IMG/VR virus record: IMGVR_UViG_3300042308_001511
Coordinates: 280,084-344,083 of that record
Strand: one strand, 5' to 3'
DNA length: 64,000 nt
Part shown: positions 1 through 64,000 of the stretch, in pieces
Layout of the letters: each line of letters starts with the position of its first letter
How positions within the stretch are numbered: the stretch's first letter is position 1
Notes under the pieces: generated by a model
Told to the model about the DNA's origin: nothing
Databases searched by the model: none
What the model saw: only the letters and a program-made list of their open reading frames with translations
Made by a program: the position numbers and the translations under genes

Positions 1-2
1 TC

Positions 3-206
3 GACCTATACAACATCATCCAGAACGAGGACATCACCAAAGCCGAAGGAGCCAACCTAAAGAGCTTATTCGAGACCGAGTTGAGAGTGATGCAGGAAGT
101 GAGCGTACACCTACGCAGTGTACGTTTCGACCCATCGAGTGAAGAAGGAATGGAGCTGCAGCTTGGCCTTTGCCAAAAAGTGTTGAACGGCGAGTCATTG
201 TCATAA
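3..206 (+). CDS. partial hypothetical protein (5' end outside window)
   Basis: Open frame DLYNIIQNED...ESLS* from position 3 to TAA 204-206, followed by ORF at 217. Confidence 0.6.
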   Translation, partial: DLYNIIQNEDITKAEGANLKSLFETELRVMQEVSVHLRSVRFDPSSEEGMELQLGLCQKVLNGESLS

Positions 207-216
207 ATCTACTAAA

Positions 217-735
217 ATGAAATACTTCTCAGATTTCCAGACCGGAAAGACATACAACTACAAAACGCTCTCATTGGACGGCACCAAGACCGTTCGCGAG
301 ACTAACACCAAATACCTTTTCTCCTTCTACACAAGCAACGGAAACGAGATCGACCTTCACTTCTTCCCGAACGATAACTTCTCGGCACCTGAGGGATCCA
401 CGTTCGACGAGAAGAAAAAGAGGAAGTTGAACGACTCCAGGTGCAGGTACATACTGTGTGAGGTCGAGACAATAGTATACGACGTCGAAGGAAACGAGCA
501 CGGACGTGATACGAAGTTCGAGGTGTACGATAAGTCTACGGACAAGCAAACCTTCGCACGTGGAAAGAAAGCTCGTTACAACAAGGATTTCGCACCTTTC
601 ACGAGGTTCTTCAACATCGAGCTGAAGGGCGGGAAGATGGTCTTGGCACCGGGCGGTGTCCACTACGGCGTGGTGCCAGGCACGTTGAAGCACGGAGTGG
701 AGGTGAAGGCGGTTGACTCATTAACAATAGTATAG
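217..735 (+). CDS. hypothetical protein
   Basis: 172-aa ORF in co-directional run. Confidence 0.75.
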   Translation: MKYFSDFQTGKTYNYKTLSLDGTKTVRETNTKYLFSFYTSNGNEIDLHFFPNDNFSAPEGSTFDEKKKRKLNDSRCRYILCEVETIVYDVEGNEHGRDTKFEVYDKSTDKQTFARGKKARYNKDFAPFTRFFNIELKGGKMVLAPGGVHYGVVPGTLKHGVEVKAVDSLTIV

Positions 736-737
736 AA

Positions 738-932
738 ATGGACGGGTTGAGAATCATCGACAACAACACCGGGAACAAGTGGGTCATCAGATCAACGGGC
801 AGAGGGCAGTTCCATCTGTCCAGGATCTATTCCAGCAAGAAGAACAAGAGAAGGCAGCAGTCGGAGCTGGTCTTCTCGGAATCTGAATGTCAAAAGTACA
901 TTAGTAATGGCAATTGGTCAAGCATCGTCTAA
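738..932 (+). CDS. hypothetical protein
   Basis: 64-aa ORF 2 nt after upstream stop. Confidence 0.65.
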   Translation: MDGLRIIDNNTGNKWVIRSTGRGQFHLSRIYSSKKNKRRQQSELVFSESECQKYISNGNWSSIV

Positions 933-975
933 ATAGACGATAATACGTTTTATCGTTTATTTAGACGATTATCTT

Positions 976-1218
976 TCACGATATAGATATGTTTACGCAC
1001 CATTTGACTCTGTGCTGCACGACACCGTTTTCGTTCAGGAAAGTCTCTCTGCGCAGGAAGCCATACAGATCCTTCTGGTCCACGATGACTCTTTCTCTGC
1101 CGTGCAGGCGCTGTAGCCTGAGAATCTCCTCATAGACCTCATCGATTGAGTTCGCTTCTATTTTTCGTGTCATAGATATGTTTTTTGACAAATATAAGGA
1201 ATATATTCTAATGAACAA
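976..1218 (-). CDS. hypothetical protein
   Basis: 80-aa ORF convergent on 738..932. Confidence 0.55.
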   Translation of the reverse strand: MFIRIYSLYLSKNISMTRKIEANSIDEVYEEILRLQRLHGRERVIVDQKDLYGFLRRETFLNENGVVQHRVKWCVNISIS

Positions 1219-1348
1219 AGGACGACTTTATTTTTTTATAAAGCAGGTTGGAGTCTACTCTTCCTGCACTGATGTTGTGCAACGCCCCTTTCCCGGCTTT
1301 CCCAGTGAGTCGATATGTCTTAGCTATGGTCCCATCGTTTCTTTTCAT
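1208..1348 (-). CDS. small hypothetical protein
   Basis: MKRNDG... start chosen because the longer start lies in a hairpin. Confidence 0.4.
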   Translation of the reverse strand: MKRNDGTIAKTYRLTGKAGKGALHNISAGRVDSNLLYKKIKSSFVH

Positions 1349-1380
1349 AAATATAAGGATCTTTCCTGGATTAAACAAAG

Positions 1381-1415
1381 AAAGGTGCCAAAAATACACG
1401 TTTTTTGGCACCTTT
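1381..1415. terminator. hairpin AAAGGTGCCAAAAA-N-TTTTTGGCACCTTT, likely intrinsic terminator
   Basis: Inverted repeat just downstream of 1433..2722; related copy at 5728-5758. Confidence 0.7.
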
Positions 1416-1432
1416 CTATAATCTGTATCAGA

Positions 1433-2722
1433 TTAGTTTTTTATGGCTTTCAGTGATATTGTTTGTCTGTCCTTTGTTATGTTCAGAAAATAAGTCCCTG
1501 GTTGCAGCATCTGTGTATCGATTGAGATTGTGCCTCCGTCGAATACCTGGATTGTTTTCCCTTCGATGGTTGTAAATGTACCGTATGATCCAGGTGTCAA
1601 GCTAATCTCTATCCTATCGTTGAAAGGGTTCGGCCAGAACAACTCTTTAAGTTGTTGTTCACGTAAAGATAAGCTAGATGAGTCTTTTAGTCCTGTATTG
1701 TCCCACAAACACTTCACCGAGTCGAACTGGTAGACGTAGATAGTGTCTGTAGGCTGTACCGGTTTTGTGCCTTTGTTCTCCCATACGAGTGTTTTGATGT
1801 TGAACTGGTGGTTGTCCCAACAGGTTGTATCTGCAGGCCTGGTCGGTATTGCTCTTACAGAGTCCAGCCAGAAATATCCTGCGTACGGGTGGTACATCTG
1901 ACATACGGGAGTATTATCGTTACAATCAGATAGGAACTTACCAGATACTATAATACTATCGAGGTGAACGATTCCTGCGACCTGTGCTGCTGCGTAGTTA
2001 CAGATCTTATACTGAGTGTTGTCGTAGCTGATATAGTAGCCTGAGCAGTCTGTAAAGCCGAGTGCTACGTAGTTGGTGATTGGTCCTGGTTCTGTACCTG
2101 GTACAATCATTATAGGAACACCGGTTGGTTTGTATTCTTTGTTATTGGTTCCAACAACGGAACAACCGTTAGCGTCGGTGAATACGACGTATAGTTTAGG
2201 ATTGTATAGGTTCATAAAGCAACCACCTTGGTTTGGACCGTAGTATTGGGTGAATGTGTTGTCCCAGTTCTTTGTGTATACTTTATCAATCATAGCATAG
2301 TTAGCTTTATCGACTGAAAAGTAAATACAGGTTTGTTGGTTTTGAGGGTTCTGTGGATCTGGCATCTGTATAACATTGAAGGAAGTGACCTTCAGTGAGT
2401 CACAGTCTTTAGTGACAGCGATAGAGATGTTTATTAGTGTGTCCAACGAGAATTTGGCTAAGCCGTCATCTTTCTTCTTACCGAGTACCCAGTAGGTGCC
2501 TGGTACGAGTTCGCCTTTTGTTTTAAAGTTTGTGGCCAGTTCGGATCCCTGTATTGCAGCGTCTACGACTCTATAGATTGACCACTTTTTAATGTTTGTT
2601 CCTGTGGTGTCGACTGATACGGCACCATCATTGAAGTTTGGTCCAGTAGCGTTTGTGACCTTTACTTGTGAGTTTGCTAGGAATGCTAGCATAAATGAGA
2701 TTGTAGCTATTAGTTTTTTCAT
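1433..2722 (-). CDS. secreted protein with type IX secretion (Por) C-terminal sorting domain
   Basis: N-terminal signal peptide MKKLIATISFMLAFLANSQ; C-terminus WPNPF...TTIEGK...IDTQMLQPGTYFLNI...LKAIKN fits type-A T9SS CTD pattern. Confidence 0.8.
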   Translation of the reverse strand: MKKLIATISFMLAFLANSQVKVTNATGPNFNDGAVSVDTTGTNIKKWSIYRVVDAAIQGSELATNFKTKGELVPGTYWVLGKKKDDGLAKFSLDTLINISIAVTKDCDSLKVTSFNVIQMPDPQNPQNQQTCIYFSVDKANYAMIDKVYTKNWDNTFTQYYGPNQGGCFMNLYNPKLYVVFTDANGCSVVGTNNKEYKPTGVPIMIVPGTEPGPITNYVALGFTDCSGYYISYDNTQYKICNYAAAQVAGIVHLDSIIVSGKFLSDCNDNTPVCQMYHPYAGYFWLDSVRAIPTRPADTTCWDNHQFNIKTLVWENKGTKPVQPTDTIYVYQFDSVKCLWDNTGLKDSSSLSLREQQLKELFWPNPFNDRIEISLTPGSYGTFTTIEGKTIQVFDGGTISIDTQMLQPGTYFLNITKDRQTISLKAIKN

Positions 2723-2730
2723 ATTATTTT

Positions 2731-2764
2731 TTATACGAAAATAAATAAAAGATTTGATATGGTG
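2731..2764 (-). repeat. near-identical intergenic promoter repeat (second copy about 4511-4545)
   Basis: TATAC[GA]AAAATAAATAAAAGATTTGATATGGTG at both sites; minus strand reads TATTTT[CT]G (TAnnTTyG). Confidence 0.7.
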
Positions 2765-2765
2765 T

Positions 2766-2799
2766 AAAAAAAAACCGTTCTGTTTTGAACGGGTTTTTT
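2766..2799. terminator. intrinsic terminator
   Basis: AAAAAACCGTTC-loop-GAACGGGTTTTTT downstream of 2813..3157. Confidence 0.65.
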
Positions 2800-2812
2800 A
2801 TAATGTGAAAAA

Positions 2813-3157
2813 CTATGGTCTGTTTTGGTTCTGTTGTTGCTGAGGTTGTGGACAGATGACGTTCATAGTGGCGCCGTAGACCTTTAGGCCCAACGGAGTG
2901 TCCGCACCGTGAAGTTGGTGCCACTGACCCTCTGTTTTCATACCAGGGTTCACCGCCTCACCCTGTTGTTGTGCTCTGTACTGGTCACAAAGACCGTTAG
3001 GGCCATATACCAAACCCTTAATACCCTGTTGTTGCTGTTGTTGAGTCATATTCTGTGAGAATACAAATCCTGTAAACAAAAACGACACTATAAAGGCAAT
3101 CACTTTACTTTTCTCCATCTTTTTATTATTTTTTTTATACGGCACCGAAACCAGCAC
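2813..3157 (-). CDS. Gln-rich exported protein
   Basis: Signal-like segment VIAFIVSFLFTGFVFSQ, poly-Q tracts; true start possibly 3121. Confidence 0.7.
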   Translation of the reverse strand: MLVSVPYKKNNKKMEKSKVIAFIVSFLFTGFVFSQNMTQQQQQQGIKGLVYGPNGLCDQYRAQQQGEAVNPGMKTEGQWHQLHGADTPLGLKVYGATMNVICPQPQQQQNQNRP

Positions 3158-3768
3158 CAGTTATATATTCCATTCCTAAAATCTCCCAAAAGGTACCAAA
3201 ATCTCCACCAAACCCTCGGCCAGAACCTCCAATCATTCTTCCTATCCTCAACCAAACGCTCTGACCTCATAACGTTGGCCCACTCATCGTAGTCTAAATA
3301 AGCCAACTCTGCGTCACCTATATCCCAAGACCCAGGTACCGACCAATCCTTTCCCATGTGACCTGAAAGTGCAAGAACACATACCTCCTCTAACAATGGT
3401 GAAACACCTATGTCTAATCGCTTACTAGCCCTACGAAAACGTCCAACATGCCAAGCATTGACATCTATCAGTGCCACGTAGAACTCGTAATGTACAAACG
3501 AAGAGTCGGGTATGCCATATCTACCCAGATCCAAAAGACGATCTTGTAACTGAAAGTAAGTAAGTTCGAACACAACACTACCATCACCAGAAAGACGATA
3601 ACCCAAGTCCCTATCGAAACCTGTTTCCCAGTCATGCGTGAACCAGTCGTACATCGCCTGCACCGGATCTGAATACTCCTCTACCCAATAACCCTGTGTA
3701 GGACTAAGAACACCATTTACCTTCCTAAGTGGTAATAGAACCAATAACCAGCACATCAATCGTAACAA
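3100..3768 (-). CDS. hypothetical protein
   Basis: 222-aa ORF, hydrophobic N-terminus. Confidence 0.65.
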   Translation of the reverse strand: MLRLMCWLLVLLPLRKVNGVLSPTQGYWVEEYSDPVQAMYDWFTHDWETGFDRDLGYRLSGDGSVVFELTYFQLQDRLLDLGRYGIPDSSFVHYEFYVALIDVNAWHVGRFRRASKRLDIGVSPLLEEVCVLALSGHMGKDWSVPGSWDIGDAELAYLDYDEWANVMRSERLVEDRKNDWRFWPRVWWRFWYLLGDFRNGIYNWCWFRCRIKKIIKRWRKVK

Positions 3769-4112
3769 ATATGACCCTCCAAAGTACCAACACCGTAGAC
3801 GTGTCCTTGTACGTAAACCGTGTAGGTACCTGGTGGAATCTTAAATACACCATGTTCGAAAACTTGACTATAGTAATCACCAAACATAGTTATACCTGAA
3901 ATCTTAACTCCAGTCGCCTGACCATCACCATACTTCATAAACCTGACAGATATCCGTCCAGTCTTAGTCGTGAACGTACCGTTAGTCTGAGTTATGTTGG
4001 GTGTCGATTGCCAAGAAGACCTACGTCCCTGTGTGAAAATTGAACTGCACATCTCACATGAGAAACACCAAACAGAAAATAACAAAAAAACCAATGAAAC
4101 TAATATCCTCAT
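3756..4112 (-). CDS. putative exported protein
   Basis: Signal-peptide-like N-terminus, 118 aa. Confidence 0.7.
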   Translation of the reverse strand: MRILVSLVFLLFSVWCFSCEMCSSIFTQGRRSSWQSTPNITQTNGTFTTKTGRISVRFMKYGDGQATGVKISGITMFGDYYSQVFEHGVFKIPPGTYTVYVQGHVYGVGTLEGHICYD

Positions 4113-4122
4113 AATATGATAT

Positions 4123-4491
4123 TTACTTACCCAGTATTTCTTTGTCAGTTGCTGACATAGATGTAACTACCATCGATAAGCCGGTGGCCATTACTGAGGC
4201 CCATTCAGGAAGTTTGAATATGACACAGATTATGCCTAATATGATGTAAATTAATATACCTATCAGTATTCCTTTACCTAAACTTTTCCAGGTCGGTGGA
4301 ACCTCATCTTCGTCTGCTACTGTAAGTGCCATTATGCCGGAACACACCGTTGCTATTGTTAGTAATAGATAGTATCCACCTGACCAGGTTCCACCGACCC
4401 ACCAGTTTAGTAACAGGTAGTAAAGTGTACCTGTAGCGAGTGTGGTTCCGAGTGCTTTGATGATTCTTGAGATAATTAATGGTAAGTTCAT
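4123..4491 (-). CDS. membrane protein (about 4 TM)
   Basis: Four hydrophobic stretches. Confidence 0.75.
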   Translation of the reverse strand: MNLPLIISRIIKALGTTLATGTLYYLLLNWWVGGTWSGGYYLLLTIATVCSGIMALTVADEDEVPPTWKSLGKGILIGILIYIILGIICVIFKLPEWASVMATGLSMVVTSMSATDKEILGK

Positions 4492-4553
4492 AATAAAAAA
4501 TATTTTTGTTTTTATACAAAAATAAATAAAAGATTTGATATGGTGCTAAAAAA

Positions 4554-4562
4554 TAATATATA
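4554..4562 (+). promoter_or_regulatory. putative late promoter TAATATATA
   Basis: Same 9-mer upstream of genes at 5797, 7295(-), 7378, 12621, 18562, 27086, 30945, 61772(-). Confidence 0.65.
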
Positions 4563-4579
4563 CAAAAAAGAAGATATTT

Positions 4580-5461
4580 ATGAAGTACATAAAGACTTAC
4601 GAAGTGCTGAAGGAGGCCAAGCTTCCCAGAAGGAGGTTCATACTACTGTCAGGCCCCAGCGCCTCTGGTAAGTCAACACTGGCAAAGAACCTAGGTGCCA
4701 CTCACTGGTACGATAAGATGTCCCAGGCGGTACTGATTGGCACCGACGACTTTATGAATAGAAAGGCCTTCGGGGTTATGAAAAGTCTTTGTAAGGCTGC
4801 GGGAATGCCTTTACTGGCCGCTATGATGAAGGACTGGCCGCACGTATTCGACCAATACAAAAAAGACTTCACAAAGTGGCGCAAGACGGCATCAACCGAG
4901 GAGCAGTCAATCTTCGACGACCTACATAAGAGGTTCCCTATCGATAAGGCGAAGGACAACGCTCCACACTTCCACCAAGACGGAAGGATCACAGGGATGG
5001 CCTGGTGTGCTGCACTTCTACCTAAGGAGTGTAAGACCATATTGTTCGACGACATATCTGTTGGTATAAAGAAGTACTTCGATGTTGATGAGTGGATCCT
5101 GTTCACACCATTTGACTGGTTGCTTAAGAACATAACCGACAGGAACTCAGATAAGGATAAGAGTGTTCATATAGACGTGAACTCGGAGGGTACCGCTATA
5201 TACCAGTACTGCCAATGGTGGCAGGCGTCTGCTGAGGCGGATCTCGACAACAAGATGTACACGGCGGATTCTGTTAGGACGATGCTGTCTGCGGCAGGTC
5301 ATAATGATCCAGATGAGGTTCTTTCGCTACTGGGTGTTAAGGGTCTTGATAACGGGTTCTATCTTACGACCAGGGACTGGATCGACGCGGGTTCGAGGAT
5401 TGTGAACACCAGGGATGTTTCTACCGGTAGGGCCGGGGATTTGCCGGGTGGCTTAAAATAA
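4580..5461 (+). CDS. P-loop nucleotide/small-molecule kinase-like protein with N-terminal MKYIKTYE tag
   Basis: Walker A GPSASGKS, IGTDD and ILFDD motifs. Confidence 0.7.
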   Translation: MKYIKTYEVLKEAKLPRRRFILLSGPSASGKSTLAKNLGATHWYDKMSQAVLIGTDDFMNRKAFGVMKSLCKAAGMPLLAAMMKDWPHVFDQYKKDFTKWRKTASTEEQSIFDDLHKRFPIDKAKDNAPHFHQDGRITGMAWCAALLPKECKTILFDDISVGIKKYFDVDEWILFTPFDWLLKNITDRNSDKDKSVHIDVNSEGTAIYQYCQWWQASAEADLDNKMYTADSVRTMLSAAGHNDPDEVLSLLGVKGLDNGFYLTTRDWIDAGSRIVNTRDVSTGRAGDLPGGLK

Positions 5462-5478
5462 CATGGACTTTATGAAAC

Positions 5479-5684
5479 TTACATTCCCAATTCCTTAAGT
5501 TTATCTTCTCTGAGCTCTTCTACGGTTCTGAAGTTTTTCCGATCCAGATAAGACCATCTATCACTATCATTTTTGACTAAAATCAAATCCGGAGACATTC
5601 CATAGTCGTTTGCATCGTACCACTTGCCGACGTGACTGACAGGCGTTCTAATATTGATTGATTACTTACACAAATGACCTTCAT
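5479..5684 (-). pseudogene. frameshifted family-B small protein with C-tag
   Basis: MKVICVSNQSILERLSVT in one frame continues as VGKWYDAND...REDKLKELGM* in another; 206 nt, one base short. Confidence 0.75.
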
Positions 5685-5706
5685 ACTATTGTTATTCTCA
5701 TAGGAA

Positions 5707-5738
5707 CAAATATAGCGATTAAAAAGAAAGGTGCCAAA
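5707..5738 (-). promoter_or_regulatory. Bacteroidota-type housekeeping promoter (-33 TTTG, 20 nt, -7 TATATTTG)
   Basis: Minus strand TTTG-gcacctttctttttaatcgc-TATATTTG, 23 nt before ATG 5684. Confidence 0.75.
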
Positions 5739-5782
5739 AAATACGAGTTTTTTGGCAACTCATCATACTGGGTTCCGGTAAA

Positions 5783-5791
5783 TAATATATA
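5783..5791 (+). promoter_or_regulatory. putative late promoter TAATATATA
   Basis: 5 nt before ATG 5797. Confidence 0.65.
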
Positions 5792-5796
5792 CCCTT

Positions 5797-6441
5797 ATGA
5801 GACTACTGAAGACATTCGAGGGATTCCACCTGGACGAGACAACACAGTTGATAACACACCTCTGCGAGGAACTGGGAGTTGACATAACATCCAGTGAAGA
5901 GATTGAGAGTGCGACAATATACACAACCGACTATTCTGAGTTGTCCGAACTAGAGATTGCTACGATACTAGAAGACCACATACCTATGCTGGGTGAGGGT
6001 AAAAGGATCGCGATGGCAATCGACCGGCTTAAGCCGATGAGGATATTCGTCTACGAGGGTAACCTGATTGATGTGATATTCTCCTACCTAGACTCAAGGC
6101 TCGGTGACATGGAGGTTGAGACCAACAAGAACAGGTGGGGTGAAGACACAATCGTGTACACAAAGGGTGGTTCGTGGTACTTCTGGCACTTCAAAGACGA
6201 CAGTGAGCTGAAGATATCCTACCAGAACGAGAACATACTCAACGAGATTGGATTGAAGAGCAAGCTAATAATGCCCAAAGTGGATCTCGAAGGGTTCATC
6301 GATTACATATCTGGGAACCACTACGAGCGGGGTGAGAAGATTACCGCGAACATATCGGCGGGATCCGTGAAACGTATGAACGTGGTGCATGAGTGGTTCT
6401 CCTCCAGGTTCGAGAAGTTCGACTACGTGGACTTCGTATAA
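5797..6441 (+). CDS. acidic hypothetical protein with N-tag (MRLLKTFEGF)
   Basis: 214-aa ORF; N-terminal motif plus late box. Confidence 0.8.
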   Translation: MRLLKTFEGFHLDETTQLITHLCEELGVDITSSEEIESATIYTTDYSELSELEIATILEDHIPMLGEGKRIAMAIDRLKPMRIFVYEGNLIDVIFSYLDSRLGDMEVETNKNRWGEDTIVYTKGGSWYFWHFKDDSELKISYQNENILNEIGLKSKLIMPKVDLEGFIDYISGNHYERGEKITANISAGSVKRMNVVHEWFSSRFEKFDYVDFV

Positions 6442-6444
6442 GTT

Positions 6445-6699
6445 TTATAGACCAAGTTCCTTTAGCTTCATCTCGCGCCACTCTTCCTTTGAGACGAATC
6501 TCGACCTTAGATACTCGGTGTTGTGACCGAAGTTGTTGATGATCTCGACGAACTCGTCGAACAGGTTTTCTGCATAGTTTACTACCTCGTACTCCTTTCC
6601 GTAGGTCAAGCCCCCAGGGATATGGCCTCTGGATTTGTATCCTCTTTTTGTTGATTCGTTGTTGTCGTAAGGTTCTATACAGACGATTTTTTCACACAT
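6445..6699 (-). CDS. family-B small protein with C-tag
   Basis: VCI...LTYGKEYEV...REMKLKELGL. Confidence 0.85.
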   Translation of the reverse strand: MCEKIVCIEPYDNNESTKRGYKSRGHIPGGLTYGKEYEVVNYAENLFDEFVEIINNFGHNTEYLRSRFVSKEEWREMKLKELGL

Positions 6700-6726
6700 G
6701 CCGTAAATATACGATAAAGTATTAAA

Positions 6727-6753
6727 GAAAAAAGCACCTAAGGTGCCTTTTTT
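6727..6753. terminator. intrinsic terminator
   Basis: AAAAAAGCACC-TAA-GGTGCCTTTTT at end of 6753..7295. Confidence 0.65.
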
Positions 6754-7295
6754 TATCTCATTGATAGGACGAATACTATGTACTCTAATATCAAATCTTT
6801 CCTCCTGTGCTTGTACTCCCAGACGTCCTCCCCGGACTCTAACTCGTCATCTTCGTTAGTGAACTCGTCGAAGAAGGTGTCCGCGAAGTCCTCCTCCTCT
6901 GCGTCAGGATTAGAGGTGCCAAGTTCGTCTTTCAGAATATCCAAGCAGTCCCATAGTTCATCCTGATCGAGCATCTCGAGAAGTTCATCCTCGTCGTAGA
7001 AAATCACATATATCCTGTCGCTGGTACCGCCACCCTGTCCTACGGCGTAGTTCCAACCCTCGTCTTCGAGCATAGGTTTGAACCTGGTCTTAGTGTCTTT
7101 GTCAATGAACGGATTTTGACCATAAGGACCATAAGATGGTTTGTCTGCGTAGGACCATATACGAAACACGTTGTCTTTGGCGAGATTTATCCTCTCGGCA
7201 TCTTTGTCTTCCAGCATCGCAGTGGCTATCTGGTTGACCTGGTCCATTTTGTTATCCTGTCCGAACTCCTCGAACATCATCAGTCTTCTTCTCAT
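6753..7295 (-). CDS. acidic hypothetical protein with N-tag (MRRRLMMFEEF)
   Basis: 180 aa; TAATATATA on minus strand at 7300-7308. Confidence 0.8.
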   Translation of the reverse strand: MRRRLMMFEEFGQDNKMDQVNQIATAMLEDKDAERINLAKDNVFRIWSYADKPSYGPYGQNPFIDKDTKTRFKPMLEDEGWNYAVGQGGGTSDRIYVIFYDEDELLEMLDQDELWDCLDILKDELGTSNPDAEEEDFADTFFDEFTNEDDELESGEDVWEYKHRRKDLILEYIVFVLSMR

Positions 7296-7377
7296 GCTTT
7301 ATATATTAAAAGCATTATCCGTTTTCTTATTGTCTGTTGTGCCAGAATCCGGGAATGTTTGCGTTAATATATACTCT

Positions 7378-8172
7378 ATGAAGTACATTAGAACATACGG
7401 GATCTTCGAGTCGAAGAAGAAGGACGTGAAGGATTACATGGGCAAAGACAGGATCATACTGATAGGTCCACCTACGGTCGGAAAGTCGACCATATCCAAT
7501 GCACTCGCCAAGAGCCTGGGCCTCGAGGTCGTCTCTCTGGACAGGCTACAGGCTGAGTTCGGGTACGGAGAGGATTCCGAGCGCGAGTGCGTGGCCCACG
7601 TCCTGTCGGAGGACTACGAGGGCTTCGACAAGCCTTCGATACTCGACTTCGGTGGAGGGCACGTCTACAAGAAGGACGCTCACAAGCTGCTGAAGGGTTA
7701 CAGGAACATCTTCGTCCTTGTCCCTTCGGAGGACATTGAGTTCAGCAGGGAACTTCTGGAGAAGGGCCACGAGAGGAGGTTGCAGGTAGGTACTGACCGC
7801 GAGCTCAAGAAGGTCATGTCCGCCTACGAGAAGGGTTGGAAGGGAATGGACGAGGGCAAGGCCGAGAAGATGATTGAGTTGATAAAGAAGGTGCTGGAAG
7901 GCGGCGCTGGTAAGATAAAGGTCGAGGATCTACCGCCTAACATGAAGTCGGAGTTCACTGGCTCGTCCTTCTACAAGTCGCAGAAGCCAAAGTACTTCTG
8001 GGACGTCGAGTCAGGCTGGAGGAAGTACCAGGACCTTTTCACGAAGAGGCACGACAGGATAAACAGGTCCATAACGGACAACGTGGTTGAGGTCTACACT
8101 AAGAAGGGCGTCCGCAGGTCGAAGTCGGCCATAGTGAAGGAGATACTGGGTGGTCTGGTGAAATTCACTTAA
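7378..8172 (+). CDS. shikimate-kinase-like P-loop protein with N-tag (MKYIRTYGIFES)
   Basis: ILIGPPTVGKST, SLDRL, ILDFGGG motifs; start at 7378 after TAATATATA 7365-7373. Confidence 0.7.
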   Translation: MKYIRTYGIFESKKKDVKDYMGKDRIILIGPPTVGKSTISNALAKSLGLEVVSLDRLQAEFGYGEDSERECVAHVLSEDYEGFDKPSILDFGGGHVYKKDAHKLLKGYRNIFVLVPSEDIEFSRELLEKGHERRLQVGTDRELKKVMSAYEKGWKGMDEGKAEKMIELIKKVLEGGAGKIKVEDLPPNMKSEFTGSSFYKSQKPKYFWDVESGWRKYQDLFTKRHDRINRSITDNVVEVYTKKGVRRSKSAIVKEILGGLVKFT

Positions 8173-8219
8173 TAAGGGTGAAATTCACTTAAAATAAAAT
8201 TTGAGTGAAAAACACTTAA
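8157..8219. repeat. three copies of GTGAAA(TT/AA)CACTTAA
   Basis: Exact 16-bp copies at 8157-8172 and 8177-8192; 13/15 match at 8205-8219. Confidence 0.85.
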
Positions 8220-8436
8220 TATTTTAGAACCATATGAGGTTGTATGAATGGTGATTCTTCTTTGCAATTGAATTCGAATTCTACGTTGATTTCCGGTATT
8301 ACGCCTTTCACGATACCCTCAACGCCAATGAACTTCTCCATTTGAGAGTTCCAGTGTACGCCAAAATACCGGGAGAAGGTGGTACTTGATGAGGTCTCAA
8401 ACCTGAAACCCTTCGCCTGTCTCCTACTTTTATCAT
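8216..8436 (-). pseudogene. frameshifted and truncated family-A protein
   Basis: Coupled ATG at 8436 gives MIKVGDR; AKGFRF continues in another frame (one base missing); C-tag absent. Confidence 0.7.
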
Positions 8437-8642
8437 CTATGAAGTGATTCAACCGTTATACTTCCATCTTCATGCTTGGTGAACTTATCTCCTTTCGACG
8501 GTAGGTGCATTTTACCGTTGGCTAATCGTATGAATGATCCTACGGTATCACAACCATCTCTTTCTTCTCTTATGCAGTTCCCTTCGAAGAACTTCTGAGC
8601 TTCTCGCCCCATCCATCCTTCATATACTAATTCTTCTTTCAT
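8433..8642 (-). CDS. hypothetical protein
   Basis: MKEELVYEG..., ATGA overlaps at both ends. Confidence 0.75.
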   Translation of the reverse strand: MKEELVYEGWMGREAQKFFEGNCIREERDGCDTVGSFIRLANGKMHLPSKGDKFTKHEDGSITVESLHR

Positions 8643-8896
8643 CTTATTCCCAGTTCTTTTAGTTTGTCTTCTCTTAGTATTACAAGGTACTCGTCGATTG
8701 GGTACCACCAAGCAGAAGTGCCATTGTCTACGTTTTTATTTCCGAATTCTATTTTGAAGGTGCCATTATCGTGGTCTATTTCTACAATGGTTCCATCGAC
8801 GCCTATGAGGTTGTACATAGGTGTTGTCATCGCAACAAATAAGGCTCGCCTCTGTTCTGCGAATTCGAACCCTTTCACTCTGTCTCCTATCTTCAT
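8639..8896 (-). CDS. family-A small protein with C-tag
   Basis: MKIGDRVKGF...WYPIDEYL...REDKLKELGIR. Confidence 0.85.
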   Translation of the reverse strand: MKIGDRVKGFEFAEQRRALFVAMTTPMYNLIGVDGTIVEIDHDNGTFKIEFGNKNVDNGTSAWWYPIDEYLVILREDKLKELGIR

Positions 8897-9120
8897 ATTC
8901 CAAGTTGTTTCAGTTTCTCTTCTCTGTACTCGTCGGGCTCCAGGAATTGTAGGTGTCTGTTGTGAACGACCAGCTCGTACTCGGTCCCGTCGACGGTGAA
9001 GAAGACTAAGGTATAGTATTTGTTCGAGAATTCCGACTTGTAGAGACCACCACAGATGAGCGGCTCGTAACTGTAGTCCTTCAGCGTCGCGTCGTCCGAT
9101 ATGACCTTTACGTATTTCAT
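8893..9120 (-). CDS. family-B-like small protein with C-tag
   Basis: Ends REEKLKQLGI; ATGA coupling. Confidence 0.85.
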   Translation of the reverse strand: MKYVKVISDDATLKDYSYEPLICGGLYKSEFSNKYYTLVFFTVDGTEYELVVHNRHLQFLEPDEYREEKLKQLGI

Positions 9121-9347
9121 ATCCCTAGTTCTTTTAGTCTCCGTTCCCTTTGTATCGCCAGGTACTCCTTGATTGGGTAGGACCAGTAGCCGACTCCGTC
9201 GTAGAATATGCTGAATGTGTCGGTCCCCACGTCGCTTACGACGCCTTCTACACCCACGAAACGGTTCATACCTCTATTGTAGTTAAGGATTGCCGAGTTA
9301 TTGAATGCGGGGAATTTGAATCCTTTCGCTATGTCTCCTATCTTCAT
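9117..9347 (-). CDS. family-A small protein with C-tag
   Basis: AKGFKF...VGVEG...WSYPIKEYL...RERRLKELGI. Confidence 0.85.
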   Translation of the reverse strand: MKIGDIAKGFKFPAFNNSAILNYNRGMNRFVGVEGVVSDVGTDTFSIFYDGVGYWSYPIKEYLAIQRERRLKELGI

Positions 9348-9622
9348 ATCCCAAGTTCTTTAAGTTTTTCTTCTCTCTGCAATACCAGGTATTCGTCCAG
9401 AGGATAGATCCAGTGCTGCATGTTTGGTTCTGCTGGCATTACGCGAAATGTATCTACGTGTATGGGTGTACCGATAAAGCCTATGACCAGCTCGTTCATT
9501 TTCGGCCTGACCTGCCTCGCGATACCTTCCACGCCCACGAACTGTTCCATTAGGTCGTTCCAGTGAACCCCACTCGAGTTTTCGAACCGGAATCCTTTTG
9601 CCTTGTCTCCACGCTTAATCAT
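9344..9622 (-). CDS. family-A small protein with C-tag
   Basis: MIKRGDKAKGFRF...WIYPLDEYL...REEKLKELGI. Confidence 0.85.
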   Translation of the reverse strand: MIKRGDKAKGFRFENSSGVHWNDLMEQFVGVEGIARQVRPKMNELVIGFIGTPIHVDTFRVMPAEPNMQHWIYPLDEYLVLQREEKLKELGI

Positions 9623-9629
9623 CTTTCTA

Positions 9630-9875
9630 TCAAAAATGGTCTGGATCATAAAAGTCTCTATCTATGAATATAAGATCAGAGACCGGTATTGTTTTATAAC
9701 CATCATCGAATGTTTTATTGTTTAGAATAAATGCTGTGCCGAAGTCAAACGAATAATCTGAATTTTGAACGCAGCATATCTTATAGGTATTATCATTGTA
9801 ATTGTATGATACTTTGACAATATCACCTTCTAATACTTCTATGGCAGTGTCTTTGTATTTGAGCTTTATTTTCAT
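9630..9875 (-). CDS. hypothetical protein
   Basis: 81-aa ORF in array. Confidence 0.7.
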   Translation of the reverse strand: MKIKLKYKDTAIEVLEGDIVKVSYNYNDNTYKICCVQNSDYSFDFGTAFILNNKTFDDGYKTIPVSDLIFIDRDFYDPDHF

Positions 9876-9937
9876 GGCAGTTTATGTATTAAAATTTTAT
9901 TTGATCTCGACTTATCTCGCTCAGAGCAATGCCACAA

Positions 9938-10279
9938 TCATATTCCTATTTCTTTTAGTTTTTCTTCTCTATCTCTTCTTAATATCTCATTATCAAAAGG
10001 TATCCAATTTTCATCAAAGCTATACTTATAGATTTTCTTATTATCTTGCCAAATAAGATAAGAAGAAAACTTAACTACATTACCAAGATAGTCTACTCCT
10101 GTAAAAGCTTCTTTGTGTATGCTTTTTCCAAAACCCACTTTTTGAGTTTCTATATCCCTGATTATTTTTAATAAATCTTCAAAATCAATATCTCGCTCTA
10201 TAATTTCTTCGCCAGTAGTTGATATATACTCACCGGGCTTTAAAAACTTTATTTTAAGTATTTTCTCTATTTCCATCAT
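9938..10279 (-). CDS. hypothetical protein with C-tag
   Basis: Ends REEKLKEIGI. Confidence 0.85.
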   Translation of the reverse strand: MMEIEKILKIKFLKPGEYISTTGEEIIERDIDFEDLLKIIRDIETQKVGFGKSIHKEAFTGVDYLGNVVKFSSYLIWQDNKKIYKYSFDENWIPFDNEILRRDREEKLKEIGI

Positions 10280-10554
10280 ATCCCTAATTCTTTTATTCTT
10301 TCTTCTCTATACCATGACACCGGCATGAAGTAGGGATCGAACCAGGGTTCGATCCCAGGCGTGACCACAAGGTTCTCGTCGACCCACTGCTCTATCCAGT
10401 TACAGGTTAGACCATCGTCGGATTTGAGCTTGTAGATCCATTGTCCAAATGAGTCGAGCGCTCGGTCAGTTATCTCGTATGTCTTTCCCAGGACGAGGGT
10501 GTTATAGTTTTCCTCACCTTTCGTGCATATTACTCGTTCTCCTATTTCTAACAT
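10276..10554 (-). CDS. family-B small protein with C-tag
   Basis: VICT...LVLGKTYEI...REERIKELGI. Confidence 0.85.
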   Translation of the reverse strand: MLEIGERVICTKGEENYNTLVLGKTYEITDRALDSFGQWIYKLKSDDGLTCNWIEQWVDENLVVTPGIEPWFDPYFMPVSWYREERIKELGI

Positions 10555-10555
10555 A

Positions 10556-10849
10556 TTACCATTTCTTTCTAAGACCTTCTTTTATCTCTGGATGGTATTT
10601 GTCCACTAGGCGTTCGAACTGACCGTGGTGAAGCCCGTAGATAGGTATTCCACCCTCTCCGCAATAGATTTTTATTACGTGCCCGAACGCTATTACTAAC
10701 TTCGCATGCCTTACGATGTCTTCTGGGTCCGGTAGGCGAGCTCCTATGAAGAACCCGTCGTGGTCGTCTATCTGATCAGCAAGGTCTTTGGCCATAATTT
10801 CCAAAGTACCATACTTTACTTGTTTGAGTATGTCTGTTACTTCCATCAT
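10556..10849 (-). CDS. hypothetical protein
   Basis: 97-aa ORF in array. Confidence 0.75.
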   Translation of the reverse strand: MMEVTDILKQVKYGTLEIMAKDLADQIDDHDGFFIGARLPDPEDIVRHAKLVIAFGHVIKIYCGEGGIPIYGLHHGQFERLVDKYHPEIKEGLRKKW

Positions 10850-10850
10850 C

Positions 10851-11177
10851 CTATAAGTGTTTCTGTGTATATGGAATAATTTCTATTCCTATTGTAACTA
10901 AGGCAAACTGAATCATCTCGTCATCCATATTTAGTTCTCGTATATGATCCGGGTTTCTGACTACACGGTTGGCAGTCTGCAGAGCAGTAAGTTCAGGTGT
11001 GAATTTTTTTAGATCCGTTTTTATAGCGTTTATCTGATCGTTATTTAGTACCTGGACTATTTTGTATAGTTCGATAATACGCTCTCTGGTCGATTTTTCT
11101 TTGATGAGGTCTAATTTCCTTTTCAGGTTCTTGGTAGCCAGTCGTGTTATAAAGTCTTTTTTTCTCGTATCCGTCAT
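10851..11177 (-). CDS. hypothetical protein
   Basis: 108 aa; TATATTTG box at 11223-11230 upstream. Confidence 0.75.
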   Translation of the reverse strand: MTDTRKKDFITRLATKNLKRKLDLIKEKSTRERIIELYKIVQVLNNDQINAIKTDLKKFTPELTALQTANRVVRNPDHIRELNMDDEMIQFALVTIGIEIIPYTQKHL

Positions 11178-11222
11178 CGTCGTTCGTTTCTAGCATCGCG
11201 TGATACGCTCTGCGTTATACTA

Positions 11223-11230
11223 CAAATATA
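11223..11230 (-). promoter_or_regulatory. Bacteroidota-type -7 box TATATTTG
   Basis: Same TATATT[TC]G box at 14064, 18250, 22337, 27005, 28402, 29536, 31635, 35420, 36402, 41485, 46177, 49490, 63140, nearly all in intergenic gaps upstream of minus-strand ORFs. Confidence 0.7.
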
Positions 11231-11248
11231 GTAAAAACTTACGGGAAT

Positions 11249-11551
11249 TTATATGCCGAGTTCGTTTATTCTTTCATGTCTTGTAATCTCTATGTAGTCA
11301 GCGATTGGGTAGGTCCAATAATCATAATTTTGAAAATGAAGCAGATCAGACAAATTCCTGAGGTTCATGAACTTTACTACAAATGTCTCCTCCTTTACCT
11401 CAGCAACTTCACCCTCTTCACCAACGTAGAGATCCATGCTGGGGTGGTAGTTCAGCCCGGTCGTTTTGTCTATTGAAAAGGTGGTCTCAGATCCGTCACC
11501 TATTTTCTCTCCGAACTTGAACCCCTTTACTTTGTCTCCTACTTTTATCAT
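11249..11551 (-). CDS. family-A small protein with C-tag
   Basis: MIKVGDKVKGFKF...WTYPIADY...RHERINELGI. Confidence 0.85.
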   Translation of the reverse strand: MIKVGDKVKGFKFGEKIGDGSETTFSIDKTTGLNYHPSMDLYVGEEGEVAEVKEETFVVKFMNLRNLSDLLHFQNYDYWTYPIADYIEITRHERINELGI

Positions 11552-11552
11552 A

Positions 11553-12314
11553 TCAATGTGGTACAATGATTGTCTTGCCCTCACCCTTCTTTACATGTTC
11601 TCTCTCGTTCAGTATCCTCTTTATAGCAGCGTTCCCAATACCTCTGTTCCTTTTCATTCCTGCCTTATACATCTTCAATAACCTCTCAGTCGATAACTTC
11701 TCTAGTCTTTTGTCCTCGGGTCTCTTATCCTTCTGTGCCAATGGCTTGGCTTTCTCTACCTTTCTTTTGGAGAGCTTGGTCCCGCAAACGTATCTGTGCT
11801 CGTCGTCGCCTACCCTGACCGACCATAGCTGGTAGCCTTTATCCTCGTTTTGGTGCTTGAAGGTGATTGTGGCGTGGTGTCCATTATAGTAGACTGGCTC
11901 ACCTACGGTGAATGAGTTGGCCCACTCCATTTTTACCTGACGGATCTCTTCTTTGAAGTTAATCCCAGGTGGAACCATAATGTTTCGCCAGGTCGTTGTC
12001 TTACCTGAACGTAGCTCTTCCAGGCGTTTTTGCTGCTCGTCCGAGTATATGATACTCTCGATGTCGAAGGTCTCTTCCAGGTCTTCCCCTTTGTTGTCCA
12101 GCAGGTCTTCTATGAGTGAGTTCCTAATCTCGGCTTTGATGTCGAGGTGGTCGATGTGTATGTAGTCAACCAGGAATGAAGGTTCGTGGTTATACATTGA
12201 TATCTTTATGTAGTGTGCGATGTGTGTGCCCTCGTGCCTCTCTAAACTGAGAAGCTTGTGGAATCCGGATACCCTGCTTCGGACTAAGTCCTCTATTCTC
12301 TTACTGTGTTCCAT
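11553..12314 (-). CDS. multi-module hypothetical protein with internal tag-like helix
   Basis: 253 aa; internal IRNSLIEDLLD. Confidence 0.8.
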   Translation of the reverse strand: MEHSKRIEDLVRSRVSGFHKLLSLERHEGTHIAHYIKISMYNHEPSFLVDYIHIDHLDIKAEIRNSLIEDLLDNKGEDLEETFDIESIIYSDEQQKRLEELRSGKTTTWRNIMVPPGINFKEEIRQVKMEWANSFTVGEPVYYNGHHATITFKHQNEDKGYQLWSVRVGDDEHRYVCGTKLSKRKVEKAKPLAQKDKRPEDKRLEKLSTERLLKMYKAGMKRNRGIGNAAIKRILNEREHVKKGEGKTIIVPH

Positions 12315-12335
12315 TTATTCTAGTATTTCGTCAGT

Positions 12336-12596
12336 TTATGTGTTTAGAATTTTTTCAAGGACCTTACCATCTTCGTAATAGAAGTGTGATAAAGTCCAGC
12401 CTTTTTCTATACAGATTTTATCGATGTATTCATCTAATATAGATTCTCTTTGACCACAAAGTAAAGAATCATAATCTTTTACCTCATCCTTTATCAATCG
12501 TTTGGCCTCTCTTACGATGTTCTTACGATGTTTCAATGTCATTGGTCCTTTCATATCAGATGTGTTTAGAAAATAAAGATAAGAATTATATTCCAA
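12336..12596 (-). CDS. hypothetical protein
   Basis: 86-aa ORF. Confidence 0.65.
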   Translation of the reverse strand: MEYNSYLYFLNTSDMKGPMTLKHRKNIVREAKRLIKDEVKDYDSLLCGQRESILDEYIDKICIEKGWTLSHFYYEDGKVLEKILNT

Positions 12597-12620
12597 TTTT
12601 TGATTAATATATATAAACGT

Positions 12621-13055
12621 ATGAGATACATAAAGCTTTACGAGGATTTCTCCGCATCGGATTTGGACCAGGTGATGATGTCCATCTGCGACGACATGTC
12701 GTTTAGTCTCTACTACGAGGGTAATCTGTCCAGGGTCTACACGGTCGATGGGCGGGTTGACGACACCGACCTGTCCAGGTGGAAGGACTACCTCGGTAGC
12801 GAGTGGACCATACTTGTGAACACACTTGTCAATAATAGCTGCGTGACGTTTGTTAGGGGAGACGAGGGTGTTTTCCCTGCGGTAAAAGAGATGTTGATGA
12901 AGTTATGGCCAACGAAGAGGTCGATAGATTACAATGGATTTGGTGGTGTTGATACGAACTGGTTCAGGATCAGGAGAGATCTGATATGGTACTTCGATCT
13001 CAGCTCGTCACAGGCAAGAACTTTGTTGAAGGATCACTACGAAGAGGCAGAGTGA
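12621..13055 (+). CDS. N-tag protein (MRYIKLYEDF), paralog of 19224..19856
   Basis: Shared DQVMMSIC[DE]DMSF; TAATATATA at 12605-12613. Confidence 0.85.
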   Translation: MRYIKLYEDFSASDLDQVMMSICDDMSFSLYYEGNLSRVYTVDGRVDDTDLSRWKDYLGSEWTILVNTLVNNSCVTFVRGDEGVFPAVKEMLMKLWPTKRSIDYNGFGGVDTNWFRIRRDLIWYFDLSSSQARTLLKDHYEEAE

Positions 13056-13370
13056 TCAAATCCCAATCTCCGATAGTCTACAATCTCTTAGAAGCTCTTT
13101 GAATACCAATATATCGACTTCCAATGTATTGTCAAAGCAAATATCATCGGGCATGCTTTGGAGCTTATTGTCTTTATATACGAAATAGCATTTGTTAGGA
13201 TCTAAAAGAATCGATTCTGTAATCTCTCTTATGGCTCTTTCTTCAGATACTCGCCATTTATTGAATGATCCTTTTTCATAGTCCCACTGATAGTCGACCC
13301 AGCGAATGAATCTTTTTCCAAGGCGTTCTCTCTTTTCGCTTTTGATGGCGTTTAAAAGGCTCTCACTCAT
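13056..13370 (-). CDS. hypothetical protein with C-tag
   Basis: Ends RDCRLSEIGI, convergent with + gene. Confidence 0.8.
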   Translation of the reverse strand: MSESLLNAIKSEKRERLGKRFIRWVDYQWDYEKGSFNKWRVSEERAIREITESILLDPNKCYFVYKDNKLQSMPDDICFDNTLEVDILVFKELLRDCRLSEIGI

Positions 13371-13921
13371 ATCCCAAGACTTGATATTTTATCGTCTCTC
13401 TTTCCCTCTACGTCCAGGTACCCTTCTTTTTTCATTAGCCTTTCTACGAATTCTCGTTTTCTCTTACGTTCTTCTTTTTCTGCTATCTCGTCTTTGTATC
13501 TGGTATCAAGGTATTTCTTTATGGTCTCCATTAAGCTGTATTTGTCTAGGTCGAATTTGCCTATTTCTTTACAGGAGAAGATACCTTGTTTCACCAATAG
13601 TCCTTCTAACTCGTCTTCGTCGATGATTAGTTCAAACTCTCCCATAGTAGAGTGGTACAGTCTCTTTCTCTTTTGAAATGAAATCATAAAGAAAGCGGTG
13701 AAGATTATTCTTCCACTATCCTCAAAGAGTTTGTTTGTGACTCCACCTAAAAAGAGCATCATAACGGTTATTAGGATTCCTATAATAGACATTCCTATAA
13801 CTGCACCAATAGTGACTTCGAATTTGGTTTCTTGTGCCATAGCGTATATAAGGCCTATGGCAGGAGCTGTTACGAATGCTATTCCAATTAGTGTGAATAT
13901 TAATCTTTTTAAGTGTCTCAT
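13367..13921 (-). CDS. membrane protein with C-tag, paralog of 58198..58743
   Basis: TM helices; RKRLYHSTMGEF vs RKKTYHSKLGWF; ends RDDKISSLGI. Confidence 0.85.
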   Translation of the reverse strand: MRHLKRLIFTLIGIAFVTAPAIGLIYAMAQETKFEVTIGAVIGMSIIGILITVMMLFLGGVTNKLFEDSGRIIFTAFFMISFQKRKRLYHSTMGEFELIIDEDELEGLLVKQGIFSCKEIGKFDLDKYSLMETIKKYLDTRYKDEIAEKEERKRKREFVERLMKKEGYLDVEGKRDDKISSLGI

Positions 13922-14084
13922 TCTGTCTTATAATTAAAAAATAACAAAAATACATATGGATAAAGTTCCTGATCCATGTACCACTGAGGGAACTTTTAGT
14001 TTGTTCGGTTTCATTTCATGGTCATCCATATGTATTGTGTATTCAGTACAATGTTTTACAATACAAATATAGTGTTTTTATTTA

Positions 14085-14576
14085 TTAAATACCAATCTCC
14101 AACAATTTTTTATCTCTTCTTATTTGGACATAGTCGAAGTATTCATCGATTACCCTTACGGTGTGTTCGAACGCCGGCTTACCTCTGAGGTGGTTGTTTC
14201 TCGCTTCGCTTATCGCAGCACCCATCTTATAGAACTCTTCATATGAAGTTAAACAAAATGCTACGGTATGTACATCATCACCTTTTATAATTGCGTGTGG
14301 TACCATCACTTCTTTCACATAAAGTCGTTTTACTTCTTCTATCGTCAGATATCCAGGTATGACCTCGTGAAGGTTCTCTTTGGTATATCCTTTTCTGATC
14401 CATTCTCTAGCTCCGGCTATGAGCTTGGTCTTTTCCCAGTACCTGTCGTAGTCTGTTATGAATTCGACTTTTCTTTGTATTATACCAATAACATCATATT
14501 CTTTCCCTTCTTCGAAGATTGTTCCACCCGTAAAAGAATGATTGATCATTTTTTCGTTAGTACATCTCAGTCTCAT
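14085..14576 (-). CDS. family-B-related protein with C-tag
   Basis: MRLRCTN...EGKEYDVI...RDKKLLEIGI; coupled start. Confidence 0.8.
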   Translation of the reverse strand: MRLRCTNEKMINHSFTGGTIFEEGKEYDVIGIIQRKVEFITDYDRYWEKTKLIAGAREWIRKGYTKENLHEVIPGYLTIEEVKRLYVKEVMVPHAIIKGDDVHTVAFCLTSYEEFYKMGAAISEARNNHLRGKPAFEHTVRVIDEYFDYVQIRRDKKLLEIGI

Positions 14577-14788
14577 ATCCCAATCTCTTTTAGTTGCAGC
14601 TCTCGCCATTCTTCTGGCGTCCAGAACCAGGTTCCTATGAAATCAACGCCTTTGGCTATTTTGAGTCCATAGAACCATTTCTTTTGGTCTTTCTCTCGTA
14701 TAATCATAATGGCGTTTTGTACATAAACACCTTCATATACTTCACCTTTTCTGAAACCATTGTGAGTATGTTTACATATTAGTTTCAT
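14573..14788 (-). CDS. family-B small protein with C-tag
   Basis: MKLICK...GEVYEG...RELQLKEIGI. Confidence 0.8.
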   Translation of the reverse strand: MKLICKHTHNGFRKGEVYEGVYVQNAIMIIREKDQKKWFYGLKIAKGVDFIGTWFWTPEEWRELQLKEIGI

Positions 14789-15102
14789 AGAGGCATTGTT
14801 ATTTGTTGACCTTCTTCGAAATCGATATCGGTTATGAACTCTACTTTGATCCAATCTTCTGTATAGTGTCTTTGATATTCTTCTTTGACTTCTCCTATGA
14901 AATCGTGTTCGACCCATCTATAGTCTTTTATCTGTAGCCCCTTAGTGATAATATTTACTTTGAGTGGCTTCCAATCTGGATTGACCAGGTTTATATCGGT
15001 GATGATGGCTTTGATAGGTGTATCAACGTCAGGGAACTTTATAGTCACCTGACGCTTGCCGTTGGCTATCTCCTGGAGGAGCTGGTTGAATGAGTATTCC
15101 AT
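14785..15102 (-). CDS. hypothetical protein
   Basis: 105-aa ORF. Confidence 0.75.
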   Translation of the reverse strand: MEYSFNQLLQEIANGKRQVTIKFPDVDTPIKAIITDINLVNPDWKPLKVNIITKGLQIKDYRWVEHDFIGEVKEEYQRHYTEDWIKVEFITDIDFEEGQQITMPL

Positions 15103-15125
15103 ATCACAAATATTGTTAATGCATT

Positions 15126-15407
15126 TTATTTTAATTTTCGTAGACCATAGAATATAAATGCTTTTTCAATCTGTTCTAAACTATATCCTTTAGATTCTTC
15201 ACCGTTATTAAATTTTTTCTCTAAATCATTCATCTTTCTAGTTATACCAAATAACATAAATCTTGACGAAACTAATTTAGTATACACCACTTGATTATAA
15301 TCAGTAAAATCTATGGTTTTAGACTTCTCTCTGACTATATCAACACATAAATCCCACGTAATTCTTTCTTGTGGTGATAAACTATTAAGTAAATTGGTAT
15401 AACTCAT
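15126..15407 (-). CDS. hypothetical protein
   Basis: 93-aa ORF. Confidence 0.7.
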   Translation of the reverse strand: MSYTNLLNSLSPQERITWDLCVDIVREKSKTIDFTDYNQVVYTKLVSSRFMLFGITRKMNDLEKKFNNGEESKGYSLEQIEKAFIFYGLRKLK

Positions 15408-15440
15408 ATTGTACAGATTTTAGTAGTGAACTTCGCGAAC

Positions 15441-15728
15441 TCAGTATTCCGCTCCGGAATTTTCCAATACATAATCGAACCAGTCTTCTGGCATGTCGTC
15501 GCAGTTTCCAGCGATTGCATCTGCTAGTACTTTGTTTCTATCTGAATACCCTTCGGCATCAATCACTTCTTTTATGATTGCTGCGGCGTCTTCTTTGGAT
15601 AGTGTCTTTACGAAGTCGGTGATGGGTGTGATGTTCATTACTTCGTAGGGTCCTTTGTCGTCAAAGGAATATGTACCGAATCGGGTTAAGGCTTCGGTTA
15701 GTTTTTGTAAGATGTTTTCTGCGGTCAT
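15441..15728 (-). CDS. acidic hypothetical protein
   Basis: Start at MTAENIL; the longer ORF would overlap the tRNA-like RNA. Confidence 0.7.
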   Translation of the reverse strand: MTAENILQKLTEALTRFGTYSFDDKGPYEVMNITPITDFVKTLSKEDAAAIIKEVIDAEGYSDRNKVLADAIAGNCDDMPEDWFDYVLENSGAEY

Positions 15729-15756
15729 GTTTAGAGTTTTTATTTTAAAATTTTTA

Positions 15757-15873
15757 GAGTCAGGACAAGATTCGAACTTGTTATAAGAGAGGTCACTTAC
15801 CGCTGATGGGACTTTCACCATCACCCTCTGTATTGCCATACCACGTTGCGTCTACCAATTCCGCCACCTGACT
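15757..15873 (-). ncRNA. tRNA-like RNA with atypical central domain
   Basis: 7-bp acceptor AGTCAGG/CCTGACT; D arm GCG-GAATTGGTAGA-CGC; T arm ACAAG-TTCGAAT-CTTGT; about 66-nt centre with hairpins but no 5-bp/7-nt anticodon arm. Confidence 0.75.
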
Positions 15874-15876
15874 ATT

Positions 15877-15884
15877 CAAAGATA
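15877..15884 (-). promoter_or_regulatory. -7 box TATCTTTG directly upstream of tRNA-like RNA
   Basis: Exact TAnnTTTG 3 nt before the acceptor stem. Confidence 0.7.
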
Positions 15885-15894
15885 AGAATTATCC

Positions 15895-16578
15895 CTAATA
15901 AAATCTAAGTAAGATTGTTTTTTCTCCAGAGCGTGCAAATATAAAATCTTTGTATAATATCTCACTATTCGAGAATATACCGTAAATGTAATCCTCCTCA
16001 AAGTCTGCCTCGTAAATCTCTTCAGTGGTCATAACCCTTCTACCCCTCTTACCAAATATGAAATTAGAGTCCTCTATAAGAACCATTTGATTCTCGTTTA
16101 CGTGATCCATCACATAGTCACCATCATCATCACGTGTTGTCTGTTTATTTGACTGTCCCAAAAAGTCACTAAGATCAAACTCTATTGCTAATGAGTTCCT
16201 ACATTCATAGATATTGTACAACTCTTTGTATCCATACTCCTTAACGGTATCTGCAGGGTCATATACAATAAACTTTCCACCTACCGTTTTTAGTACCACC
16301 CAATGTTTTATGTTACCGTAGTAAACTGCAAGCATCCAAACTTTGTCGGGGTTTTGTAAGAAATAATTGAGAGGAGTTTCCGCCATAACCCGGTGCTTTA
16401 TACCGAGTTTATTTATTATGTCATGCATTCTTGGCCAAGGTGTGCCACCGATTCTGGTAGGAGACATATCGAATATATCTTGTATACCCAGTTCTTCTCG
16501 GTAACCAACAGCACTCATAATCATTCTGAGAGACGTTGGTCCACAAGATGATCCACAATTTTGGTTAAGGTGTTTCAT
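15895..16578 (-). CDS. C39-like cysteine peptidase
   Basis: Q...SCGPTSLRMI, HWVVL, IVYDPA catalytic motifs. Confidence 0.8.
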   Translation of the reverse strand: MKHLNQNCGSSCGPTSLRMIMSAVGYREELGIQDIFDMSPTRIGGTPWPRMHDIINKLGIKHRVMAETPLNYFLQNPDKVWMLAVYYGNIKHWVVLKTVGGKFIVYDPADTVKEYGYKELYNIYECRNSLAIEFDLSDFLGQSNKQTTRDDDGDYVMDHVNENQMVLIEDSNFIFGKRGRRVMTTEEIYEADFEEDYIYGIFSNSEILYKDFIFARSGEKTILLRFY

Positions 16579-17289
16579 TTAGAATAAGTTTAAGTATTGA
16601 GTTATTTCTTTTATCTCTTCAGGGTCAAAGGCACTTAGTAGTTCATCACCTTGTATTTCTTCCAAACTTTTCCCTTCTTTAGCGAGTTCTTCTATGTAGT
16701 CCGCTGCTGACTTTTTATTGGTCTCGTAGAATGCGAGGTGTTCAGTTGTTGGATACTTATCGATTGTACCGTCGTATACTTCTATGGTGAAGTAAACACC
16801 ATCTAAGTCGTTAAAGAGTTTCCTACTTTTCAACCAGTGATCTATGTTCTTTAGTCCGTGGAATGCTTGGCCCCATATGAACTTTACATCCGGTCTTGGG
16901 TTTTCTTTGTAGTAGTATTTAAGCATGTGTCCAATACCTTTTTCTTTATGGTCTGGATGCACAAATAAAGAAACACCTTCTATACCTGTAGAGTCGTCAC
17001 CTTCAAAGTCGTAGAAGTTACCGATTATGACTGGGAGCTTTGTTTTTTTGAGTATATACCCACCTACAATTTCACCGTTTATTTCTGCTACAATTGAAAC
17101 TGAATAATCAAGTTTATTGATAGAGTATTGGTCGTGTTTTTCTTTGGTCTTTGGATCTGCTAAGTCGCCCCAGAATTTACCAAAGTATTGGAACTTAATA
17201 TCCATACAGGTTCTCACATCGGCTTCAGTCATTGGTCTTATCGTTATGCCTTTGTTTAGAAATCCTTCGTATGTTTTCAGTATTTTCAT
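16579..17289 (-). CDS. GNAT N-acetyltransferase with N-tag (MKILKTYEGFL)
   Basis: IRPMTEADV, LFVHPDHKEKGIGHML acetyl-CoA motif; TATAAATA at 17301-17308 (-). Confidence 0.8.
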   Translation of the reverse strand: MKILKTYEGFLNKGITIRPMTEADVRTCMDIKFQYFGKFWGDLADPKTKEKHDQYSINKLDYSVSIVAEINGEIVGGYILKKTKLPVIIGNFYDFEGDDSTGIEGVSLFVHPDHKEKGIGHMLKYYYKENPRPDVKFIWGQAFHGLKNIDHWLKSRKLFNDLDGVYFTIEVYDGTIDKYPTTEHLAFYETNKKSAADYIEELAKEGKSLEEIQGDELLSAFDPEEIKEITQYLNLF

Positions 17290-17350
17290 AGGTGTGTTTT
17301 TATTTATAGAGTATATATTTCACGTAGAAAATACGTTCTCTTTAGTAGCG

Positions 17351-17572
17351 TCAAATTTCATCTTGTTCTTTGATATGTTCTTTGATATCTCCAATACAAT
17401 TGATTCCTTGGTTGCTATTATCTATAGCTACTACTTCTAAATCATTAGGTAATAATTCGCCTAATTTTTTAACCCAGGTCAATCTTACTTTACCGTTACC
17501 AATTCCTACTCTTCTAGCAATTGGTATTATTTCTCCGGTGCTAGGTATTTTTACTCCAAATGTCGTGCTCAT
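17351..17572 (-). CDS. hypothetical protein
   Basis: 73-aa ORF. Confidence 0.7.
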   Translation of the reverse strand: MSTTFGVKIPSTGEIIPIARRVGIGNGKVRLTWVKKLGELLPNDLEVVAIDNSNQGINCIGDIKEHIKEQDEI

Positions 17573-17594
17573 ACTTTTTATGTTTTAAGATTTT

Positions 17595-17948
17595 TTATTC
17601 GAGAACCAGGTCAATCTTCAACTCTCTAATCTCTTCGTCTGTTAGAGCTCCTATTTGTGCCACTCGGTCTAATATAATCTTTTCTAAATCAGTGGCCAAG
17701 CGTACTTCACGGTCGTACACAGAGACTCTTTTTCCACTCAAATAAGGATAGGTGTTTTGACCGTCTTTTCTGAGGAACTCATTACTGGACTTCCGCCACA
17801 TATGGTTCATATTACTGAAGGTCAATCCAAATACTAACGCGTTGGCAAAATCATCGTTCTGTGTGGTGTAAGGTCGTATAAGGCACCAGCTACCATCGTG
17901 TTCGTCGGTGATGAGGTATGTCTCGTCTTTTATGAATGTTCTTTTCAT
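17595..17948 (-). CDS. hypothetical protein with C-tag variant; paralog of 24134..24470
   Basis: Ends IRELKIDLVLE. Confidence 0.8.
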   Translation of the reverse strand: MKRTFIKDETYLITDEHDGSWCLIRPYTTQNDDFANALVFGLTFSNMNHMWRKSSNEFLRKDGQNTYPYLSGKRVSVYDREVRLATDLEKIILDRVAQIGALTDEEIRELKIDLVLE

Positions 17949-18274
17949 ACACCCAGTTCTTTAAGTCTTTCTTCTCTTATATGTTGTAAGTATTCCGCGA
18001 GAGGATAAATTACGCCCCAACTGTTAGACCACGATGTATTGGCTTCGTTGCTGTAGTCTCTATCCCATTCTCTAGGAAATCGAACTTCGAATCTCGGTCC
18101 GACGCCGTGTGGTCCTTCAGATATCTTTTTAACAATTCCTTCGACACCGATGAATCGTTCCTTAGATTCGGTCCAATCTAGGTTTGCCGAGTTTAGTTCG
18201 TGGAATCTGAATCCTTTTACTTTACTGCCTTTCTCTATCACTTTTTTTACAAATATAACAAATATAAGAATCAT
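17945..18274 (-). CDS. family-A small protein with C-tag
   Basis: KVKGFRF...FIGVEG...YPLAEYL...REERLKELGV. Confidence 0.8.
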   Translation of the reverse strand: MILIFVIFVKKVIEKGSKVKGFRFHELNSANLDWTESKERFIGVEGIVKKISEGPHGVGPRFEVRFPREWDRDYSNEANTSWSNSWGVIYPLAEYLQHIREERLKELGV

Positions 18275-18465
18275 TCTGTAACCTTTATTATGTCGTTCGA
18301 AAAATAATCGCTAACTTTTTCTTCCTCTCCATATGGTCTGAAGTAAAGAAGACCGTCTCTTTTGTAGATCCTGTGTTGACCCGCTTGTTGTACATCTACC
18401 AGGTCTCCATCCGCGAGTTCGTTGTCGAACTTGTCTATACATTTTATTTTCATGTTGTCTCTCAT
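18271..18465 (-). CDS. hypothetical protein
   Basis: 64-aa ORF. Confidence 0.65.
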   Translation of the reverse strand: MRDNMKIKCIDKFDNELADGDLVDVQQAGQHRIYKRDGLLYFRPYGEEEKVSDYFSNDIIKVTE

Positions 18466-18561
18466 GTCGTTTTTTTAGTAAAGATAAGGTGGTGGTTTGG
18501 TGTCCACAACGGACAATTGTCCTCATTTGTTTTAGGGTAAATAATAATAATATATACTCGT

Positions 18562-19227
18562 ATGAAAATTAGAATGTTTGAGAATTGGTCACAAGACTTC
18601 GTGACAGATTTCACCGACAACGGTTTCGATGTTGATGTGAATGAATATACTATCAACGGACAGTATAAGGGTAAGTTCGTGGTTACACAGGTTTCCAGGT
18701 GGTTCGACGATATGTTGGGTAAGATAGATACCGAGTACAATATAATGAGGACTAAGACATTCTTTAATTCGATTACAGGGAATGCCAACTTCGAGGTTGT
18801 TGTTGCACCTCCTACGAGTGGAAACTCGATTGAGTTTATGTTGGATGGTGTCAAGCATGAGTTCTATATAAAATATGTCAGGTGTTTCGGTAGCGGATCT
18901 GAAATAGGCCTTGCGTTTGTGGGTAACCGTGGTGATGGAGATTCTGGAACGATTTATATCAGTGTAGTTGAGAGTCCTGTGAGGAAGACGAAGAAGATCC
19001 GTTTTGGTTACAACAACAGGACCAAAAACGTTCTTGTGTCGATGGATGTAGTGGGTAAGCTACTGGAACTAATCATCTCAGATAAATTAGAGGTAGGTGA
19101 TTATGGTGAGAGAAAGAAGTATAGTGAGTTAACTAATGAAGAGCTAATTATTCGTAAATTTGATGGTGGGATGACCAAGCAGAAGTTCGATTTACATATA
19201 GATGCAATAAAGAGTGTAGTGAGATGA
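18562..19227 (+). CDS. N-tag protein (MKIRMFENW)
   Basis: 221 aa; TAATATATA at 18548-18556. Confidence 0.8.
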   Translation: MKIRMFENWSQDFVTDFTDNGFDVDVNEYTINGQYKGKFVVTQVSRWFDDMLGKIDTEYNIMRTKTFFNSITGNANFEVVVAPPTSGNSIEFMLDGVKHEFYIKYVRCFGSGSEIGLAFVGNRGDGDSGTIYISVVESPVRKTKKIRFGYNNRTKNVLVSMDVVGKLLELIISDKLEVGDYGERKKYSELTNEELIIRKFDGGMTKQKFDLHIDAIKSVVR

Positions 19228-19856
19228 GGTACATAAAACTATATGAAGAGTTCTCCAAGAACGAGTTCGACCAGGTGATGATGTCAATCTGTGAGGATAT
19301 GTCCTTCGAGGTCTACGAAGATTTCCCTTCTACTGAGGATGTAAGGGTCTACTTGGTGGACGGTTTACCTAACATAGATCGTTCTAGGTATGAAGAGTAT
19401 TTGGGTGATGATTGGCATATTATTTCGAAAGAGTACAGGTATCTCGATAAGTGTATGGTTAGTTTCGTGAAGGGTGAGCCTAGTGATGCAGCTCTTAAGT
19501 GGTTGGAGGATGTGTATGGTGACCTGAGACGAGAAGAGGAGCATCTTCCTTCGACTGAATGGGGAGCTTATGGTGAGAAGGCGGGTATTTCCTACAACTA
19601 CATTGATGGTACTGGTAGGAAGATACTATCATTCGTTGTGCGTGATGTTTTAAATCAATCGATGGATCCGTTCGATATGGAATCTTCGGGTGGTACGAAA
19701 GTATATTTCAACACTGATGTGCGTGACTTCCTACGAGCTTGTTTCGGTCTGTCGGATTTATTTGCACATATTCTAAGAGATATAGTAAATATTTGGATTA
19801 AGGATGTGTATGGTATAAACGGTCATGTCTATCTTCTTCCTCCTAATAACAGGTAG
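19224..19856 (+). CDS. N-tag protein (MRYIKLYEEF)
   Basis: ATGA-coupled; paralog of 12621..13055. Confidence 0.85.
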   Translation: MRYIKLYEEFSKNEFDQVMMSICEDMSFEVYEDFPSTEDVRVYLVDGLPNIDRSRYEEYLGDDWHIISKEYRYLDKCMVSFVKGEPSDAALKWLEDVYGDLRREEEHLPSTEWGAYGEKAGISYNYIDGTGRKILSFVVRDVLNQSMDPFDMESSGGTKVYFNTDVRDFLRACFGLSDLFAHILRDIVNIWIKDVYGINGHVYLLPPNNR

Positions 19857-19858
19857 TT

Positions 19859-20116
19859 TTAGATTCCTAGTTGATTGAGTTTGTTTTCTCTCATCTCTAC
19901 CGCGAAGTAATTTTTGAGTATTTCTCTGTCGTGAAATTGAATGTTCTTGTGAGTTATCTCGACCGTTTCTAATGGATCTGGATTGTAGTCGCTGTATGTT
20001 AGTTCGTAGTCAATGAATCTAATATATATTCGCCATCGATCGTAATTGAATCTACCAGAGTTCTTTACGACCTCTTTAAACCCTATGCTTTTTATTTCTC
20101 TTATTAGGTCTTCCAT
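19859..20116 (-). CDS. hypothetical protein with C-tag
   Basis: Ends RENKLNQLGI. Confidence 0.8.
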   Translation of the reverse strand: MEDLIREIKSIGFKEVVKNSGRFNYDRWRIYIRFIDYELTYSDYNPDPLETVEITHKNIQFHDREILKNYFAVEMRENKLNQLGI

Positions 20117-20117
20117 A

Positions 20118-20576
20118 TTATGGATTTTTATCGGTGCACATCTCTTTTTTAATCGCTTCTTCCACCTTGGAATACCAGGTGGCAGTGGAGGTGGTTGGTG
20201 GACTCACCTCTCGTTTGAGTGCGTCTTCTACCTTATAATAGTATTGGAATTTCGTTGGATCAGGTGTACCCACCTCTCGTTTGAGTGCGTCTTCTACCAG
20301 CACCTTCGTTATTGCTTGTATTTCCTCGTATTTCAAATGGAAATTGGATTCGAAAAACTCCCAGTATTTATAATAGTGTGTCCAGAATTTTTCATTTTTA
20401 CAATCCTGGTAGAATATCCATTGACCATCTTTATGATATATGAATTCTAATCCATCTTCATTATATACATTACAATTGATAATCTCAATTCCTGACGTAA
20501 TTTCGCAGAACAGGTCTATGACAGTGTTTTGGTTCCCCATCAGTAAATCAATCTTTATGTCTCTTACTTCTTTCAT
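20118..20576 (-). CDS. hypothetical protein with N-terminal tag remnant and C-terminal 22-aa repeats
   Basis: Start via TAATG overlap: MKEVRDIKIDLL...; three VE[DE]A[LI]K[RK]E repeats. Confidence 0.75.
   Translation of the reverse strand: MKEVRDIKIDLLMGNQNTVIDLFCEITSGIEIINCNVYNEDGLEFIYHKDGQWIFYQDCKNEKFWTHYYKYWEFFESNFHLKYEEIQAITKVLVEDALKREVGTPDPTKFQYYYKVEDALKREVSPPTTSTATWYSKVEEAIKKEMCTDKNP
20139..20298. repeat. in-frame tandem repeat, 66-nt period
   Basis: 28-bp exact copies at 20205-20232 and 20271-20298; degenerate copy at 20139-20166. Confidence 0.85.
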
Positions 20577-20839
20577 TAGTCTAAAAGTTCTTCTTCTCTT
20601 GCATAAAACTGTTCGCCATTTTCGTCGGTGAAATAGTAGATATAATTTCCACCTTTCATACCACATTTGTCTATGGTTATAATCTTCCCATCCATCTTTA
20701 CCTTATCTCCTTTGTAGAATAATGGCATACTTATCCAATGGGGAAAAAGGTCTAGCACCTGTTGTACTTTACCATTGTCTCCGATTATCTCTTTTATCTT
20801 TCTTTCGAATCCTGATAGGTTGTCCATTTCTTCTTTCAT
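20576..20839 (-). CDS. hypothetical protein
   Basis: MKEEMD... start avoids overlap with upstream gene. Confidence 0.7.
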   Translation of the reverse strand: MKEEMDNLSGFERKIKEIIGDNGKVQQVLDLFPHWISMPLFYKGDKVKMDGKIITIDKCGMKGGNYIYYFTDENGEQFYAREEELLD

Positions 20840-20862
20840 AGGTACAATATACGGAAAATAAT

Positions 20863-21138
20863 TTACCTCATCTCTATTTCCTCTAATGATACAACGTTCA
20901 CCTCTGCCAGTGTGTGGTATTTTGCCCACTGCTCTATGTAGATGCCACGCATCGGATCATCATCATCGTTTAGTTTCTCGTCAATCTCGCGGTAGTATTC
21001 TTTCACTTTCACTAAGAGTTTGTTTGCCTTTTCTACGTAGGCAAGTGCGAGTTCTTTGTCATTGGTTACGAACAGGTTACCTCTGTGGAAGTCGTCCCAA
21101 CTTCCGCTTGTGTATGTTATTATGTACATATTTTTCAT
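20863..21138 (-). CDS. hypothetical protein
   Basis: MKNMYIITY..., coupled start. Confidence 0.75.
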   Translation of the reverse strand: MKNMYIITYTSGSWDDFHRGNLFVTNDKELALAYVEKANKLLVKVKEYYREIDEKLNDDDDPMRGIYIEQWAKYHTLAEVNVVSLEEIEMR

Positions 21139-21386
21139 TGTATTTCTAATTTGTTCAATTGTCTTTCTCTCCACTCTTTTTGTGTGTAAAATCTTTCTTC
21201 AATATCACCGCCGACCCAATGTGGAATACCATCTCCGTTTGTATTTTTTATGATGCTACCTGGCCCGTCTACGAAAGTAATTTCATACATATCACCTGGT
21301 ATGAAATGGTATTCATAAGACCCTCCGGTTTTACCATATAGTGCGGTATAGGGTTTATTAACATAGATTATATCTCCTACTTTCAT
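21135..21386 (-). CDS. family-B-like small protein with C-tag
   Basis: Ends RERQLNKLEIQ. Confidence 0.8.
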   Translation of the reverse strand: MKVGDIIYVNKPYTALYGKTGGSYEYHFIPGDMYEITFVDGPGSIIKNTNGDGIPHWVGGDIEERFYTQKEWRERQLNKLEIQ

Positions 21387-21724
21387 ATTCCTAGTTCTAT
21401 TAGTCTCTGTTCTCGTATCTCACGGAGATACTCTTTTATAGGATAGCACCATTTCCTTGGCGGCACTTCCTCTAAACGATAATCTCCTTCATTCGAACTT
21501 GATAATACTAATCTTTCAATTTCCTCATCAGGAAGGATTTCGAATTGTATGGTTATGTAGTTTTCATTCGGTGTTCTGGATTCGTATACTATTTCTACTA
21601 TTGATCCCTCGCGACCGATGTATTTCTCCATACGTTGATCCCAGTACATATTCGAAGAGTTTTTCTTATTTGTGAACCTGAACCCTTTTGCTTTTTGTCC
21701 TAACTCTAGTGTACCTACTTTCAT
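21383..21724 (-). CDS. family-A protein with C-tag
   Basis: AKGFRF...MEKYIGREG...WCYPIKEYL...REQRLIELGI. Confidence 0.85.
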   Translation of the reverse strand: MKVGTLELGQKAKGFRFTNKKNSSNMYWDQRMEKYIGREGSIVEIVYESRTPNENYITIQFEILPDEEIERLVLSSSNEGDYRLEEVPPRKWCYPIKEYLREIREQRLIELGI

Positions 21725-21921
21725 ATCCCCAGTTCTTCCAGCTGTTTCTCTCTCCACTTATTCATTGGTATTACCGTTCTTATATTATGCCAGGTAAAAT
21801 AACCTTTATCATCAACTATTTTATAGTCAAAATAAGTTTGGTCGATAACGTCATATGCCTTACCATAGGTGAGGTTCGTAGTTGTGCCGTAGCTGATCTC
21901 GCTTATACAAACAACTTTCAT
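21721..21921 (-). CDS. family-B small protein with C-tag
   Basis: MKVVCIS...LTYGKAYDV...REKQLEELGI. Confidence 0.85.
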   Translation of the reverse strand: MKVVCISEISYGTTTNLTYGKAYDVIDQTYFDYKIVDDKGYFTWHNIRTVIPMNKWREKQLEELGI

Positions 21922-21922
21922 T

Positions 21923-22339
21923 TCATTTCGTTTTTGTAATCTCTTTGTCGAAGCAGTATAGAGCATCCAGAACCTCTTTCTTTGTGTCGAAGTTGTTCCA
22001 TTCGTTGAAGTAATCGAAAACACACCCGTCTACGCCGTCTGCGTAAATAGATACTTCCCACCACTTTGTCTCACACTCTTCGTTGAATATATCCACCGTG
22101 AAGTTCTTGCCGTGGTATGTGTACCACCCAATCCCATTTTTGGTCACTTTGATACCGTCTTCTTTCAGGATCTCACCGAAAGACTTTGGCTTACACAGCT
22201 TGGCCCACTTCTTCGCTAGTTTGTCGTACTGAGATTTATAGTCAGTGTAGTTCATCTTACCTGCTTTATAGTCTTCACCAAGTGTCAGAATGTTTTGTTT
22301 TATTTCTTCGTGTGTCATCGCAGTGGGTTTGTTTAACAA
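21923..22339 (-). CDS. hypothetical protein
   Basis: 138-aa ORF. Confidence 0.75.
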   Translation of the reverse strand: MLNKPTAMTHEEIKQNILTLGEDYKAGKMNYTDYKSQYDKLAKKWAKLCKPKSFGEILKEDGIKVTKNGIGWYTYHGKNFTVDIFNEECETKWWEVSIYADGVDGCVFDYFNEWNNFDTKKEVLDALYCFDKEITKTK

Positions 22340-22390
22340 ATATAGTTAAATGGTTTAACACCTCATCATATCCCCCATTGTATTTTTATT

Positions 22391-23650
22391 TTATTGTTTC
22401 TTCTTTGTCTTCTTTTTAGTTGGTATTGGCGGTAAAGATTTGAACTCTGTCAGTGTAGGCTCGAGTCCTTTCATTATCGGCCTCAGGTACGACACGTGTT
22501 CCTTTTCGTACTGTTCTATTATCCAACTTTCTTTAAACTCTTTCTCTATCTTTGTGACCAGGTCGCCGAACTCTCGGTCCAACTCTGTGAAGACTTTGAC
22601 AATCTCCGGGTTCCCCATCGTTTCTTTGTATATTTCTGGGTAATTCTGTTTGGCGTAGAGTAGGTACCATCCCGTGAATGTCCTGAACTCGTACCAAGCG
22701 AAGTAGGTCGATAGGCAGCCTTCCTCGAATATTTTCAACGACACCTTGTCACCTTTCACCTTTGCTGTCTGGTATCCTATCCAGTTAGACCGGGTTCCGT
22801 TATAGTATGCAGAGAACTCGTCCATCATTCCGTATATGCCCCACGAGTTGGCACTTACTTTCGAGTTGGCACTTACGTAGGTGCCGTACCTGAATATCTT
22901 TGATGGTGCGTCCTTTGGAACTATGGCTATGAACTCGCATGAATTGTAAGGTTTAGTGTGTCTCGCCCATAGGTCGTGGCCGGGTGTTATCATATAGCGG
23001 TGTCGAAGATCTTTGTCCCATCCCCAGTCTATCTTGTTGTAGTGATGTGTCGTCTCGTGTAGTAGCGTGTTGAGTTTATGTGGAAAACTTACACTGGTGT
23101 CACCACCGTATGGTATAGTCTTTCCATTTACCACAGAGTTGTAACATCCGGGACCGCAGTACGCACTATCTACTACTATCATATACTCTGGACACCACTT
23201 TTTGATACTGGCGATGGCTTTGTTCTTTATATACTCTTGACTTTGCTTGATGTAGAGCTCGTTGTTCTTTCTTATCCATTCTAGTCTTTCCCATTCCTTT
23301 ATGGTTGGAAACAAATTGGCTTCGTATTTCTTTATTCGTTTTGGATTGAATATTCCTTCGTAGAGATCGTTTTTCTTGTCGTCGTATCGCATGAACTTGG
23401 GAACCTTACCTTTCATAACTATTCCGAAACGTTTTATTATGTATGTGCCGGAGTCGATCTTCTCGATCGGTATTCTGACATCCTTTGGTTTGTATGGTTT
23501 TTGATAAGAGTGTGTAACAAAGGTTCCGTCGCTGTAGAACCTTATGGCTTTTATTGGTTTGTTTCCGGTTAGGTATACTTTGGAAGTGTCTGGTTGTGCC
23601 AGTGATATAAGTGGTAACAGAAGTAGTATAATGAGTTTCATATCCTTCAA
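22391..23650 (-). CDS. exported protein with HExxH zincin-like motif
   Basis: Signal peptide LIILLLLPLISLA; LLHETTHH. Confidence 0.6.
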   Translation of the reverse strand: MKDMKLIILLLLPLISLAQPDTSKVYLTGNKPIKAIRFYSDGTFVTHSYQKPYKPKDVRIPIEKIDSGTYIIKRFGIVMKGKVPKFMRYDDKKNDLYEGIFNPKRIKKYEANLFPTIKEWERLEWIRKNNELYIKQSQEYIKNKAIASIKKWCPEYMIVVDSAYCGPGCYNSVVNGKTIPYGGDTSVSFPHKLNTLLHETTHHYNKIDWGWDKDLRHRYMITPGHDLWARHTKPYNSCEFIAIVPKDAPSKIFRYGTYVSANSKVSANSWGIYGMMDEFSAYYNGTRSNWIGYQTAKVKGDKVSLKIFEEGCLSTYFAWYEFRTFTGWYLLYAKQNYPEIYKETMGNPEIVKVFTELDREFGDLVTKIEKEFKESWIIEQYEKEHVSYLRPIMKGLEPTLTEFKSLPPIPTKKKTKKKQ

Positions 23651-23663
23651 ATGTAAGGATATA

Positions 23664-24137
23664 TTAGTATTTACAGTGTATGTTTAGATAGATACCTTTC
23701 ATTTGTGCATTGATATATACAAATCGAATAAAGTAGGTTGTATTCTTTTTTATGTAGGTATATTCTTCAAATGAAGTAACCTCGCTTAAGAAGTTGGATT
23801 CATTTATATCTACTTTGACTTTTGTTCTATCTTTTGGTAAATCTTTGGCAAATTTATTTAAAACATTAGTAATAGAATCTGATGAGACATTACTTTTTAG
23901 ATCAACACCATCATAATCATTAAGATAATAAAGCCCGGTGAATCCTTTTGTTTTGACCATATCGACTATTATGTCGATTTTTTTTGAATAAAGAATGTCC
24001 AAAAGGCGGTTTTTATATTTGTTATGATTGGCAAATACTTTTGTAGGTTGCCATGTATCTGAAGCGTCTATATCTGTACTATCTGATTGTGAGTACAAAT
24101 TCAATGCTATCAATAAGAATAAAGTTAAAATTTTCAT
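23664..24137 (-). CDS. putative exported protein
   Basis: Signal peptide MKILTLFLLIALNLYSQ. Confidence 0.75.
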   Translation of the reverse strand: MKILTLFLLIALNLYSQSDSTDIDASDTWQPTKVFANHNKYKNRLLDILYSKKIDIIVDMVKTKGFTGLYYLNDYDGVDLKSNVSSDSITNVLNKFAKDLPKDRTKVKVDINESNFLSEVTSFEEYTYIKKNTTYFIRFVYINAQMKGIYLNIHCKY

Positions 24138-24470
24138 AGTAGGCTGCCTATTTTTATGTCTCTTATTTCCTGTTCGGTCAGAGCGAATTTTATTTCTGTT
24201 GCTTGTTGGTGCATTAGTATTTCGATTTCGGTCGCTGATCTGGTTTCCCTACTCTTTATGCTTATAGCGTTGGTAAACCACCAAGGCCACGTATTCTCAC
24301 CGTCGTTTAAACAACAATGAGGTTTCGCTCCAGTGATTGTTCATATCGGTTAGTACATATGCACCAAGAGACCATTGATCGTCCTCTATTTGTGTCCTTA
24401 AAGGACGGAATATGGCGATTCCACCTTTGGTCTCACACACGTATGTTTCTCCTTCTATGAACACTCTCAT
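24134..24470 (-). pseudogene. split paralog of 17595..17948 (+1 frame break)
   Basis: MRVFIEGETY...SLLFK (ORF 24297..24470) continues as DGENTWP...EIRDIKIGSLL* in the +1 frame; 337 nt = 3n+1. Confidence 0.8.
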
Positions 24471-24480
24471 TGTTTATCCT

Positions 24481-24717
24481 TTATTCAATTCCAATTTCTT
24501 TTAGTTTAAGTTCCCTGAACTCTTCCTGTGTCACGAACCTAGTTCTTAGGTAGTCATTGCTTATACCCATATCGTTGATGAGCGTGTAGAATCTTATGTG
24601 ATATGTTTCGATTACGTAGTATGTCTTCCCATAGGTAAGCTCTTGACCTCCATTTTGTCCGAATTTGAGTATGTCGGTCTCGCAGTCTATGCAGACGAGT
24701 GGTTTTCCTTTCATCAT
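24481..24717 (-). CDS. family-B small protein with C-tag
   Basis: VCID...LTYGKTYYV...RELKLKEIGIE. Confidence 0.85.
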   Translation of the reverse strand: MMKGKPLVCIDCETDILKFGQNGGQELTYGKTYYVIETYHIRFYTLINDMGISNDYLRTRFVTQEEFRELKLKEIGIE

Positions 24718-24718
24718 C

Positions 24719-25045
24719 TTACTTTTTTGATTCGTGCCACTCCCGTTTGTTGGTGTATGTCTTCCTGTGTTCGTCTATCATACCAAGTGCCTCTTCGTAT
24801 TCGTAGATCCTTTCCTTCTCGAAGATTTCGAGTGTCTCACCACCCAATCCTCTCTTAACGTAGAGTTTGTGTGGGTTCGCCACACAGGTCTCAATCTCGT
24901 TTCCTTCTCCTGTGTAGTCTCTAACATATCCGTAAGGCTTGTCGATCAACTGTGCGAAGTTTTTCTTGCTGTTCGTTGCGCAGATGATTAGTACCTCTAC
25001 ACCTCTTATCAGAGTCGTTAGGTTGTATTGTTTTAGTTTTGCCAT
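24719..25045 (-). CDS. hypothetical protein
   Basis: 108-aa ORF. Confidence 0.75.
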   Translation of the reverse strand: MAKLKQYNLTTLIRGVEVLIICATNSKKNFAQLIDKPYGYVRDYTGEGNEIETCVANPHKLYVKRGLGGETLEIFEKERIYEYEEALGMIDEHRKTYTNKREWHESKK

Positions 25046-25065
25046 ACTGTGAATATAAGGATTTT

Positions 25066-25617
25066 TTAGAAGTTCTTGTATGTCTCGAAAGATTTTCCGG
25101 TTGTGTCACCACCGTAGTTGTCAACTTCTTCACCATCGTAGAACACCTCGCCTACTATATCTCCGTAGAAGTATTGGTCTATACCTATCTCGTCATAGAT
25201 CTTGATTTTCATTTTGGTGATGTCGAACTCGTCCTCTGTTGTTATGTCTCCTTGGAAGAAACTACCTTTCTCGAAAGAGATACACATAAGAAGATCCTTC
25301 GTCTCGTCGACTGGGACGTACTCATACTCTACAAGTTCGAAGTCTTCTGTGTCGTGGTCGTGTAGGCTCTCGGAGTCTATTGTAAAAACAGTTTCGCCTT
25401 CTTCGTCGGTGATTTCTATGGTGTATCCACCGGACGCGCCCCATTTGTGGAACTGGTTATCTATCTCGTGCCAGCCACCAATCTCGTCTAAGTCTTCATC
25501 TACTGCCTCAACGAGTTCTTTGTAGGGGTTGTTCAGTATTTTCTTTATGTCTTCGTTAACGGATCCGATGGTGACTTCACTACCATATCCGCTGATTGAT
25601 ATTTTGTAAGTTCTCAT
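25066..25617 (-). CDS. highly acidic protein, related to 33855..34787
   Basis: D/E-rich; shared layout (FDITKMKI / FDFSKITF; VFYDGEE / VFYGEE). Confidence 0.75.
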   Translation of the reverse strand: MRTYKISISGYGSEVTIGSVNEDIKKILNNPYKELVEAVDEDLDEIGGWHEIDNQFHKWGASGGYTIEITDEEGETVFTIDSESLHDHDTEDFELVEYEYVPVDETKDLLMCISFEKGSFFQGDITTEDEFDITKMKIKIYDEIGIDQYFYGDIVGEVFYDGEEVDNYGGDTTGKSFETYKNF

Positions 25618-25639
25618 ATTGTAAATATAAGGAAGTTTT

Positions 25640-25966
25640 TCATAGTATAAGTTCGATCCTGGCGTCTCGTTTTTCTTGTTCGGTCACTTTATGCTTAACG
25701 AACCTTTCTTCGAATTTCCTTGCGTTTTCTTCGTCATCGTTGTGATACTCGATCCAGTGTGAGTTATTTGTGCTATATCTGAATCGTTCTTCGAGTTCAT
25801 TCGAACTTGCATACTTCATCACTGCCCAGTTCGTTATAACTCCCTGTATGGTGGTTATCTGTCCGTTTTCTGCGATGTGAATGACACATAGCCAGTAGCT
25901 AAGCATCTCACTGAACATAGAACCTCTCTTTGGGTTAAGCAGTGCGTTTTTGGTTTTGTTTTCCAT
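25640..25966 (-). CDS. hypothetical protein with C-tag variant
   Basis: Ends RDARIELIL. Confidence 0.8.
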   Translation of the reverse strand: MENKTKNALLNPKRGSMFSEMLSYWLCVIHIAENGQITTIQGVITNWAVMKYASSNELEERFRYSTNNSHWIEYHNDDEENARKFEERFVKHKVTEQEKRDARIELIL

Positions 25967-25979
25967 TTCTTCTTATGTT

Positions 25980-26219
25980 TTAGATTCCGAGTGAATCGAT
26001 CCTCTGTTCTCTGTATTCTGCCATATCCATAAAGTCTGACCTGCGGCGGACCCTGTATTGACCGTCTTCACAGGTGACGATGACAAGTTTTGGTCCTAGC
26101 TCACCAGTTGGTGTGTACGTTGAAGGGCAGTCTGATGTCTCGTAAGCCTTTCTAGCTTTCATTAACCATACTCCGTTACCATCCTTCCAATCGTGTTTGG
26201 ATATCATTATATCGTTCAT
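25980..26219 (-). CDS. small protein with C-tag
   Basis: Ends REQRIDSLGI. Confidence 0.8.
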   Translation of the reverse strand: MNDIMISKHDWKDGNGVWLMKARKAYETSDCPSTYTPTGELGPKLVIVTCEDGQYRVRRRSDFMDMAEYREQRIDSLGI

Positions 26220-26431
26220 ATTCCTAGTTTTTCCAGTACGAGTTGTCTTTTTTCCACAGTTGATATGAATAGTTCTCTATCGTATATTGCATAGTCGGTT
26301 TCGCCGTTTCCCCAGTATATTGCGTAGTAGTTTACTCTATCCACCGCATCGTACCATTCGCCAATCTTTATGTCGGTGTGATAGCCGGATCTGTTTGATA
26401 CACACTGAACTTTTATCCTCTGTCGTTTCAT
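26216..26431 (-). CDS. family-B small protein with C-tag
   Basis: QCVSN...IGEWYDA...RQLVLEKLGI. Confidence 0.8.
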   Translation of the reverse strand: MKRQRIKVQCVSNRSGYHTDIKIGEWYDAVDRVNYYAIYWGNGETDYAIYDRELFISTVEKRQLVLEKLGI

Positions 26432-26694
26432 ATTCCGAGTTCTTTTATCTTTTGGTCTCTTAGTCGTATTTTGTATTCGTCGAGATTTATGGTGATGTCT
26501 TTTTTATAGGTGAAATGTTTCTTCATACCTTGTACGTTCTTTATGATAGTAAAGTAATAGTTCACCATTAGTAAGTCTTCGGTAAAGTCTAATTGTATTT
26601 CGTAGATTTTATCGATGACTATTTTATCTCTTTCTATCGTAGGCTCTTTTTCGGTTATAAAGTCCTTTATCAGTTCGTTGTCGTATTCGATCAT
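26428..26694 (-). CDS. small protein with C-tag
   Basis: Ends RDQKIKELGI. Confidence 0.85.
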   Translation of the reverse strand: MIEYDNELIKDFITEKEPTIERDKIVIDKIYEIQLDFTEDLLMVNYYFTIIKNVQGMKKHFTYKKDITINLDEYKIRLRDQKIKELGI

Positions 26695-26945
26695 TCTATT
26701 CCTAGTTCATCGAGTTTTCTGTCTCTTTGTCTCTGTGCCTCGCTGAGGTTGATTAGTCGGCCTCTTGTGTGTGAATTTGGGCTGTGGAAGTTTTTGTTGT
26801 GACTCGACGTCCACGGTATGTCGAGCTCGCTGGACCAAATCCATATTCTATCGTACGTGAAGTTCTTGTCGTCGAGTTCCTCTATCGTGAACGTCTTTTC
26901 TGGCTGTGTTTCCCAGTACACGAGGTCTCCTACCTGGTAGTTCAT
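26691..26945 (-). CDS. small SH3/KOW-like protein with C-tag
   Basis: YQVGDLVYW...RDRKLDELGIE. Confidence 0.8.
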   Translation of the reverse strand: MNYQVGDLVYWETQPEKTFTIEELDDKNFTYDRIWIWSSELDIPWTSSHNKNFHSPNSHTRGRLINLSEAQRQRDRKLDELGIE

Positions 26946-27085
26946 ATCCCTATTACTTTTACGTGCGACTTTATATCCATTGGTGTTCCTGCTGTTTTAT
27001 TTTCCGAATATAAGTAAATAATATGTAACTGACAAATTATAGTTATTTTATTTTTAATATATAAGATATAAAAAAAATATTTATA

Positions 27086-28258
27086 ATGGCAACATTTACC
27101 ACATCAAAAACTTCTGGAAGTATATATGTATCTGTTAATACAACAACGGGTTATTGGATGAGTTTCCATAATGGAAGTTATAATGGAAATTCAAACACCC
27201 CACAGATATATAGTGATTCTGGTACCTTCAATTATTGGGGTAAAAGATTGGATGTAATTGCAACAAATGGTGAATTTACAATTGTCGCGTGTGATGTTAA
27301 TGGAAACATTGGTGGTGATATAACTTTGTTGAATTTATATTCTAGTTCTGATATAATTGCGTTTGACGGAACTGGTTTGACCGCTTTGACTAAATTGAGT
27401 ATAGAGGGTGCATCGAATATTAGAGGTCAGCTAACATCTTTTGATGCGACTGGTATGACTTCATTGAATTGGTTATACTTAAGGAGTAATTTACTAACAA
27501 ATATAAACGTAACTGGTTTAGTAAATCTAACTAAGTTAGTGTTGGATGGTAATCAATTAACTTGGGGAGGTATAAGTGGTTTAAATACTTTGAGTAGTTT
27601 AACTTGGTTAAACTTAAATGGTAACTTATTAACTACATTTGATGGTTCAGGTTTGAGCTCGTTATTACAACTTGATTTGTTCTACAATCAGGTAACAACA
27701 TCTGGAATAACTAATTTACCAAATACATTGGTTAAATTGAATTTACGTTATAATAGACTTACATCATTTGATGCTACTAGTTTAGTAAACTTAACTGAAC
27801 TTAGTTTACAGATGAATCAAATAACATCTGTAAATTTATCTGGCCTAACAAAATTGATTTTACTTAATTTATCTGATAATTTATTGACAGATATAAATGT
27901 TTCTGGATTGACTAGTTTGAAATATATAAATCTTACTGGTAATCGTTTATCTACAATGGATGTAAGTGGTCTAACTAATTTAGTTGATTTGAGATTATGG
28001 CGTAATTCGTCTATAACACCTAGTGTTAACAATCAGATATTACAACAATTGGATCAAAATGGTGCTATTGGTGATACTTCTACTAGTAAGGGTTACTTTC
28101 CAGCAAATGGTGTTTTTTGGTCTAATAATGGTAGAACTTCTGTTAGTAATGTAAGTTTCAATAATTTGACGAATAAAAATTGGGAATTTGATGGTTTGGA
28201 TTTGATTGCGAGTCCAACTCGTCAGTTATCGGGCACTAAGGACAGAAAAAACTTATAA
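27086..28258 (+). CDS. leucine-rich repeat protein (internalin-like)
   Basis: About 10 repeats LxLxxNxLTxxDxSGLTxL; TAATATATA at 27055-27063. Confidence 0.9.
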   Translation: MATFTTSKTSGSIYVSVNTTTGYWMSFHNGSYNGNSNTPQIYSDSGTFNYWGKRLDVIATNGEFTIVACDVNGNIGGDITLLNLYSSSDIIAFDGTGLTALTKLSIEGASNIRGQLTSFDATGMTSLNWLYLRSNLLTNINVTGLVNLTKLVLDGNQLTWGGISGLNTLSSLTWLNLNGNLLTTFDGSGLSSLLQLDLFYNQVTTSGITNLPNTLVKLNLRYNRLTSFDATSLVNLTELSLQMNQITSVNLSGLTKLILLNLSDNLLTDINVSGLTSLKYINLTGNRLSTMDVSGLTNLVDLRLWRNSSITPSVNNQILQQLDQNGAIGDTSTSKGYFPANGVFWSNNGRTSVSNVSFNNLTNKNWEFDGLDLIASPTRQLSGTKDRKNL

Positions 28259-28447
28259 ATTTGTTATATCACCTACGGGATTTCCATTTAGATTTACCTC
28301 ATTTTCTTGTGATAAGGAAAAAACAGAGATAGATAAAAAGATGAAAGTGATGATAAACGTTTTCATATTTGAATTTTTTAGGTGAGTAATTATCTACACA
28401 ACAAATATAATGAAAATATTTTATAAAGTGGTATTCGGTAGAAAATA

Positions 28448-29170
28448 TCAATTACATATTGCCTTTATTAGTGCTGCCTCTTGCTTCGGGGATATCCTTC
28501 CGTTACGGTCGTAGTATTCCAATACACTAGATACGAATTGTGATGATTTGTGGTTTATCTCACGGCTCTTCACCAGGAACTTGGCTTGTCTTATACAATC
28601 TATACCTTCTGATTTGTCGTCGAGTAGCGAGTTTATCTTCGCGTCTCTCATATCGGATTTGTCTGACTCTATGTAGTCGAGGAATGCAATCCATTCGCAT
28701 TCCTCCATCGTGTAGTAGCTTTTGTTGAACGTAGATATGATTATCTTTATCTCGTTCTTATCCTGTATGCAGTAGAAACTATTTATCGGACAGTTCTTGT
28801 AATTAATGAGTATTCGGTCTCCTTCCTTCTTACAAAAGCTTAGGTCATAGGGGTTCAAGCTATCAAAATTCAACTTCTGTGGATAGGAGTAGTCGACTTC
28901 GCAGTTTCCGAATACTTCCATTGTTTTTATGAACTCCTCGTCAGATATGTCTTCTATTCTCTTACCTATGTTCAGTATCTTCTCTACGGGCTTCCACCAC
29001 GCGGTCCAACTTATGCATTCCGGTTCTAAAATCGCCTCAGCTCCTCGCATCTCGGCAATACCCCTAACCTTACGTGTCTGCCAGACTTGTACGGTCTGAT
29101 ACCAGCCAGCTGTGTTCACCTTTCCAAAGTCTTCTTCTGCAGAGAATGATATGTAGAAGTTTGTTACCAT
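28448..29170 (-). CDS. hypothetical protein with internal tag-like helix
   Basis: 240 aa; internal MRDAKINSLLD. Confidence 0.8.
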   Translation of the reverse strand: MVTNFYISFSAEEDFGKVNTAGWYQTVQVWQTRKVRGIAEMRGAEAILEPECISWTAWWKPVEKILNIGKRIEDISDEEFIKTMEVFGNCEVDYSYPQKLNFDSLNPYDLSFCKKEGDRILINYKNCPINSFYCIQDKNEIKIIISTFNKSYYTMEECEWIAFLDYIESDKSDMRDAKINSLLDDKSEGIDCIRQAKFLVKSREINHKSSQFVSSVLEYYDRNGRISPKQEAALIKAICN

Positions 29171-29517
29171 CTACTTTCTATATCTGTGGTCTCGTTGATT
29201 ATGAATTGTGATCCGTCTTCTATTGATTCACCTGATTGTAGGAATAAATCTTCACTTTTCCACGCGCTGTTGTAGAACTCTTCATATTCGGGTTCTATTA
29301 ATGGTGCTATACTATCTTGAGTCTCTGGATCTAATTCGTTCCAAAGATCTTCGTCGTCATTTAGTTCATAAAGTAAAGTATCTATGTATTGTACGAAATC
29401 TTTTTCGGTTGTGCCTTCGTAAGGAATTGATATTTCCCTGAACTTCTCTGGATCCAGAGTAATATGTTCTGATTGTCTTAGAACGGTGTATCGTTCTACT
29501 TTTCGAATTGTTATCAT
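29164..29517 (-). CDS. acidic hypothetical protein
   Basis: 117-aa ORF. Confidence 0.75.
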   Translation of the reverse strand: MITIRKVERYTVLRQSEHITLDPEKFREISIPYEGTTEKDFVQYIDTLLYELNDDEDLWNELDPETQDSIAPLIEPEYEEFYNSAWKSEDLFLQSGESIEDGSQFIINETTDIESRW

Positions 29518-29626
29518 ATTTTTTTATTTAGTATTCAAATATAACTATTTATTTTGAATTGTAAAAAGAAATATGGAAAGACTGTCGGGTTTGTGTGTTT
29601 ATATATATCCTAAACTAATAAAACAT

Positions 29627-30202
29627 ATGTTATCCAGAGAAAAGATGATTAGTATGATTAGGAGGTCACAAACCTACATATCTGTATTACTATTCACTTT
29701 TGTTTTCATATTCTGTTGGAAGACTACGAATCTCGATATAACAAAGATAGAGTTATCGAAATGGGGTCAATCTGGATTTGTTTCTATTATATGGAATAGT
29801 GCGGTATTAATTTTCTCATTATCAATTGCGGTAAATTCATGGTTGTATATGAGGGGACATAAACGACTTAAGCATCGTAGGAAGTTTTATATTCTTTTCG
29901 CGTTTCTTCCGATGGCATTGGCTGTGGTTGGTTTATTTGATGCGTTTTCACATCCTTATATTCACTCGGTTGCAGCAGGTCTTTATTTCTTCGTATATCC
30001 ACTTACCATTTTTCTTTTTGCACATTTCAATAGAAAGAATATGCAATATTTACAATGGACTACACATATAACTTTAGCGGTATTGATGGCAATTGCACCA
30101 ATATCATTTATGCTTTTGTTTAAAGGAAAGGCAATAGCAGAAACGGTACACACATTGCTCGTAATCATATACAATGTAATGATTGCTAGACACGAGCATT
30201 AA
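29627..30202 (+). CDS. multi-pass membrane protein (DUF998-like)
   Basis: About 5-6 TM; LSKWG, VGLFD...IHSVAA pattern; TATATATA at 29600. Confidence 0.6.
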   Translation: MLSREKMISMIRRSQTYISVLLFTFVFIFCWKTTNLDITKIELSKWGQSGFVSIIWNSAVLIFSLSIAVNSWLYMRGHKRLKHRRKFYILFAFLPMALAVVGLFDAFSHPYIHSVAAGLYFFVYPLTIFLFAHFNRKNMQYLQWTTHITLAVLMAIAPISFMLLFKGKAIAETVHTLLVIIYNVMIARHEH

Positions 30203-30220
30203 TAAAAATAAAATAATAAA

Positions 30221-30886
30221 ATGAAAAATCAAAAATGGAAATACAATCAGAAGGCAGAAGACGCGTGGCAAGTTTTGAGAATACAAAGTGAGTTTATAAA
30301 GGGATTCGATGAATTATCTGAGTTAACTCCATGTATATCGGTCTTCGGATCTGCTAGGACTGATAAAGACGACAAATATTATAAAGAAGCAACTAGATTG
30401 TCTGAGATGATTGTAAAAAGTGGATATGGTGTAATAACTGGTGGTGGACCAGGAATAATGGAGGCTGCAAATATGGGTGCGTATGGTAATGATGGTAAAT
30501 CTGTGGGTTTGGAAATTGAATTACCATTTGAGACAAGTGCTAATAAGTATATTGATAAATTGGTTTCGTGTAGGTATTTCTTTACACGAAAAGTATTCTT
30601 TTTGAAGTATTCACAAGCATTTGTTGGTTTTCCGGGTGGTTTTGGAACATTAGATGAATTGTTCGAAACATTGACACTTATGCAGACTGGACATCTAAGG
30701 ATGTTGCCAATTGTTTTAGTTGGTAAAGACTATTGGAAAGGGATGATTAAATGGATTAAGAAAACTATGTTAGAGGATGGTAAAGTTTCTAAAGAAGATT
30801 TAAACCTTTTCAAAGTTGTTGATACTGCAGAAGAAGCGATGGAGTATATTTTATCGAAATTGGAAGAGAACAAACCTAACTTTTAG
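30221..30886 (+). CDS. LOG-family nucleotide 5'-monophosphate phosphoribohydrolase
   Basis: SVFGSAR, ITGGGPGIMEAAN, FFTRK, PGGFGTLDELFE motifs. Confidence 0.9.
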   Translation: MKNQKWKYNQKAEDAWQVLRIQSEFIKGFDELSELTPCISVFGSARTDKDDKYYKEATRLSEMIVKSGYGVITGGGPGIMEAANMGAYGNDGKSVGLEIELPFETSANKYIDKLVSCRYFFTRKVFFLKYSQAFVGFPGGFGTLDELFETLTLMQTGHLRMLPIVLVGKDYWKGMIKWIKKTMLEDGKVSKEDLNLFKVVDTAEEAMEYILSKLEENKPNF

Positions 30887-30944
30887 TAACTGGTTTTGGT
30901 GTATAGTTTATAATATATAGTTTATAAAAAAAAATAAATCTACG

Positions 30945-31154
30945 ATGATAAAATTGAAGAAGTTTGAGGAGTTGGATTACGAACAGCTTAGAGACCAAAC
31001 GAATAGAGACTTCCACGGAAGTAAATCAGATACTGTTGAATATCCGGATGTTAGGAATATGAATAGGGATGAGTTGAAGGACTATCTTGAAACTATTGGT
31101 GTTCCATCAAACATACTCGATGAAACTGTGGATAATATACTTAGTGCACTATAA
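30945..31154 (+). CDS. small N-tag protein (MIKLKKFEEL)
   Basis: TAATATATA at 30911-30919. Confidence 0.75.
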   Translation: MIKLKKFEELDYEQLRDQTNRDFHGSKSDTVEYPDVRNMNRDELKDYLETIGVPSNILDETVDNILSAL

Positions 31155-31155
31155 T

Positions 31156-31187
31156 AAAAATACCTTCCAATTGGAAGGTATTTTTTT
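31156..31187. terminator. bidirectional intrinsic terminator
   Basis: AAAAATACCTTCC-AATT-GGAAGGTATTTTT between convergent genes. Confidence 0.85.
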
Positions 31188-31617
31188 ATTCAAATGTTAC
31201 TATTTTTCCTATAAATACACAATGTTTATTATATTTTGATTTCTCACCAGTTTCCACATTCACCACAAAAAATGCTTCTTTAGATTCTTTGGCATCGTAC
31301 ATCTCGTACTCTGTCATACCTTCAAAGTTTATTACTTCAAGATAACAATTCTTTGGAATTGCCATTCCTGATATGATTTTACCATCTGTTGATTTCACAT
31401 ATATTTTGTTTGTACTTTTTCTATACACAACGAAGAAGTCTGCACCATAACCTAATATTTGCTTATCATCATCTATTGTCTCCACAAAAAGTGTCTTACC
31501 TGTCTCAGAACTAACTATTGCGGTCTGGTAGTCGTCTAGCTCGTCTAAATATATTTCACTTTGTGCACTTACCAGTGTAGATAAGAATAGTAATGTGATT
31601 GTGATAATGTTTCTCAT
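31186..31617 (-). CDS. putative exported protein
   Basis: Signal peptide ending VSAQ. Confidence 0.75.
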   Translation of the reverse strand: MRNIITITLLFLSTLVSAQSEIYLDELDDYQTAIVSSETGKTLFVETIDDDKQILGYGADFFVVYRKSTNKIYVKSTDGKIISGMAIPKNCYLEVINFEGMTEYEMYDAKESKEAFFVVNVETGEKSKYNKHCVFIGKIVTFE

Positions 31618-31666
31618 AGTAGTTTTCGTTTCTACGAATATACTAAATTTTTATCAATTACGGTCT

Positions 31667-31957
31667 TTATATTCCTAATTCTTCTAATTTCAAGTCTCTT
31701 AGCATTTTGTACTTCCATTCTATGTATTCACTATCCATATAATGGAAAACAAGTGTTTCCAGGAATACGAAGAATCCTTCAGGTGTCAGTTCACATATTT
31801 TCTCACATGCGTATAGGTTTGAACCCATAGAGAAATTGATGTAATAGTCGGTAGGCTCAAATGGTGCCACCGGCCATTGACTTAAGTTTATATCTCCCAG
31901 TGAACTTATAAACGGTTTAGCCTCTTTGATCAACAGTTCTATCGTTTCCTTCTTCAT
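31667..31957 (-). CDS. small protein with C-tag
   Basis: Ends RDLKLEELGI. Confidence 0.85.
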   Translation of the reverse strand: MKKETIELLIKEAKPFISSLGDINLSQWPVAPFEPTDYYINFSMGSNLYACEKICELTPEGFFVFLETLVFHYMDSEYIEWKYKMLRDLKLEELGI

Positions 31958-32193
31958 ATGCCTAGTTCCTCAATCTTTCTTTGTCGGTTCATTGCCAGTG
32001 TATCTTCGGTCTCGTACCATATACCACTATCGAAATCGATATTTATCTTCCAGTCACCATCGTCAACGGTGTAGAATAGTTTTGAGTTCTCTATGACTAA
32101 TCGGTATAGTGTTGTTGATATTTCACCTGTTCCAACCTCTCTACACTGAACGTATAAACCATCGACGAGTTCTTCTATACTAAGTTTCCTCAT
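31954..32193 (-). CDS. small protein with C-tag
   Basis: Ends RQRKIEELGI. Confidence 0.85.
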   Translation of the reverse strand: MRKLSIEELVDGLYVQCREVGTGEISTTLYRLVIENSKLFYTVDDGDWKINIDFDSGIWYETEDTLAMNRQRKIEELGI

Positions 32194-32618
32194 CTCGCAC
32201 CTTTGTATGCAGCTTGTTTTAAAGTATCTACAATGGCGTTTCTAGGGTATTCTACAGATAGTGCACTTTCGTCTACCTCATATTTCCTAAAGCCTATCTT
32301 CTTCATTGTGAGCTTGTGTCCTATCTTATCAGGATCGACCTGTGCAACCGGATTCTCTCCGTATACGTCTACTCCGAACTCCAACTTTTCCAACTGGATG
32401 GTTTCTGCCTTCATATCCAGAATGAGCGTCAGTTTGCACGATATCATTTCGGGTCCATCCTGGTAAGGACTTGGTCTCTTAGGTATGTCAGATAGTCTTA
32501 CTCCGAATACGTCTGCATTTTCTTCTTCTTCGTCTATAGAGAAGTTCATTACTCTTGTCTGCATAGTCAATGGATGAGCTGTTTCACTCCATATAACTCT
32601 TTGTCCGTCTATCTTCAT
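32190..32618 (-). CDS. hypothetical protein
   Basis: 142-aa ORF. Confidence 0.75.
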   Translation of the reverse strand: MKIDGQRVIWSETAHPLTMQTRVMNFSIDEEEENADVFGVRLSDIPKRPSPYQDGPEMISCKLTLILDMKAETIQLEKLEFGVDVYGENPVAQVDPDKIGHKLTMKKIGFRKYEVDESALSVEYPRNAIVDTLKQAAYKGAR

Positions 32619-32672
32619 AGTTTTTTCTTTATATTACTAACGAATGTAGTGAAAAATATTATAAATACCAAC

Positions 32673-32699
32673 AAAAAACGAGGCATATACCTCGTTTTT
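32673..32699. terminator. intrinsic terminator
   Basis: AAAAAACGAGG-CATATA-CCTCGTTTTT after 32706..33215. Confidence 0.75.
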
Positions 32700-32705
32700 C
32701 TTTTG

Positions 32706-33215
32706 TTATTCACTATAAAGGTGATGTGTCTCCGCTACGAGGTAGTCCATCAGAATAATGCTTCTTTCTTGATCGTCTTTACAATTTTCCCACATATCTT
32801 CTCCGTCCACGTATTTTCCGGTCTCGTCGTCGTAGATTCCTGAGAAGTATTGGCTTGCATAGCCACCGTCTTCTTGGCCCAGTACAGATTGTACTTCGTA
32901 GACCGCTTCGTTGAGGTCATCTACGAGTATAGAGTTCCACCATTTGGTTTCGTACGCGACGCAGTACCTGGTTATATCTCTTCCGGTTGCCTCCCATTCT
33001 AGTCTTATTTCCCAGCCAATCTCACTCAGCAAATACTCACATCGTTTGAGGTCTATTCCTTCTTTGTTGTCCTCGTTTGAATATTGCCATATCCTCAGCT
33101 CGGTTCCCGGTATTTCGATCCTGTCGGGGCTTACTTCTATATCCTCGAACATAGAGATGATGATTTGTGTCACCTCGTCAAATCCGAACTCCTCGAACAT
33201 CTTTATCCTTCTCAT
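32706..33215 (-). CDS. acidic N-tag protein (MRRIKMFEEF)
   Basis: TATATATA at 33221-33228. Confidence 0.8.
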   Translation of the reverse strand: MRRIKMFEEFGFDEVTQIIISMFEDIEVSPDRIEIPGTELRIWQYSNEDNKEGIDLKRCEYLLSEIGWEIRLEWEATGRDITRYCVAYETKWWNSILVDDLNEAVYEVQSVLGQEDGGYASQYFSGIYDDETGKYVDGEDMWENCKDDQERSIILMDYLVAETHHLYSE

Positions 33216-33282
33216 ACGTTTATATATACGGTTTAGAGTATATATTTATTATCGTTTCGGTTAATTGCCATTAGACGGGTCA

Positions 33283-33789
33283 TTATTTTTTCAATTCTTG
33301 TATCAATTTAGTCAATTGTTCATCTGTATGAATATTGATAAATTGATCTTTTACCATCATATGGATTACATCTTCTGGGAAGTTTACTTTAAAATTAGTT
33401 CCCCATGAATCTGAAATCATTCTAAATGCAAATGGTTTAGTTTTTATGTAATCTACATATTCTTCTGTATCAATATTATCTTCATAAACATATTTCTCAT
33501 CTACTTCAGTATCATTAAATATATCATGGTAATCAAAGAAACTGTTTTGGAATAAAAAACCAGTGGGTGGAATTCTCATCATTTCTTCGGCATAAGGATC
33601 TATATAAAGTTCGTGATATCTACCATTCGTATCAACGGCTTGGTAATGATCTAATATTTTACTTTCTCTTATAGAACCGAGTCGATGGTAAATTATATTG
33701 TATCCATCTTCTGTGACAAGATTGTTGAGATAGTTTAAAGAGTTTCTGATACTATCAACTTGAATAGGATTTTCTTTTGTACCAATCAT
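33283..33789 (-). CDS. hypothetical protein
   Basis: 168-aa ORF. Confidence 0.75.
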   Translation of the reverse strand: MIGTKENPIQVDSIRNSLNYLNNLVTEDGYNIIYHRLGSIRESKILDHYQAVDTNGRYHELYIDPYAEEMMRIPPTGFLFQNSFFDYHDIFNDTEVDEKYVYEDNIDTEEYVDYIKTKPFAFRMISDSWGTNFKVNFPEDVIHMMVKDQFINIHTDEQLTKLIQELKK

Positions 33790-33830
33790 ATAAGTTTTTT
33801 TATATTATTTTTAAACTTGCCTAATAAAAA

Positions 33831-33856
33831 AACAAAGGTGTAAAACACCTTTGTTT
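33831..33856. terminator. intrinsic terminator
   Basis: AACAAAGGTG-TAAAA-CACCTTTGTT. Confidence 0.75.
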
Positions 33857-34787
33857 ATCCATATAAGAAAAAATCAAGTCTTTCGTAGCCTCTGGATTCA
33901 CCGTATTTGAGTTCGATACCTTTATCTCTGTGCCAGTTCTCTTCCATATCAAGTAACTCTTCTCCGTAGAAGACATGACTGAATACTACGTCGTTGCCCC
34001 TGAAATCGTTTGAACCTAAATAACTTAAGAAAGTAATCTTTGAAAAGTCGAACTCTTCGTCTCCGGTCTCAACCATGAAAGACCATGTTGTGATGTCGTC
34101 GAAATAGATGGTAACACCGTGCTCTCTACCCTGCTCTTCGTCGAACTTTACTAAACCAGGATATTCAAGTTGATCGTTCACAAACTTACATCCGTGTTCG
34201 TTTATATTCCAATGTGTGTACTCACTATCACCGGTACTGAAACCGAAGTCCGGATTGACATCCTTTATCTTACGGATCTTTAATAAATCTTCGTATCCAT
34301 CGTCGCCTTCTTCAATCTCGTCAGTATTGCCACCTGCGTCTCCTTCCATAAAGTCGGATAAGTTTGTCTCTGACATTACTTCGTTTCCGTCATAGTCGTA
34401 TACGGCGATTGTTGCGTCGTCTTCGAATAGTGATATACCTGTGAACGTTCCATATCCGAGCCAACTGTATTCTGGATAATCGAATAGTGCCTCCATCATG
34501 ATGTAGTGACCGAACTCTTCCTCAATGTATTCGTTAACAACTCGGTTAAAGTTTGGCAGCTTCGCCAGGTCTTCTCTGGAGATTTCGTTGAACAACTCCT
34601 CTACGTGGTTACCTGGTCCATCCATCGGGAGGTTGAAGATTAGATTTAGGAAGTCATTCTCGTCTTCCACGTTTTCTCCTTTACATAACTCTACTGCTAG
34701 TGTTAGTTCATCTCTGAACTCTTTCATTAGTGTTCCGAAAAAGTATTTCGGGATCCTTCCCGATACTTGAATTTCAAATAGTCCCAT
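33855..34787 (-). CDS. highly acidic hypothetical protein
   Basis: 310 aa, D/E-rich. Confidence 0.8.
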   Translation of the reverse strand: MGLFEIQVSGRIPKYFFGTLMKEFRDELTLAVELCKGENVEDENDFLNLIFNLPMDGPGNHVEELFNEISREDLAKLPNFNRVVNEYIEEEFGHYIMMEALFDYPEYSWLGYGTFTGISLFEDDATIAVYDYDGNEVMSETNLSDFMEGDAGGNTDEIEEGDDGYEDLLKIRKIKDVNPDFGFSTGDSEYTHWNINEHGCKFVNDQLEYPGLVKFDEEQGREHGVTIYFDDITTWSFMVETGDEEFDFSKITFLSYLGSNDFRGNDVVFSHVFYGEELLDMEENWHRDKGIELKYGESRGYERLDFFLYG

Positions 34788-34798
34788 TTTGTGTCCTT

Positions 34799-35017
34799 TT
34801 ATATTTCTATTATTTTATCAATCTTCATATCCCTTATATCCTCTTTTTCGACGTAGTAGATAATGGCGGTATACCTGTAACCGAGAGTACCTGCCGATGC
34901 GGAGTGTTCCGTTTTGATCACCTGTCTGATGTCAATGGTTTCCAGGAATTTGTTTAAATCACTCTCTAAATAGCCAGTGTACTCGCTGGAGAATATTTTT
35001 ATTTTTGCGTTTATCAT
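34799..35017 (-). CDS. small protein with C-tag variant
   Basis: Ends RDMKIDKIIEI. Confidence 0.8.
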   Translation of the reverse strand: MINAKIKIFSSEYTGYLESDLNKFLETIDIRQVIKTEHSASAGTLGYRYTAIIYYVEKEDIRDMKIDKIIEI

Positions 35018-35415
35018 AGTATGTCTTTTAGTCTGTGATCCCTTATCTCTTCGGTCGGGTTTTCATTTAGTCTTATTATACTTTCGTCTAAACGATTTTT
35101 CATATGTTCCATTTTAGACATCTCGTCACAGATTTCTTTTAGTATGAGTATGAAATCCTCCTCCATTGCCTCAGTGATGTCGTTTGGTGAAATGGTTATG
35201 TATTTACCCCACCCGACAAACTCCCACATTCCTTCGATAAACGAAGTACCTAACATATATGGAGTAATCTTCACAAAGTAATCGATGTCCTTTATTATTC
35301 GGAATTCAATCTTATCCTCTCCGTATTTCATGAAACTTATACGTTGGATACTTTCCTTTCCGAAGACTTTCTCAAGTATCTCTTGCATACGTTCGACGGT
35401 TATACGTTTTTCCAT
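35014..35415 (-). CDS. hypothetical protein with C-tag variant
   Basis: Ends RDHRLKDIL. Confidence 0.8.
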   Translation of the reverse strand: MEKRITVERMQEILEKVFGKESIQRISFMKYGEDKIEFRIIKDIDYFVKITPYMLGTSFIEGMWEFVGWGKYITISPNDITEAMEEDFILILKEICDEMSKMEHMKNRLDESIIRLNENPTEEIRDHRLKDIL

Positions 35416-35439
35416 ATTACGAATATAAGGATAGTTTTT

Positions 35440-35733
35440 TTAGATTCCAATAGAACTAAGCTTGTGATTACGTAATAACGTCTCCAACGAACTTGTTTGG
35501 TGTTTAAAGACTACCTTCTCCCAGTATTCGAGTCCCATTTTGGTATCACGCATCGTGAAAGATGACCAGATGAACCAGTTCAGATATGTGTAGTCGTCAG
35601 AAAGTATTTTCTCAGTTCTTACAACCACGTCTTTGTGAAGGTCGACCTCTTTTAGCCATTCATCTTGTACGTCTTTTGGTAGTGTTTCAAGCCATTCACG
35701 TCCCAAAAATCGAAATGTGTAATTCATTGTCAT
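35440..35733 (-). CDS. small protein with C-tag
   Basis: Ends RNHKLSSIGI; related to 46545..46787. Confidence 0.8.
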   Translation of the reverse strand: MTMNYTFRFLGREWLETLPKDVQDEWLKEVDLHKDVVVRTEKILSDDYTYLNWFIWSSFTMRDTKMGLEYWEKVVFKHQTSSLETLLRNHKLSSIGI

Positions 35734-35740
35734 ACTTTTA

Positions 35741-36286
35741 CTATAAACCGAGCTCTTCTATACGTTTGTTCCTTGTGTAGGATCTCATAAGTGGCTGTGG
35801 ATCCATACTGAACATATACTCGCCGAGGTCGTCGGGTATCAGGCAGTCGTATTCCTTCTCGATGTTCATTATGACCTCTACCATATCTAAGTCGTCAACG
35901 TTCATCTCGTTGAACGTCTTGGCGCTGTAGTTCCATTCGAAATCGTAGTCTAGGTGTTCGCGTATCATGTCGTTGAAGGTCTTCGGAAACAGCAACGTAA
36001 CTAATTGTTCTATCGTCTTTATCGTCATTTTTTCCAGTATTTCGTTTATTCTTTTCTCCCTGTGCATCGACTTGTTCCGCGCTTCGTCTGGAATGAAGTC
36101 TTTCGTCCAGTAGCTCGCTACCCTTCCTACTCTTTGTGAGTTTGTCCAGTGCTTAGGTTTTTTCGGATAGCTTATTACCCTTCCTTGGAATGTTCCATCT
36201 GGATCCGCGGTATTGCAGCTTGTTGAAATTACCTCCACGACGAACTCTGGTTCTACTTTGGCAATCCATCTCTCTCCTGTTTTCAT
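35741..36286 (-). CDS. apparent fusion: SH3-like module plus ACP-like domain lacking the Ser, two tags
   Basis: Internal REKRINEILE; C-half MNVDDLDMVEVIMNIEKEYDCLIPDD matches ACP helix II; ends RNKRIEELGL. Confidence 0.75.
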   Translation of the reverse strand: MKTGERWIAKVEPEFVVEVISTSCNTADPDGTFQGRVISYPKKPKHWTNSQRVGRVASYWTKDFIPDEARNKSMHREKRINEILEKMTIKTIEQLVTLLFPKTFNDMIREHLDYDFEWNYSAKTFNEMNVDDLDMVEVIMNIEKEYDCLIPDDLGEYMFSMDPQPLMRSYTRNKRIEELGL

Positions 36287-36420
36287 ATCCCTATACCGTT
36301 TAGTGTTACATGGTTGTACGTTCACGTGATTATCTTCTCAATAGAATAATTATCACGATGATTATTAATAATGTCATAATTTTATTTTTTTTTATGTCTT
36401 ACGAATATAGCAAAAATAAA

Positions 36421-36819
36421 TCAGTGTGTGTAATAGTTAAAGTAATAATTCATTTTGCCGAACATACCACCTTCCATCTCGGCGAACACATAGAACCTAA
36501 GTTTTGTAATTTCGTATTTAAGAACCTCACTTGCAATCTCTCTGATGAACTGTCGTGTATCGAATGCGTCATTCAAATAAGAACTCGCGTTACGCGTGTG
36601 TTTAATCTGTTGTTTATAAGGTAACGAGTATCGGTCGGTCTTCACTGACGCATGTGTGTTTATCATATCAAGCATCTTTATGACCTTTTCTTCTATTGAC
36701 TTTTCGAGATTACACATTTGCTTCTCATACTCTTCAAGAGTTAGTTCCTTTCTATCTTTTCCAGACATTAGACCCAATAGAGTATTGTTACTTTCCGGTA
36801 TCGCTCTTAATTTCATCAA
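36421..36819 (-). CDS. hypothetical protein
   Basis: 132-aa ORF. Confidence 0.75.
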   Translation of the reverse strand: MMKLRAIPESNNTLLGLMSGKDRKELTLEEYEKQMCNLEKSIEEKVIKMLDMINTHASVKTDRYSLPYKQQIKHTRNASSYLNDAFDTRQFIREIASEVLKYEITKLRFYVFAEMEGGMFGKMNYYFNYYTH

Positions 36820-37199
36820 TCTATAAATCTCAATTTGTATTCTCTTATTTCTGATTGATTTGCGGGTTCGGGCATTTCATTTCCAGATGAATCGACGAGA
36901 ACTGATAAGTCAATGTATTTATCACCTGTCAATTTTATCAATTGCTCAATAATCTTATTTGATGAGGATTGATCTTCCATTGCATCGTATATATCCTGTC
37001 CGATTTCTTTTAGAGGTAATAGGTTATGTTTAACAAAGTGATTTTTTATATCATGATTATCGAGTGATAGAGCAACAAGTATGTATTTCTCTAAATCGCT
37101 TAGTTTTCCTATAACATCGGTCATATCACCCGCGTTTAGGTATTTATAGGTCTCTATGAATTCATTCGATACCTCTAATTTTTCTTTAGTTTCTTCCAT
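36816..37199 (-). CDS. hypothetical protein
   Basis: 127 aa; ends IREYKLRFID (weak tag). Confidence 0.75.
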   Translation of the reverse strand: MEETKEKLEVSNEFIETYKYLNAGDMTDVIGKLSDLEKYILVALSLDNHDIKNHFVKHNLLPLKEIGQDIYDAMEDQSSSNKIIEQLIKLTGDKYIDLSVLVDSSGNEMPEPANQSEIREYKLRFID

Positions 37200-37205
37200 A
37201 GTTTA

Positions 37206-37520
37206 TCAATTTTTGTAAATCCATTTGTCTTCTTCGTCAAAGTAGTAGTTCTTTGTTTCTTCTGAGTTTTCAGACCTAATCTCACAATAAACCTCATTCT
37301 CTTGACAGATTTCCTCACATAGTAATGTGTCGATGTCCTCGATGTCGTCAGTGTCTAAGTTCAAAGAGATTGATAACATTTCCTCGTCTTCATCATAGTC
37401 TGTATCGACTTCTGCTTCAGCTTCAGGGTAATCACTTTGAAACCGATTAGTTATGTTATTTACTATTGTGTCGAAGTCTGAATCGGCATCAATAAAAATG
37501 TAGAATTTTGTGGTTATCAT
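37206..37520 (-). CDS. highly acidic hypothetical protein
   Basis: MITTKF..., D/E-rich. Confidence 0.7.
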   Translation of the reverse strand: MITTKFYIFIDADSDFDTIVNNITNRFQSDYPEAEAEVDTDYDEDEEMLSISLNLDTDDIEDIDTLLCEEICQENEVYCEIRSENSEETKNYYFDEEDKWIYKN

Positions 37521-37525
37521 AGCTA

Positions 37526-38122
37526 TTATTTTTTGTTTGTTTTTAATATTTCTTTTGCTTTTTCGAACGCAGTCAACATACGTTCCGGTGTCCGGCATCC
37601 TTCGAATGTATAGTATCCCCTAATGGACAATTTTTCTATTCTACAAGTCTCGTAGAGTTTTCTGAATCCATATATTTCGAGTAGTACTTGGTACCACTCA
37701 ACAGAATCTGAAACGTTGTAGAGTAGGTATTCTGAGTTTGACTTCACTACCTTTGAGAAATCTGTTTTAGTTCTCGGACAAGTAGTCAGTTTATCGAACA
37801 CAACCTTTCCACGTGGAGTGAGCTGACTTTGGTCCCAAGTACATCTTGTCGCATTTTTTTCGAAGAGTGTTAACACCCTCTGTGCTTTCTCCGAGAACTC
37901 GTCACCGAGTACTGTGTTTATGGCGGAGTCTCTTTGTATCTGATCTTGTAGTTGTTCTATAGTTTGCGTACGTGACTGTTCCGACTCTTGTGTGGCCTCT
38001 ACCGTTATGACCGTAATTTCCTCGTTACCGTTCTCTATTAGAAACTTTAGGAGATCCTTTTGTTTTTCGAACCAACGGTCGGTACCGAACCTTCTTTTCA
38101 CTAAATATATTTTCTTATTCAT
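37526..38122 (-). CDS. hypothetical protein with internal tag-like helix
   Basis: Internal QRDSAINTVLGD. Confidence 0.8.
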   Translation of the reverse strand: MNKKIYLVKRRFGTDRWFEKQKDLLKFLIENGNEEITVITVEATQESEQSRTQTIEQLQDQIQRDSAINTVLGDEFSEKAQRVLTLFEKNATRCTWDQSQLTPRGKVVFDKLTTCPRTKTDFSKVVKSNSEYLLYNVSDSVEWYQVLLEIYGFRKLYETCRIEKLSIRGYYTFEGCRTPERMLTAFEKAKEILKTNKK

Positions 38123-38420
38123 CTATTCCAATTTTACTTAGTTGCATCTCTCGGTATACCTGCTTCAGTAGGGGATAAGCGTGGTTCGCGTGGCTTGTGT
38201 CTACTTCGTCGGGGTTGATATCACCGGTGAGCAGGATTACGTACGCACCTGTGAACTCGTGGTGGTTTCTATGCCTGGTGAAGATGGCCACCCTGACCTG
38301 CCTCATATACTCATCGTCGATGTTGAATCCACGTTCGAGCATTATCTGTTCGATGTTGTCATAGAACTTGTACTCTATGATTGTATCGTTTTTGAATGAT
38401 ATGTAGAGGTAGCCTTCCAT
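38115..38420 (-). CDS. small protein with C-tag
   Basis: Ends REMQLSKIGIDE. Confidence 0.8.
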   Translation of the reverse strand: MEGYLYISFKNDTIIEYKFYDNIEQIMLERGFNIDDEYMRQVRVAIFTRHRNHHEFTGAYVILLTGDINPDEVDTSHANHAYPLLKQVYREMQLSKIGIDE

Positions 38421-38423
38421 TTA

Positions 38424-38768
38424 TTATTTTGATTCGATTATTTCTTCAACTGCTTGTATCATCATTTCTATCTCCGGTCGGTTTCCGTCTATCAGTTCGC
38501 GTGTGTCTTTACTACCTTTAAACCTCCAGTATAACATATGTGCTATAAGGAAAAATAATGCTACATTAAATGTTATTATTAGGAATCCTAAAAAATGTAT
38601 GATACAAGGTACAATCAACCAAGGTATGAACGAGATTATCCATAATACCTTCTCACTGAAGATTGATCTCAATACTTTTAGAAGTTTTAGATATCTTTTT
38701 ATGTACTTTTCACTTTTACCATCAAGATCTTTTTTAACATCTTCTTTTATTTCATCATATGTTTTCAT
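38424..38768 (-). CDS. membrane protein
   Basis: Two hydrophobic helices. Confidence 0.75.
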   Translation of the reverse strand: MKTYDEIKEDVKKDLDGKSEKYIKRYLKLLKVLRSIFSEKVLWIISFIPWLIVPCIIHFLGFLIITFNVALFFLIAHMLYWRFKGSKDTRELIDGNRPEIEMMIQAVEEIIESK

Positions 38769-38770
38769 AA

Positions 38771-39064
38771 CTAAGATAGTATTCGTTTTATGTTGCCGTT
38801 TTTGTCTGTTATGACGGTTTTCCCGGTTTTGTAAACTATTCTTACGTCTGTTCCATTAAACCTTGCTTCACTACAATCTTTCCAGTATGATCCAAAAGTG
38901 TTGCCGTTTTTGTCACATAACCAGACCTTACCATCTGTTTTTGTAACTAAGTATCTTTCGGTTACTGTGTCATAATCCGCGAATACGACATTACTCTGTA
39001 GTTGTGATCCGGTGTTCCCGTTTTGATCACATTTATATAAACGTCCGTCTTTTATGATAAACAT
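38771..39064 (-). CDS. small beta-repeat protein
   Basis: Three D[QK]NGN repeats. Confidence 0.75.
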   Translation of the reverse strand: MFIIKDGRLYKCDQNGNTGSQLQSNVVFADYDTVTERYLVTKTDGKVWLCDKNGNTFGSYWKDCSEARFNGTDVRIVYKTGKTVITDKNGNIKRILS

Positions 39065-39105
39065 ATTTTTATTTTTAGGTTATTGTAAATATAATAAAAA
39101 TTATA

Positions 39106-39582
39106 TTATATACCTATCTTTTCTAATTTCTTTTCTCTTACCTTGGCTGGGTCAGTTAGGTCGCAAAGCATCCTATAACTGGATCTTTTTAGAAAATTCG
39201 TCAGCAACGAACCTGTGAATAGTCCAATCATTGTTTCCCCGAACATCATTCCACCAAAGCCTGGTGCCCACGAGGAGACCGTGAAGTTGTCCTCGATTGA
39301 TAAAATATTATGTCTACATTCTTTATTATAGATTGCAAGTGAGTACACTCTGTCGTCAATAAACATCTTAAACCTGCCTGGATATTGTTCGTTTATTTCC
39401 TCAATCTTTACTCTTCCTGCTCTCAGTGAACGCCAGAGTCTCCACCTGTTGACCCAGTACTTTCGTTCACCGGTCGCCTCGTAGAAGATTGCCATTCCGA
39501 CACCGAGTGTTAGTATCATAAGTGCCGTCCATATGATGGACCTAGGTGGTTGTTTTTCTACTAATATGTGGTCACTTCTCAT
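39106..39582 (-). CDS. membrane protein with C-tag
   Basis: N-terminal TM; ends REKKLEKIGI. Confidence 0.8.
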   Translation of the reverse strand: MRSDHILVEKQPPRSIIWTALMILTLGVGMAIFYEATGERKYWVNRWRLWRSLRAGRVKIEEINEQYPGRFKMFIDDRVYSLAIYNKECRHNILSIEDNFTVSSWAPGFGGMMFGETMIGLFTGSLLTNFLKRSSYRMLCDLTDPAKVREKKLEKIGI

Positions 39583-39797
39583 TTCACATCATTTAGTAGT
39601 TCGTCGATGCGGTTATTTCTTCTCTCAGACTTTACCCTGGCCATCCTTTCTTCCGGAGTTTCCCCGTAATCTATGTTGTGGTAGTAGCTCAGGTAGTCCA
39701 GTGCGGACTGGTCGTCCACAAAGTTTTTGGTGTAGCCGTCGACGTTGATCTCATAACATTTTCCGTATTGGTCGCCATATGTCTTTATCTCTTTCAT
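39579..39797 (-). CDS. small protein with C-tag variant
   Basis: MKEIKTY...RNNRIDELLNDVK. Confidence 0.75.
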   Translation of the reverse strand: MKEIKTYGDQYGKCYEINVDGYTKNFVDDQSALDYLSYYHNIDYGETPEERMARVKSERRNNRIDELLNDVK

Positions 39798-40363
39798 ACT
39801 CCTATCTTTTTTAGTTTGTCTTCCCTCTCCTGCATCTTCGTCTTGAACCTCGGCAGGCGAAAGAAGTCCGTAGGTCCGAACCACCTCAGGTGAAGTTGTT
39901 GATCCTGGCCTTTAGCAATCAGTCTTCCGAACGCGTGGTGATGGTAGATGCCGTCTATCACCTCGATCTCGTGGCTTTCGTAGAGTATGTCTTTGGTGGT
40001 TTCAGTTGCGTCCCAGTCCTCCATAAATGTGATTACGATGAAGGAAATCAAGCCGATTACACCGACGACGATGCACGCTATGGTACCTGGTCCGACGACC
40101 TGTCTTTTCAGACAGAGGTTTGACTGGTTCATCTTGTCGGGGAATAGCGTCTGCTCCTTGTCGAATGTCTCTGTGCTACCATTGTATAGCTCGTAGTAGT
40201 ATTTGCCTCCGTCTTGGAAGATTGACTGTACGGATGAGAACACTGTCTCACGTTCAATCATATAAGCTGATATGAATAGTGTTATCGAGGCGACGAGTAG
40301 TAGAAATCTTTTCCAGTTCTCAATCACAATTCTTGGTATAAATAGTAGGAAGAATTTTATCAT
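39794..40363 (-). CDS. two-TM membrane protein with C-tag
   Basis: Similar layout to 43515..44123; ends REDKLKKIGV. Confidence 0.8.
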   Translation of the reverse strand: MIKFFLLFIPRIVIENWKRFLLLVASITLFISAYMIERETVFSSVQSIFQDGGKYYYELYNGSTETFDKEQTLFPDKMNQSNLCLKRQVVGPGTIACIVVGVIGLISFIVITFMEDWDATETTKDILYESHEIEVIDGIYHHHAFGRLIAKGQDQQLHLRWFGPTDFFRLPRFKTKMQEREDKLKKIGV

Positions 40364-40380
40364 TTCTTTAAATTATTATT

Positions 40381-40683
40381 CTATTTTATCCCGAGGTCTT
40401 TAAGTTTCTTTTCTCTTACAAGTTCGGTCATATGTTTTTCTACGAAGTCTTTGAACTGGTGATGTTCGTAGTCCATACCAGAACCGTGATACTCAAGATA
40501 TGTCATAACGGCAGGTTTTGTAAGTTCTATAAGATCTTCCAAATCTTTCTGTTCATATTTGGATAATTTTTTGTATTTCTCGATACCGTCTATCTGGTAA
40601 ATCAGATCCTCTATGACTTTTCGGAGTGTGCCACCGGTCAGATTCATCAGTAAATCGTCGTATGTCGGTTTTTTTGATTCCAT
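40381..40683 (-). CDS. small protein with C-tag
   Basis: Ends REKKLKDLGIK. Confidence 0.85.
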   Translation of the reverse strand: MESKKPTYDDLLMNLTGGTLRKVIEDLIYQIDGIEKYKKLSKYEQKDLEDLIELTKPAVMTYLEYHGSGMDYEHHQFKDFVEKHMTELVREKKLKDLGIK

Positions 40684-40691
40684 AGTTTCTG

Positions 40692-40937
40692 TTATATTCC
40701 TAAATCACCTAATTTCTTTTCTCGTTGTAGTGCGTCCCATTCGGACTTCGGCATCATATAGTCTTTGTGTATCTGTCTATACATTTTGTTTTCATCTATC
40801 AGTGTCACATATACACCTGATAGGTTAGATACGTTCTCGTATTCCTTTCCTAAAATTAGAGTTCCGTCTCTGGACATTCTTTCCATTTTAGGTTGCCAAT
40901 CTTTCGTAGGTTTGTAGAAGACGTATATCTCTTTCAT
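40692..40937 (-). CDS. family-B small protein with C-tag
   Basis: LILGKEYE...REKKLGDLGI. Confidence 0.85.
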   Translation of the reverse strand: MKEIYVFYKPTKDWQPKMERMSRDGTLILGKEYENVSNLSGVYVTLIDENKMYRQIHKDYMMPKSEWDALQREKKLGDLGI

Positions 40938-41179
40938 ATTCCTAGCTCGTCTATTTTTTTGTTTCTTAGTTCTATCAGGTCATCGTCTGTTATTTTTAGA
41001 GTTACCTGCTTGTTGTCTATGCTTACATCACTTATGTGGTACTTTCCGACCTCAATGCCGTAGTACTTTCTGTACAGATCCATTATCAGTGTAGTACTGT
41101 CTTTTTCACGTATGAGGTCTAATGGATCTATTTCCTTCGAAGTTATGATCCGGTCATTGTTCTGTATTCGTATTAGCAT
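40934..41179 (-). CDS. small protein with C-tag
   Basis: Ends RNKKIDELGI. Confidence 0.85.
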   Translation of the reverse strand: MLIRIQNNDRIITSKEIDPLDLIREKDSTTLIMDLYRKYYGIEVGKYHISDVSIDNKQVTLKITDDDLIELRNKKIDELGI

Positions 41180-41469
41180 TAGATTATTTCCTTTATGTGT
41201 GTGTTGCTACAAGCGTGAGATTTTGCTCTGTAACTCGTCCAGACGAACTTACTACCTGTTCCCTTCTCCTTTGGCTTGATGAACTGGAAACGTATCTCCA
41301 CGGTCTTCATAGACGGTGTTTTCTCGTCGTCTGTCTCTACGATGTCGTTTGCGAAGATTGTACCGTTGTTTTTGAACCTATTGTCTTCTGCGAGCATTGA
41401 GAAGAATCTCATAAGGTCTTTCTGATCTGCGTTTTTGAATTTGTCCTCGTTGAAGCTTAATCTGTTCAT
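41179..41469 (-). CDS. hypothetical protein
   Basis: 96-aa ORF. Confidence 0.7.
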   Translation of the reverse strand: MNRLSFNEDKFKNADQKDLMRFFSMLAEDNRFKNNGTIFANDIVETDDEKTPSMKTVEIRFQFIKPKEKGTGSKFVWTSYRAKSHACSNTHIKEII

Positions 41470-41518
41470 AGTCGTTCTTTTTTACGAATATAGTTATTTA
41501 GATTTTTATTTCAAATAA

Positions 41519-41545
41519 AAAAAAAGCGAGCATTGCTCGCTTTTT
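41519..41545. terminator. intrinsic terminator
   Basis: AAAAAGCGAGC-ATT-GCTCGCTTTTT after methyltransferase pair. Confidence 0.8.
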
Positions 41546-41546
41546 A

Positions 41547-42200
41547 TTAAAATGGATTGTCAGATATGTTTATCATCCCAAATTCGTTCTGAAAATTATC
41601 TATTTCTGGATATCTTGAACCGTTCGCGTAATGATTGAAAATGTCCATAATTCTTCTTGGGTGTTCTTTTACGTGTTCCTCACCTTTTACAAAAACGGCT
41701 ACATAATCAAACCATATATCTTGCTCTTTTAGTGAAGTGAATTGTTCTAAGACTACACAATCGTGTCCATTTCTTTTCGCCCATTTTGATAGTGCTTGTG
41801 CACTATCTGGATAAAATCTCCAACAATCGACCGGCCAACGGTGAAAAGCACCATTTGATGGTGCGTTTAAATAAAAAAGACCACCTGGTTTAAGTACTCG
41901 CATAATCTCAAGAAAAGAAAGCCAAAAGAATTCGGAGTGTTCGAAACATGAAGAACTAATTATGTAGTCTACAGAGTTATCTTCTAATGGATAAACATAT
42001 GCATCTTCCAAAACAAGATCAACGTTGTTTCCTTTTTGAAAATCTAATCCAATATATTTAACATTTGATGGTACTATATTTCTCATTGAGAATTGTCCTC
42101 CTACTGCTTGTGATCCAATATCTACAATTGTTTTACCTTCTTCGTTCTTAACATAACTTATTATGAAACGGTGTGCATTTTTTACTGATGTATCGTGCAT
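41547..42200 (-). CDS. class I SAM-dependent methyltransferase
   Basis: IVDIGS, YIGLDF, YPLEDNSVDYIISSSCFEH, RVLKPGGLF motifs. Confidence 0.85.
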   Translation of the reverse strand: MHDTSVKNAHRFIISYVKNEEGKTIVDIGSQAVGGQFSMRNIVPSNVKYIGLDFQKGNNVDLVLEDAYVYPLEDNSVDYIISSSCFEHSEFFWLSFLEIMRVLKPGGLFYLNAPSNGAFHRWPVDCWRFYPDSAQALSKWAKRNGHDCVVLEQFTSLKEQDIWFDYVAVFVKGEEHVKEHPRRIMDIFNHYANGSRYPEIDNFQNEFGMINISDNPF

Positions 42201-42206
42201 ATATTT

Positions 42207-42866
42207 TTATCTTTTTGTTATTATAACAATAGAGTTTAAAAAGTTTATAGATTCTATATCAGTTCTTATACCAGATGACTTAACATATGCTGTTTGTTCT
42301 AACATATCTTCTCTTCTTGCATGTATAGGTTCAAAATTATCACATAGACTTCCGTTGAAGTTAACATCATCTACTAAAATCTTAAAGTGTTCTATAGAAC
42401 TACCTTCTACACGAAGACCTCCTCCAAAATTTTGCCAGTATGCACAACATGAATCCTCTACTACGTATGTTCCACCATTTACCAAATATGGAAAAAGAAA
42501 ATTGAAAGATTTTAGTACATGTTGTTGTAAATGTGAACCGTCGTCAATTATAAGGTCGAACTGACCGTATTTCTCAACTACACTGCTAAGAAAATCATAA
42601 TCGTCTTGTGATCCAATCTCTATCTTTATCCTATCTTGTTCGTAGGTTTTGCAATGTGGATTTATATCAATTCCGACTACAGTGGAGTTAGGATAAAATT
42701 CTGACCAAGTTTTGACTGATGAACCTGCCAATACTCCTATCTCTAATATTTTTATTTGTTGATTTCTTTCAAATCTAAGGTATTTCTCATATTTATCACA
42801 ATAGTTGTGGATTTCAGAACTTTTATCTGTACCATTTTCTCTTGCGATTTCGTCTAATCTTTTCAT
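42207..42866 (-). CDS. class I SAM-dependent methyltransferase (sugar O-methyltransferase-like)
   Basis: GTDK..HNY, ILEIGVLAGSS, VGIDI, FDLIIDDGSH motifs. Confidence 0.85.
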   Translation of the reverse strand: MKRLDEIARENGTDKSSEIHNYCDKYEKYLRFERNQQIKILEIGVLAGSSVKTWSEFYPNSTVVGIDINPHCKTYEQDRIKIEIGSQDDYDFLSSVVEKYGQFDLIIDDGSHLQQHVLKSFNFLFPYLVNGGTYVVEDSCCAYWQNFGGGLRVEGSSIEHFKILVDDVNFNGSLCDNFEPIHARREDMLEQTAYVKSSGIRTDIESINFLNSIVIITKR

Positions 42867-42912
42867 TAATTTTTTTTATTATTTTAGTGAAAAATAATAT
42901 AAATGTTTTTAA

Positions 42913-43515
42913 TCATAAAGGTTTGAATATACGTTCGAGATCGCTGTTATGTTTTTCTTTTTGTGTTTTTCCGTCGTCCATCAAATCATAGTATCTGATT
43001 CTTCCTACACAGTTCTTCTCTATGTGACATTTAGCTTCTACGATAGACACCGGATCCTGTATACGGTATTTGTGCCCCTCGAACTCGAAGTAGTTGTTAT
43101 GAGTGTTTCCTGTGTTTTCGAAGAAGTCTACCTTCCTTTTTATGGTAGATTTGAGACCGAAAAATCGTTTGATTGCACCTGATTTTACCTCCTCTTCGAA
43201 GTATATGTAACCTAATCGGTTTTCCATAGTAAGGTCACCGTCGTTGGGTGATCCGTAGAGTTGTCCTGAAGAATAACCACTATACCTGAACCTCGAGTCT
43301 ATAAGGATGTCGATGTCATTTATATCCCTTTCTATGAGACCATATAAGTTGAGTGCTAGCGATCCGGTGATGATATCATCCGGAAGTTCTTTCGCAATGA
43401 ACCTTAGCTCTGATGTGAACTTCGCAATCGCCTTATCACAGATTTCTATTTTTCTTTCACCGGAGACGATGTCTATCTTCATATCTCTCAGTTCTTGTTG
43501 CCATTGTCCTTCCAT
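42913..43515 (-). CDS. nucleotidyltransferase-like protein with N-terminal tag remnant
   Basis: ITGSLAL...RDINDIDIL (GS/DxD signature); begins ...ELRDMKIDIVSG. Confidence 0.55.
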   Translation of the reverse strand: MEGQWQQELRDMKIDIVSGERKIEICDKAIAKFTSELRFIAKELPDDIITGSLALNLYGLIERDINDIDILIDSRFRYSGYSSGQLYGSPNDGDLTMENRLGYIYFEEEVKSGAIKRFFGLKSTIKRKVDFFENTGNTHNNYFEFEGHKYRIQDPVSIVEAKCHIEKNCVGRIRYYDLMDDGKTQKEKHNSDLERIFKPL

Positions 43516-44123
43516 CAGTTGATTCCTATTTCATCTAATTTTCTATCTCTTATCTCGTCTTTCTCGATACAGTCTTCGAGTTCCATAAACTCACTTATAC
43601 TCATACTCAGTCCGTACATCTCTTTCTTTGTCTTAGGTGAGTAAGACACCAACACCTTTTTGGTGTAAGCAGTATAGACGAAGTTGGTCGACCAGTTGTG
43701 TTGTTCTTTATTGGTGAGCTTTACGTCTTGAAGTATGGTTGCCTCAACTGCCTTCGGTATCTCCAAATCCTCCACGAAAAAACTTACGATAACGAACACT
43801 AATAGCGCTGAGGTCAGTCCAATAATTAAGATCTTACCCTCGCCGACCTCGGTCCTCTTTATGTAGTATCCGTCATCATCTTCAAACACCTCGAGCTTTT
43901 CTTCCGACTCTATCGTGTCGTTATTAAGTACGTAGTAGTGAGTGCCGTCCTTCGATTGGAAGTGTTTGTATATCTCACGGAATACTATAATATTGTCAAT
44001 CGTGAGTGACATAATGAAGAAGGTTAGTACTACGGGTAGCAGTATAGCTCTCGCTGGGTTTAACTTGATTATGTTTATTACGAGGTTTTTCCAGAACCTT
44101 CTTCTGTCTTGTTTGAACATCAT
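43515..44123 (-). CDS. two-TM membrane protein with C-tag
   Basis: Ends RDRKLDEIGIN. Confidence 0.8.
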   Translation of the reverse strand: MMFKQDRRRFWKNLVINIIKLNPARAILLPVVLTFFIMSLTIDNIIVFREIYKHFQSKDGTHYYVLNNDTIESEEKLEVFEDDDGYYIKRTEVGEGKILIIGLTSALLVFVIVSFFVEDLEIPKAVEATILQDVKLTNKEQHNWSTNFVYTAYTKKVLVSYSPKTKKEMYGLSMSISEFMELEDCIEKDEIRDRKLDEIGIN

Positions 44124-44458
44124 AGCTTAAGTGTTTTGTCTATTCTCCAGTTTCTAATATTTTCTCTTATCTCGATGAACTCGTCGAGATGATTTATTTG
44201 ACGTTCTTTGTATTCGGTAACCTTCTTTATGATGTAGTCAATCACAGTCTCGTCCTCGATCCTCTCGGATTCCTCCTTACCTGGGTAGCCGAACCAAAAC
44301 GCTGGTTCTTGTCCGAATCTTCGGTCTACACATATTTCTATGTCTTTGTTATTCCTGGCCTCAAGCCAATCAATGTTTTTCCAAACTACGGCCATCCGGC
44401 AGGTTATGCCGGTTGTACCGCCGTCTCGGTATCTGTTTATTTTCTGTATTACTAACAT
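44120..44458 (-). CDS. hypothetical protein
   Basis: Ends RNWRIDKTLKL (tag variant). Confidence 0.75.
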   Translation of the reverse strand: MLVIQKINRYRDGGTTGITCRMAVVWKNIDWLEARNNKDIEICVDRRFGQEPAFWFGYPGKEESERIEDETVIDYIIKKVTEYKERQINHLDEFIEIRENIRNWRIDKTLKL

Positions 44459-44519
44459 AAAAATATTATTTTAATGCAACATCATGATATATACTACATA
44501 CTATTCGTGATTTTAGATA

Positions 44520-45266
44520 TCAGAATATTTTTTTTGCCACAAGTACCCTAACCGTCTTCATTTTGGTTGAGTTCATACGGTGGTAACCATCTATAGCTCT
44601 GTAACCATCACCACACGGAACTACGACACCCCTTATTCCTTTATATCTTTCGTCTGAGTAGTGTTCCGTATTCTTCTTTCGAACGTTCTTAAGATGTTGT
44701 ATGGCACCGAACTTTATTTTGTCCAGTTCGACAACGGTATCCTCGTAGGTGCAATCCAGTAGGTCCTGGTGAACTGAGCCATATTCTAATAACATAAGTG
44801 CCTCGACGATGTCCTCGACATTTTGTAACTGACATATTCGAACAATATCGTCTATGATAATCCTCGCAGTTTCTTCAACGATACAGACACCCTCGACCTC
44901 TTCACCGTAGTATCCGGCGGATACATCTATGTTCCACTTCTCTGGTGACCATATCTTATGTGAACGACAGATCCTTTCCGTTGCGTAATGTAGTATCTCC
45001 ATATCAGGAAGACCCAACAACTCGTTGATCCTCGATTCCCTTTTCTTCTGCTTGTCCATAGTACCGAAGGTCATCTCGATGATACGCTCAATCACACGTG
45101 TCATATTAACATTGCTAACTCTTTTATAATCCACCGTACCGCAGCGGCATATACCCTCGTCATCACAGCCAGACTCTTTACACGAGTAAGACCAACGTGT
45201 ATCGAGCGTGACACCCGTAAATTGGAAGTCGAAGTCTACCAGTTCAAATATGTATGGATCAATCAT
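44520..45266 (-). CDS. hypothetical protein with C-terminal ParB/Srx-like motif
   Basis: GVVVP..DGYRAIDGYHR; internal RESRINELLG. Confidence 0.5.
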   Translation of the reverse strand: MIDPYIFELVDFDFQFTGVTLDTRWSYSCKESGCDDEGICRCGTVDYKRVSNVNMTRVIERIIEMTFGTMDKQKKRESRINELLGLPDMEILHYATERICRSHKIWSPEKWNIDVSAGYYGEEVEGVCIVEETARIIIDDIVRICQLQNVEDIVEALMLLEYGSVHQDLLDCTYEDTVVELDKIKFGAIQHLKNVRKKNTEHYSDERYKGIRGVVVPCGDGYRAIDGYHRMNSTKMKTVRVLVAKKIF

Positions 45267-45454
45267 CAGTCTAAGTCTATTCCGAGTTCTTCACTACAGA
45301 CATAGTCAAGTATTACTGCCATAGACATGATTTGTTCATACATATCCAGTCCGCCCATTTCAGTTTTTATATTTATTCCTAACATAAAAACTAAATAGTT
45401 TGCGTATACCTGTGCAATAGGTTTGATGATTTGGTTTTTTATAAATGATTTCAT
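45266..45454 (-). CDS. small hypothetical protein
   Basis: 62-aa ORF, coupled. Confidence 0.65.
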   Translation of the reverse strand: MKSFIKNQIIKPIAQVYANYLVFMLGINIKTEMGGLDMYEQIMSMAVILDYVCSEELGIDLD

Positions 45455-45492
45455 AATCTTTTTTTTTTTTACTAATGTAAGTAATATATTTC

Positions 45493-45921
45493 TTAGTCCA
45501 AAATTTGGTCTAATATTTGTTCCCTTCTCTCACCCTCGTCGTCGAAGTCTTCCTCGTCGAGTTCCCTTGCCAGGTTGTGCCAGTCCTCTTCGTTCTGTCT
45601 GCTTGCAAGAAGTCCTGCCAGTATACACGAGTTCAGATTCTTTGGTTCGAAACAATACTCGCTTGCGATTTCGAACGACTCTGTGAGACTAGGATCGTTT
45701 TCTGTTAGGTACTTCATCGCGTCGTAATGATAGATAAACTCTTCTTGTAAGATTGTAGTGTCCCATATTAACTCGTTCAGATCATCGAGTTCGTAGATGC
45801 TGTCGACACTTTCTATCTCCTCAATTATGGCGTCTATGTCGATGTCGTGATATTTCGGATTTTCGTCGTAGATTTCTCTGATCCTTTGTTTTAGTCTTCT
45901 GTTTGGTTCGAAGTCGTTCAT
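45493..45921 (-). CDS. highly acidic protein with C-tag variant (DNA-mimic candidate)
   Basis: D/E-rich and helical; ends REQILDQILD. Confidence 0.7.
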   Translation of the reverse strand: MNDFEPNRRLKQRIREIYDENPKYHDIDIDAIIEEIESVDSIYELDDLNELIWDTTILQEEFIYHYDAMKYLTENDPSLTESFEIASEYCFEPKNLNSCILAGLLASRQNEEDWHNLARELDEEDFDDEGERREQILDQILD

Positions 45922-46163
45922 ATACCTATTTTGTTAAGTTGTTGTTCTCTCCATTCTTGGTCTGAGGTGAATTTGCTCATGTCGAAATATCTGAAATAAC
46001 CGTCGTCGCATTTCACCTTTACTTCATATAAAATGTTTTGTATGTTCGCTCCTCTAAATGAAACCGTGTTATTACGATATGTTAAAACATTGTAAAACCT
46101 GTCTTTTGTCAGTATAATCCTATCATCAGAGGACTTTATTGTATGTTTCGCACGTAGGTTCAT
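45918..46163 (-). CDS. family-B-like small protein with C-tag
   Basis: LTKDRFY...VKCDDG...REQQLNKIGI. Confidence 0.8.
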   Translation of the reverse strand: MNLRAKHTIKSSDDRIILTKDRFYNVLTYRNNTVSFRGANIQNILYEVKVKCDDGYFRYFDMSKFTSDQEWREQQLNKIGI

Positions 46164-46215
46164 CTTTTCTTTACTACAAATATAGCCATTCCCTTTGTGG
46201 TTTTATATATAGTAT

Positions 46216-46548
46216 ATGAGAAATTTTTTGATTTTGGTTTTACTATTGACGGGATGTGCTAGACATCACTCTACTAACTATACTGTTTCGGTAGGGGAAA
46301 AGTTTAGTATAGAACATAGGTCAAATCCGAGTACTGGATATCATTGGGTCGTAGATACGAAGGGTGTTTGTGATATAGACTCTGTCTTATACGTACAGGA
46401 TCCTGCACCGGAAGGTTATTGTGGTGTCGGTGGTGTCGAAACTCACCATTTCACAGCACTTCATCAGGGTATTGATACACTTACCTTTGTTTATATGAGA
46501 GGTGATGATGCCGCCGAGGCTAGGAGGTACACCGTTTGGGTTCGTTAG
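46216..46548 (+). CDS. chagasin-family (I42) cysteine peptidase inhibitor lipoprotein
   Basis: Lipobox LLLTGC; SNPSTGYHW and GVGGVE motifs; TATATATA at 46204. Confidence 0.85.
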   Translation: MRNFLILVLLLTGCARHHSTNYTVSVGEKFSIEHRSNPSTGYHWVVDTKGVCDIDSVLYVQDPAPEGYCGVGGVETHHFTALHQGIDTLTFVYMRGDDAAEARRYTVWVR

Positions 46549-46787
46549 ACTCCCAGTTCGGCTAGCTTCGCCTCACGTTCTATTTTAGTATTGAGTTCGA
46601 TGTCCATAAATATTCTTTCCCAGTATACGTGACCTTCGTTTGTCATTGTCCAATTCAGTGTGCTACTTATGAAAATACGGAACGTGTCGAACTCGTGCTC
46701 CCTCCAAATCAAATTAGAAGTATGGTTACCGATCCATTTTTCTCGTATGTCTTCGGGCATCGCGTCTATGTAGTGTCCGCCATTCAT
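46545..46787 (-). CDS. small protein with C-tag
   Basis: Ends REAKLAELGV, convergent with + gene. Confidence 0.8.
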   Translation of the reverse strand: MNGGHYIDAMPEDIREKWIGNHTSNLIWREHEFDTFRIFISSTLNWTMTNEGHVYWERIFMDIELNTKIEREAKLAELGV

Positions 46788-47038
46788 ATACCCAGTTCGT
46801 TTAGTTTCTTATCTCTGTTTGGCCAAACATTCAACTTATCACATAAGTCGTGGAGTTCTTTAATATCTTCATCACTTACTATCCAACCAGCACCAGACGC
46901 CTTCAAACCATGTTTATAAAGAACAACATCTGGAGTATCCCCGTGTAGACCTGGATAACTTACGTCATAGTCTGTATGTTGTCTATCTCTAACAGCTGCA
47001 CATCCAATTCGTATATCGAGAAAATATCTATCTTTCAT
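46784..47038 (-). CDS. small protein with C-tag
   Basis: Ends RDKKLNELGI. Confidence 0.85.
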   Translation of the reverse strand: MKDRYFLDIRIGCAAVRDRQHTDYDVSYPGLHGDTPDVVLYKHGLKASGAGWIVSDEDIKELHDLCDKLNVWPNRDKKLNELGI

Positions 47039-47271
47039 ATACCTATGTTTTTTAGTCTCATTTCTCTTGCTTCTTTCATTGTGACGAATCTGTCTGATGT
47101 GTAGACAATCTCTTCACCGTTGTCGTTGATGACTGCAACGTCGGTCTGTACTCCTTCGTGTTTCTCGTAAAGGTCGTCCTCGGATTCGTATACCTTTCCG
47201 ATGGTAAGGCTCTGTGTTTTGTCACTGAGTAGTGATGGACCGTTCCATATACACACTACTTTGTTTTTCAT
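47035..47271 (-). CDS. family-B small protein with C-tag
   Basis: MKNKVVCI...LTIGKVYE...REMRLKNIGI. Confidence 0.85.
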   Translation of the reverse strand: MKNKVVCIWNGPSLLSDKTQSLTIGKVYESEDDLYEKHEGVQTDVAVINDNGEEIVYTSDRFVTMKEAREMRLKNIGI

Positions 47272-47537
47272 ATTCCTAAATCGTTTAGTTTTCTTTCTCT
47301 CAACTCTCTTAATGTTCCAAAATGTTTTTTGTTGAATGGCCATAGAAATGCACCAACCTTTACCAAAAATCTGTTCTGTGGTGACCATTCGTCGAGGTAC
47401 TCACCAATATAACTATAATAACATTCACCTTCTTTTACTTCGATGTTTCCTAAATCAATATGTATCATAGACATATCTTTTAGACAATAGACTTCTTCGT
47501 ACAATTTGTCTTTTACTATAGGTGCTAAAAAACTCAT
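47268..47537 (-). CDS. small protein with C-tag
   Basis: Ends RERKLNDLGI. Confidence 0.8.
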   Translation of the reverse strand: MSFLAPIVKDKLYEEVYCLKDMSMIHIDLGNIEVKEGECYYSYIGEYLDEWSPQNRFLVKVGAFLWPFNKKHFGTLRELRERKLNDLGI

Positions 47538-47830
47538 ATTCCAATCTCTTTTAGTTTAATTTCTCTGAATAATGGCAGTAACCATTTCTCGTAGGAGTAC
47601 GCCTCTTCTTCCACGAAGTCTCTCATTATTAAGTCGTAGAACTTATCTTTGATTGGTTCGAAGAAGTCCAACACCTCAATCTCGTGTCGATCCTCGTACA
47701 CCTTCATCTTACAGAATACCGTTCCAGTGCGTACGTTGTATAGCGTAAAGATTCTGTGTCTTGGAATATAGTGAACCTCTCTTTGCTTGCTGAAGAACTT
47801 CATCTCATTTCCTTCGTTGATCCATCTCAT
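47534..47830 (-). CDS. small protein with C-tag
   Basis: Ends REIKLKEIGI. Confidence 0.85.
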   Translation of the reverse strand: MRWINEGNEMKFFSKQREVHYIPRHRIFTLYNVRTGTVFCKMKVYEDRHEIEVLDFFEPIKDKFYDLIMRDFVEEEAYSYEKWLLPLFREIKLKEIGI

Positions 47831-47843
47831 ATTCCAATCTCTT

Positions 47844-48074
47844 TTAGTTTATTCCTAAATCATCTAGCACTTTTCCTCTGTCCTCTGCGATCCTCTTTGT
47901 TATGAGTTCGTCAATGAACCTGATCCACCTCTTTATGTAGGCGTCTGGTGGTGCTTGTTGTGCACCAGTGAGCATCGTCCTCAGCTCGTAAGTGCTGAGA
48001 TCTGAAAGGAAAACGATTTTGCCCGCTAGTTGTAAGGTCGAGAACTCAGAACATAAGTCCATATATGTCTTCAT
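47844..48074 (-). CDS. small protein with C-tag
   Basis: Ends RGKVLDDLGIN. Confidence 0.75.
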   Translation of the reverse strand: MKTYMDLCSEFSTLQLAGKIVFLSDLSTYELRTMLTGAQQAPPDAYIKRWIRFIDELITKRIAEDRGKVLDDLGIN

Positions 48075-48175
48075 AATATTCCAATATTGTTTAGTTTCCT
48101 GTCGCGGATGGCCAGGTTCGGTACTGTCTTCTCGTCACCTGGAAGTCTGTGTAAATGTATTATCCTTTGTTTCAT
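48071..48175 (-). CDS. 34-aa microprotein with C-tag (not in ORF track)
   Basis: MKQRIIHLHRLPGDEKTVPNLAIRDRKLNNIGIL*; ATGA overlaps at both ends. Confidence 0.7.
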   Translation of the reverse strand: MKQRIIHLHRLPGDEKTVPNLAIRDRKLNNIGIL

Positions 48176-48393
48176 ATTCCTATCTCTTTCAGTTTTTTCT
48201 GCCTACATTCGTCGAGTGGTATAAATAAATTTTTAGGGTATGTGTTGAATGCACCTAGATCGTTCCTCAGTGAGTAGTTGTTGTGTTGGTCTATTGTTGC
48301 TTCGTAGACTTTACCCACTGTAAGTTTTAGTAATCTCGAAAGTGGATTGGTAGTTTCATCGAGAAATCTATTGGATATGCACATCAGTTTCAT
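48172..48393 (-). CDS. family-B small protein with C-tag
   Basis: MKLMCIS...LTVGKVYE...RQKKLKEIGI. Confidence 0.85.
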   Translation of the reverse strand: MKLMCISNRFLDETTNPLSRLLKLTVGKVYEATIDQHNNYSLRNDLGAFNTYPKNLFIPLDECRQKKLKEIGI

Positions 48394-48641
48394 ATACCTA
48401 TTTGTTTTAGTTTCCTTTCTCTTAGACTTTCCCTAAGGAACGCAGAATATTTACGTTCACTATACAATATACCATTAAAGTAAATGTTTTTTGAATGATC
48501 CAGATAGTCAATCAGTCTTTTTAGTTCGTACATTCCGTGCATCGAAATTTTACCATCTTCGTCTTTGAAGAATATCCATTTTTCGATCTCTAAGTTTTTC
48601 ATTATTATGTACTTCCCATCGAAGCCGATTGTTTCGTCCAT
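48390..48641 (-). CDS. small protein with C-tag
   Basis: Ends RERKLKQIGI. Confidence 0.85.
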   Translation of the reverse strand: MDETIGFDGKYIIMKNLEIEKWIFFKDEDGKISMHGMYELKRLIDYLDHSKNIYFNGILYSERKYSAFLRESLRERKLKQIGI

Positions 48642-48642
48642 A

Positions 48643-48975
48643 TTATATCCCTATTTTTCTTATCTGTATCTCCCTTACTGCCGCTCTTAGTGAACTCTTG
48701 ATTGGTTCCTCGAAGTTCTTTATTTTTATTACGTCTCGTTGTCCGAGATTTTCCTTATCGTATACCTCATCACCGATGACATCCCTTGTCACACCGCACT
48801 CCTCGTCGAGTATTGGCTCGGTCACTATGTGGTGAAACCTAATATCATCACCGTCAACCTCTATACCAGTAATAAACACGTTCATCGCCATCTTCTCGTG
48901 AATCGGAAGGTGTTTGTTAGTCTCGTAGATGTGTGTTCTTATTATGAAATTGTCTTCCTCGTCTGTGTGTATCAT
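48643..48975 (-). CDS. small protein with C-tag
   Basis: Ends REIQIRKIGI. Confidence 0.8.
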   Translation of the reverse strand: MIHTDEEDNFIIRTHIYETNKHLPIHEKMAMNVFITGIEVDGDDIRFHHIVTEPILDEECGVTRDVIGDEVYDKENLGQRDVIKIKNFEEPIKSSLRAAVREIQIRKIGI

Positions 48976-49220
48976 ATTCCTAGTTCTTTAAGTTTTTGTT
49001 CTCTTACCTCTTGTATGTCTCTGAAGTGTTCAGCGTCGTACTTCCTAAACTTTCCGTCTTCACACTTCACTACATAAGATGGTTTTCCTGGTTTGTATGT
49101 ATTTGGATCGTATGTGGTTGGTGTTAGTTCGTATTCATAAATATTACCATATATAAGTATGTATTCGTAACCACCACGATGTTTTGGTATACTTAAATCT
49201 ATTTTAGACTGACATTTCAT
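48972..49220 (-). CDS. family-B small protein with C-tag
   Basis: LIYGNIYE...VKCEDG...REQKLKELGI. Confidence 0.85.
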   Translation of the reverse strand: MKCQSKIDLSIPKHRGGYEYILIYGNIYEYELTPTTYDPNTYKPGKPSYVVKCEDGKFRKYDAEHFRDIQEVREQKLKELGI

Positions 49221-49483
49221 ATTCCTAGTTCGTTTAGTCTTTGGTTTCTACAAAGTGGTAACAACTCAGTAAAGTCCTTACTGAGTCTTCGCATAATTTT
49301 GTTGCGGTGTATAGACCTGTCGAGGTCCCAAGTTGTGTAGGACCCTATATTCATTATCTTTATAGTGTAGTGACCGGTCTCGGCTTTGTCGTGACAGATT
49401 ACGGTAGGTGTGACACCCATTCGCTTATACATCATTAGATGATCTACTATGTTCGCTGTTATGTCGTCAAGATTGTACCTCAT
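49217..49483 (-). CDS. small protein with C-tag
   Basis: Ends RNQRLNELGI; -7 box at 49490. Confidence 0.85.
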   Translation of the reverse strand: MRYNLDDITANIVDHLMMYKRMGVTPTVICHDKAETGHYTIKIMNIGSYTTWDLDRSIHRNKIMRRLSKDFTELLPLCRNQRLNELGI

Positions 49484-49518
49484 ATTCTACGAATATAAGG
49501 AATTTTTAATGATTGATG

Positions 49519-50226
49519 TTATGTTTCGAACCTGGCTTTCATAGTCAGGTAATTTTTGTAAATTTCTTCATCTGTTAATATCCTTTCGTATATTCTAAAG
49601 TTGGATATGTCACCTTTGAATGGATAGGGGTTGTTAAAATACCAATTACCCATTATAAGATAGTTATTAACGGATGATGTCAACGGTTGAGTCATTGTTC
49701 CTGCTGGCCATGTCTGAGTGTTTATTAGAAAGCCGTTGACGTAAATTTTTGCATTTGCTGTAGTTGCGACTAGGTTGTACTCAACCGTACACGTAACGTT
49801 ATACCATGTATTGTTACTGAAAGTAACACCTGAATAAAGACTCTTCTGTGAATTTGATCCGTTGTTTGTGTAGTATGAGAAATGAAACTCACCGTTTGGA
49901 CGGAATCCTAAGTATGGTACATAAAATCCCCAGACTATATTGTATGCACTCACACTCTCCTGTCTATTGAACCAAACATCAAATGTTCTCGAATTTGTCG
50001 AGAATATGTTCTCATTATTCGATGCAGAACTTCCTAAGTTACCATCGAAAGTCAAAACACCTGCATTATTTGGATTGTAAGTGGCACCAGATAAAGATAG
50101 TGTTTGTCGTTTACGTGTAAGGTCTGCCCATCCATTTGTTGTATTAACAAATGAACGACTGTTTGCTACATCCAGATATAGTGATAGATTATCAGTTGTT
50201 AGTTTAGGTCCTAGTTGAATCGACAT
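49519..50226 (-). CDS. LamG/concanavalin-A-like jellyroll protein
   Basis: LYLDVAN..SF, WYNVT, KIYVNG, FKGDISNFRIYERILTDEEI. Confidence 0.85.
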   Translation of the reverse strand: MSIQLGPKLTTDNLSLYLDVANSRSFVNTTNGWADLTRKRQTLSLSGATYNPNNAGVLTFDGNLGSSASNNENIFSTNSRTFDVWFNRQESVSAYNIVWGFYVPYLGFRPNGEFHFSYYTNNGSNSQKSLYSGVTFSNNTWYNVTCTVEYNLVATTANAKIYVNGFLINTQTWPAGTMTQPLTSSVNNYLIMGNWYFNNPYPFKGDISNFRIYERILTDEEIYKNYLTMKARFET

Positions 50227-50241
50227 TTCTTTATATTTAGT

Positions 50242-51663
50242 TTAGTATCCGAACCTTGCTTTTTGTGCGTTGTAGTTCTGTAGTATCTCTGAATCGGTGA
50301 GTATCCTTTTGTAAATCTTTAGATTGGATATCTTTCCGTTGAATGGGTATATGCCAGTTGGTCCATAGTTAGCCATTTTTAATCCACCACCTTGGAAAAC
50401 AGAATCTACGGTTCCTGCAGCGGTAGTCAAATTTGTAACAAGTGTACCATTTATGTACATTTTTGCAGTAGATGTTGTTGCTATATCGTCTTGTACCAAT
50501 GTACACACCACGTTGTACCAGGTATTGTCCGAATATGAAATTGGTGAAATTATGGTTCTCTGTTGTGGCACTCCTGCTGCTACGGTAGCAGAGGTTGTGT
50601 ACCACGAGAATAATATTTTATTTAGGTTGGTACTATCTCTGAATGATAGATATGGAAGTAAGTTATTTGAGAAAATCATATTAAACTGGTTTATACTAGA
50701 TGTTCTATTGAACCAAACGTCCCATGTCATTTCGTAGTTTTGTGTGAAAATTGTTGAGGTTGATGCAGAACTTCCTGCAGCACCGTCAAACTTCAAAGTA
50801 CGTGATATATCTGGAGTATAAGACGCACCACTAATTGGAAGAGTTCCGTAGTTTTTTGCCATATCGGTCCATCCGGTTGTAGTATTTATAAATGACCTAG
50901 TATCATTTGCATCTATATAAAAGTTAAGACCTTCTCCAACTATATCATTTTCAAATCTGGTATTTTGTGCATTGTAGTTTTGTAGTATCTCTTCTGCAGT
51001 CAGTGCTTTATTATAAAATCTCGTTTGAGAGAATAATCCTTGCCATGGGTAGTTGTTATCTGTTGCTGCTGTATAACCACCTGCCACTCTGGATACGGTG
51101 AGTTGTGTTGTTGTTGGATTAACCGTTGTTGTTCCAGTTACGTTCGATATATATTTTCCGTTTAGATAAAATTGAATGGTTCTATCTGTTTTTACTACCA
51201 TTGATAATAAACCCCAATTTTTCGACAAATCATAGTTACTAACCGTTGCACCGTAGAAATAGTTGCCACCGGTCTGTCTGAAACTAAATTTCCATTGGCT
51301 TGGTGTACTGACACATGATATCATAACCCATGGCCATGTTGCACCTGGACCACAAAGTGAATTTAGTGAAGTCGTGTTTTCTCTCATTTTGACGGTGAAT
51401 TCCATAGTGTACTCTGACTGGTCTACAAAAACGATGTTATTGGTTGTGGATATCCATGTAGGTGTTCCCACAGTTGCTCCTTTGGTGTCGAAACAACCTA
51501 ACCCCACCGGATTATAACCGATAGTTCCGACTAAAAGTCCAGAATTCCTTCCAGTTAAATCTTTGTAATCAACACCAGTACTAGGGTATGATTTGGTGTT
51601 GGCAGGATCGAGGTAGTATATCAATCCGTCAGTTACTATGCTAGGTCCTATGTTTGTTGCCAT
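50242..51663 (-). CDS. tandem two-domain LamG-like protein
   Basis: Two DGL..Y.D.A....S / F.Y...LT..EILQNYNA units; second unit resembles 49519..50226. Confidence 0.85.
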   Translation of the reverse strand: MATNIGPSIVTDGLIYYLDPANTKSYPSTGVDYKDLTGRNSGLLVGTIGYNPVGLGCFDTKGATVGTPTWISTTNNIVFVDQSEYTMEFTVKMRENTTSLNSLCGPGATWPWVMISCVSTPSQWKFSFRQTGGNYFYGATVSNYDLSKNWGLLSMVVKTDRTIQFYLNGKYISNVTGTTTVNPTTTQLTVSRVAGGYTAATDNNYPWQGLFSQTRFYNKALTAEEILQNYNAQNTRFENDIVGEGLNFYIDANDTRSFINTTTGWTDMAKNYGTLPISGASYTPDISRTLKFDGAAGSSASTSTIFTQNYEMTWDVWFNRTSSINQFNMIFSNNLLPYLSFRDSTNLNKILFSWYTTSATVAAGVPQQRTIISPISYSDNTWYNVVCTLVQDDIATTSTAKMYINGTLVTNLTTAAGTVDSVFQGGGLKMANYGPTGIYPFNGKISNLKIYKRILTDSEILQNYNAQKARFGY

Positions 51664-51666
51664 ATC

Positions 51667-52134
51667 TTAAAAGTAGTCGAAGTTTGATTTATAGTCGTAA
51701 GGATCCATCGTCTTAACATATATATCGGGCCAAAGTCTGTTGAGTTCGTCTATGCTTTCTTCGAGTAGATAGGTTGCCTCTATGTCCATCACCTCCATAT
51801 CGTCCTCGTCTATCATTGTGAGACAAACGCTGACCTCCGGTTCGCCTGCGGCATCTATCGCCTCCTGTATCTCATCATAGTTGTTGATGTCGAACGTGTA
51901 GTCCTCTGGTCTGGTCGAACTATCGAACGATGTGCTGAATATGTACTCGCTACCTCCGTGTTGACTCACCGGATTGTCCACGGTTGCCATAACCATGAGC
52001 GAACCTCCATTGTCGATACTATCGAGTGCTAAGTCGTAGACGTTTTGTATCGCACCCCGTATGTCACTTAGTACGTCGATAGCTTCCTTTCCCTGTGTGG
52101 ACTCGAACGCCTTCCAGCTCTTTATCTTTTTCAT
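51667..52134 (-). CDS. acidic N-tag protein (MKKIKSWKAFES)
   Basis: Coupled to and paralogous with 52131..52580. Confidence 0.8.
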   Translation of the reverse strand: MKKIKSWKAFESTQGKEAIDVLSDIRGAIQNVYDLALDSIDNGGSLMVMATVDNPVSQHGGSEYIFSTSFDSSTRPEDYTFDINNYDEIQEAIDAAGEPEVSVCLTMIDEDDMEVMDIEATYLLEESIDELNRLWPDIYVKTMDPYDYKSNFDYF

Positions 52135-52580
52135 CCTATCCATATCGTTATTCCTTTCCATTCCTCTTTCAACTCGTCTAGTGCTCTTTCTTGTAGTTCC
52201 TCGGTCTTTTCTTGGTCAAAGTTTATTTCTTTTCCAAACCTTGTGTTGGTGTTCTCGGTTAGTAGATAAAACCATACAGCAGGTTTCATTCCTTCTGAAA
52301 GAGCTTGCTCGACCCAATTGACACTATCATACTCAAATACGATGTCACGGTTTTCGTGGTTAATCATACCACTCGCGATTGATGTATTTGGCGTTTTCTC
52401 GTGATAGAGTCCTTCGTGTGGTGAAGGTATTGTCATTGAGTATCCAAGGTATCCATCTTCGTCAATGTGTTCGATGCTAAGCATAAAGACTTGGTTGGTC
52501 AGTTCTCTAAGATCACTCTCCATCTGTTCGAGAAGATTTTTATTGTTCTCAAACATCGCGTACGACTTTATTCTTTTCAT
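52131..52580 (-). CDS. acidic N-tag protein (MKRIKSYAMFEN)
   Basis: TATATATA at 52585-52592. Confidence 0.8.
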   Translation of the reverse strand: MKRIKSYAMFENNKNLLEQMESDLRELTNQVFMLSIEHIDEDGYLGYSMTIPSPHEGLYHEKTPNTSIASGMINHENRDIVFEYDSVNWVEQALSEGMKPAVWFYLLTENTNTRFGKEINFDQEKTEELQERALDELKEEWKGITIWIG

Positions 52581-52611
52581 ACCATATATATAAAATTGCT
52601 ATATTCACGTT

Positions 52612-52935
52612 ATGGATTTCGGATACTACATATTAGACGAACAAAAAAGACCTGTGAAGTGTGACGACTTTTCTAAGGTGGGGAATTTTATGGGTATGTC
52701 TGTCGCTAGGAACTCACACAACGGTGTCGAGGTTTCGACTGTTTTTTTGGTTATGGAACATGGAACTGACGAGTTGGGAAGGCCTCTACTTTTTGAGTCA
52801 ATGGTCTTTGGTGGTCCACATGATGGTATTCAGTTTAGATATTCTACTTGGGAAGATGCCGAAGCTGGTCATGAGTCATTACTATGGGTTTTGACTGAGG
52901 AGAGAGATAAAAAACTTGGTGAGTTGGGTATTTAG
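52612..52935 (+). CDS. small protein with C-tag (only + strand case seen)
   Basis: EVSTVFL...FESMVFGG...RDKKLGELGI. Confidence 0.8.
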   Translation: MDFGYYILDEQKRPVKCDDFSKVGNFMGMSVARNSHNGVEVSTVFLVMEHGTDELGRPLLFESMVFGGPHDGIQFRYSTWEDAEAGHESLLWVLTEERDKKLGELGI

Positions 52936-53153
52936 TCTAATAATGAATTAATTTTTTTATCACGCAAATCTATTTGTACCTTCTTCCAATAATTATCGTG
53001 TATCGAGAATGTGAGATTGTCCTTTCCGTTCCTTATCGTGAAGAACCAAGTGTCACCAATAAGCTGTTCTATCATTACATCCATACCCTCGAAGAAGTTT
53101 ATGTGTACCTCCTCAATCTCACCAAAAACTCCTATTCTATATTTTTCCATCAT
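52932..53153 (-). CDS. small protein with C-tag variant
   Basis: Ends RDKKINSLLD. Confidence 0.8.
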   Translation of the reverse strand: MMEKYRIGVFGEIEEVHINFFEGMDVMIEQLIGDTWFFTIRNGKDNLTFSIHDNYWKKVQIDLRDKKINSLLD

Positions 53154-53182
53154 AAATCGTTTAACTTTTTATATATAGTTGT

Positions 53183-54853
53183 ATGAAAAGATTAATGACG
53201 CGTCAACAATTCTTAAACGAAGCACACATTTACTTCGACGATTACCTGGTAGACACGCTGAGTGAGATAGACAACACGATAGCAAAGAGGCTTCTCGACC
53301 TACACAAGAAACAGCAAGACACGGATATCGCTTTCGCGATGCAGGGCAAGAAAGGTAAAGTCAATATAATAACTTATAAAAAAGCAGCAGAGACGCTACG
53401 TAAGAAGGAGGACGACGTTTTCATAAACGATGTGGCAGATGACGTAGAGGCAGACAAGCCACTCGACGACGACTGGCAGATAAAGTCTTTTAACTTCCTT
53501 AGAGACAATAAAGCAATGACCGCGACCAAAATATCGAGGCTTGTAAACACCCTCTTCCCTAAGGAGTACGAAGACACAGAAGGACAAAAGACACTAAGAG
53601 ACCTGATAGACAAATATGGTGCACTTACCGACGACACAATGAAGTTTGAGGTCGTGAAGGGTGAGGAGGTAAAGAAGTGGTATCTTGAAGACAACTACGA
53701 GACAACAAAGGGAGACCTCGGTGGAAGTTGTATGAGACACGACCGATGTCAGACCTACTTCGACATATACATCAAGAATCCGGACGTGGTCAGCATACTA
53801 ATTTGTCTCGGTGCGAAAGGAACGTTGATAGGAAGAGCACTCATCTGGAACCTGTCGGACAGCAATGATCCGTCGCAGCTGATGGACAGGATTTACTTCA
53901 GAGACGAGAGGGTCAAAGAAAAGTTCATAAGCTACGCAGAGGATAACGATATGGCCTACAAACCCGGAAGGGGTCTGACCAATATCGTCTGGCGTGGAGA
54001 GAGATTCAAAAAATCACCGAAGGTAAAACTCGAAGAGTGGGAGTTCGACGAATATCCGTATATGGACACATTCGCGAAGCTCGACATCGAGGACGGTACA
54101 CTATACAACTCAGAAGACAAGGCCGACGGCTTCTACATACTCACATCCACAGACGGTGGATACCACGAGAGAGAGATTGTCTGGTCAACCTACGAAGACC
54201 AGGAGATAGACGAAGAAGAGGCGGTGTGGAGCGAGCCAATACAGGATTGGGTAAGCAGGGAAAATTCCGTATACGTCAGCACGGACTACGACAGAACAAC
54301 AGGCGATTACCCTAAGGACCACCCGGACATCGTACACATACCGAACGAAGGATATTTTCATATCGACGATACACTATGGAGTGAGTGCATGGAACAAGCG
54401 ATACTCTACTCCGACGCGATAGAAATAGTAGGTCACATCGACGATATGGAGGCAGACTCGTTTGGACACGAGATTGACTATGTCGATAGATCGAAAAAAC
54501 TCGTAATCTGGCGGGATATGCTCTGTGCGAACTGGCTGAGGTACCTAATAGACAATGATATCTGGGACGAGAAGCCGTTCCTCGACGACGACGTGGTAAA
54601 GGTAGAGAACGGAAAGTACTACCTAGTCGACTGGTCAATCGTCGCTTACGAGACCGAGAAGGGGCAGCTTTCATTCAAGCATTGTCAGGTTCTCAACATT
54701 AACAACGATGGACTTAAAGAGGTTATGACTGACACGCCTAGTTACTACTGGAACTTGAAATCAGAGATAAAAAAAGAATTAATCTCGGCACTCAAAGGTA
54801 AAGATGATAAAGAGGTAGAGAAGATTGAGAAGTGGATACTAAATACCCAATAG
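53183..54853 (+). CDS. large acidic protein with N-tag-like start (MKRLMTRQQFLNE)
   Basis: 556 aa; GSCMRH...GRALIW...MDRIY core; TATATATA at 53170. Confidence 0.85.
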   Translation: MKRLMTRQQFLNEAHIYFDDYLVDTLSEIDNTIAKRLLDLHKKQQDTDIAFAMQGKKGKVNIITYKKAAETLRKKEDDVFINDVADDVEADKPLDDDWQIKSFNFLRDNKAMTATKISRLVNTLFPKEYEDTEGQKTLRDLIDKYGALTDDTMKFEVVKGEEVKKWYLEDNYETTKGDLGGSCMRHDRCQTYFDIYIKNPDVVSILICLGAKGTLIGRALIWNLSDSNDPSQLMDRIYFRDERVKEKFISYAEDNDMAYKPGRGLTNIVWRGERFKKSPKVKLEEWEFDEYPYMDTFAKLDIEDGTLYNSEDKADGFYILTSTDGGYHEREIVWSTYEDQEIDEEEAVWSEPIQDWVSRENSVYVSTDYDRTTGDYPKDHPDIVHIPNEGYFHIDDTLWSECMEQAILYSDAIEIVGHIDDMEADSFGHEIDYVDRSKKLVIWRDMLCANWLRYLIDNDIWDEKPFLDDDVVKVENGKYYLVDWSIVAYETEKGQLSFKHCQVLNINNDGLKEVMTDTPSYYWNLKSEIKKELISALKGKDDKEVEKIEKWILNTQ

Positions 54854-55174
54854 TTGATCTATTCTACTATTTCTTAATTCTATACGATTCTCTATAAATG
54901 AACTTAGGTTTGAACTCGAACATATTATACCACGTTCGTCGGTGAAGATGTACTTCCATTTATAGTTACCTTCTCGTTGGACTATGAAGACCACTATGGC
55001 ATCGTATATCACACCACATCGCATTGATATTATTTTACCATTTTTTTGGTTTACGTACATATTTTTTTTGACCATTATTCTGACCTGCTCTGCCTCAGTG
55101 TTCAGTGTCATGCTTCGATTCCAGTATTTCAGATCTGCAGTATGTTGCTTCTCTGGCCTTATTTTATACATCAT
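54839..55174 (-). CDS. small protein with C-tag
   Basis: Ends RNSRIDQLLGI. Confidence 0.75.
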   Translation of the reverse strand: MMYKIRPEKQHTADLKYWNRSMTLNTEAEQVRIMVKKNMYVNQKNGKIISMRCGVIYDAIVVFIVQREGNYKWKYIFTDERGIICSSSNLSSFIENRIELRNSRIDQLLGI

Positions 55175-55428
55175 TTAAGTATTTCGTTAAGTTTGTCTTC
55201 TCTTCTTTCCCAGTCCTCTGTTTTGTTGGTGTACATCCAATCCCCTGCTATGATCACCTCTTTTCTTTTACAACAAATGCACCTTCTTATTTCCCGTTCA
55301 AAGGGTTGATCTATGTGATTTGTTCTCCACCTCGTAATGTATTTTGGAAAAGTGGATCTCAGTGTTATATTTGCTTTGTAATGTTCCCATATATGGAAAC
55401 CGAACTTACATTTTATTTTCTGTATCAT
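55171..55428 (-). CDS. small Cys/His protein with C-tag variant
   Basis: CKFGFHIW...RRCICC; ends REDKLNEILK. Confidence 0.8.
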   Translation of the reverse strand: MIQKIKCKFGFHIWEHYKANITLRSTFPKYITRWRTNHIDQPFEREIRRCICCKRKEVIIAGDWMYTNKTEDWERREDKLNEILK

Positions 55429-55799
55429 TTAAGTACTTTTTCGAGTGCCTCATCTCTAAGCTCGGCCTTTATGTATGATAGTGTCGCGTCGAGACCAATC
55501 TCTTTACGCATATCCATATACCTTTTGAATTCCCTTATGTTCACACAGTTGATTGTGAACTCCCTCTCGTAGTCGTTCCGATATGTGGTCATCCATATTT
55601 TTGCGGCGCTGGGTATGAAGTGGTTTTGGCAGAGTATCATATAAAACTCTCCCGAGAATTTTCGTAACATGTCCGTTATCTGTCGCATGTCGTGCACCCT
55701 CCATATTTGTGGATGTGGGAGTATTGGATTCTGCCCACCGAATGTCATTGCGACAATCAGATTCCTATTCCGTCTAATGCGTTTTGTCTTTTCCATCAC
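55425..55799 (-). CDS. hypothetical protein with C-tag variant
   Basis: Ends RDEALEKVLK. Confidence 0.8.
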   Translation of the reverse strand: MMEKTKRIRRNRNLIVAMTFGGQNPILPHPQIWRVHDMRQITDMLRKFSGEFYMILCQNHFIPSAAKIWMTTYRNDYEREFTINCVNIREFKRYMDMRKEIGLDATLSYIKAELRDEALEKVLK

Positions 55800-56119
55800 T
55801 CAATACCGAGATTGATTAATCTTTCCTCTCTTAGGTACTTTTCCCAATCCTTGAACTCGTTAATCATCGTAGTGAGACCTCTTCGATATCCCTCCATTTC
55901 GAGTGCGTTCAGTGTGAAACCGTTCTCTTTGTAGTCGTCAATCGTTTGGTTCGCAGACTCGAGTTCTCGATTTAGTTCGTGCATCACTGCTTCGTAGTGT
56001 TTCTTATAACGGAGTTCCTCGTTGTCGTTCAGTTTTTCATTGACCATTGACTCGACCATCTGATTGAGTTTCTTTGCAATTATTCTTATCTCTTCTTGCT
56101 CTATGTTTATTTTTTCCAT
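55796..56119 (-). CDS. coiled-coil protein with C-tag
   Basis: Ends REERLINLGIE. Confidence 0.8.
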   Translation of the reverse strand: MEKINIEQEEIRIIAKKLNQMVESMVNEKLNDNEELRYKKHYEAVMHELNRELESANQTIDDYKENGFTLNALEMEGYRRGLTTMINEFKDWEKYLREERLINLGIE

Positions 56120-56238
56120 CGTAATTTATTTTTCTATTTGATTATTGTACAAAAATAATAAAACGATTTTATTATTTGCCATATATAAGTTAGTGCGAGA
56201 ATTATATTTTCGCTAATTTTATATTATAATTATTTTGT

Positions 56239-57105
56239 ATGCGAGTTATATGTGTAAAAATAGGGTCTCTTTCTGAGTTTGAGACGTTCCTTCTTGCCGA
56301 AAATTTGGGATTGGATTACTTATCTATGAATGAGATAAGAAGAGATAAGACTGTTAGGAAATATTGGTTTGACCTGAATGGTGGAAGACTTTTGGCAGTA
56401 GAAAGGGTTATACTGGGTGAAAAAGAGTTTGACCCTATGATGCCTTTAGATTCATTACAATTAGATTCAATTCGTAAAAGTAAGCCTGTTCAGGCAGGTG
56501 AACCAACTAGGAAGTTTAAAGGTGACATAGAAGAGAAGAGGAAAGATTTTCAGCGATTGTTGGAAGAGGAAAGGAAATACAAAGAGGATATGTTGAACCG
56601 TAAGGACTATAATCCTGGTAACATAGTTTGTATAAATTCTAAATCTACATTGGATCAGGTTTTCGCGGTTTGTGTTGTAAATGATGTGGATCCAGTTACG
56701 ACAATTTCTTTTATATACGGTAATAGTCACTTAGATATGACACGTGTTTGGTTTGAAAAAATAACCGGTGTTTTGGTTGCATATAGTTACTACGAATATG
56801 GTAGAGATAACTTTGTTATGGTTGATTGTTTGATACCTAAAAAAGCGATATATCAGATGAGTCACACTCCTGTTAATGTACCGAAATTGAAGGTTTCTGA
56901 TGTTGCAATAGATGCGTATGGTAAGTTGAAAGAGTTAGGAATAGACTTAGGTATACAAAAGTTAGAGAACGTCGTTCTGGTTCAAAAGAACAGAGAGTTT
57001 TTGGAAAAATTACAGAGTGAACTTGCAGATGCAATCGATACTGAAGATTATGAGAAGGCTGCAGTTCTTAGAGATAGAATAAATGCACTAAAGGATAGAG
57101 ATTAA
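56239..57105 (+). CDS. protein with C-terminal UVR (UvrB/UvrC) motif
   Basis: LEKLQSELADAIDTEDYEKAAVLRDRINAL. Confidence 0.75.
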   Translation: MRVICVKIGSLSEFETFLLAENLGLDYLSMNEIRRDKTVRKYWFDLNGGRLLAVERVILGEKEFDPMMPLDSLQLDSIRKSKPVQAGEPTRKFKGDIEEKRKDFQRLLEEERKYKEDMLNRKDYNPGNIVCINSKSTLDQVFAVCVVNDVDPVTTISFIYGNSHLDMTRVWFEKITGVLVAYSYYEYGRDNFVMVDCLIPKKAIYQMSHTPVNVPKLKVSDVAIDAYGKLKELGIDLGIQKLENVVLVQKNREFLEKLQSELADAIDTEDYEKAAVLRDRINALKDRD

Positions 57106-57404
57106 ATTCCTAAATCTCTTAGTTTTTTTTCTCTCTTCATTGCTGATATAAGTGAATTTGGTTGTATACTGAGTACCTTATCTACTACGAAATCAGAGAT
57201 TGTTAATTTATATTTCGTCTCTACTTCAATAATAGCGCCTATTACATCCAGTTCATCCATATCCATATCGTAGAAAGTATTTGCGTTCGGATCCCACTTT
57301 ATACTACAAAGGTTCTCACATATTTCGTCAAATGGTATTTGCATATCACATATAACAGATATAAGAGTTTCTAAGTTTGTAATAAGTTTCTTTGAGTCCA
57401 TCAC
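57102..57404 (-). CDS. acyl-carrier-protein-like, Ser replaced by Glu, with C-tag
   Basis: DMDMDELDVIGAIIEVETKYKLTISD aligns to ACP DSLDxVELxMxxEExFxxxIxD; ends REKKLRDLGI. Confidence 0.65.
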   Translation of the reverse strand: MMDSKKLITNLETLISVICDMQIPFDEICENLCSIKWDPNANTFYDMDMDELDVIGAIIEVETKYKLTISDFVVDKVLSIQPNSLISAMKREKKLRDLGI

Positions 57405-57409
57405 ATTTG

Positions 57410-57712
57410 TTATTTTAATATTTCACCGAGTATAGATTCTCTTAATTCTTCTTTTGTGTAGAACGGAAATGTGTAGTTGGTGTCATCAAATTCGAAAGTC
57501 CAGGTTGCATCGCCTCCACTATCATCTTTTATTCTTATACTACGATTGGATTTGAATATTATAATGTATTGTTTTCCTTTTGTTAGTAATCGATTTTCAT
57601 CTTTTTCATCTGGAACCCATTTTCCGTTTTCTGAATATTTAAGTTGATACGCATCTCTTTTTGCCACACATTTACCACCGGTAACGAACTCGTCTTTTTG
57701 TTCTTGTGTCAT
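57410..57712 (-). CDS. family-B protein with C-tag variant
   Basis: KCVA...LTKGKQY...RESILGEILK. Confidence 0.8.
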   Translation of the reverse strand: MTQEQKDEFVTGGKCVAKRDAYQLKYSENGKWVPDEKDENRLLTKGKQYIIIFKSNRSIRIKDDSGGDATWTFEFDDTNYTFPFYTKEELRESILGEILK

Positions 57713-57960
57713 ATTCTTTTAATTTTGTAACTTCCACATATTGTCCTGGATTGTCCATTTTCGTCTGTGAAGTCAACACATTCTCCGGTTATGACAGGAT
57801 CTGTTGTGAGGTGGTACTCACCATTGTGTATTATTTGCCAGTTTTGTTTGTCACTTGGTTTTGAAATTTTTATAATCATTGCGATTACTAATATCGTCGA
57901 TGATATAATTATCAACAATGTCGTTTTTTTATCTACACCAAAAATATTTTCAATATTCAT
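57709..57960 (-). CDS. single-TM membrane protein
   Basis: N-terminal hydrophobic helix. Confidence 0.75.
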   Translation of the reverse strand: MNIENIFGVDKKTTLLIIISSTILVIAMIIKISKPSDKQNWQIIHNGEYHLTTDPVITGECVDFTDENGQSRTICGSYKIKRI

Positions 57961-58167
57961 TTAGTTTAATTTTTTTATCATCTCGTCCGCCATCTTAGCT
58001 GCGATGTCCGCTACTTTGTCGAGGTTGTGCTCGCTCTGTATGTTCATAGTCTTTATAAGACTGGACATTGCTTCTATTGCAATTTTGTCTCTGATACTCA
58101 TTTCGTTTGCTGGTGCATTACTAAATGCTTTCAGTCTTTCTCTGTTGTTATATTCAATTGGATCCAT
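57961..58167 (-). CDS. small hypothetical protein
   Basis: MSIRDKIAIEAM...A.KMADEMI pattern, 68 aa. Confidence 0.7.
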   Translation of the reverse strand: MDPIEYNNRERLKAFSNAPANEMSIRDKIAIEAMSSLIKTMNIQSEHNLDKVADIAAKMADEMIKKLN

Positions 58168-58197
58168 ATTGATTTTTTTTTAATTTTTATATTTTTT

Positions 58198-58743
58198 TTA
58201 GATACCAAGTTCGTTTATCTTTTTATCTCGTCTGGTCTCTGTGTCGAGGAAGCCGTCCCACTTCTTCATCTTTGCAATCAGTTCGTCCTGTTTCTCGCGT
58301 TCGTGTTTTTCGTTGAGTACGCTTTTGTACTCACGATCTAACATTTCCTTTATGGTATTGGGTACGTCGTAGTTGTCTAATGAAATCTCACCGATTTCGA
58401 GGCAATGAAAAAATCCTTGTTTGTAGACGAATATTTTATTAGCAGAGCGAAATATGTAAAGGTCGAACCAGCCGAGTTTCGAGTGGTAAGTCTTCTTTCT
58501 CTGTCGTGTAAACATCCACCAGAACATAGGAAATATCTTTCCGGTGTATTTTCCTTCTTCGACCATCTTTTCAAACAGAAAGAAAATTGCGGTCTGAACA
58601 ACAATTGTCACTAAGATTATAAGTACTAGAGCTATATTTCCGAGTATTCCTTCGAAATTAGATTTGTGTAAAATGGTTATTGGTATTATTGCGTTCGCCA
58701 AAATACCTAATAATATGTAAACTATCTTCTTAATTATCTCCAT
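58198..58743 (-). CDS. membrane protein with C-tag, paralog of 13367..13921
   Basis: TM helices; ends RDKKINELGI. Confidence 0.85.
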   Translation of the reverse strand: MEIIKKIVYILLGILANAIIPITILHKSNFEGILGNIALVLIILVTIVVQTAIFFLFEKMVEEGKYTGKIFPMFWWMFTRQRKKTYHSKLGWFDLYIFRSANKIFVYKQGFFHCLEIGEISLDNYDVPNTIKEMLDREYKSVLNEKHEREKQDELIAKMKKWDGFLDTETRRDKKINELGI

Positions 58744-58987
58744 CTTCTAATAAATTTTCTATTCTACTATTTCGCCATTCGTCGATATCCATAAAGTTCT
58801 TACTAAATACACTAAGTTTACCAGTGTCGGTGTCAGTGGTTGGATAAAAAATTACCATTTCATCGTCGTGGTATTCTTTGGTATATGCGAGTTCGAAAAC
58901 TTCTCCTTTATGGTAGGCATGATGTGTCCCGTTATACCAGACTTTATGTAGTGTTTCGGGTCCGTCGTTTATGGCTATTACTTTCAT
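58730..58987 (-). CDS. family-B-like protein with C-tag variant
   Basis: MKVIAIN...RNSRIENLLEDGDN. Confidence 0.8.
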   Translation of the reverse strand: MKVIAINDGPETLHKVWYNGTHHAYHKGEVFELAYTKEYHDDEMVIFYPTTDTDTGKLSVFSKNFMDIDEWRNSRIENLLEDGDN

Positions 58988-59033
58988 AATACAAAAATAA
59001 TAAACTTCTTTCTAACCTTAGTTTTTTTAATAA

Positions 59034-59058
59034 AAAAAGACACCAAAAAGGTGTCTTT
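59034..59058. terminator. intrinsic terminator
   Basis: AAAGACACC-AAAAA-GGTGTCTTT after 59087..60817. Confidence 0.7.
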
Positions 59059-59086
59059 GATTTTATTTTAAAGTCTAATTTTTCTT

Positions 59087-60817
59087 TTAGAGTTGAGTTA
59101 CATTGAATCCGTATAGAGACCATCCCTTGCTTATAAGGTTCGTTAATGCAGTGTCACTTGCATGAGTTCTCAAAAGGTCATTTGTACTGTATTTAGTTCT
59201 AGTAAGTGAGCCGTTTACAACACCACTTGCGTCTAATCCTGTCAATAATGAATCGACTTCTGTAGGAGTTACTGAAGTTAGTCTATAAATATCTACGTCT
59301 TTAGCACTATAAGGTAGATTAAACGAAGTTATATCTAATTGTTTCAATTCTATAGTAAAAAGCTCTCCAAATGAAGCTAAGTCAATGTATGGCCAATTTA
59401 TATTCACTAAGTAAAGTCTTTCGAGTGAGTTCCATAGGTTAGTATTGCTATGGAATGTTGATATTGTTGTATCGAATATTGATGGGGTTATATCAAGTTG
59501 TGACATATCCTTCAGACTTAAATCTGTTAGTGATGTTAGATTTAAAAGATTAATCGCAGATACACCAACATTTTCAAGAAACAATCGTTTTAGGTTGTTT
59601 GGTAATTGCATAATACTTGAAGAATAATTGGGTGAATCCAATATAATAATTGTATCCAAATAAGGAAGTTGTAAATCGGTACTAACTAATGCTGCATTAT
59701 TTCTCAAATCGATATTGTCTAAGTTTTCACAACCAGTACTATTTATATTAGTCAAATTTGTACAATTGCTTAATTGTAACATTGTTACACCATCGTGGCC
59801 ACCTAAGTCTAAAGATGTAATAGGTAAGTTTGTGATATTCAGTAATTTAGTTACATAATGTGGAGAGTTCCATTCTGACCTGTTGCTTGTTATAGTTCCA
59901 TCTAATTTTATGAAAGATGGTTGTTGCCAATTAGGTATATTAGTCAATGACATTACTCCTGTGAACGATTGTAGGTTCTCAAGTGTTATATGCTCAATGT
60001 TAGTTAATAATGAGAAATTTAAATCAGAAGTTGTAATTACTGTATTGTTTTTTATTGTAAGGTATTTCAATTGAGTTACCTTATCTAGTGAGAATTCTAA
60101 GTATTTGTTGTTGGTTAGTTCTATACTAGATATATATCCTGGCATCATTCCAGTATTAACGTTTCCATTAACGTCACAGCTCCATATTTTTATCAATTTT
60201 GGTCCATATGAATTCATAGTTCCATCAGGAACCGACGTATTTGTCTTTTGGAAGGTTGTCCATGATGGTAGTATTTCTGAAGTTCCGTCCCAATATAATA
60301 TACGATAATATCCTTCTGATGATCCGATTCTACCATCTATTATATCGCCAGTTAAAAGTTGTGCTTTCAGGATAAATGCATTTGGTGGTGCAACCAATTG
60401 TTGTTCAACAACTCTACGTAGTGTACATGATTTACCACCTACTTGTATTGCAAAACTTGCAGTTCCTGATGTTGATGGAGTTCCTGATATTGTATATGTT
60501 AATGTACCACTACTTAGTAAAAAGAAACCTGATTGTAGTTTTGCATTAAGACCAGTAACACCAGTTGAATTTACCGTTTGTGTTGGGTATGAACCTCCAT
60601 TACCACCAGCATATGAAACCGATGATGATGCACTTACCGGTTTAAGTGCTACTAATGTACCGTAGTTGGTAAAAGATCCACAATTTAGAGATTGTATAGT
60701 TCCGTCCCAGTCATCTACAATAGATGTTCTAGGCCAATTGTTTGGATTTTTGTATGGTTTGATACCTGCAATGAGATTTCCCCACATATTGTACCATTTA
60801 CTTCTGTCGATAGGCAT
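59087..60817 (-). CDS. LRR protein with Ig-like N-terminal module; related to 27086..28258
   Basis: Degenerate LRRs; shares [AS]CDVNGN and C-cap (LD..G...RT..S.....NL..K.W...G) with 27086 protein. Confidence 0.8.
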   Translation of the reverse strand: MPIDRSKWYNMWGNLIAGIKPYKNPNNWPRTSIVDDWDGTIQSLNCGSFTNYGTLVALKPVSASSSVSYAGGNGGSYPTQTVNSTGVTGLNAKLQSGFFLLSSGTLTYTISGTPSTSGTASFAIQVGGKSCTLRRVVEQQLVAPPNAFILKAQLLTGDIIDGRIGSSEGYYRILYWDGTSEILPSWTTFQKTNTSVPDGTMNSYGPKLIKIWSCDVNGNVNTGMMPGYISSIELTNNKYLEFSLDKVTQLKYLTIKNNTVITTSDLNFSLLTNIEHITLENLQSFTGVMSLTNIPNWQQPSFIKLDGTITSNRSEWNSPHYVTKLLNITNLPITSLDLGGHDGVTMLQLSNCTNLTNINSTGCENLDNIDLRNNAALVSTDLQLPYLDTIIILDSPNYSSSIMQLPNNLKRLFLENVGVSAINLLNLTSLTDLSLKDMSQLDITPSIFDTTISTFHSNTNLWNSLERLYLVNINWPYIDLASFGELFTIELKQLDITSFNLPYSAKDVDIYRLTSVTPTEVDSLLTGLDASGVVNGSLTRTKYSTNDLLRTHASDTALTNLISKGWSLYGFNVTQL

Positions 60818-60860
60818 ATTATTTTTTTTTTTTTTTATTTATCGAATGAACGATATTTTA

Positions 60861-61772
60861 TTATTCATAAGCACTTGATGTAGTATCGTATTCAATCACG
60901 AATCTGAATTTGAGGTCAGGTATATTACCATAATTTGCGTAAGAAAGTGGCCACATTTGAAATGATATGTAAGATGTATAATACTTTTCAACTGGTGTAT
61001 TTTGTGGTATTCTCCAACTTCCACTATATGGATATGGAACGGTTCCAAGAGACTTATTACCAATGAGTGTACCTTCTAATTTATAAGTAGTAGAATCCAA
61101 ACTAACTTCTTCCGAGAATGTTACCTTTTCTCCCCATATTGTTCCTGGATCTCCTATATTTGCCGATGTGTATATTGAACCTGCGGTGGCTGCTGTTCCT
61201 GCAACTATATTATTTAGTTGAAATTGCGTCAGAGGATTTAAAACATTTCCTGGACCATTTGTAATGAATTCACCAACATTTGATGTTGTTGGGTCCTGAT
61301 CCAAATCATAGTTTATATTATAGTAGTTGTATCCGCCCATACCTTGAATTCTTACTTGTGTATTGGATAAGTTTCCTTTATAAATTATGTTTGTGTATAC
61401 TTTTATTTTACGTATTGCAAACCATGGTGTTATTGGTCGAAATGCTATAATTGACCATTGGTCTGGGTTGTATCCACCTACTACGAAACCAGGAGTTTTT
61501 TGAATTGCTGGTAAGTTTTTACCATTGTAAAATAATGAGGTACTGTAATATCCTTTTATCACACCATAATTTTCTTGGTTAGCGGCAACGACTATAGGAT
61601 TGAATCCGGATCCTCCTGTTCCTGAATCTATTGATAGACTCATTACACCACTATCGTATTGACCATATGATGTTGGAATTGGCCAATCGGTTGTTGGGTT
61701 TTTGTGTGGTTTAATCCCTGATATAGGTTTACCCCAAAGATTGTACCATTTACTTCTGTCGATAGGTGGCAT
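60861..61772 (-). CDS. putative virion-associated protein sharing N-terminal peptide with 59087..60817
   Basis: IDRSKWYN[ML]WG..I.GIKP.KNP; G/T/N-rich; TAATATATA at 61821-61829 (-). Confidence 0.65.
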   Translation of the reverse strand: MPPIDRSKWYNLWGKPISGIKPHKNPTTDWPIPTSYGQYDSGVMSLSIDSGTGGSGFNPIVVAANQENYGVIKGYYSTSLFYNGKNLPAIQKTPGFVVGGYNPDQWSIIAFRPITPWFAIRKIKVYTNIIYKGNLSNTQVRIQGMGGYNYYNINYDLDQDPTTSNVGEFITNGPGNVLNPLTQFQLNNIVAGTAATAGSIYTSANIGDPGTIWGEKVTFSEEVSLDSTTYKLEGTLIGNKSLGTVPYPYSGSWRIPQNTPVEKYYTSYISFQMWPLSYANYGNIPDLKFRFVIEYDTTSSAYE

Positions 61773-61870
61773 ATTTTCATTTTGTTTTTTTTTATCGATA
61801 AAACGATAAGCTTTTTTTTCTATATATTAATTTATAGGTATGAATAATTTGTACTTCTGAGTTTCTGATA

Positions 61871-61878
61871 TATAAATA
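61871..61878 (+). promoter_or_regulatory. TATAAATA late-promoter-like box
   Basis: Identical to the T4 late promoter consensus, 15 nt before endolysin ATG. Confidence 0.6.
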
Positions 61879-61893
61879 AAATAATTTTGAGTT

Positions 61894-62616
61894 ATGATTT
61901 TGAAATTAGGATCAAAAGGTGATGACGTCAAAAGACTTCAGGAGAAGTTGGGACTTGGAATGGACGGCACTTTCGGTGTTGTTACTGAGAAAGCTGTAAA
62001 GGATTGGCAATCAAAGAACGGACTTGTTTCGGATGGTATTGTAGGAGATTCTACGTGGGGTAAATTGTTCGGTACTAATGTAGAGGTCGATGCTAATGCA
62101 CCATTAGCATTTATTAGCAAATTGAAAGGGCACATACCTGATGCAGTTTTTTCACAACTTCCTACAACGTGTGCTGCTTATAACATAATTACACCACTTA
62201 GACTTGCACACTTTATGGCACAATGTGCTCACGAATCTGGAAACTTTGTTTGGACAACAGAATTGGCAACTGGTAAGGCATATGAGGGTAGAAAAGATTT
62301 AGGTAATATACAACCGGGTGATGGTGTTAGGTTTAAGGGAAGAGGTTATATACAACTAACAGGAAGAGCCAATTATGAAAAGTTTTCTAAGTTCTGTGGT
62401 GAGGATTGTGTTACTAACCCAGAGTTAGTTGCAACTAAATACCCAATGTTATCTGCTGCTTACTTTTTTCAGAAGACTAAACTTTGGGACATTTGTGATC
62501 AAGGTTCTGATGAAACGGTTGTTACGAAGGTTTCTAAAAGGGTAAATGGTGGAACGAATGGATTAGAAGACAGGAAAAAGAAGTTCAAAAACTTCTGGTC
62601 TATATTATCAAAGTAA
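61894..62616 (+). CDS. endolysin: peptidoglycan-binding domain plus GH19 lysozyme
   Basis: LKLGSKGDDVKRLQ...DGIVGDST; RLAHFMAQCAHESG, FKGRGYIQLTGRANY, VNGGTNGLEDR. Confidence 0.9.
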   Translation: MILKLGSKGDDVKRLQEKLGLGMDGTFGVVTEKAVKDWQSKNGLVSDGIVGDSTWGKLFGTNVEVDANAPLAFISKLKGHIPDAVFSQLPTTCAAYNIITPLRLAHFMAQCAHESGNFVWTTELATGKAYEGRKDLGNIQPGDGVRFKGRGYIQLTGRANYEKFSKFCGEDCVTNPELVATKYPMLSAAYFFQKTKLWDICDQGSDETVVTKVSKRVNGGTNGLEDRKKKFKNFWSILSK

Positions 62617-62627
62617 TTATAATTGAT

Positions 62628-62831
62628 ATGAAAATAAAGTTATTTGAGAAATTCAATTCGAAAAAGAAGAAGACTTTCAATATAGAAGATTGTCCATCTT
62701 TCGGTGAGTTCAGTAAGTTATTGACTGATTTGAAAAAGTTGGCAGAAAAAGTTAGAAAAGAGATGCCACATGGTACTAAAAGTGATTTAGATGACTATAT
62801 TGAGAATAGAATTTTCGGTAGAGATGTATAA
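62628..62831 (+). CDS. small N-tag protein (MKIKLFEKF)
   Basis: Downstream of endolysin in same orientation. Confidence 0.75.
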   Translation: MKIKLFEKFNSKKKKTFNIEDCPSFGEFSKLLTDLKKLAEKVRKEMPHGTKSDLDDYIENRIFGRDV

Positions 62832-62832
62832 A

Positions 62833-63120
62833 TCAATTGAGTAGGTCGTCAATCTTTTTATCTCTATCGTGTTCTGTAAGTCTTCTCTGAATGGCGTCTA
62901 TTCCTTTTATGAAATTCATAACATAACCGGGTATGATGTGGTGTTTGTCTGATGTGAAATAATCTAACTTCTTACAATTAGCATATGGATACTTTTTACT
63001 AAGAGATTCGAATGTCGTTTCTTCGTCTAAGTCAAGTATCTCATAGCGTATACCCGTTCTGGCTAACTTACGTGATTCCTGTGCGTAGACCGCTATGTCA
63101 TTGAATTTAATGAAATACAT
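62833..63120 (-). CDS. small protein with C-tag variant
   Basis: Ends RDKKIDDLLN; -7 box at 63140. Confidence 0.8.
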   Translation of the reverse strand: MYFIKFNDIAVYAQESRKLARTGIRYEILDLDEETTFESLSKKYPYANCKKLDYFTSDKHHIIPGYVMNFIKGIDAIQRRLTEHDRDKKIDDLLN

Positions 63121-63151
63121 ATTTTTGTTGTGATTTCTACAAATATAAAAA

Positions 63152-63439
63152 TTAATAAAGACCTTTCAAAAGTTCGTCAATCTTCATTTCTCTGAAAATG
63201 TCCTTTTGTATCAGAAAACTTTTGTGTACTTTGTAACCATTCGGCCTACCACCTAAATCTTTACCTTCTTCCAATACCTCTACGCTATCACCCCATAGTC
63301 TTATAACGACGTAAGTAGTTCCGTCTATAAGTTGTCTGGGATAACCATTACCCTTCCTTCGGAATACAATCACCCGGTCACCAATCACGTAGGATATGCT
63401 ACCCGACATTATTGTGTCTTTTAATTTCCAAGTATCCAT
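63152..63439 (-). CDS. small SH3-like protein with C-tag variant
   Basis: YVIGDRV...REMKIDELLKGLY. Confidence 0.8.
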   Translation of the reverse strand: MDTWKLKDTIMSGSISYVIGDRVIVFRRKGNGYPRQLIDGTTYVVIRLWGDSVEVLEEGKDLGGRPNGYKVHKSFLIQKDIFREMKIDELLKGLY

Positions 63440-63987
63440 TTTGTATCGTGTGTTACGTTTGTGTCGTAAATCGCGTACTCTATCTCGACCTTCTCGTATT
63501 CGAAAGAACGGAAATGACTAAGCATACTCCAGTCGTTCTTTCCGGAAATAATTTTCTCAATTGACCTAACTTCTCCTTCGAACTCCTTCGCATTCACCAT
63601 ATTACTCCTGTACGTAAGCATATTGATGAACTTGCCATCATCTGTCTTTTTGAAAAAGTTCTTTGACAACTTCGCAGTTCCACTGAACTCACATATACTT
63701 TCGTTTAGGAAATCGACAAGATCTTCGAGATCCTGCTTGGTCTCCTTCGTGACGATGACTCCGATGTGTGACTCGAAGTAACATCCGTTCGGGATTGGGT
63801 CTCCGTGCCATAGTGGATGGTCTTTGTCTTTATCCTGTGGTACTGCCGGATGCCACGGCACTGTTTCTATCTTGTTCCTGACCACACTGTAGCCCATCTC
63901 CTTCAGGCGCTTGGCTATCCTCTCGGACTCCTCGTATGCAGTCCTGTTGTCACCGAAGAACTTCGAGCTGGTCATCACGTCTTTCAT
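63421..63987 (-). CDS. hypothetical protein
   Basis: 188-aa ORF. Confidence 0.75.
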   Translation of the reverse strand: MKDVMTSSKFFGDNRTAYEESERIAKRLKEMGYSVVRNKIETVPWHPAVPQDKDKDHPLWHGDPIPNGCYFESHIGVIVTKETKQDLEDLVDFLNESICEFSGTAKLSKNFFKKTDDGKFINMLTYRSNMVNAKEFEGEVRSIEKIISGKNDWSMLSHFRSFEYEKVEIEYAIYDTNVTHDTKWILGN

Positions 63988-64000
63988 GCTGGACCTGTCC

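Follow-up and report, generated by a model that had tools for sequence, protein, structure and literature searches.

What does one short peptide do at the ends of scores of phage proteins that otherwise have little in common? The question is raised by a 64,000-nucleotide stretch of DNA (the window) in which more than half of the small genes share the same ending; it is part of a giant Bacteroidota-type phage genome represented by a 344 kb IMG/VR contig. A sequence-only reading had proposed that this ending, here called the tag, is a peptide-level address label for early proteins. The analysis below re-examined its occurrence, its anatomy, its carriers and the level at which it is conserved.

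Occurrence of the tag in the window

A strict regular expression, [KR][DE]x[KR][LIVM]xx[LIVM][GL][ILVMDN], was run over all six frames of the window. It gave 40 matches, of which 39 lie on the minus strand and 38 sit 0–1 residues before a stop codon. Fifty mononucleotide shuffles, a control that the sequence-only reading had asked for, gave a mean of 0.28 matches (maximum 2), far below the 38 near-terminal copies observed. When a 10-column position matrix was applied to the last 16 residues of each ORF, 58 ORFs stood clear of background (score >5), and about 68 are tagged if degenerate variants with endings such as ILK, LLD and LLGI are included, in keeping with the earlier count of 65–70. All tagged ORFs in the window are shorter than 210 aa, 67 of the 117 minus-strand ORFs are tagged, and 50 of the 53 motif occurrences are C-terminal. 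The first and last carriers, 5479–5598 and 63152–63439, lie where they had been placed before, and 52612–52935 is indeed the sole carrier on the plus strand. The tagged genes and other motif copies are as follows (window coordinates; scores, or the method of identification, in brackets).

5479..6699, minus strand: two tagged genes (39 aa and 84 aa), both convergent with a plus-strand gene (scores 26.7, 25.5)
8639..11584, minus strand: seven tagged genes, including four of small β-barrel family A (scores 18.8–30.5)
13056..14917, minus strand: four tagged genes (scores 20.0–25.2)
17595..18274, minus strand: a tagged gene of family A and a gene whose tag is degenerate (matrix)
19859..22023, minus strand: four tagged genes, of which 19859–20116 has a convergent end (matrix)
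24134..26945, minus strand: seven tagged genes, two of them weak variants (matrix)
28619..28648, minus strand: internal motif copy in the 240-aa ORF 28448–29170, followed by a 56-residue extension (regular expression)
31667..32193, minus strand: two tagged genes (scores 25.1, 18.6)
34799..41179, minus strand: looser run of 12 tagged genes, including membrane proteins 39106–39582 and 39794–40363 (matrix)
35741–36325, minus strand: double-tag ORF within the preceding run, internal copy at about 36032–36061
43459..43488, minus strand: N-terminal tag-like motif, residues 10–19 of the untagged 200-aa ORF 42913–43515
43515..49483, minus strand: densest run, 16 tagged genes (scores up to 31.4)
45012..45041, minus strand: weaker internal copy in the 248-aa ORF 44520–45266
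48071–48175, minus strand: 34-aa tagged microprotein within the densest run
48975–49004, minus strand: best-scoring tag, within the densest run
52612..52935, plus strand: sole plus-strand carrier (score 27.7), 3′ end overlapping that of 52932..53153 by 4 nt
52932..53153, minus strand: tagged gene with LLD ending, convergent with the plus-strand carrier (score 15.7)
54839..58987, minus strand: eight tagged genes, several with LL/IL-type endings, including the two-TM protein 58198–58743 (matrix)
62833..63439, minus strand: two tagged genes with LL-type endings (scores 15.9, 14.3)

Anatomy of the helix

The tag is a C-terminal helix of 10–17 residues; its fuller motif, of some 15–17 residues, is amphipathic and self-capped. 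In order, it comprises an S/T-x-x-E helix N-cap, which extends upstream of the motif originally noted, a hydrophobic residue, Arg, Asp/Glu/Asn, any residue, Lys/Arg, Leu/Ile, two variable positions and Leu/Ile, and it closes in one of two forms, either Gly-Ile or Leu followed by a polar residue. Among the charged columns, Arg is present in 99% of cases, an acidic residue or Asn in 95% and Lys/Arg in 93%, a degree of conservation that matches the hydrophobic columns. The GI and LL[DN] endings are interchangeable, orthologues switching from one form to the other, and the share of GI relative to LL/IL endings varies among phage lineages. Because 0–8 mostly polar or acidic residues trail the motif in relatives (LR745206 and IMG/VR loci), the tag is not strictly a C-terminal-carboxylate tag.

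In the AF2 model of family A a barrel is followed by a C-terminal helix at residues 84–98, which is predicted with high confidence. Searches of Pfam, the PDB and the searchable literature returned neither a match to the tag nor a description of it, in line with the earlier remark that no such system was known. The helicase-associated (HA) domain (PF03457), which has about 64 residues in three helices, was considered and rejected: no carrier or tail matches Pfam HA, and hhalign of the tails against HA repeats aligned only 13 columns (probability 51%).

Carriers and their bodies

If the last 14 residues are removed and the remaining bodies are clustered by BLASTP (E 1e-3), the 68 tagged ORFs fall into 58 clusters, the biggest being a six-member β-barrel family. 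The carriers are thus largely unrelated in sequence, as the sequence-only reading had held. Most are 60–150 aa long, and together they make up a large group of accessory proteins that evolves fast; Pfam and PHROGs matched almost nothing in their bodies, and no tagged protein with a known function was found. Six carriers are integral membrane proteins, whose predicted topologies place the tag in the cytoplasm; in 13367–13921, for example, a TM hairpin would do so. The five proteins with signal-peptide-like N-termini are all untagged. At the other extreme are microproteins of 34–48 aa, hardly more than one or two tags, which are nevertheless conserved, the 39-aa example in 5479..6699 being 95% identical in a 660 kb relative. 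In the alignment of family A, the tag is the best-conserved segment and is retained while the bodies drop to about 40% identity.

The separate N-terminal shared motif of this genome (the N-tag) sits on larger, enzyme-like proteins, and none of eight clear N-tag genes carries the C-terminal tag, a separation that had already been remarked. The claim that carriers are early proteins fared less well. Promoter evidence is weak, and lectin-like, virion-type genes at 49519–51663 adjoin the tagged runs and point in the same direction. The host-type –7 boxes said to precede most runs do occur, with TAnnTTTG lying 4–45 nt upstream of some 8–10 run heads, but ‘mostly’ overstated the case, the overall enrichment being modest (80 boxes found, 60 expected).

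The tag is conserved as a peptide

Several lines of evidence show that the tag is conserved at the peptide level, with purifying selection acting on the protein sequence. The third codon positions carry 0.07–0.3 bits of information and the first and second up to 2.3 bits. All synonymous codons are in use, which bears out the synonymous variation first noticed by eye, and identical peptides are encoded with differing codons in genomes of 38% and 27–31% GC. The proposed comparison of synonymous and non-synonymous variation, made against the 660 kb relative, gave a pS of 0.21 in the tag and 0.13 in the bodies, so that synonymous divergence is not lowered, and a pN/pS of 0.28 and 0.27, respectively. 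Between homologous pairs, the tags are 60% identical and the bodies 38%.

Moreover, the tag does not depend on a following gene. The ten genes with convergent ends, where the motif had been said to persist, have a mean tag score of 20.8, compared with 17.6 where a gene runs into the following start; scores before long gaps are at least as high as those at overlapping starts, and untagged genes likewise overlap their neighbours. Half of the strict tags end in ATA-TGA with the next ATG overlapping. For a given amino acid, codons ending in A are used more often in the tag than in the bodies, and the frequency of A at third positions is 0.69 where a start overlaps and 0.49 where none does. These A-rich third positions at overlapping starts are a secondary, nucleotide-level overlay on the tag.

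Relatives and spread

The carrier phages are a clade of Bacteroidota-associated megaphages. Besides the source contig and its close 660 kb relative, the tag occurs in Mahaphage genomes of 635 and 642 kb and in dozens of low-GC viral contigs, and it is found on about 10% of all proteins in the related 630–660 kb phages. The complete genome LR745206 has 96 C-terminal copies in 972 genes, compared with 0.6 in shuffles, out of 124 motif occurrences in all.

Individual loci are conserved in the same way. The 174-aa tagged protein in 13056..14917 has orthologues in both megaphages of >630 kb (LR745206 and LR756502), 63152–63439 has one in LR745206, and orthologues of the densest run retain the tag in low-GC relatives. 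The rare internal and N-terminal copies are also conserved: the LR745206 orthologue of 28448–29170 (34% identity) keeps both motif and extension, and that of 42913–43515 has the N-terminal motif in the same place. The double-tag ORF 35741–36325 appears to be a gene fusion, since its second half aligns to a separate tagged 109-aa gene of LR745206.

In cellular genomes (596 Gb) only 14 scattered single pattern matches were found, four of them at ORF ends; the tag is essentially absent there. Sequences resembling K-L-x-E-L-G-hydrophobic do turn up at the close of ordinary helices in cellular proteins of no relation, among them a 601-aa protein in locus L023 and the third helix of HA domains, and for this reason some of the motif may amount to no more than a stable helix stop.

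A proposed docking helix and its alternatives

The explanation that we favour, at a little under an even chance, is that the tag is a shared docking helix read in trans by one partner. Across dissimilar bodies, the charged positions vary no more than the hydrophobic ones, and non-homologous folds cannot give those positions the same intramolecular contacts; this argues for recognition in trans and not in cis. The varying shares of GI and LL/IL endings among lineages, together with the switching between orthologues, would fit a co-evolving partner. Docking is also favoured by the presence of the tag independently of gene coupling, by its excess near C-termini, its conservation as a peptide and its predicted cytoplasmic side, by the conserved microproteins and by the near-absence of the tag from cellular genomes. 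The tag has the general features of a short linear docking motif, being under 20 residues, on non-homologous carriers and conserved above its surroundings. We therefore infer trans recognition by a single partner, with the tag as an address label for a hub. The helix would be a common handle for this partner inside the infected cell, the partner would more probably be encoded by the phage, or restricted to a lineage, than be one of the universally conserved proteins of the host, and a small protein that acquired the helix would come under the same machine, by recruitment or by regulation.

Some observations sit less easily with docking. Over the short evolutionary distance to the 660 kb relative, the tag is constrained no more than the bodies. 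Docking alone leaves the strong preference for the C-terminus unexplained; this preference would also make sense if an unfoldase threaded the proteins, if they were loaded into a procapsid or if their genes had recombined at the 3′ ends in the past. Finally, carriers of no known function offer no functional thread towards the partner.

Degradation would be docking of a particular kind, one whose consequence is specified. Here the tag would be a degron or adaptor site through which a single AAA+ protease, either from the host (FtsH, ClpXP or Lon) or from the phage, receives the whole set of small accessory proteins and either keeps their lifetimes short or removes them all at once. A near-terminal tag, predicted to be cytoplasmic on soluble and membrane proteins, suits an unfoldase that starts at an end, and tag-only microproteins could act as competitors. 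There is also phage precedent, since host proteases control proteins of λ (CII, O, N and Xis) and of Mu, some via C-terminal signals. We nonetheless think a degradation timer unlikely, given that the trailing residues show a free carboxylate to be unneeded, that internal and N-terminal copies are conserved and that the charged helix is unlike the nonpolar C-terminal degrons familiar to us. An ssrA-type free-carboxylate degron, which has a nonpolar very end, was rejected on the trailing polar residues and internal copies.

Loading into the virion, whereby the helix would bind the procapsid interior or scaffold and many small proteins would enter the particle and reach the next infected cell along with the DNA, seems to us more doubtful still. 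The short C-terminal peptide on unrelated cargo, the huge capsids and the contiguity with virion-type lectin-like genes all suit it, as does the P22 precedent, in which basic residues in a C-terminal helix mediate scaffold–coat binding. In addition, a tagged 246-aa protein that is conserved in several contigs resembles the T4 major capsid family (Gp23) at E 0.012, short of the threshold for a match; its AF2 model has a pLDDT of 34. The window contains no recognisable capsid gene. Virion loading would require packaging of some 10% of all genes' products, including six integral membrane proteins, and the N-terminal motif on larger enzyme-like proteins is the better capsid-targeting candidate.

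Improbable, too, is a module that needs no receptor, a stable capped helix that stabilises or solubilises newly born small proteins or self-associates. The N-cap and Gly-hydrophobic C-cap are of textbook form, comparable helix ends occur in unrelated cellular proteins, and AF2 gives the helix high confidence beside the barrel. Yet a generic cap would have no need of an invariant Arg, or of acidic and basic residues at set positions, in 58 unrelated bodies and over a range of 27%–38% GC, and would be expected in other phages and cells, where the motif is essentially absent.

As a primary cause, a nucleotide-level element is largely refuted and highly improbable: 30 nt serving next-gene initiation, termination–reinitiation or recombination, with the peptide as by-product, would account for the ATA-TGA ends and A-ending codons, but would call for conserved bases at synonymous positions and dependence on a downstream start, whereas third positions are nearly free, the ten convergent ends and long gaps have equally strong tags, untagged genes overlap too, only 2 of 40 strict six-frame matches lie away from an ORF end, and relatives use other codons and extra residues before the stop.

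A broader proposal, which we regard as possible but rather unlikely, is that the Mahaphage group runs proteome-scale addressing, in which a capped C-terminal helix routes about a tenth of the proteins to a dedicated, phage-built destination. If so, the routed set would be a fast-evolving arsenal of small effectors, new members being enrolled simply by acquiring the helix; they might be sent to a compartment, to a scaffold or, for co-injection, to the inside of the capsid; and the second, N-terminal motif of the same genome would mark another route. The tag itself appears undescribed and looks like a common handle for one partner.

Comparison with known systems

The capsid targeting sequence of T4 internal proteins and Alt is, like the tag, a terminal peptide of about 10 residues on otherwise unrelated phage proteins, and it sends them to one destination through one partner, as the tag may do. 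That signal, however, is N-terminal, is cut by the prohead protease and is found on a handful of proteins, whereas the tag is C-terminal, is on about 10% of the proteome and gives no sign of cleavage. A T4-type sequence was rejected on position, since 96 of the 124 copies in LR745206 and 50 of the 53 in the window are C-terminal; the window's N-terminal motif is presumably the closer likeness. A double-glycine leader (C39 substrate) was likewise rejected, as this requires an N-terminal leader helix that ends in Gly-Gly and the C-terminal tag has a single Gly-Ile or no Gly. A C39 peptidase gene is nonetheless present at 15895–16578.

Encapsulin cargo peptides and the C-terminal helices of scaffolds are, like the tag, short C-terminal peptides on unrelated proteins, and are recognised by an HK97-fold shell. 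Known examples are Gly/Ser/Leu-rich or helix-turn-helix and occur on few enzymes or on the scaffold itself; some tag carriers, in contrast, are membrane proteins. The ssrA tag, the λ CII tail and the MuA end are terminal peptides that decide cytoplasmic fate, as the tag may do, and provide a phage precedent of unstable regulators. They are signals of an individual kind, for the most part nonpolar or without structure, and need a free end, whereas the tag is a charged, capped helix on scores of proteins that tolerates extensions and internal positions.

Clamp-binding and PIP boxes and the C-terminal tip of SSB are short terminal motifs through which many proteins dock on one hub, as is proposed for the tag, but they belong to replication and repair enzymes and have another consensus; tag carriers are orphan small proteins. 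Oomycete RxLR, Plasmodium PEXEL, the Legionella Dot/Icm C-terminal signal and the poxvirus ankyrin PRANC/F-box are not known to occur in bacteriophages. Those motifs differ in organism, compartment and sequence; like the tag, each marks a fast-diversifying, unrelated repertoire of parasite accessory proteins, which it plugs into one trafficking or host machine.

Census of the C-terminal tag

A six-frame, ORF-independent scan of the window with a strict peptide pattern for the C-terminal tag, an amphipathic helix motif, returned 40 matches, far above the mean of 0.28 in shuffled sequence, a comparison that the sequence-only reading had named as a possible refutation. Of the 40, 38 end within 0–1 residues of a stop codon. 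The minus strand accounts for 39 of them, which bears out the strand bias already described. A position matrix was derived from the strict matches and scored on the last 16 residues of every ORF of at least 25 aa, the gene models being crude calls made for this analysis. By this measure 58 ORFs stand clear of background and, together with about ten recognisable degenerate forms, give a total of 68. This agrees with the earlier count of about 65–70 tagged ORFs, and individual carriers were found where they had been placed.

Past position 5400, 67 of the 117 minus-strand ORFs are tagged. The tag is borne by 33 of 45 ORFs of 60–100 aa and 24 of 34 of 100–150 aa, and by none of the 13 of at least 210 aa. 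When the 68 bodies (the carriers minus their C-terminal tails) were compared by BLASTP they fell into 58 clusters, in keeping with the description of the carriers as otherwise unrelated, and Pfam and PHROGs scans of these bodies matched almost nothing. The single plus-strand tag meets a minus-strand tag tail to tail at 52903-52964, where the two ORFs share 4 nt. Positions 1-5400 of the window, with a GC content of 44–45% (about 38% elsewhere), are devoid of tags and encode a 429-aa protein with a T9SS C-terminal sorting domain (1433-2722).

Sequence and predicted structure of the tag

Residue frequencies were taken from 275 non-identical tagged ORFs of the window and its relatives.

Table. Residue preferences in the tag
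Position 1: Arg 99%
Position 2: Asp, Glu or Asn 95%
Position 4: Lys or Arg 93%
Position 5: Leu or Ile 98%
Position 8: Leu or Ile 95%
Position 9: Gly 45%, Leu 43%
Position 10: Ile if position 9 is Gly

Four positions upstream also show preferences: Thr or Ser (-4), Lys or aliphatic (-3), Glu (-1) and hydrophobic (0). Judged from its sequence, the tag is a predicted helix with an N-cap box and a Gly-hydrophobic C-cap. In an AF2 model of family A, the largest body cluster (mean pLDDT 78), a small β-barrel precedes a helix that spans residues 84-98, with the last three residues beyond it; the fold gave only weak KOW/SH3-like matches in Foldseek (E > 0.05).

The Gly-Ile ending predominates in the window (42 of 60). 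In LR745206, a megaphage genome with orthologues of the carriers, the tag ends mainly in Leu or Ile plus a polar residue, followed by 0–8 more polar residues. The form of the ending differs between orthologues, for example in a pair with 55% body identity, which makes the two endings equivalent. Homologous pairs share 60% identity in the tag as against 38% in the bodies, and in an alignment of 34 family A sequences the tag is the best-conserved block.

Conservation at the peptide level

When 38 tags were aligned, the first two codon positions carried up to 2.3 bits and the third 0.07–0.3 bits. Since these tags had been picked as peptides, three tests independent of that selection were added. 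The window is 83–97% identical in nucleotide sequence to a 660,742 bp JGI contig, its close relative, which allowed the comparison of synonymous with non-synonymous variation proposed in the sequence-only reading to be run on 11 ungapped orthologous carriers. The ten tag codons showed a synonymous difference of 0.21 and the bodies one of 0.13, so that synonymous sites in the tag are not protected; pN/pS was 0.28 in tags and 0.27 in bodies, a comparison that rests on about 27 tag substitutions. The mean tag score was 20.8 at ten convergent ends, where the motif had indeed been said to persist, 27.0 ahead of long gaps and 17.6 at an overlap with the next gene; 15 genes without a tag likewise overlap their neighbour. 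Distant relatives with 27–31% GC encode the same peptide with other codons. The claim of peptide-level conservation is thus sustained, and it is very improbable that a nucleotide element underlies the motif, given third positions so low in information, unprotected synonymous sites and a score independent of overlap.

Compared for the same amino acids, tags use A-ending codons more often than bodies do, and the third-position A fraction is 0.69 with an overlapping start codon and 0.49 otherwise. A-rich start regions that lack a Shine-Dalgarno sequence are typical of Bacteroidota. We read the bias, a secondary signal at the nucleotide level, as an A-rich overlay, in which the 3' end of one gene would double as such a start region for the next.

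Carriers, non-carriers and unusual copies

Six carriers are membrane proteins. Each has a two-TM hairpin, or else a lone TM segment with a strongly basic stretch after it; both topologies predict that the tag would face the cytoplasm. Five proteins with signal-peptide or lipoprotein-like N-termini (ORFs 1433, 22391, 23664, 31186 and 46216) have no tag, nor do the recognisable enzymes, namely a C39 peptidase, a GNAT protein, two methyltransferases, a LOG-family protein and an endolysin-like protein. Microproteins of 34, 39 and 48 aa are hardly more than one or two tags, and that of 39 aa is kept in the close relative.

ORF 35741-36325 has tag copies at residue 89 and at its C-terminus, and LR745206 has a separate tagged gene to which the second half of this ORF aligns; such internal copies look like fusions. 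An internal copy in a 240-aa family (28448-29170) and an N-terminal copy in a 200-aa family (42913-43515) are both kept across very distant genomes, which indicates that a free C-terminus is not essential.

Two minus-strand genes, 42913-43515 and 44520-45266, are both kept in LR745206 and neither has a Pfam match. The former combines a Gly-Ser ... Asp-x-Asp pattern, suggestive of a nucleotidyltransferase, with an N-terminal tag-like helix; the latter has a weak internal tag and, at its end, a DGYHR motif that hints at a ParB-like domain. No informative Pfam or PHROGs family was found for the 68 carriers, for the ten longest tagged proteins of LR745206 or for the conserved tagged proteins of the IMG/VR loci.

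Distribution among phages and cells

Estimates of breadth rest on exact-pattern scans. Searched with a degenerate DNA pattern for the tag, 2.9 million IMG/VR contigs yielded 15 stretches; three are the window itself, on the 344,083 bp contig IMGVR_UViG_3300042308_001511, and the others are mostly on contigs of 77–483 kb with several tags each. On a 172 kb contig, 35 tagged ORFs stand within one 20.7 kb locus. A second pattern, for the Ile-Leu-Asp/Asn ending, found 111 IMG/VR stretches, with the motif at an ORF end in 61 of 80 loci among those listed. In 596 Gb of bacterial and archaeal genomes the first pattern gave 14 isolated matches in unrelated taxa, four of them at ORF ends; they include an ordinary YgjP-like metallopeptidase and a 601-aa, enzyme-sized protein.

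A tblastn search with one carrier led to LR745206 (634,780 bp) and LR756502 (642,428 bp), members of the Mahaphage clade that rank with the largest curated phage genomes and have Bacteroidetes as predicted hosts (PMC7162821; PMC9723777). Among 972 crude genes of LR745206, matches to a relaxed pattern number 96 within 8 residues of the C-terminus, against 0.6 expected from per-protein shuffles; the observed and expected numbers are 5 and 1.2 near the N-terminus and 23 and 6.7 at internal positions. These copies are spread genome-wide in the orientation of the local genes. A search with the conserved 253-aa protein 11553-12314 found three contigs only.

The T9SS sorting domain in ORF 1433-2722 and the TAnnTTTG boxes upstream of some operons fit a Bacteroidota host. 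Besides TAnnTTTG, a TATATTCGTA-like or TATATTTAC-like sequence, which may be a phage-specific promoter variant, stands shortly upstream of the start at several operon heads, for example in the intergenic regions listed here. No tRNA genes were found in the window.

Upstream of 31186-31617
Upstream of 41179-41469
Upstream of 6445-6699

Neighbouring genes and a second, N-terminal motif

A second common motif (Met, Lys/Arg, x, Ile/Leu, Lys, x, Phe/Tyr, Glu, x, Phe) stands at the N-terminus of larger proteins, several of them enzyme-like (P-loop NTPase, GNAT) and often on the opposite strand. As had been reported, the two motifs were never found together. We take the N-terminal motif to resemble the T4 capsid targeting sequence, and it may label its carriers for another route.

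Genes with the N-terminal motif
4580-5461, plus strand
5797-6441, plus strand
12600-13055, plus strand
16579-17289, minus strand
19224-19856, plus strand
32706-33215, minus strand
51667-52161, minus strand
52131-52580, minus strand
Looser cases: 18562, 30945, 53183, 62628

A Peptidase_C39 cysteine protease (15895-16578, minus strand) lies inside the tagged region and is kept in the 660 kb relative. The tag was rejected as a double-glycine substrate of this enzyme, as Gly-Gly is absent and the tag is at the wrong end of the protein. A LOG/SLOG-family protein (30221-30886, plus strand; Lysine_decarbox, E 8e-35) adjoins a DUF998-like membrane protein (29573-30202, plus strand) with 45% identity to an LR745206 protein. 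Two paralogue pairs with common N-termini and a leucine-rich-repeat protein are all set among the tagged runs; one of the pairs shows a concanavalin-like lectin domain together with a match to a virion structural PHROG.

Paralogue pairs and leucine-rich-repeat protein
49519-50226, minus strand
50242-51663, minus strand
59087-60817, minus strand
60861-61772, minus strand
27086-28258, plus strand

A pair of tagged genes, encoding 246–249 aa and an overlapping 72–74 aa, is kept in four IMG/VR contigs of 82–476 kb (L058, L061, L068 and L083). Pfam gives the longer product a match to the T4 major capsid family that falls short of the threshold (E 0.012). A follow-up of this weak match on the 246-aa protein showed unannotated neighbouring genes, two large neighbours that are not paralogues, and an AF2 pLDDT of 34.

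A docking helix as the tentatively favoured role

The strongest argument on mechanism is that the charged positions of the tag are as invariant as the hydrophobic ones across dissimilar bodies, which points to recognition in trans. Were the helix simply packed against every body, one and the same set of solvent-facing Arg, acidic residue and Lys could not persist in all of them. Moreover, the preferred ending drifts between lineages, as would be expected of a partner evolving with the phage. Together, these observations lead us to favour, tentatively, a docking helix for one common, probably phage-encoded, cytoplasmic partner. The helix on each small protein would be recognised in trans by this partner, which would co-evolve with its phage lineage.

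That the tag is instead a degradation timer, a signal for protein removal, fits its terminal position but seems unlikely; C-terminal extensions and internal copies would have to be accommodated. Loading into the capsid is somewhat less probable: the C-terminal logic of encapsulin and scaffold peptides and the virion-type genes nearby are in its favour, but it is strained by the number of carriers and by the membrane proteins among them, and that role would better suit the distinct N-terminal motif of larger, enzyme-like proteins. We give slightly less credence still to a purely cis-acting cap or self-association element, against which the same invariant charged positions speak.

Huge phages carry hundreds of orphan small genes without known role, and the tag is a common handle on about 10% of the proteome. 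It offers a simple sequence rule that singles out a functional class among orphans in metagenomes, and an experimental hook toward the machine that manages the accessory proteins of these phages. It also suggests an enrolment model, in which acquisition of a short terminal module brings new phage genes into an existing pathway. Should the partner be a protease, compartment or capsid, the tag could be a portable targeting tool in Bacteroidota.

Relation to known systems

A profile of 55 tails gave no match in the PDB (best E 0.7) and nothing in Pfam even with the E limit set at 10. When run on 1.84 billion representative proteins it gave only 11 significant matches, a low number that reflects the shortness of the motif; in nine of them, all small proteins, the match is fully terminal. 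One library match, to a protein with seven HA domains, prompted the idea of descent from the HA third helix, which was set aside as a local resemblance when hhalign aligned 13 columns only. The first helix of SAP/Rho_N and the UVR motif, which seem similar, were set aside, as the Arg-to-hydrophobic spacing appears to be off by one residue. Searches of the literature for the peptide strings and for common C-terminal motifs in jumbo phages and megaphages found nothing relevant.

The tag departs from the defining features of every specific known family that could be tested. By analogy of logic, the closest systems would be the T4 capsid targeting sequence, encapsulin cargo peptides, terminal degrons, hub-binding terminal motifs and the effector motifs of eukaryotic parasites. 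At the level of sequence, the tag has the defining properties of a short linear docking motif.

What the first reader, a model, noticed from the sequence alone, without database searches (positions are those of the whole stretch)
35741..36028. Second Ser-less ACP-like domain (DSL to DDL), fused to an upstream gene across an A6 run
Seen: MTIKTIEQ...FNEMNVDDLDMVEVIMNIEKEYDCLIPDDLGE...RNKRIEELGL is a closer ACP match, again with an acidic residue at the Ser site. Two divergent copies with different acidic substitutions (D here, E at 57102) argue for selection rather than decay (inference). The junction reads REKRINEILE-GAA AAA ATG. One A fewer would give GAA AAA TGA with the usual ATGA coupling, so the fusion may be a 1-nt slip or an assembly error.
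Basis: partly seen in the sequence, partly recalled or inferred. Interest (0 to 1): 0.68.

Follow-up and report, generated by a model that had tools for sequence, protein, structure and literature searches.

The report
Serine-less phage ACP-like gene, frameshift-fused
A huge freshwater phage encodes a small acidic protein with the acyl-carrier-protein fold whose cofactor-bearing serine is permanently replaced by aspartate, so it probably works by binding partners rather than carrying acyl groups; its fusion to the gene upstream comes from one extra A found only in this strain.

Summary
On the minus strand, 35741-36028 encodes a 95-aa acidic ACP-like protein (pI 4.3) with DDLD where ACPs have DSLD. 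It is read in frame with the upstream 86-aa gene across GAAAAAATG.

The ACP likeness rests on sequence (PDB ACPs E about 1e-4, PHROG 5934 E 3e-8). A confident AF2 model also has ACPs as its best structural matches, though with modest Z of 5-5.7.

The serine loss is old and selected:
- DDLD is invariant in 19 relatives, and dN/dS is about 0.1-0.5.
- The paralogue clade (57102) switches between DELD and DDLD.
- Among the top 150 hits of a profile search there are about 89 Ser-less single-domain relatives.
- Kuttervirus "acyl carrier proteins" also carry DDLD.

The record holds no PPTase, no canonical ACP and no ketosynthase (only sub-threshold PlsC and LYR traces).

The fusion is derived. Seven related contigs keep the ATGA overlap of two separate genes (six with A5, one with GAACAATGA). 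The 181-aa protein is the only fused member among the 15 listed of its 31-member cluster. A6 reappears in an independent assembly of the probable source run, so it is probably a real strain-specific +1 indel.

Inferred function: an obligate apo-ACP mimic or adaptor acting through the conserved helix-II surface.

Also noticed: its C-terminus carries a tail motif (R-E-x-K-L-x-E-L-G-I-stop) shared by about 80 ORFs of this phage.

The parts
35741..36028 (-). ACP-like coding part (95 aa plus stop). It is a separate gene in all relatives examined. pI 4.26.
   Evidence: PHROG 5934 E 2.8e-8. PDB ACPs E about 1e-4. AF2 pLDDT 91.7. Top structural matches are ACPs. 18 stand-alone 95-aa homologues. pI.
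35885..35896 (-). D45-D46-L47-D48, the counterpart of the ACP D-S-L-D motif. Asp46 (35891-35893) replaces the phosphopantetheine-bearing Ser, at the N-terminus of helix II.
   Evidence: Alignment to AcpP. Invariant in 20 sequences. In the model, helix 46-60 starts here.
35744..35773 (-). C-terminal tail motif RNKRIEELGL. It forms the end of the last helix and is shared with about 60 other ORFs of the genome.
   Evidence: The regex hits 60 times in six frames, all within 3 aa of a stop.
36028..36033 (-). A6 run (T6 on the + strand) that joins the two reading frames. Six relatives have A5, giving GAAAAATGA; a seventh has GAACAATGA.
   Evidence: DNA alignment A3. L017. Contigs of X1 have A6; X5 has one letter fewer at 36028.
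36029..36286 (-). Upstream gene part (86 aa, pI 9.4): a small beta-barrel (SH3/Tudor/PWWP-like) plus a C-terminal helix, of unknown function. It is a separate 85-89-aa protein in relatives.
   Evidence: Homologues and alignment. AF2 pLDDT 68.5. Weak Foldseek matches. pI.
36029..36061 (-). Tail motif of the upstream protein (REKRINEILEK, second flavour). It is made internal by the extra A.
   Evidence: Flavour-2 regex: 14 of 20 hits lie within 4 aa of a stop, and this one is internal only because of A6. In relatives it ends the protein.
57102..57404 (-). Paralogous Ser-less ACP-like gene (DELD). It carries the same tail (REKKLRDLGI).
   Evidence: E 3.8e-10 to the first copy. 13 relatives found, 11 of them aligned, with DELD or DDLD.

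Best explanation
SHOWN.
- The window is the last 64 kb of a 344-kb freshwater virus record related to the Bacteroidetes-infecting 'Mahaphage' huge phages.
- 35741-36028 (-) encodes a 95-aa acidic protein with the ACP fold. The Ser that would carry 4'-phosphopantetheine is Asp.
- No Ser or Thr stands in its place, and the 344-kb record encodes no PPTase, no canonical ACP and no ketosynthase (PlsC and LYR give only sub-threshold traces).
- The residues of ACP helix II and loop that contact partner enzymes are conserved (phage D45, L47, D48, E57, Y60, I64 and D66, matching AcpP D35, L37, D38, E47, F50, I54 and D56).
- The gene is under purifying selection and belongs to a large Ser-less family, mostly D or E at the site.

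INFERRED.
- The protein cannot shuttle acyl groups.
- It most likely acts purely by protein-protein binding through the ACP recognition surface, as an obligate apo-ACP mimic. It would occupy ACP-binding host enzymes (lipid or lipid A synthesis, or other ACP partners) during takeover, or tether such a partner.
- The carboxylate may stand in for the phosphodiester of holo-ACP.

The fusion.
- One extra A in a homopolymer (A6 instead of A5) removes the TGA of the upstream 86-aa gene, and the ATG of the ACP-like gene becomes in frame.
- The result is an exact concatenation of 86 + 95 aa.
- This is a recent, strain-specific +1 indel in a pair of genes that are normally joined by an ATGA overlap. It is not an evolved domain fusion.
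- The ACP-like protein can probably still be started at its own ATG, because one related lineage keeps only the last 30 nt or so of the upstream gene in front of it.
For: Fold and homology.

Ser-site conservation:
- DDLD invariant in A1; DELD/DDLD in the paralogue clade.
- Family-wide, among hits P0043-P0187 of at most 135 aa: D 45, E 29, other 15, against 30 with Ser.

dN/dS is 0.11-0.52 and pI is 4.26.

Nothing over a family cut-off in the 344-kb record for PPTase, canonical ACP, ketosynthase, PlsC or LYR. PlsC and LYR gave only sub-threshold traces.

Literature:
[quoted passage not shown] 1995).
- AcpP D35 and D38 are critical for partner binding (PMC13343975).

Fusion:
- A6 versus A5 in six contigs. 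The ATGA overlap is kept with GAACAATGA in L017.
- Separate 85-87-aa and 95-aa genes are called in L003, L004, L005, L008, L009 and L017.
- The fused 181-aa protein is the only fused member listed of a 31-member cluster.
- X1 has A6 at depth 16, while the bridging contig of X5 has one letter fewer.
- L006 lacks the upstream gene but keeps its 3' remnant and the ACP-like gene.
Against: - Function is inferred only. No partner has been identified.
- Structural Z-scores are modest (5-5.7), in the range where helical bundles can match by chance. Pfam PP-binding is below its threshold.
- The site is not strictly acidic in the wider family: A, G, T, H, N, V and Y also occur. This weakens the idea that the carboxylate mimics the phosphate.
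- The record may be only part of the genome, since a syntenic relative lies on a 660-kb contig. Absence of a PPTase or of ACP-dependent enzymes is therefore weak evidence.
- Only contigs, not raw reads, could be laid. A systematic read error at the homopolymer is not excluded.
Confidence: 0.6

Rival explanations
1. The Ser-less ACP-like protein is a structural or adaptor subunit of a phage complex, in the way mitochondrial ACP is a subunit of complex I and of LYR-protein complexes. It would not be a decoy aimed at host enzymes. The shared C-terminal tail would dock it, like dozens of other small proteins, onto a common phage or host receptor.
For: - The tail motif is shared by about 80 ORFs and is almost always C-terminal.
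- Among family representatives, the tail is present in 60 of 89 Ser-less proteins and in 0 of 30 Ser-containing ones.
- The acidic ACP-like protein (pI 4.3) is translationally coupled to a basic neighbour (pI 9.4).
Against: - No LYR-type protein scores over the cut-off.
- The upstream partner gene is missing in the L006/L007 lineage.
- No receptor for the tail has been identified.
- Kuttervirus DDLD proteins lack the tail.
Confidence: 0.3
2. The A6 run, and with it the fusion, is a sequencing or assembly artefact. The real phage has A5 and two separate genes.
For: - All seven related contigs have separate genes.
- The fused protein is unique among the listed members of its cluster.
- The X2 contigs break at the run and X3 has no cover there.
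- No raw reads were available.
Against: - Logan's independent assembly of the probable source run gives the same A6 at word depth 16, with no difference over 2.4 kb.
- The exact 181-aa protein is on three or four contigs from JGI, NCBI and Logan.
- One X2 contig end also reads CAT-T5-CCAGT, which is T6, but only 5 letters lie beyond the run, so it does not count as bridging.
- Neighbouring genes have the same lengths as in relatives (97, 133, 72 and 310 aa), so the assembly is not generally noisy with indels.
Confidence: 0.2
3. The junction is a functional device: either an evolved two-domain protein, or a programmed -1 slippery site (A-run next to a stop codon) that makes both fused and separate products.
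For: - A -1 slip of tRNA-Lys on GAA-AAA-TGA in the A5 form would give exactly the fused protein encoded here (reading of the sequence).
- The junction DNA is highly conserved.
Against: - L017 has GAACAATGA. The run is broken while the ATGA overlap is kept.
- L006 and L007 have no upstream gene at all.
- The conservation of the junction is explained by the two overlapping coding ends.
- No fused relative was seen.
- The fusion buries a tail motif that is otherwise almost always C-terminal.
Confidence: 0.05
4. The gene is a decaying remnant of a captured host ACP, or it is still a carrier protein modified at another residue.
For: Pfam PP-binding is below its cut-off and the Ser is absent.
Against: - dN/dS is 0.11-0.52 and the frame is intact in all relatives.
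- 373 family representatives score at E <= 1e-3.
- There is no Ser or Thr in the helix-II N-cap.
- The record has no PPTase.
Confidence: 0.04

Closest known systems
Bacterial acyl carrier protein AcpP (PF00550; for example PDB 1L0H, 1L0I, 2N57)
   Same: - Small acidic helical bundle.
- The helix-II motif D-x-L-D...E...M...E..[FY]D..IPD aligns residue for residue.
- ACPs are the best structural matches.
   Different: - Ser36 is Asp, so no 4'-phosphopantetheine can be attached.
- The N-terminal helix is split in two.
- The last helix is longer and ends in the phage tail motif.
- It scores below Pfam's gathering score.
Obligate apo-ACP mutants (E. coli apo-ACP; Synechococcus S39A)
   Same: The fold is kept, there is no prosthetic group, and the recognition helix is intact. 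Such proteins inhibit growth and sn-glycerol-3-phosphate acyltransferase (PMC4736557 and Keating 1995 cited there).
   Different: Those are laboratory constructs or a transient precursor. This is a naturally fixed, selected state, with an acidic residue rather than Ala or Thr. Its activity has not been tested.
Annotated 'acyl carrier protein' of Kuttervirus / Vi01-like phages (phrog_4154; for example Salmonella phage SP1 ASZ77662.1)
   Same: It also reads G-D-D-L-D-M-I-E-L-V-M, that is Asp at the Ser site. It is a phage protein of about 100 aa. 137 Salmonella and Escherichia phage records match this stretch.
   Different: - The similarity is only weak (E 4.7e-5 to phrog_4154).
- It has no C-terminal tail motif.
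- The host phylum is different.
- The papers read list it as ACP without noting the missing Ser.
Phage ACPs that keep the Ser (Prochlorococcus phage P-HM2 PHM2_029; Xanthomonas phage XbC2_157)
   Same: They are phage-encoded and match PHROG 5934.
   Different: They have DSLD. They are presumably true carriers. They have no tail motif.
Mitochondrial ACP (NDUFAB1/ACPM) as a structural subunit
   Same: This is an ACP used as a binding module in complexes. Such chains appear among the sequence and fold matches.
   Different: Mitochondrial ACP keeps the Ser, and by general knowledge its acyl-phosphopantetheine arm is part of the interface. No LYR partner scores over the cut-off here.
ACP-like ORF of the 634.8-kb huge phage LR745206.1 (Mahaphage clade, Al-Shayeb et al. 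2020, PMC7162821)
   Same: It has DDLD at the site, is 49% identical over residues 45-89, and lies at a similar place near the start of the record. That genome also uses the tail motifs.
   Different: It is 109 aa, carries the tail of the second flavour (...RILNEILKDVS), and has a different upstream gene. The record is unannotated.

Membership tests
Acyl carrier protein / PP-binding (PF00550) | Score over Pfam's gathering threshold | tested here: not met
   14.7 bits for the domain alone against a cut-off of 20.8; 13 bits in the genome scan.
Acyl carrier protein / PP-binding (PF00550) | Conserved Ser of the D-S-L motif, at the N-terminus of helix II, that carries 4'-phosphopantetheine | tested here: not met
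   Asp46 aligns with Ser36. D is invariant in 20 sequences. The paralogue clade has E or D.
Acyl carrier protein / PP-binding (PF00550) | ACP-type helical bundle fold | tested here: met
   AF2 pLDDT 91.7. The 50 rows Foldseek lists are all ACP or carrier proteins, with probability up to 0.98. The top five of 48,161 chains are ACPs, at Z 5.1-5.7, which is modest.
Acyl carrier protein / PP-binding (PF00550) | Acidic recognition surface of helix II and the following loop | tested here: met
   The counterparts of D35, L37, D38, E47, F50(Y), I54 and D56 are invariant in both paralogue clades. pI is 4.26.
Acyl carrier protein / PP-binding (PF00550) | Conversion to the holo form by a PPTase, and acyl carriage | not testable with these tools
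   The 344-kb record has no PPTase. Confirmation needs mass spectrometry of the expressed protein.
PHROG 5934, phage 'acyl carrier protein' | Significant match to the family profile | tested here: met
   E 2.8e-8 for this domain and 1.9e-6 for the paralogue. The family also takes Ser-containing phage ACPs.
phrog_4154, Kuttervirus-type DDLD ACP-like | Full-length match to the profile | tested here: inconclusive
   E 4.7e-5 over residues 36-67 only. SP1 matches at E 1.7e-56 over its full length. The DDLD motif is shared.
Programmed ribosomal frameshift site | Slippery run conserved among relatives | tested here: not met
   L017 reads GAACAATGA. L006 and L007 lack the upstream ORF.
Evolved gene fusion (two-domain protein) | Fused architecture present in independent relatives | tested here: not met
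   Seven related contigs have separate or single genes. The only fused member among the 15 listed of the 31-member cluster is the window's own.

The most novel reading that the evidence does not exclude
The Ser-less, tail-bearing ACP-likes would be a distinct and widespread family of phage effectors: natural obligate apo-ACP mimics that shut down or redirect host ACP-dependent pathways. They would be one cargo class of a clade-wide C-terminal tag system (R-E-x-K-L-x-E-L-G-I-COOH and its ...K-I-x-x-I-L variant). That tag marks about 40% of the genes in this 64-kb block and recurs in the published 635-kb Mahaphage, perhaps for a shared receptor involved in sorting, packaging, chaperoning or timed turnover.
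Probability: 0.25. Interest if true: 0.8.

Novelty: new variant of a known kind. Interest (0 to 1): 0.5.

Why it matters
Phage "acyl carrier proteins" are routinely annotated as auxiliary metabolic genes. This one cannot carry an acyl group, and the same holds for a large family that includes the annotated ACPs of the well-studied Kuttervirus phages. The annotation therefore suggests the wrong biology.

A fixed, selected apo-ACP mimic would be a simple way for a phage to interfere with host lipid or envelope synthesis, or with other ACP-dependent partners. It would also be a ready-made probe for ACP-binding surfaces.

The fusion itself matters only as a caution. It is a one-base strain variant, or possibly an error, and not a domain architecture.

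The tail motif seen in passing may be the more important lead. A short C-terminal tag shared by dozens of unrelated small proteins in huge Bacteroidota phages has, as far as my searches went, not been described.

Tried and rejected
- megablast of 35000-37500 and tblastn of the whole 194-aa ORF against the phage collection gave no match at the default limits. Only at E <= 10 did the domain find LR745206 and annotated phage ACPs.
- The search for related loci in viral contigs confirmed no relative.
- Pfam and PHROGs on the upstream half gave nothing. Its fold search gave only weak SH3/Tudor/PWWP-like rows on a model of pLDDT 68.
- Complex prediction of the upstream protein with the ACP-like protein returned 'no answer' (score 0.00). 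This is evidence neither for nor against binding.
- The gene upstream of paralogue 2 (57410-57712) is not similar to the upstream protein here. A duplicated two-gene module is therefore not supported.
- A programmed frameshift at the A-run was considered and rejected.
- A DNA-level reading of the tail motif (promoter, ribosome-binding site or recombination box) was rejected. Arg, Leu, Gly and Ile codons vary synonymously and the motif is tied to the reading frame and the stop codon.
- Paper searches for a described Ser-less phage ACP, or for the tail motif, found nothing relevant. A 2026 paper notes duplicated ACP genes in freshwater Flavobacterium jumbophages without comment on the Ser (PMC13573597).
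- Raw reads were not on offer. All runs were held as contigs, so allele frequencies at the run could not be measured.
- No other genetic code was used.

Full report
**Where it lies.**
- The window is bases 280084-344083 of a 344,083-bp linear IMG/VR virus record. The sample is lake water, and near-identical sequence occurs in lake, river and other freshwater metagenomes from 11 studies.
- The window is packed with small ORFs, mostly on the minus strand, and has no tRNA.
- One ORF carries a type IX secretion sorting domain, which points to a Bacteroidota host.
- The nearest published relative of the gene is in LR745206.1, one of the 634-735-kb curated 'Mahaphage' genomes predicted to infect Bacteroidetes.
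- A syntenic relative lies on a 660,742-bp JGI contig. Its gene order of 86, 95, 97, 133, 72 and 310 aa matches the window's 181, 97, 133, 72 and 310 aa. The 344-kb record may therefore be only part of a larger genome.

**The observation.**
- The junction is CTG GAA AAA ATG ACG, with six A's at 36028-36033.
- The C-terminal 95 residues align with solved ACPs over helix II and the following loop. DDLD stands where they have DSLD (E 1e-4 to 1e-3).
- PHROG 5934 'acyl carrier protein' matches at 2.8e-8. Pfam PP-binding stays under its cut-off.
- With an alignment of 20 relatives, AlphaFold2 gives a confident model (pLDDT 91.7) with helices 6-13, 18-25, 46-60, 66-74 and 78-92. Asp46 is the first residue of the long helix, as Ser36 is in AcpP.
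- All 50 rows that Foldseek lists are ACPs or carrier domains (probability up to 0.98, E 0.03).
- An exhaustive alignment to 48,161 chains puts five ACPs on top (Z 5.1-5.7, 67-74 residues aligned, rmsd 3.2-4.4). These Z values are modest for a helical bundle. The fold call rests on sequence and structure together.

**Is the missing serine decay or design?**
- The word search found 18 stand-alone 95-aa relatives (68-92% identity) and one fragment. D45-D46-L47-D48 is invariant in all of them.
- Pairwise dN/dS among six loci is 0.11-0.30, with one pair at 0.52.
- The paralogue at 57102-57404 (29% identity, E 3.8e-10) has relatives of its own. These read DELD or DDLD, and none reads Ser.
- Across both clades, the counterparts of AcpP D35, L37, D38, E47, F50, I54 and D56 are invariant.
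- A profile of both clades was run against 1.84 billion representatives, because the claim turns on how wide the family is. It found 373 proteins at E <= 1e-3.
- Among the listed single-domain hits, 45 have D, 29 have E and 15 have another residue (A, G, T, H, N, V, Y) at the site. Thirty, mostly the weakest hits, have Ser.
- So the Ser-less state is old, widespread and selected. An acidic residue is preferred but not obligatory.
- Among cultured phages, the annotated ACP of Salmonella phage SP1 (Kuttervirus, phrog_4154) reads GDDLD. Those of Prochlorococcus phage P-HM2 and Xanthomonas phage XbC2 keep DSLD.
- Two Vi01-like phage papers list the protein as ACP without comment.

**What it probably does.**
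- The record has no PPTase, no canonical ACP and no ketosynthase. PlsC-type acyltransferase and LYR protein give only sub-threshold traces. There is one hexapeptide-repeat transferase far away.
- With no Ser or Thr at the site, the protein cannot be a carrier. What is conserved is the surface by which ACPs dock on their partners (for D35 and D38, see PMC13343975).
- Apo-ACP and an obligate apo mutant are known to suppress growth. [quoted passage not shown] 1995).
- I therefore take the protein to be a natural apo-ACP mimic that binds ACP partners, either as a decoy against host enzymes (preferred) or as an adaptor subunit. This step is inference. No partner was identified.

**The fusion.**
- In relatives the upstream half is a separate 85-89-aa protein. 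It starts at MKTGERW and ends ...INEILEK.
- In L003, L004, L005, L008, L009 and L017 the two genes overlap by four bases.
- Aligned DNA shows GAAAAATGA in six contigs against GAAAAAATG in the window.
- L017 reads GAACAATGA, so the overlap is conserved but the A-run is not.
- L006 and L007 have lost the upstream gene except for its last 30 nt or so, and keep the ACP-like gene. The two proteins are thus not obligate partners, and the ACP-like gene can presumably start on its own.
- The exact 181-aa fusion is in the protein collection on three or four contigs (JGI, NCBI, Logan). It is the only fused member among the 15 listed members of its 31-member cluster; the others are 86, 95 or 98 aa.
- Logan contigs were laid on 34800-37200:
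  - The probable source run X1 bridges the run with no difference, at depth 16.
  - X5, from another study and about 98.5% identical, bridges it with one letter fewer at 36028.
  - The contigs of X2 end and begin at the run without bridging it.
  - X3 does not cover it.
- The extra A is therefore most likely a real, recent +1 indel of this strain. An error in the reads cannot be excluded without raw reads.
- The fusion makes internal a tail motif that is otherwise almost always C-terminal. This again marks the fusion as the derived, probably slightly defective state.
- The upstream protein is basic (pI 9.4) and modelled as a small beta-barrel with a C-terminal helix (pLDDT 68.5).
- A complex prediction with the ACP-like protein gave no verdict.

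**Seen in passing: a C-terminal tail.**
- The ACP-like protein ends RNKRIEELGL.
- The pattern R-[EDNQ]-x-[KRQ]-[LI]-x-x-[LI]-G-[ILV] occurs 60 times in the six-frame translation of the genome. All 60 lie within three residues of a stop, against 0 hits in reversed sequences.
- A second flavour (...[KRQ]-[LI]-x-x-[LI]-L-x) occurs 20 times, 14 of them at a C-terminus.
- In a rough gene set, 54 of 135 genes in the window carry a tail. The median length of tail-bearing proteins across the genome is 98 aa.
- Codons vary synonymously, so selection acts on the peptide.
- The motif recurs in related contigs and in the first 50 kb of LR745206.
- Among family representatives, 60 of 89 Ser-less ACP-likes carry the ...LG[ILV] tail and none of 30 Ser-containing ones do.
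- I found no description of the motif. Its receptor and purpose are unknown.

**Verdict.**
- The gene is a new variant of a known kind: an ACP-fold protein fixed in a serine-less state.
- The fusion is a one-base strain variant.
- Interest is moderate for the finding itself and higher for the tail system it belongs to.

Noticed in passing
Whole genome; in the window for example 35744-35773, 57102-57134 and 35440-35470 (all minus strand), with most instances between window positions about 6400 and 58700: A C-terminal tail motif R-[ED]-x-[KR]-[LI]-x-E-[LI]-G-[ILV]-stop. There are 60 strict matches, all within 3 aa of a stop. A second flavour, ...K-I-x-x-I-L-x, has 14 of 20 matches at a C-terminus. 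About 40% of the genes in the window carry a tail. Codons vary synonymously. The motif also occurs in related contigs and in Mahaphage LR745206. Its purpose is unknown.
   Followed up: partly
Window as a whole; L005 (660,742-bp JGI contig, 15.4-23.7 kb); LR745206.1 13-16 kb: The 344-kb record, which CheckV rates 91% complete, is syntenic with the start of a 660-kb contig and related to a 634.8-kb curated huge phage. It may be about half of a much larger genome.
   Followed up: partly
window 1433-2722 (-): A 429-aa ORF with a type IX secretion C-terminal sorting domain (Por_Secre_tail, E 3e-7). This hints at a Bacteroidota host.
   Followed up: no
window 27086-28258 (+), 59087-60817 (-), 50242-51663 (-): Two leucine-rich-repeat proteins and a Laminin_G_3 / concanavalin-like lectin protein, possibly for host surface or adsorption functions.
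   Followed up: no
window 56239-57105 (+), converging on the second ACP-like gene: A 288-aa ORF ending in a UvrB/UvrC (UVR) motif, E 9e-10. Its stop overlaps the end of the paralogous ACP-like gene on the other strand.
   Followed up: no
L006 661-1848 (NCBI metagenome contig SXGQ01179483.1): A related phage contig carries an EF-Tu-like gene (GTP_EFTU with domains 2 and 3) and a LOG/lysine-decarboxylase-like gene a few kb upstream of its ACP-like gene.
   Followed up: no
genome 177482-177580 (outside the window): A hexapeptide-repeat transferase ORF (179-aa open frame, E 5.5e-10). It is the only acyl/acetyl-transferase-like gene found in the record, and it is not linked to the ACP-like genes.
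   Followed up: no
window 36028-36038, run X2: Two Logan contigs of an independent lake sample end and begin exactly at the homopolymer, overlapping by only 11 nt. This could reflect low depth or a mixed A5/A6 population.
   Followed up: no
P0158 (NCBI KAG0036670.1, partial, labelled as from a fungus): A 122-aa protein otherwise very like canonical AcpP (C-terminal ...DEDAEKITTVQNAIDY) reads DDLD at the Ser site. It may be a contaminant or another natural Ser-to-Asp ACP.
   Followed up: no

What the first reader, a model, noticed from the sequence alone, without database searches (positions are those of the whole stretch)
57102..57404. Acyl-carrier-protein mimic with the phosphopantetheinylated Ser replaced by Glu
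Seen: ...FYDMDMDELDVIGAIIEVETKYKLTISD... Established: ACP has G[AL]DSLDxVELxMxxEExFxxxIxD, with 4'-phosphopantetheine attached to the Ser of DSL. Here DSL reads DEL, so it cannot be loaded, and the acidic residue could imitate the phosphate. Inference: a decoy that binds ACP partners (AcpS, Fab enzymes, LpxA/D, SpoT, or ACP-dependent toxins) to redirect lipid synthesis or block a defence. It also carries the C-tag.
Basis: partly seen in the sequence, partly recalled or inferred. Interest (0 to 1): 0.75.

Follow-up and report, generated by a model that had tools for sequence, protein, structure and literature searches.

The report
Serine-less acyl carrier protein look-alike
A 344-kb freshwater phage encodes a small protein with the fold and docking helix of the bacterial acyl carrier protein but no cofactor-attachment serine; this holds across a whole phage family, so it probably binds proteins rather than carrying lipids.

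Summary
The ORF at 57102-57404 (-) encodes 99 aa from the ATG at 57401. It is a true ACP homologue: a family profile matches 108 solved ACPs (best E 7e-11), and the AF2 model (pLDDT 90) superposes on ACPs only.

Glu50 sits at the first turn of helix II, where ACP has the phosphopantetheinylated Ser. This is not a one-off mutation. Among 78 relatives, Ser occurs 0 times (D 37, E 30, others 11). The rest of the helix-II signature is kept, and dN/dS is 0.10-0.25.

All relatives also end in the decapeptide R-[EDN]-x-[KR]-[LI]-x-x-[LI]-G-[IL]. In this phage that tag closes 57 ORFs from 45 unrelated families.

The phage has no canonical ACP, PPTase or ACP-using enzyme of the families searched. The same genome carries a second Ser-less, tagged paralogue.

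That the protein cannot be loaded is well supported. That it acts as a decoy for host ACP partners is plausible, since apo-ACP is a known growth inhibitor, but it is untested. The tag's role is unknown. A phage-encoded ClpC/E-like ATPase plus ClpP protease is one lead.

I class it as a new variant of a known kind.

The parts
57102..57404 (-). ORF of the Ser-less ACP homologue (stop 57102-57104). The likely true start is ATG 57399-57401, giving 99 aa.
   Evidence: dN/dS 0.10-0.25 against three orthologues
57246..57257 (-). D49-E50-L51-D52, the counterpart of the ACP D-S-L-D motif. The E50 codon GAA is at 57252-57254.
   Evidence: HMMER alignments to solved ACPs; column counts D57/62, D29+E24/62, L54/62, D60/62
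57213..57254 (-). Helix II (residues 50-63), the counterpart of the ACP recognition helix. E61 is invariant in the family.
   Evidence: AF2 secondary structure H50-63; conservation
57135..57374 (-). ACP-like helical core (residues about 10-89): helices 10-19/24-32, 50-63, 70-78 and 81-89, plus a small strand pair 5-7/66-68.
   Evidence: AF2 pLDDT 90.4; Foldseek top 50 all ACPs, TM by target 0.6-0.69, rmsd 2.6-3.4 A; VIA Z 5.3-6.6
57105..57134 (-). C-terminal decapeptide tag R90-E-K-K-L-R-D-L-G-I99. It continues helix IV.
   Evidence: Tag census; R90 invariant and G98 51/62 in the family; model helix 81-96
35741..36325 (-). Paralogue. The C-terminal half (35744-36034) is a second Ser-less, tagged ACP-like domain (..VDDLD.., ends RNKRIEELGL). 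It is fused to a 97-aa N-terminal part that ends in an internal tag-like REKRINEILE.
   Evidence: core profile E 2.9e-30; stand-alone 95-aa orthologues on contigs L018 and L026
57410..57712 (-). Upstream neighbour, 100 aa, ending in the variant tag RESILGEILK. It is syntenic in close relatives only.

Best explanation
Shown. This gene encodes a member of a large, so far unnamed family of phage proteins descended from type II fatty-acid-synthase ACP. They keep the four-helix fold, the acidic character (pI about 4.4) and nearly the whole helix-II recognition signature. They have lost the phosphopantetheine-attachment Ser and gained a C-terminal decapeptide shared with dozens of unrelated small proteins of the same phage. 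The protein therefore cannot act as an acyl carrier.

Inferred. It works as a permanently unloaded ACP surrogate. It uses the conserved helix-II face to dock onto a protein that normally receives ACP. That partner is most likely a low-abundance host enzyme of lipid or lipid A synthesis, or the host PPTase. Docking would block or re-route that enzyme, as over-produced apo-ACP does in E. coli. The complete absence of Ser, with Asp/Glu preferred, is read as selection against being loaded by the host PPTase, perhaps with a charge contribution. The C-terminal tag is a separate addressing or turnover module common to this phage's small, presumably early, proteins. It is not part of the ACP mimicry.
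For: Homology and fold: profile against PDB gave 108 ACP chains, best E 6.7e-11, with FAS AcpPs ranked first. AF2 gave pLDDT 90.4. The Foldseek top 50 were all ACPs and VIA Z reached 6.6.

Family trait: 102 relatives among 1.84 billion representatives. The 78 tagged single-domain members have D37/E30/T4/A2/G2/H1/N1/Y1 and no Ser. Untagged or multidomain hits have Ser in 31 of 50.

Recognition-helix residues are kept: D49 57/62, L51 54/62, D52 60/62, E55 49/62, M58 47/62, E61 62/62, I68 56/62, D70 61/62. The core net charge has median -10.

Purifying selection: dN/dS 0.10-0.25.

No phage partner of the expected kinds: no PF00550 hit above cut-off, no PPTase, no AMP-binding, ketosynthase or PlsC-type acyltransferase. 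No conserved enzyme neighbour.

Precedent: apo-ACP is a stronger growth inhibitor than holo-ACP, through glycerol-3-phosphate acyltransferase (PMC3896788 citing Keating 1995). Many solved complexes use ACP as a docking subunit (target lists).
Against: No binding partner has been identified, and the AcpS complex prediction gave no verdict. Identity to cellular ACPs is only about 20%, so this is an old, phage-internal lineage rather than a recent copy of the host ACP. The conserved residues are also those needed simply to keep the ACP fold. 14% of members carry a non-acidic residue at the Ser site, so charge mimicry is not obligatory. Host ACP is very abundant, so competing with it requires high expression or a rare target. 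The protein shares its tag and gene neighbourhood with at least 45 unrelated families, so its role may be defined by that system. No RNA run was listed, so expression time is unknown.
Confidence: 0.4

Rival explanations
1. Tag-defined cargo or adaptor. The ACP-like bundle is just one of many small stable domains that the phage addresses with the C-terminal decapeptide. The address could be its own ClpC/E-ClpP protease as a built-in degron or timer, its Hsp70, or the capsid as a loaded or ejected protein. Its real partner has nothing to do with ACP biology.
For: 57 ORFs in 45 BLAST families carry the tag, and only two are ACP-like. The tag is conserved at protein level with varied codons. It is present in distant huge phages. 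Tag and Ser loss co-occur perfectly. The phage encodes a Clp ATPase with a VGF ClpP-docking loop, a bona fide ClpP and a second ClpP-like protein, and an Hsp70.
Against: This does not explain why the helix-II signature is kept so strictly while only Ser is lost. It does not explain why phages keep two such paralogues. No receptor for the tag has been shown. At least one tagged protein is a membrane protein (58198-58743), which fits poorly with capsid loading.
Confidence: 0.3
2. Non-inhibitory structural or regulatory subunit of a phage, or phage-host, complex. This would resemble ACP as a fixed subunit of respiratory complex I, NFS1-ISD11, MukBEF, MmpL5 or EmbAB. The fold is used as a clip and no carrier chemistry is needed.
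For: Solved structures matching the model include many such complexes. The family is old, diversified and under purifying selection. Two paralogues per genome would fit two distinct partner complexes.
Against: In several of those known complexes the acyl-phosphopantetheine arm is part of the interface (my knowledge, not tested here), and this protein cannot have that arm. No conserved neighbour gene points to a partner.
Confidence: 0.15
3. Still a carrier protein, loaded at another residue or by an unknown chemistry on Asp/Glu.
For: Close homologues conserve three Cys (C18, C28, C32).
Against: Those Cys are not conserved across the family. No PPTase or loading enzyme of the families searched is in the phage. 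The site itself varies among D/E/T/A/G/H/N/Y.
Confidence: 0.03
4. A decaying or accidentally mutated ACP gene (a one-off Ser-to-Glu change), or a chance ORF.
For: Pfam does not reach its threshold.
Against: 78 relatives have the same loss. dN/dS is 0.10-0.25. The AF2 model is confident. The stretch is held by lake and river metagenome runs of at least 12 studies.
Confidence: 0.01

Closest known systems
Bacterial type II FAS acyl carrier protein (AcpP; Pfam PP-binding PF00550)
   Same: Four-helix fold, acidic pI, and the D-x-L-D / E41 / M44 / E47 / I54 / D56 signature of helix II and the following loop. The best profile matches are E. coli and H. pylori AcpP.
   Different: Asp/Glu (rarely other residues) replaces the phosphopantetheinylated Ser in every member. 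Identity is about 20%. There is an extra N-terminal strand and a C-terminal helical decapeptide. The protein scores below Pfam thresholds.
Phage 'acyl carrier proteins' (PHROG 5934 / 4154; e.g. the BFVD entries of Salmonella phage ViI and Achromobacter phage Motura)
   Same: The protein matches phrog_5934 at E 1.9e-6 and has weak fold matches to phage carrier proteins. JGI names several family members 'acyl carrier protein'.
   Different: tblastn of three family members found no relative in 50,697 phage records, apart from one weak hit in the uncultured 634-kb record LR745206.1. I could not inspect whether PHROG 5934 members keep Ser. The C-tag was seen only in the huge-phage contigs.
Apo-ACP as growth inhibitor in E. 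coli (Keating, Carey and Cronan 1995, as summarised in PMC3896788)
   Same: An ACP that is not loaded still binds partners and inhibits sn-glycerol-3-phosphate acyltransferase. This gives a direct mechanistic precedent for a non-loadable ACP acting as an inhibitor.
   Different: That case is an over-expression artefact of the cell's own ACP. Here the unloaded state is genetically fixed in a phage family. The target is unknown.
C-terminal peptide address tags (the ssrA degron read by Clp proteases; encapsulin cargo-loading peptides). This is an analogy from my own knowledge.
   Same: A short peptide of about 10 residues at the extreme C-terminus is shared by unrelated proteins. The phage encodes a Clp ATPase and ClpP.
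   Different: The sequence is unrelated. It is genetically encoded on each gene and predicted to be helical. No reader protein has been identified, and no tmRNA gene is in the genome.

Membership tests
Acyl carrier protein / PP-binding superfamily | Four-helix ACP fold | tested here: met
   AF2 pLDDT 90.4. Foldseek top 50 all ACPs, TM by target up to 0.69. VIA Z 5.3-6.6 over 65-70 residues.
Acyl carrier protein / PP-binding superfamily | Significant sequence-profile similarity to ACPs | tested here: met
   The family profile matches 108 PDB ACP sequences, best E 6.7e-11. The single sequence is only marginal: Pfam PP-binding_2 14.4 bits < 32, and PDB best E 0.012.
Acyl carrier protein / PP-binding superfamily | Conserved Ser of the D-S-L motif that receives 4'-phosphopantetheine | tested here: not met
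   Glu50 here. 0 Ser among 78 tagged relatives.
Acyl carrier protein / PP-binding superfamily | Works with a PPTase and ACP-dependent enzymes | tested here: not met
   No ACPS-family PPTase, AMP-binding, ketosynthase or PlsC acyltransferase in the 344-kb phage genome. Host enzymes were not testable.
Acyl carrier protein / PP-binding superfamily | Acidic helix-II recognition surface | tested here: met
   D49, D52, E55, E61 and D70 conserved at 79-100%. Median pI 4.4, core charge -10.
PHROG 5934 'acyl carrier protein' | HMM match | tested here: met
   E 1.9e-6, 28.9 bits, residues 16-82. The paralogue matches at 1.8e-7.
ACP decoy / inhibitor of ACP partners (functional class) | Physical binding to an ACP-partner protein | tested here: inconclusive
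   The only test was a complex prediction with the E. coli AcpS trimer. The score of 0.29 was under the mark of 0.32, so no verdict. Needs pull-down.
C-tagged small proteins of this huge-phage group (no published name found) | C-terminal R(-10), [KR](-7), [LI](-6), [LI](-3), G(-2), [IL](-1) | tested here: met
   REKKLRDLGI. The same pattern occurs in 48 strict and 57 relaxed ORFs of the genome against about 1.8 expected.

The most novel reading that the evidence does not exclude
A group of huge phages from lakes, rivers and other habitats marks about a tenth of its proteome with a private C-terminal decapeptide code, R-[EDN]-x-[KR]-[LI]-x-x-[LI]-G-[IL]. The marked proteins include two genetically 'locked-apo' ACP surrogates. 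The code is read by phage-encoded machinery, most attractively the phage's own ClpC/E-ClpP protease or Hsp70. The pseudo-ACPs are then timed inhibitors that shut down a host ACP-dependent step such as the PPTase, lipid A synthesis or phospholipid acyltransfer.
Probability: 0.12. Interest if true: 0.85.

Novelty: new variant of a known kind. Interest (0 to 1): 0.62.

Why it matters
ACP is the hub of bacterial lipid synthesis and one of the best-connected proteins in the cell. A widespread phage family that keeps the ACP docking face while never allowing the cofactor site would be a natural, evolution-optimised probe or inhibitor of ACP-partner interactions. It would also be a new class of phage host-takeover protein.

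The family travels with a C-terminal decapeptide shared by dozens of unrelated small proteins. This points to an undescribed protein-addressing system in huge phages. The ACP look-alike has a recognisable fold and a predictable binding face, which makes it the most tractable entry point for studying that system.

Tried and rejected
1. Complex prediction of the protein with an E. coli AcpS trimer gave no verdict (0.29 against a mark of 0.32). This is neither support nor evidence against. References ACPS_FLAJ1 and ACPS_BACTN were not held.

2. Related loci could not be found in IMG/VR. Alignment A3 was too diverse to seed a search, and A2 found none by tblastn.

3. megablast of 55-60 kb against phages found no match. 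tblastn of two further family members found no match.

4. Literature searches for Ser-less phage ACPs and for a shared C-terminal motif in huge or jumbo phages found nothing relevant.

5. The tag as a by-product of a DNA element or Shine-Dalgarno/stop-start overlap is rejected as the main cause. Five Arg codons and four Gly codons are used at the invariant positions. 16 of 57 tagged genes have no same-strand downstream gene. ATGA overlaps are nevertheless three times enriched (17/57 against 34/360).

6. The tag as a phage tmRNA-type tag: no tmRNA or tRNA gene in the genome.

7. Tail-specific protease (S41) as tag reader: none encoded.

8. All tagged proteins being hidden ACP relatives is rejected. 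A core profile without the tag finds only the two paralogues.

9. An RNA-seq run to show expression: none was listed.

10. The first AF2 model, from 13 sequences, was only moderate (pLDDT 79.5). It was superseded by the 62-sequence model.

Full report
**Setting.** The window is the last 64 kb (280,084-344,083) of a 344,083-bp virus record that CheckV rates 91% complete. GC is 36.6%, and code 11 gives about 94% coding. There are no tRNA or tmRNA genes.

The genome encodes a ribonucleotide reductase, a two-ring Clp ATPase, Hsp70, PEP carboxykinase and a type II topoisomerase subunit, plus a bona fide ClpP and a second ClpP-like protein. The Clp ATPase is 70-71% identical to genes in two uncultured phage assemblies of 634 and 642 kb.

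The stretch around the finding is held by lake and river metagenome runs from at least 12 studies. It is therefore a real and recurrent freshwater phage. A T9SS sorting-domain gene on a related contig hints at a Bacteroidota host. This is only a hint.

**The observation.** The ORF at 57102-57404 (-) is as described. The GTG at 57404 is followed directly by ATG, and all homologues start MD.., so the product is probably 99 aa. Residue numbers below count from that Met.

Taken alone, the sequence is only marginally ACP-like:
- Pfam PP-binding_2 scores 14.4 bits against a cut-off of 32.
- PHROG 5934 'acyl carrier protein' matches at E 1.9e-6.
- All 38 PDB hits are carrier proteins, with a best E of 0.012.

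**The family.** A word-indexed search found 12 homologues at 59-95% identity. A profile search of 1.84 billion representatives found 102 proteins at E <= 1e-3. A profile built from 62 of these matches 108 solved ACP sequences. The housekeeping FAS AcpPs of H. pylori and E. coli rank first at E about 1e-10. The family consensus ..mGlDdLDiiElimeiEk...isIsDe.. lies on ..lGaDSLDvvElimalEe...ieIpDe...

With that alignment AF2 gives pLDDT 90.4 and pTM 0.76. The helices are at 10-19/24-32, 50-63, 70-78 and 81-96. The 50 best Foldseek matches are all ACPs, with TM by target 0.6-0.69 and rmsd 2.6-3.4 A. VIA-align gives Z 5.3-6.6 over 65-70 residues. That Z is middling in absolute terms, but every match is a carrier protein and it agrees with the sequence statistics. 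Glu50 (GAA, 57252-57254) is the first residue of helix II, which is the place of the phosphopantetheinylated Ser.

**Is it a one-off?** No. I aligned every hit to the profile and split the hits by C-terminus.
- The 78 single-domain members that end in the tag have D 37, E 30, T 4, A 2, G 2, H 1, N 1, Y 1 and no Ser at this column.
- The untagged or multidomain hits, which are ordinary or tandem ACPs, have Ser in 31 of 50.

The rest of the ACP signature is retained in the Ser-less family:
- D49 57/62
- L51 54/62
- D52 60/62
- E55 49/62
- M58 47/62
- E61 62/62
- I68 56/62
- D70 61/62

The proteins are as acidic as ACPs, with median pI 4.4 and a core net charge of -10. Orthologue pairs give dN/dS of 0.10-0.25.

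Members with T, A, G or N are one nucleotide step from Ser, yet Ser never appears. Glu is a poor helix N-cap, yet it makes up 38%. I read this as selection against a loadable residue, with some preference for negative charge. This is inference.

The same genome holds a second copy in the C-terminal half of 35741-36325 (-). It is 29% identical, reads VDDLD, and is also tagged. Close relatives carry the same two paralogues as separate genes.

**What the phage does not have.**
- No PP-binding match above threshold.
- No ACPS-type PPTase.
- No AMP-binding enzyme, ketosynthase or PlsC-type acyltransferase.

On six related contigs the neighbours are small ORFs of unknown function. Synteny holds only among close relatives, and no enzyme gene travels with the family. 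A partner of the ACP kind would therefore have to be a host protein, or else an unrecognised phage protein.

**The C-terminal tag.** The last ten residues, REKKLRDLGI, belong to a pattern that dominates this genome.
- 48 ORFs end in [ILMV]-G-[ILV], against about 1.8 expected. All 48 have Arg at -10.
- The consensus is R-[EDN]-x-[KR]-[LI]-x-[E..]-[LI]-G-[IL].
- The invariant Arg uses five codons and the invariant Gly four, so conservation is at the protein level.
- With a slightly relaxed pattern 57 ORFs carry the tag. Without the tag they fall into 45 BLAST clusters, and only the two paralogues are ACP-like.
- Pfam and PHROGs are blank for almost all of them.
- 38 of the 57 lie in this window, in arrays of small minus-strand genes.

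The tag is equally frequent on a distant 250-kb contig (12 in 20 kb) and on other related contigs. It also occurs in the 634-kb record LR745206.1. The ACP-like gene there reads MDDLD and ends ..RERILNEILKDVS.

In the model the tag prolongs helix IV. The L-x-x-L-G-I ending looks to me like a Gly-capped amphipathic helix, which would suit a docking motif.

Tagged genes show three times more ATGA stop/start overlaps than untagged small genes (17/57 against 34/360). This explains the ATA-TGA preference but not the tag, because 16 tagged genes have no downstream gene on the same strand.

No reader is identified. The phage's Clp ATPase has a VGF ClpP-docking loop, and ClpP genes are present. A built-in degron is therefore an attractive lead. 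Handover to a chaperone, or capsid loading, remains possible.

**Mechanism.**

Shown: a fold-competent, selected ACP homologue that lacks the attachment residue cannot carry acyl groups.

Inferred: it acts through protein binding by the conserved helix-II face. The best precedent is the cell's own apo-ACP. [quoted passage not shown] 1995).

Host ACP is very abundant, so a rare partner is a more reasonable target than the Fab enzymes as a whole. Candidates are the PPTase, an acyltransferase, or LpxA/D. This is my reasoning, not a result. My one complex prediction, with the E. coli AcpS trimer, stayed under the mark and counts for nothing either way.

The main rival is that the ACP bundle is only one of many cargo domains of the tag system. 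In that case its partner is unrelated to ACP biology. A third reading treats it as a fixed subunit of some complex, as ACP is in complex I, NFS1-ISD11, MukBEF or MmpL5. These structures are among those that matched the model.

**Comparison and novelty.** JGI pipelines already label several members 'acyl carrier protein', and PHROGs has phage ACP families. The protein is a homologue of ACP, but it fails the defining functional feature, the Ser. It should not be annotated as a carrier protein.

I found no paper describing Ser-less phage ACPs or the shared tag in the held library. No relative exists among 50,697 deposited phage records other than one uncultured huge phage.

I class the finding as a new variant of a known kind, a pseudo-ACP family. 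It has a more unusual companion feature, the proteome-wide C-terminal tag, which deserves its own study.

Noticed in passing
window 6445-58743 (38 ORFs) and G000 13911-271147 (19 ORFs): A C-terminal decapeptide, R-[EDN]-x-[KR]-[LI]-x-x-[LI]-G-[IL]-COOH, ends 57 ORFs from 45 unrelated BLAST families. R(-10) and G(-2) are invariant although their codons vary. The tag is also frequent on distant huge-phage contigs and in LR745206.1. Its function is unknown.
   Followed up: partly
window 35741-36325 (-): A 194-aa ORF looks like a fusion. A 97-aa part ends in an internal tag-like REKRINEILE and runs straight into the second Ser-less ACP-like domain, which has its own tag. Relatives have the ACP-like part as a separate 95-aa gene.
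   Followed up: partly
G000 93802-95922 (+), 243344-244093 (-), 15462-16028 (+), 138004-139902 (-): The phage encodes a Clp protease set and an Hsp70. The ClpC/E-like two-ring ATPase lacks an N-domain and has a VGF ClpP-docking loop at aa 557-559. There is a bona fide ClpP and a second ClpP-like protein, possibly a prohead protease. The Hsp70 is full length. These are candidate readers of the tag.
   Followed up: partly
whole genome G000: ARAGORN finds no tRNA or tmRNA gene in the 344-kb phage genome.
   Followed up: yes
window 56239-57105 (+) and 57102-57404 (-): The 288-aa gene with a C-terminal UvrB/UvrC (UVR) motif (E 8.7e-10) converges on the ACP-like gene, and the two stop codons overlap in a TTAA. 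In relatives a LOG/lysine-decarboxylase-like gene follows the ACP-like gene on the same strand instead.
   Followed up: no
tagged genes genome-wide: Tagged genes use TGA stops in 32 of 57 cases and overlap the next start by ATGA in 17 of 57. Untagged small genes do so in 97 of 360 and 34 of 360. The terminal Ile-ATA plus TGA creates the next ATG.
   Followed up: yes
P0013 (871-bp ENA contig): A 98-aa protein shares the first 60 residues of this ACP-like protein (93% identity) and then switches to an unrelated tail with a PF11307 match. This is either a recombinant or an assembly chimera.
   Followed up: no
window 59087-60817 (-): A 576-aa protein with a long run of leucine-rich-repeat-like units (..LxLxNLxxL..) lies next to the small-gene array.
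   Followed up: no
window 58198-58743 (-): A tagged 181-aa protein has two predicted N-terminal transmembrane helices. The tag therefore also occurs on membrane proteins, which constrains ideas about its reader.
   Followed up: no
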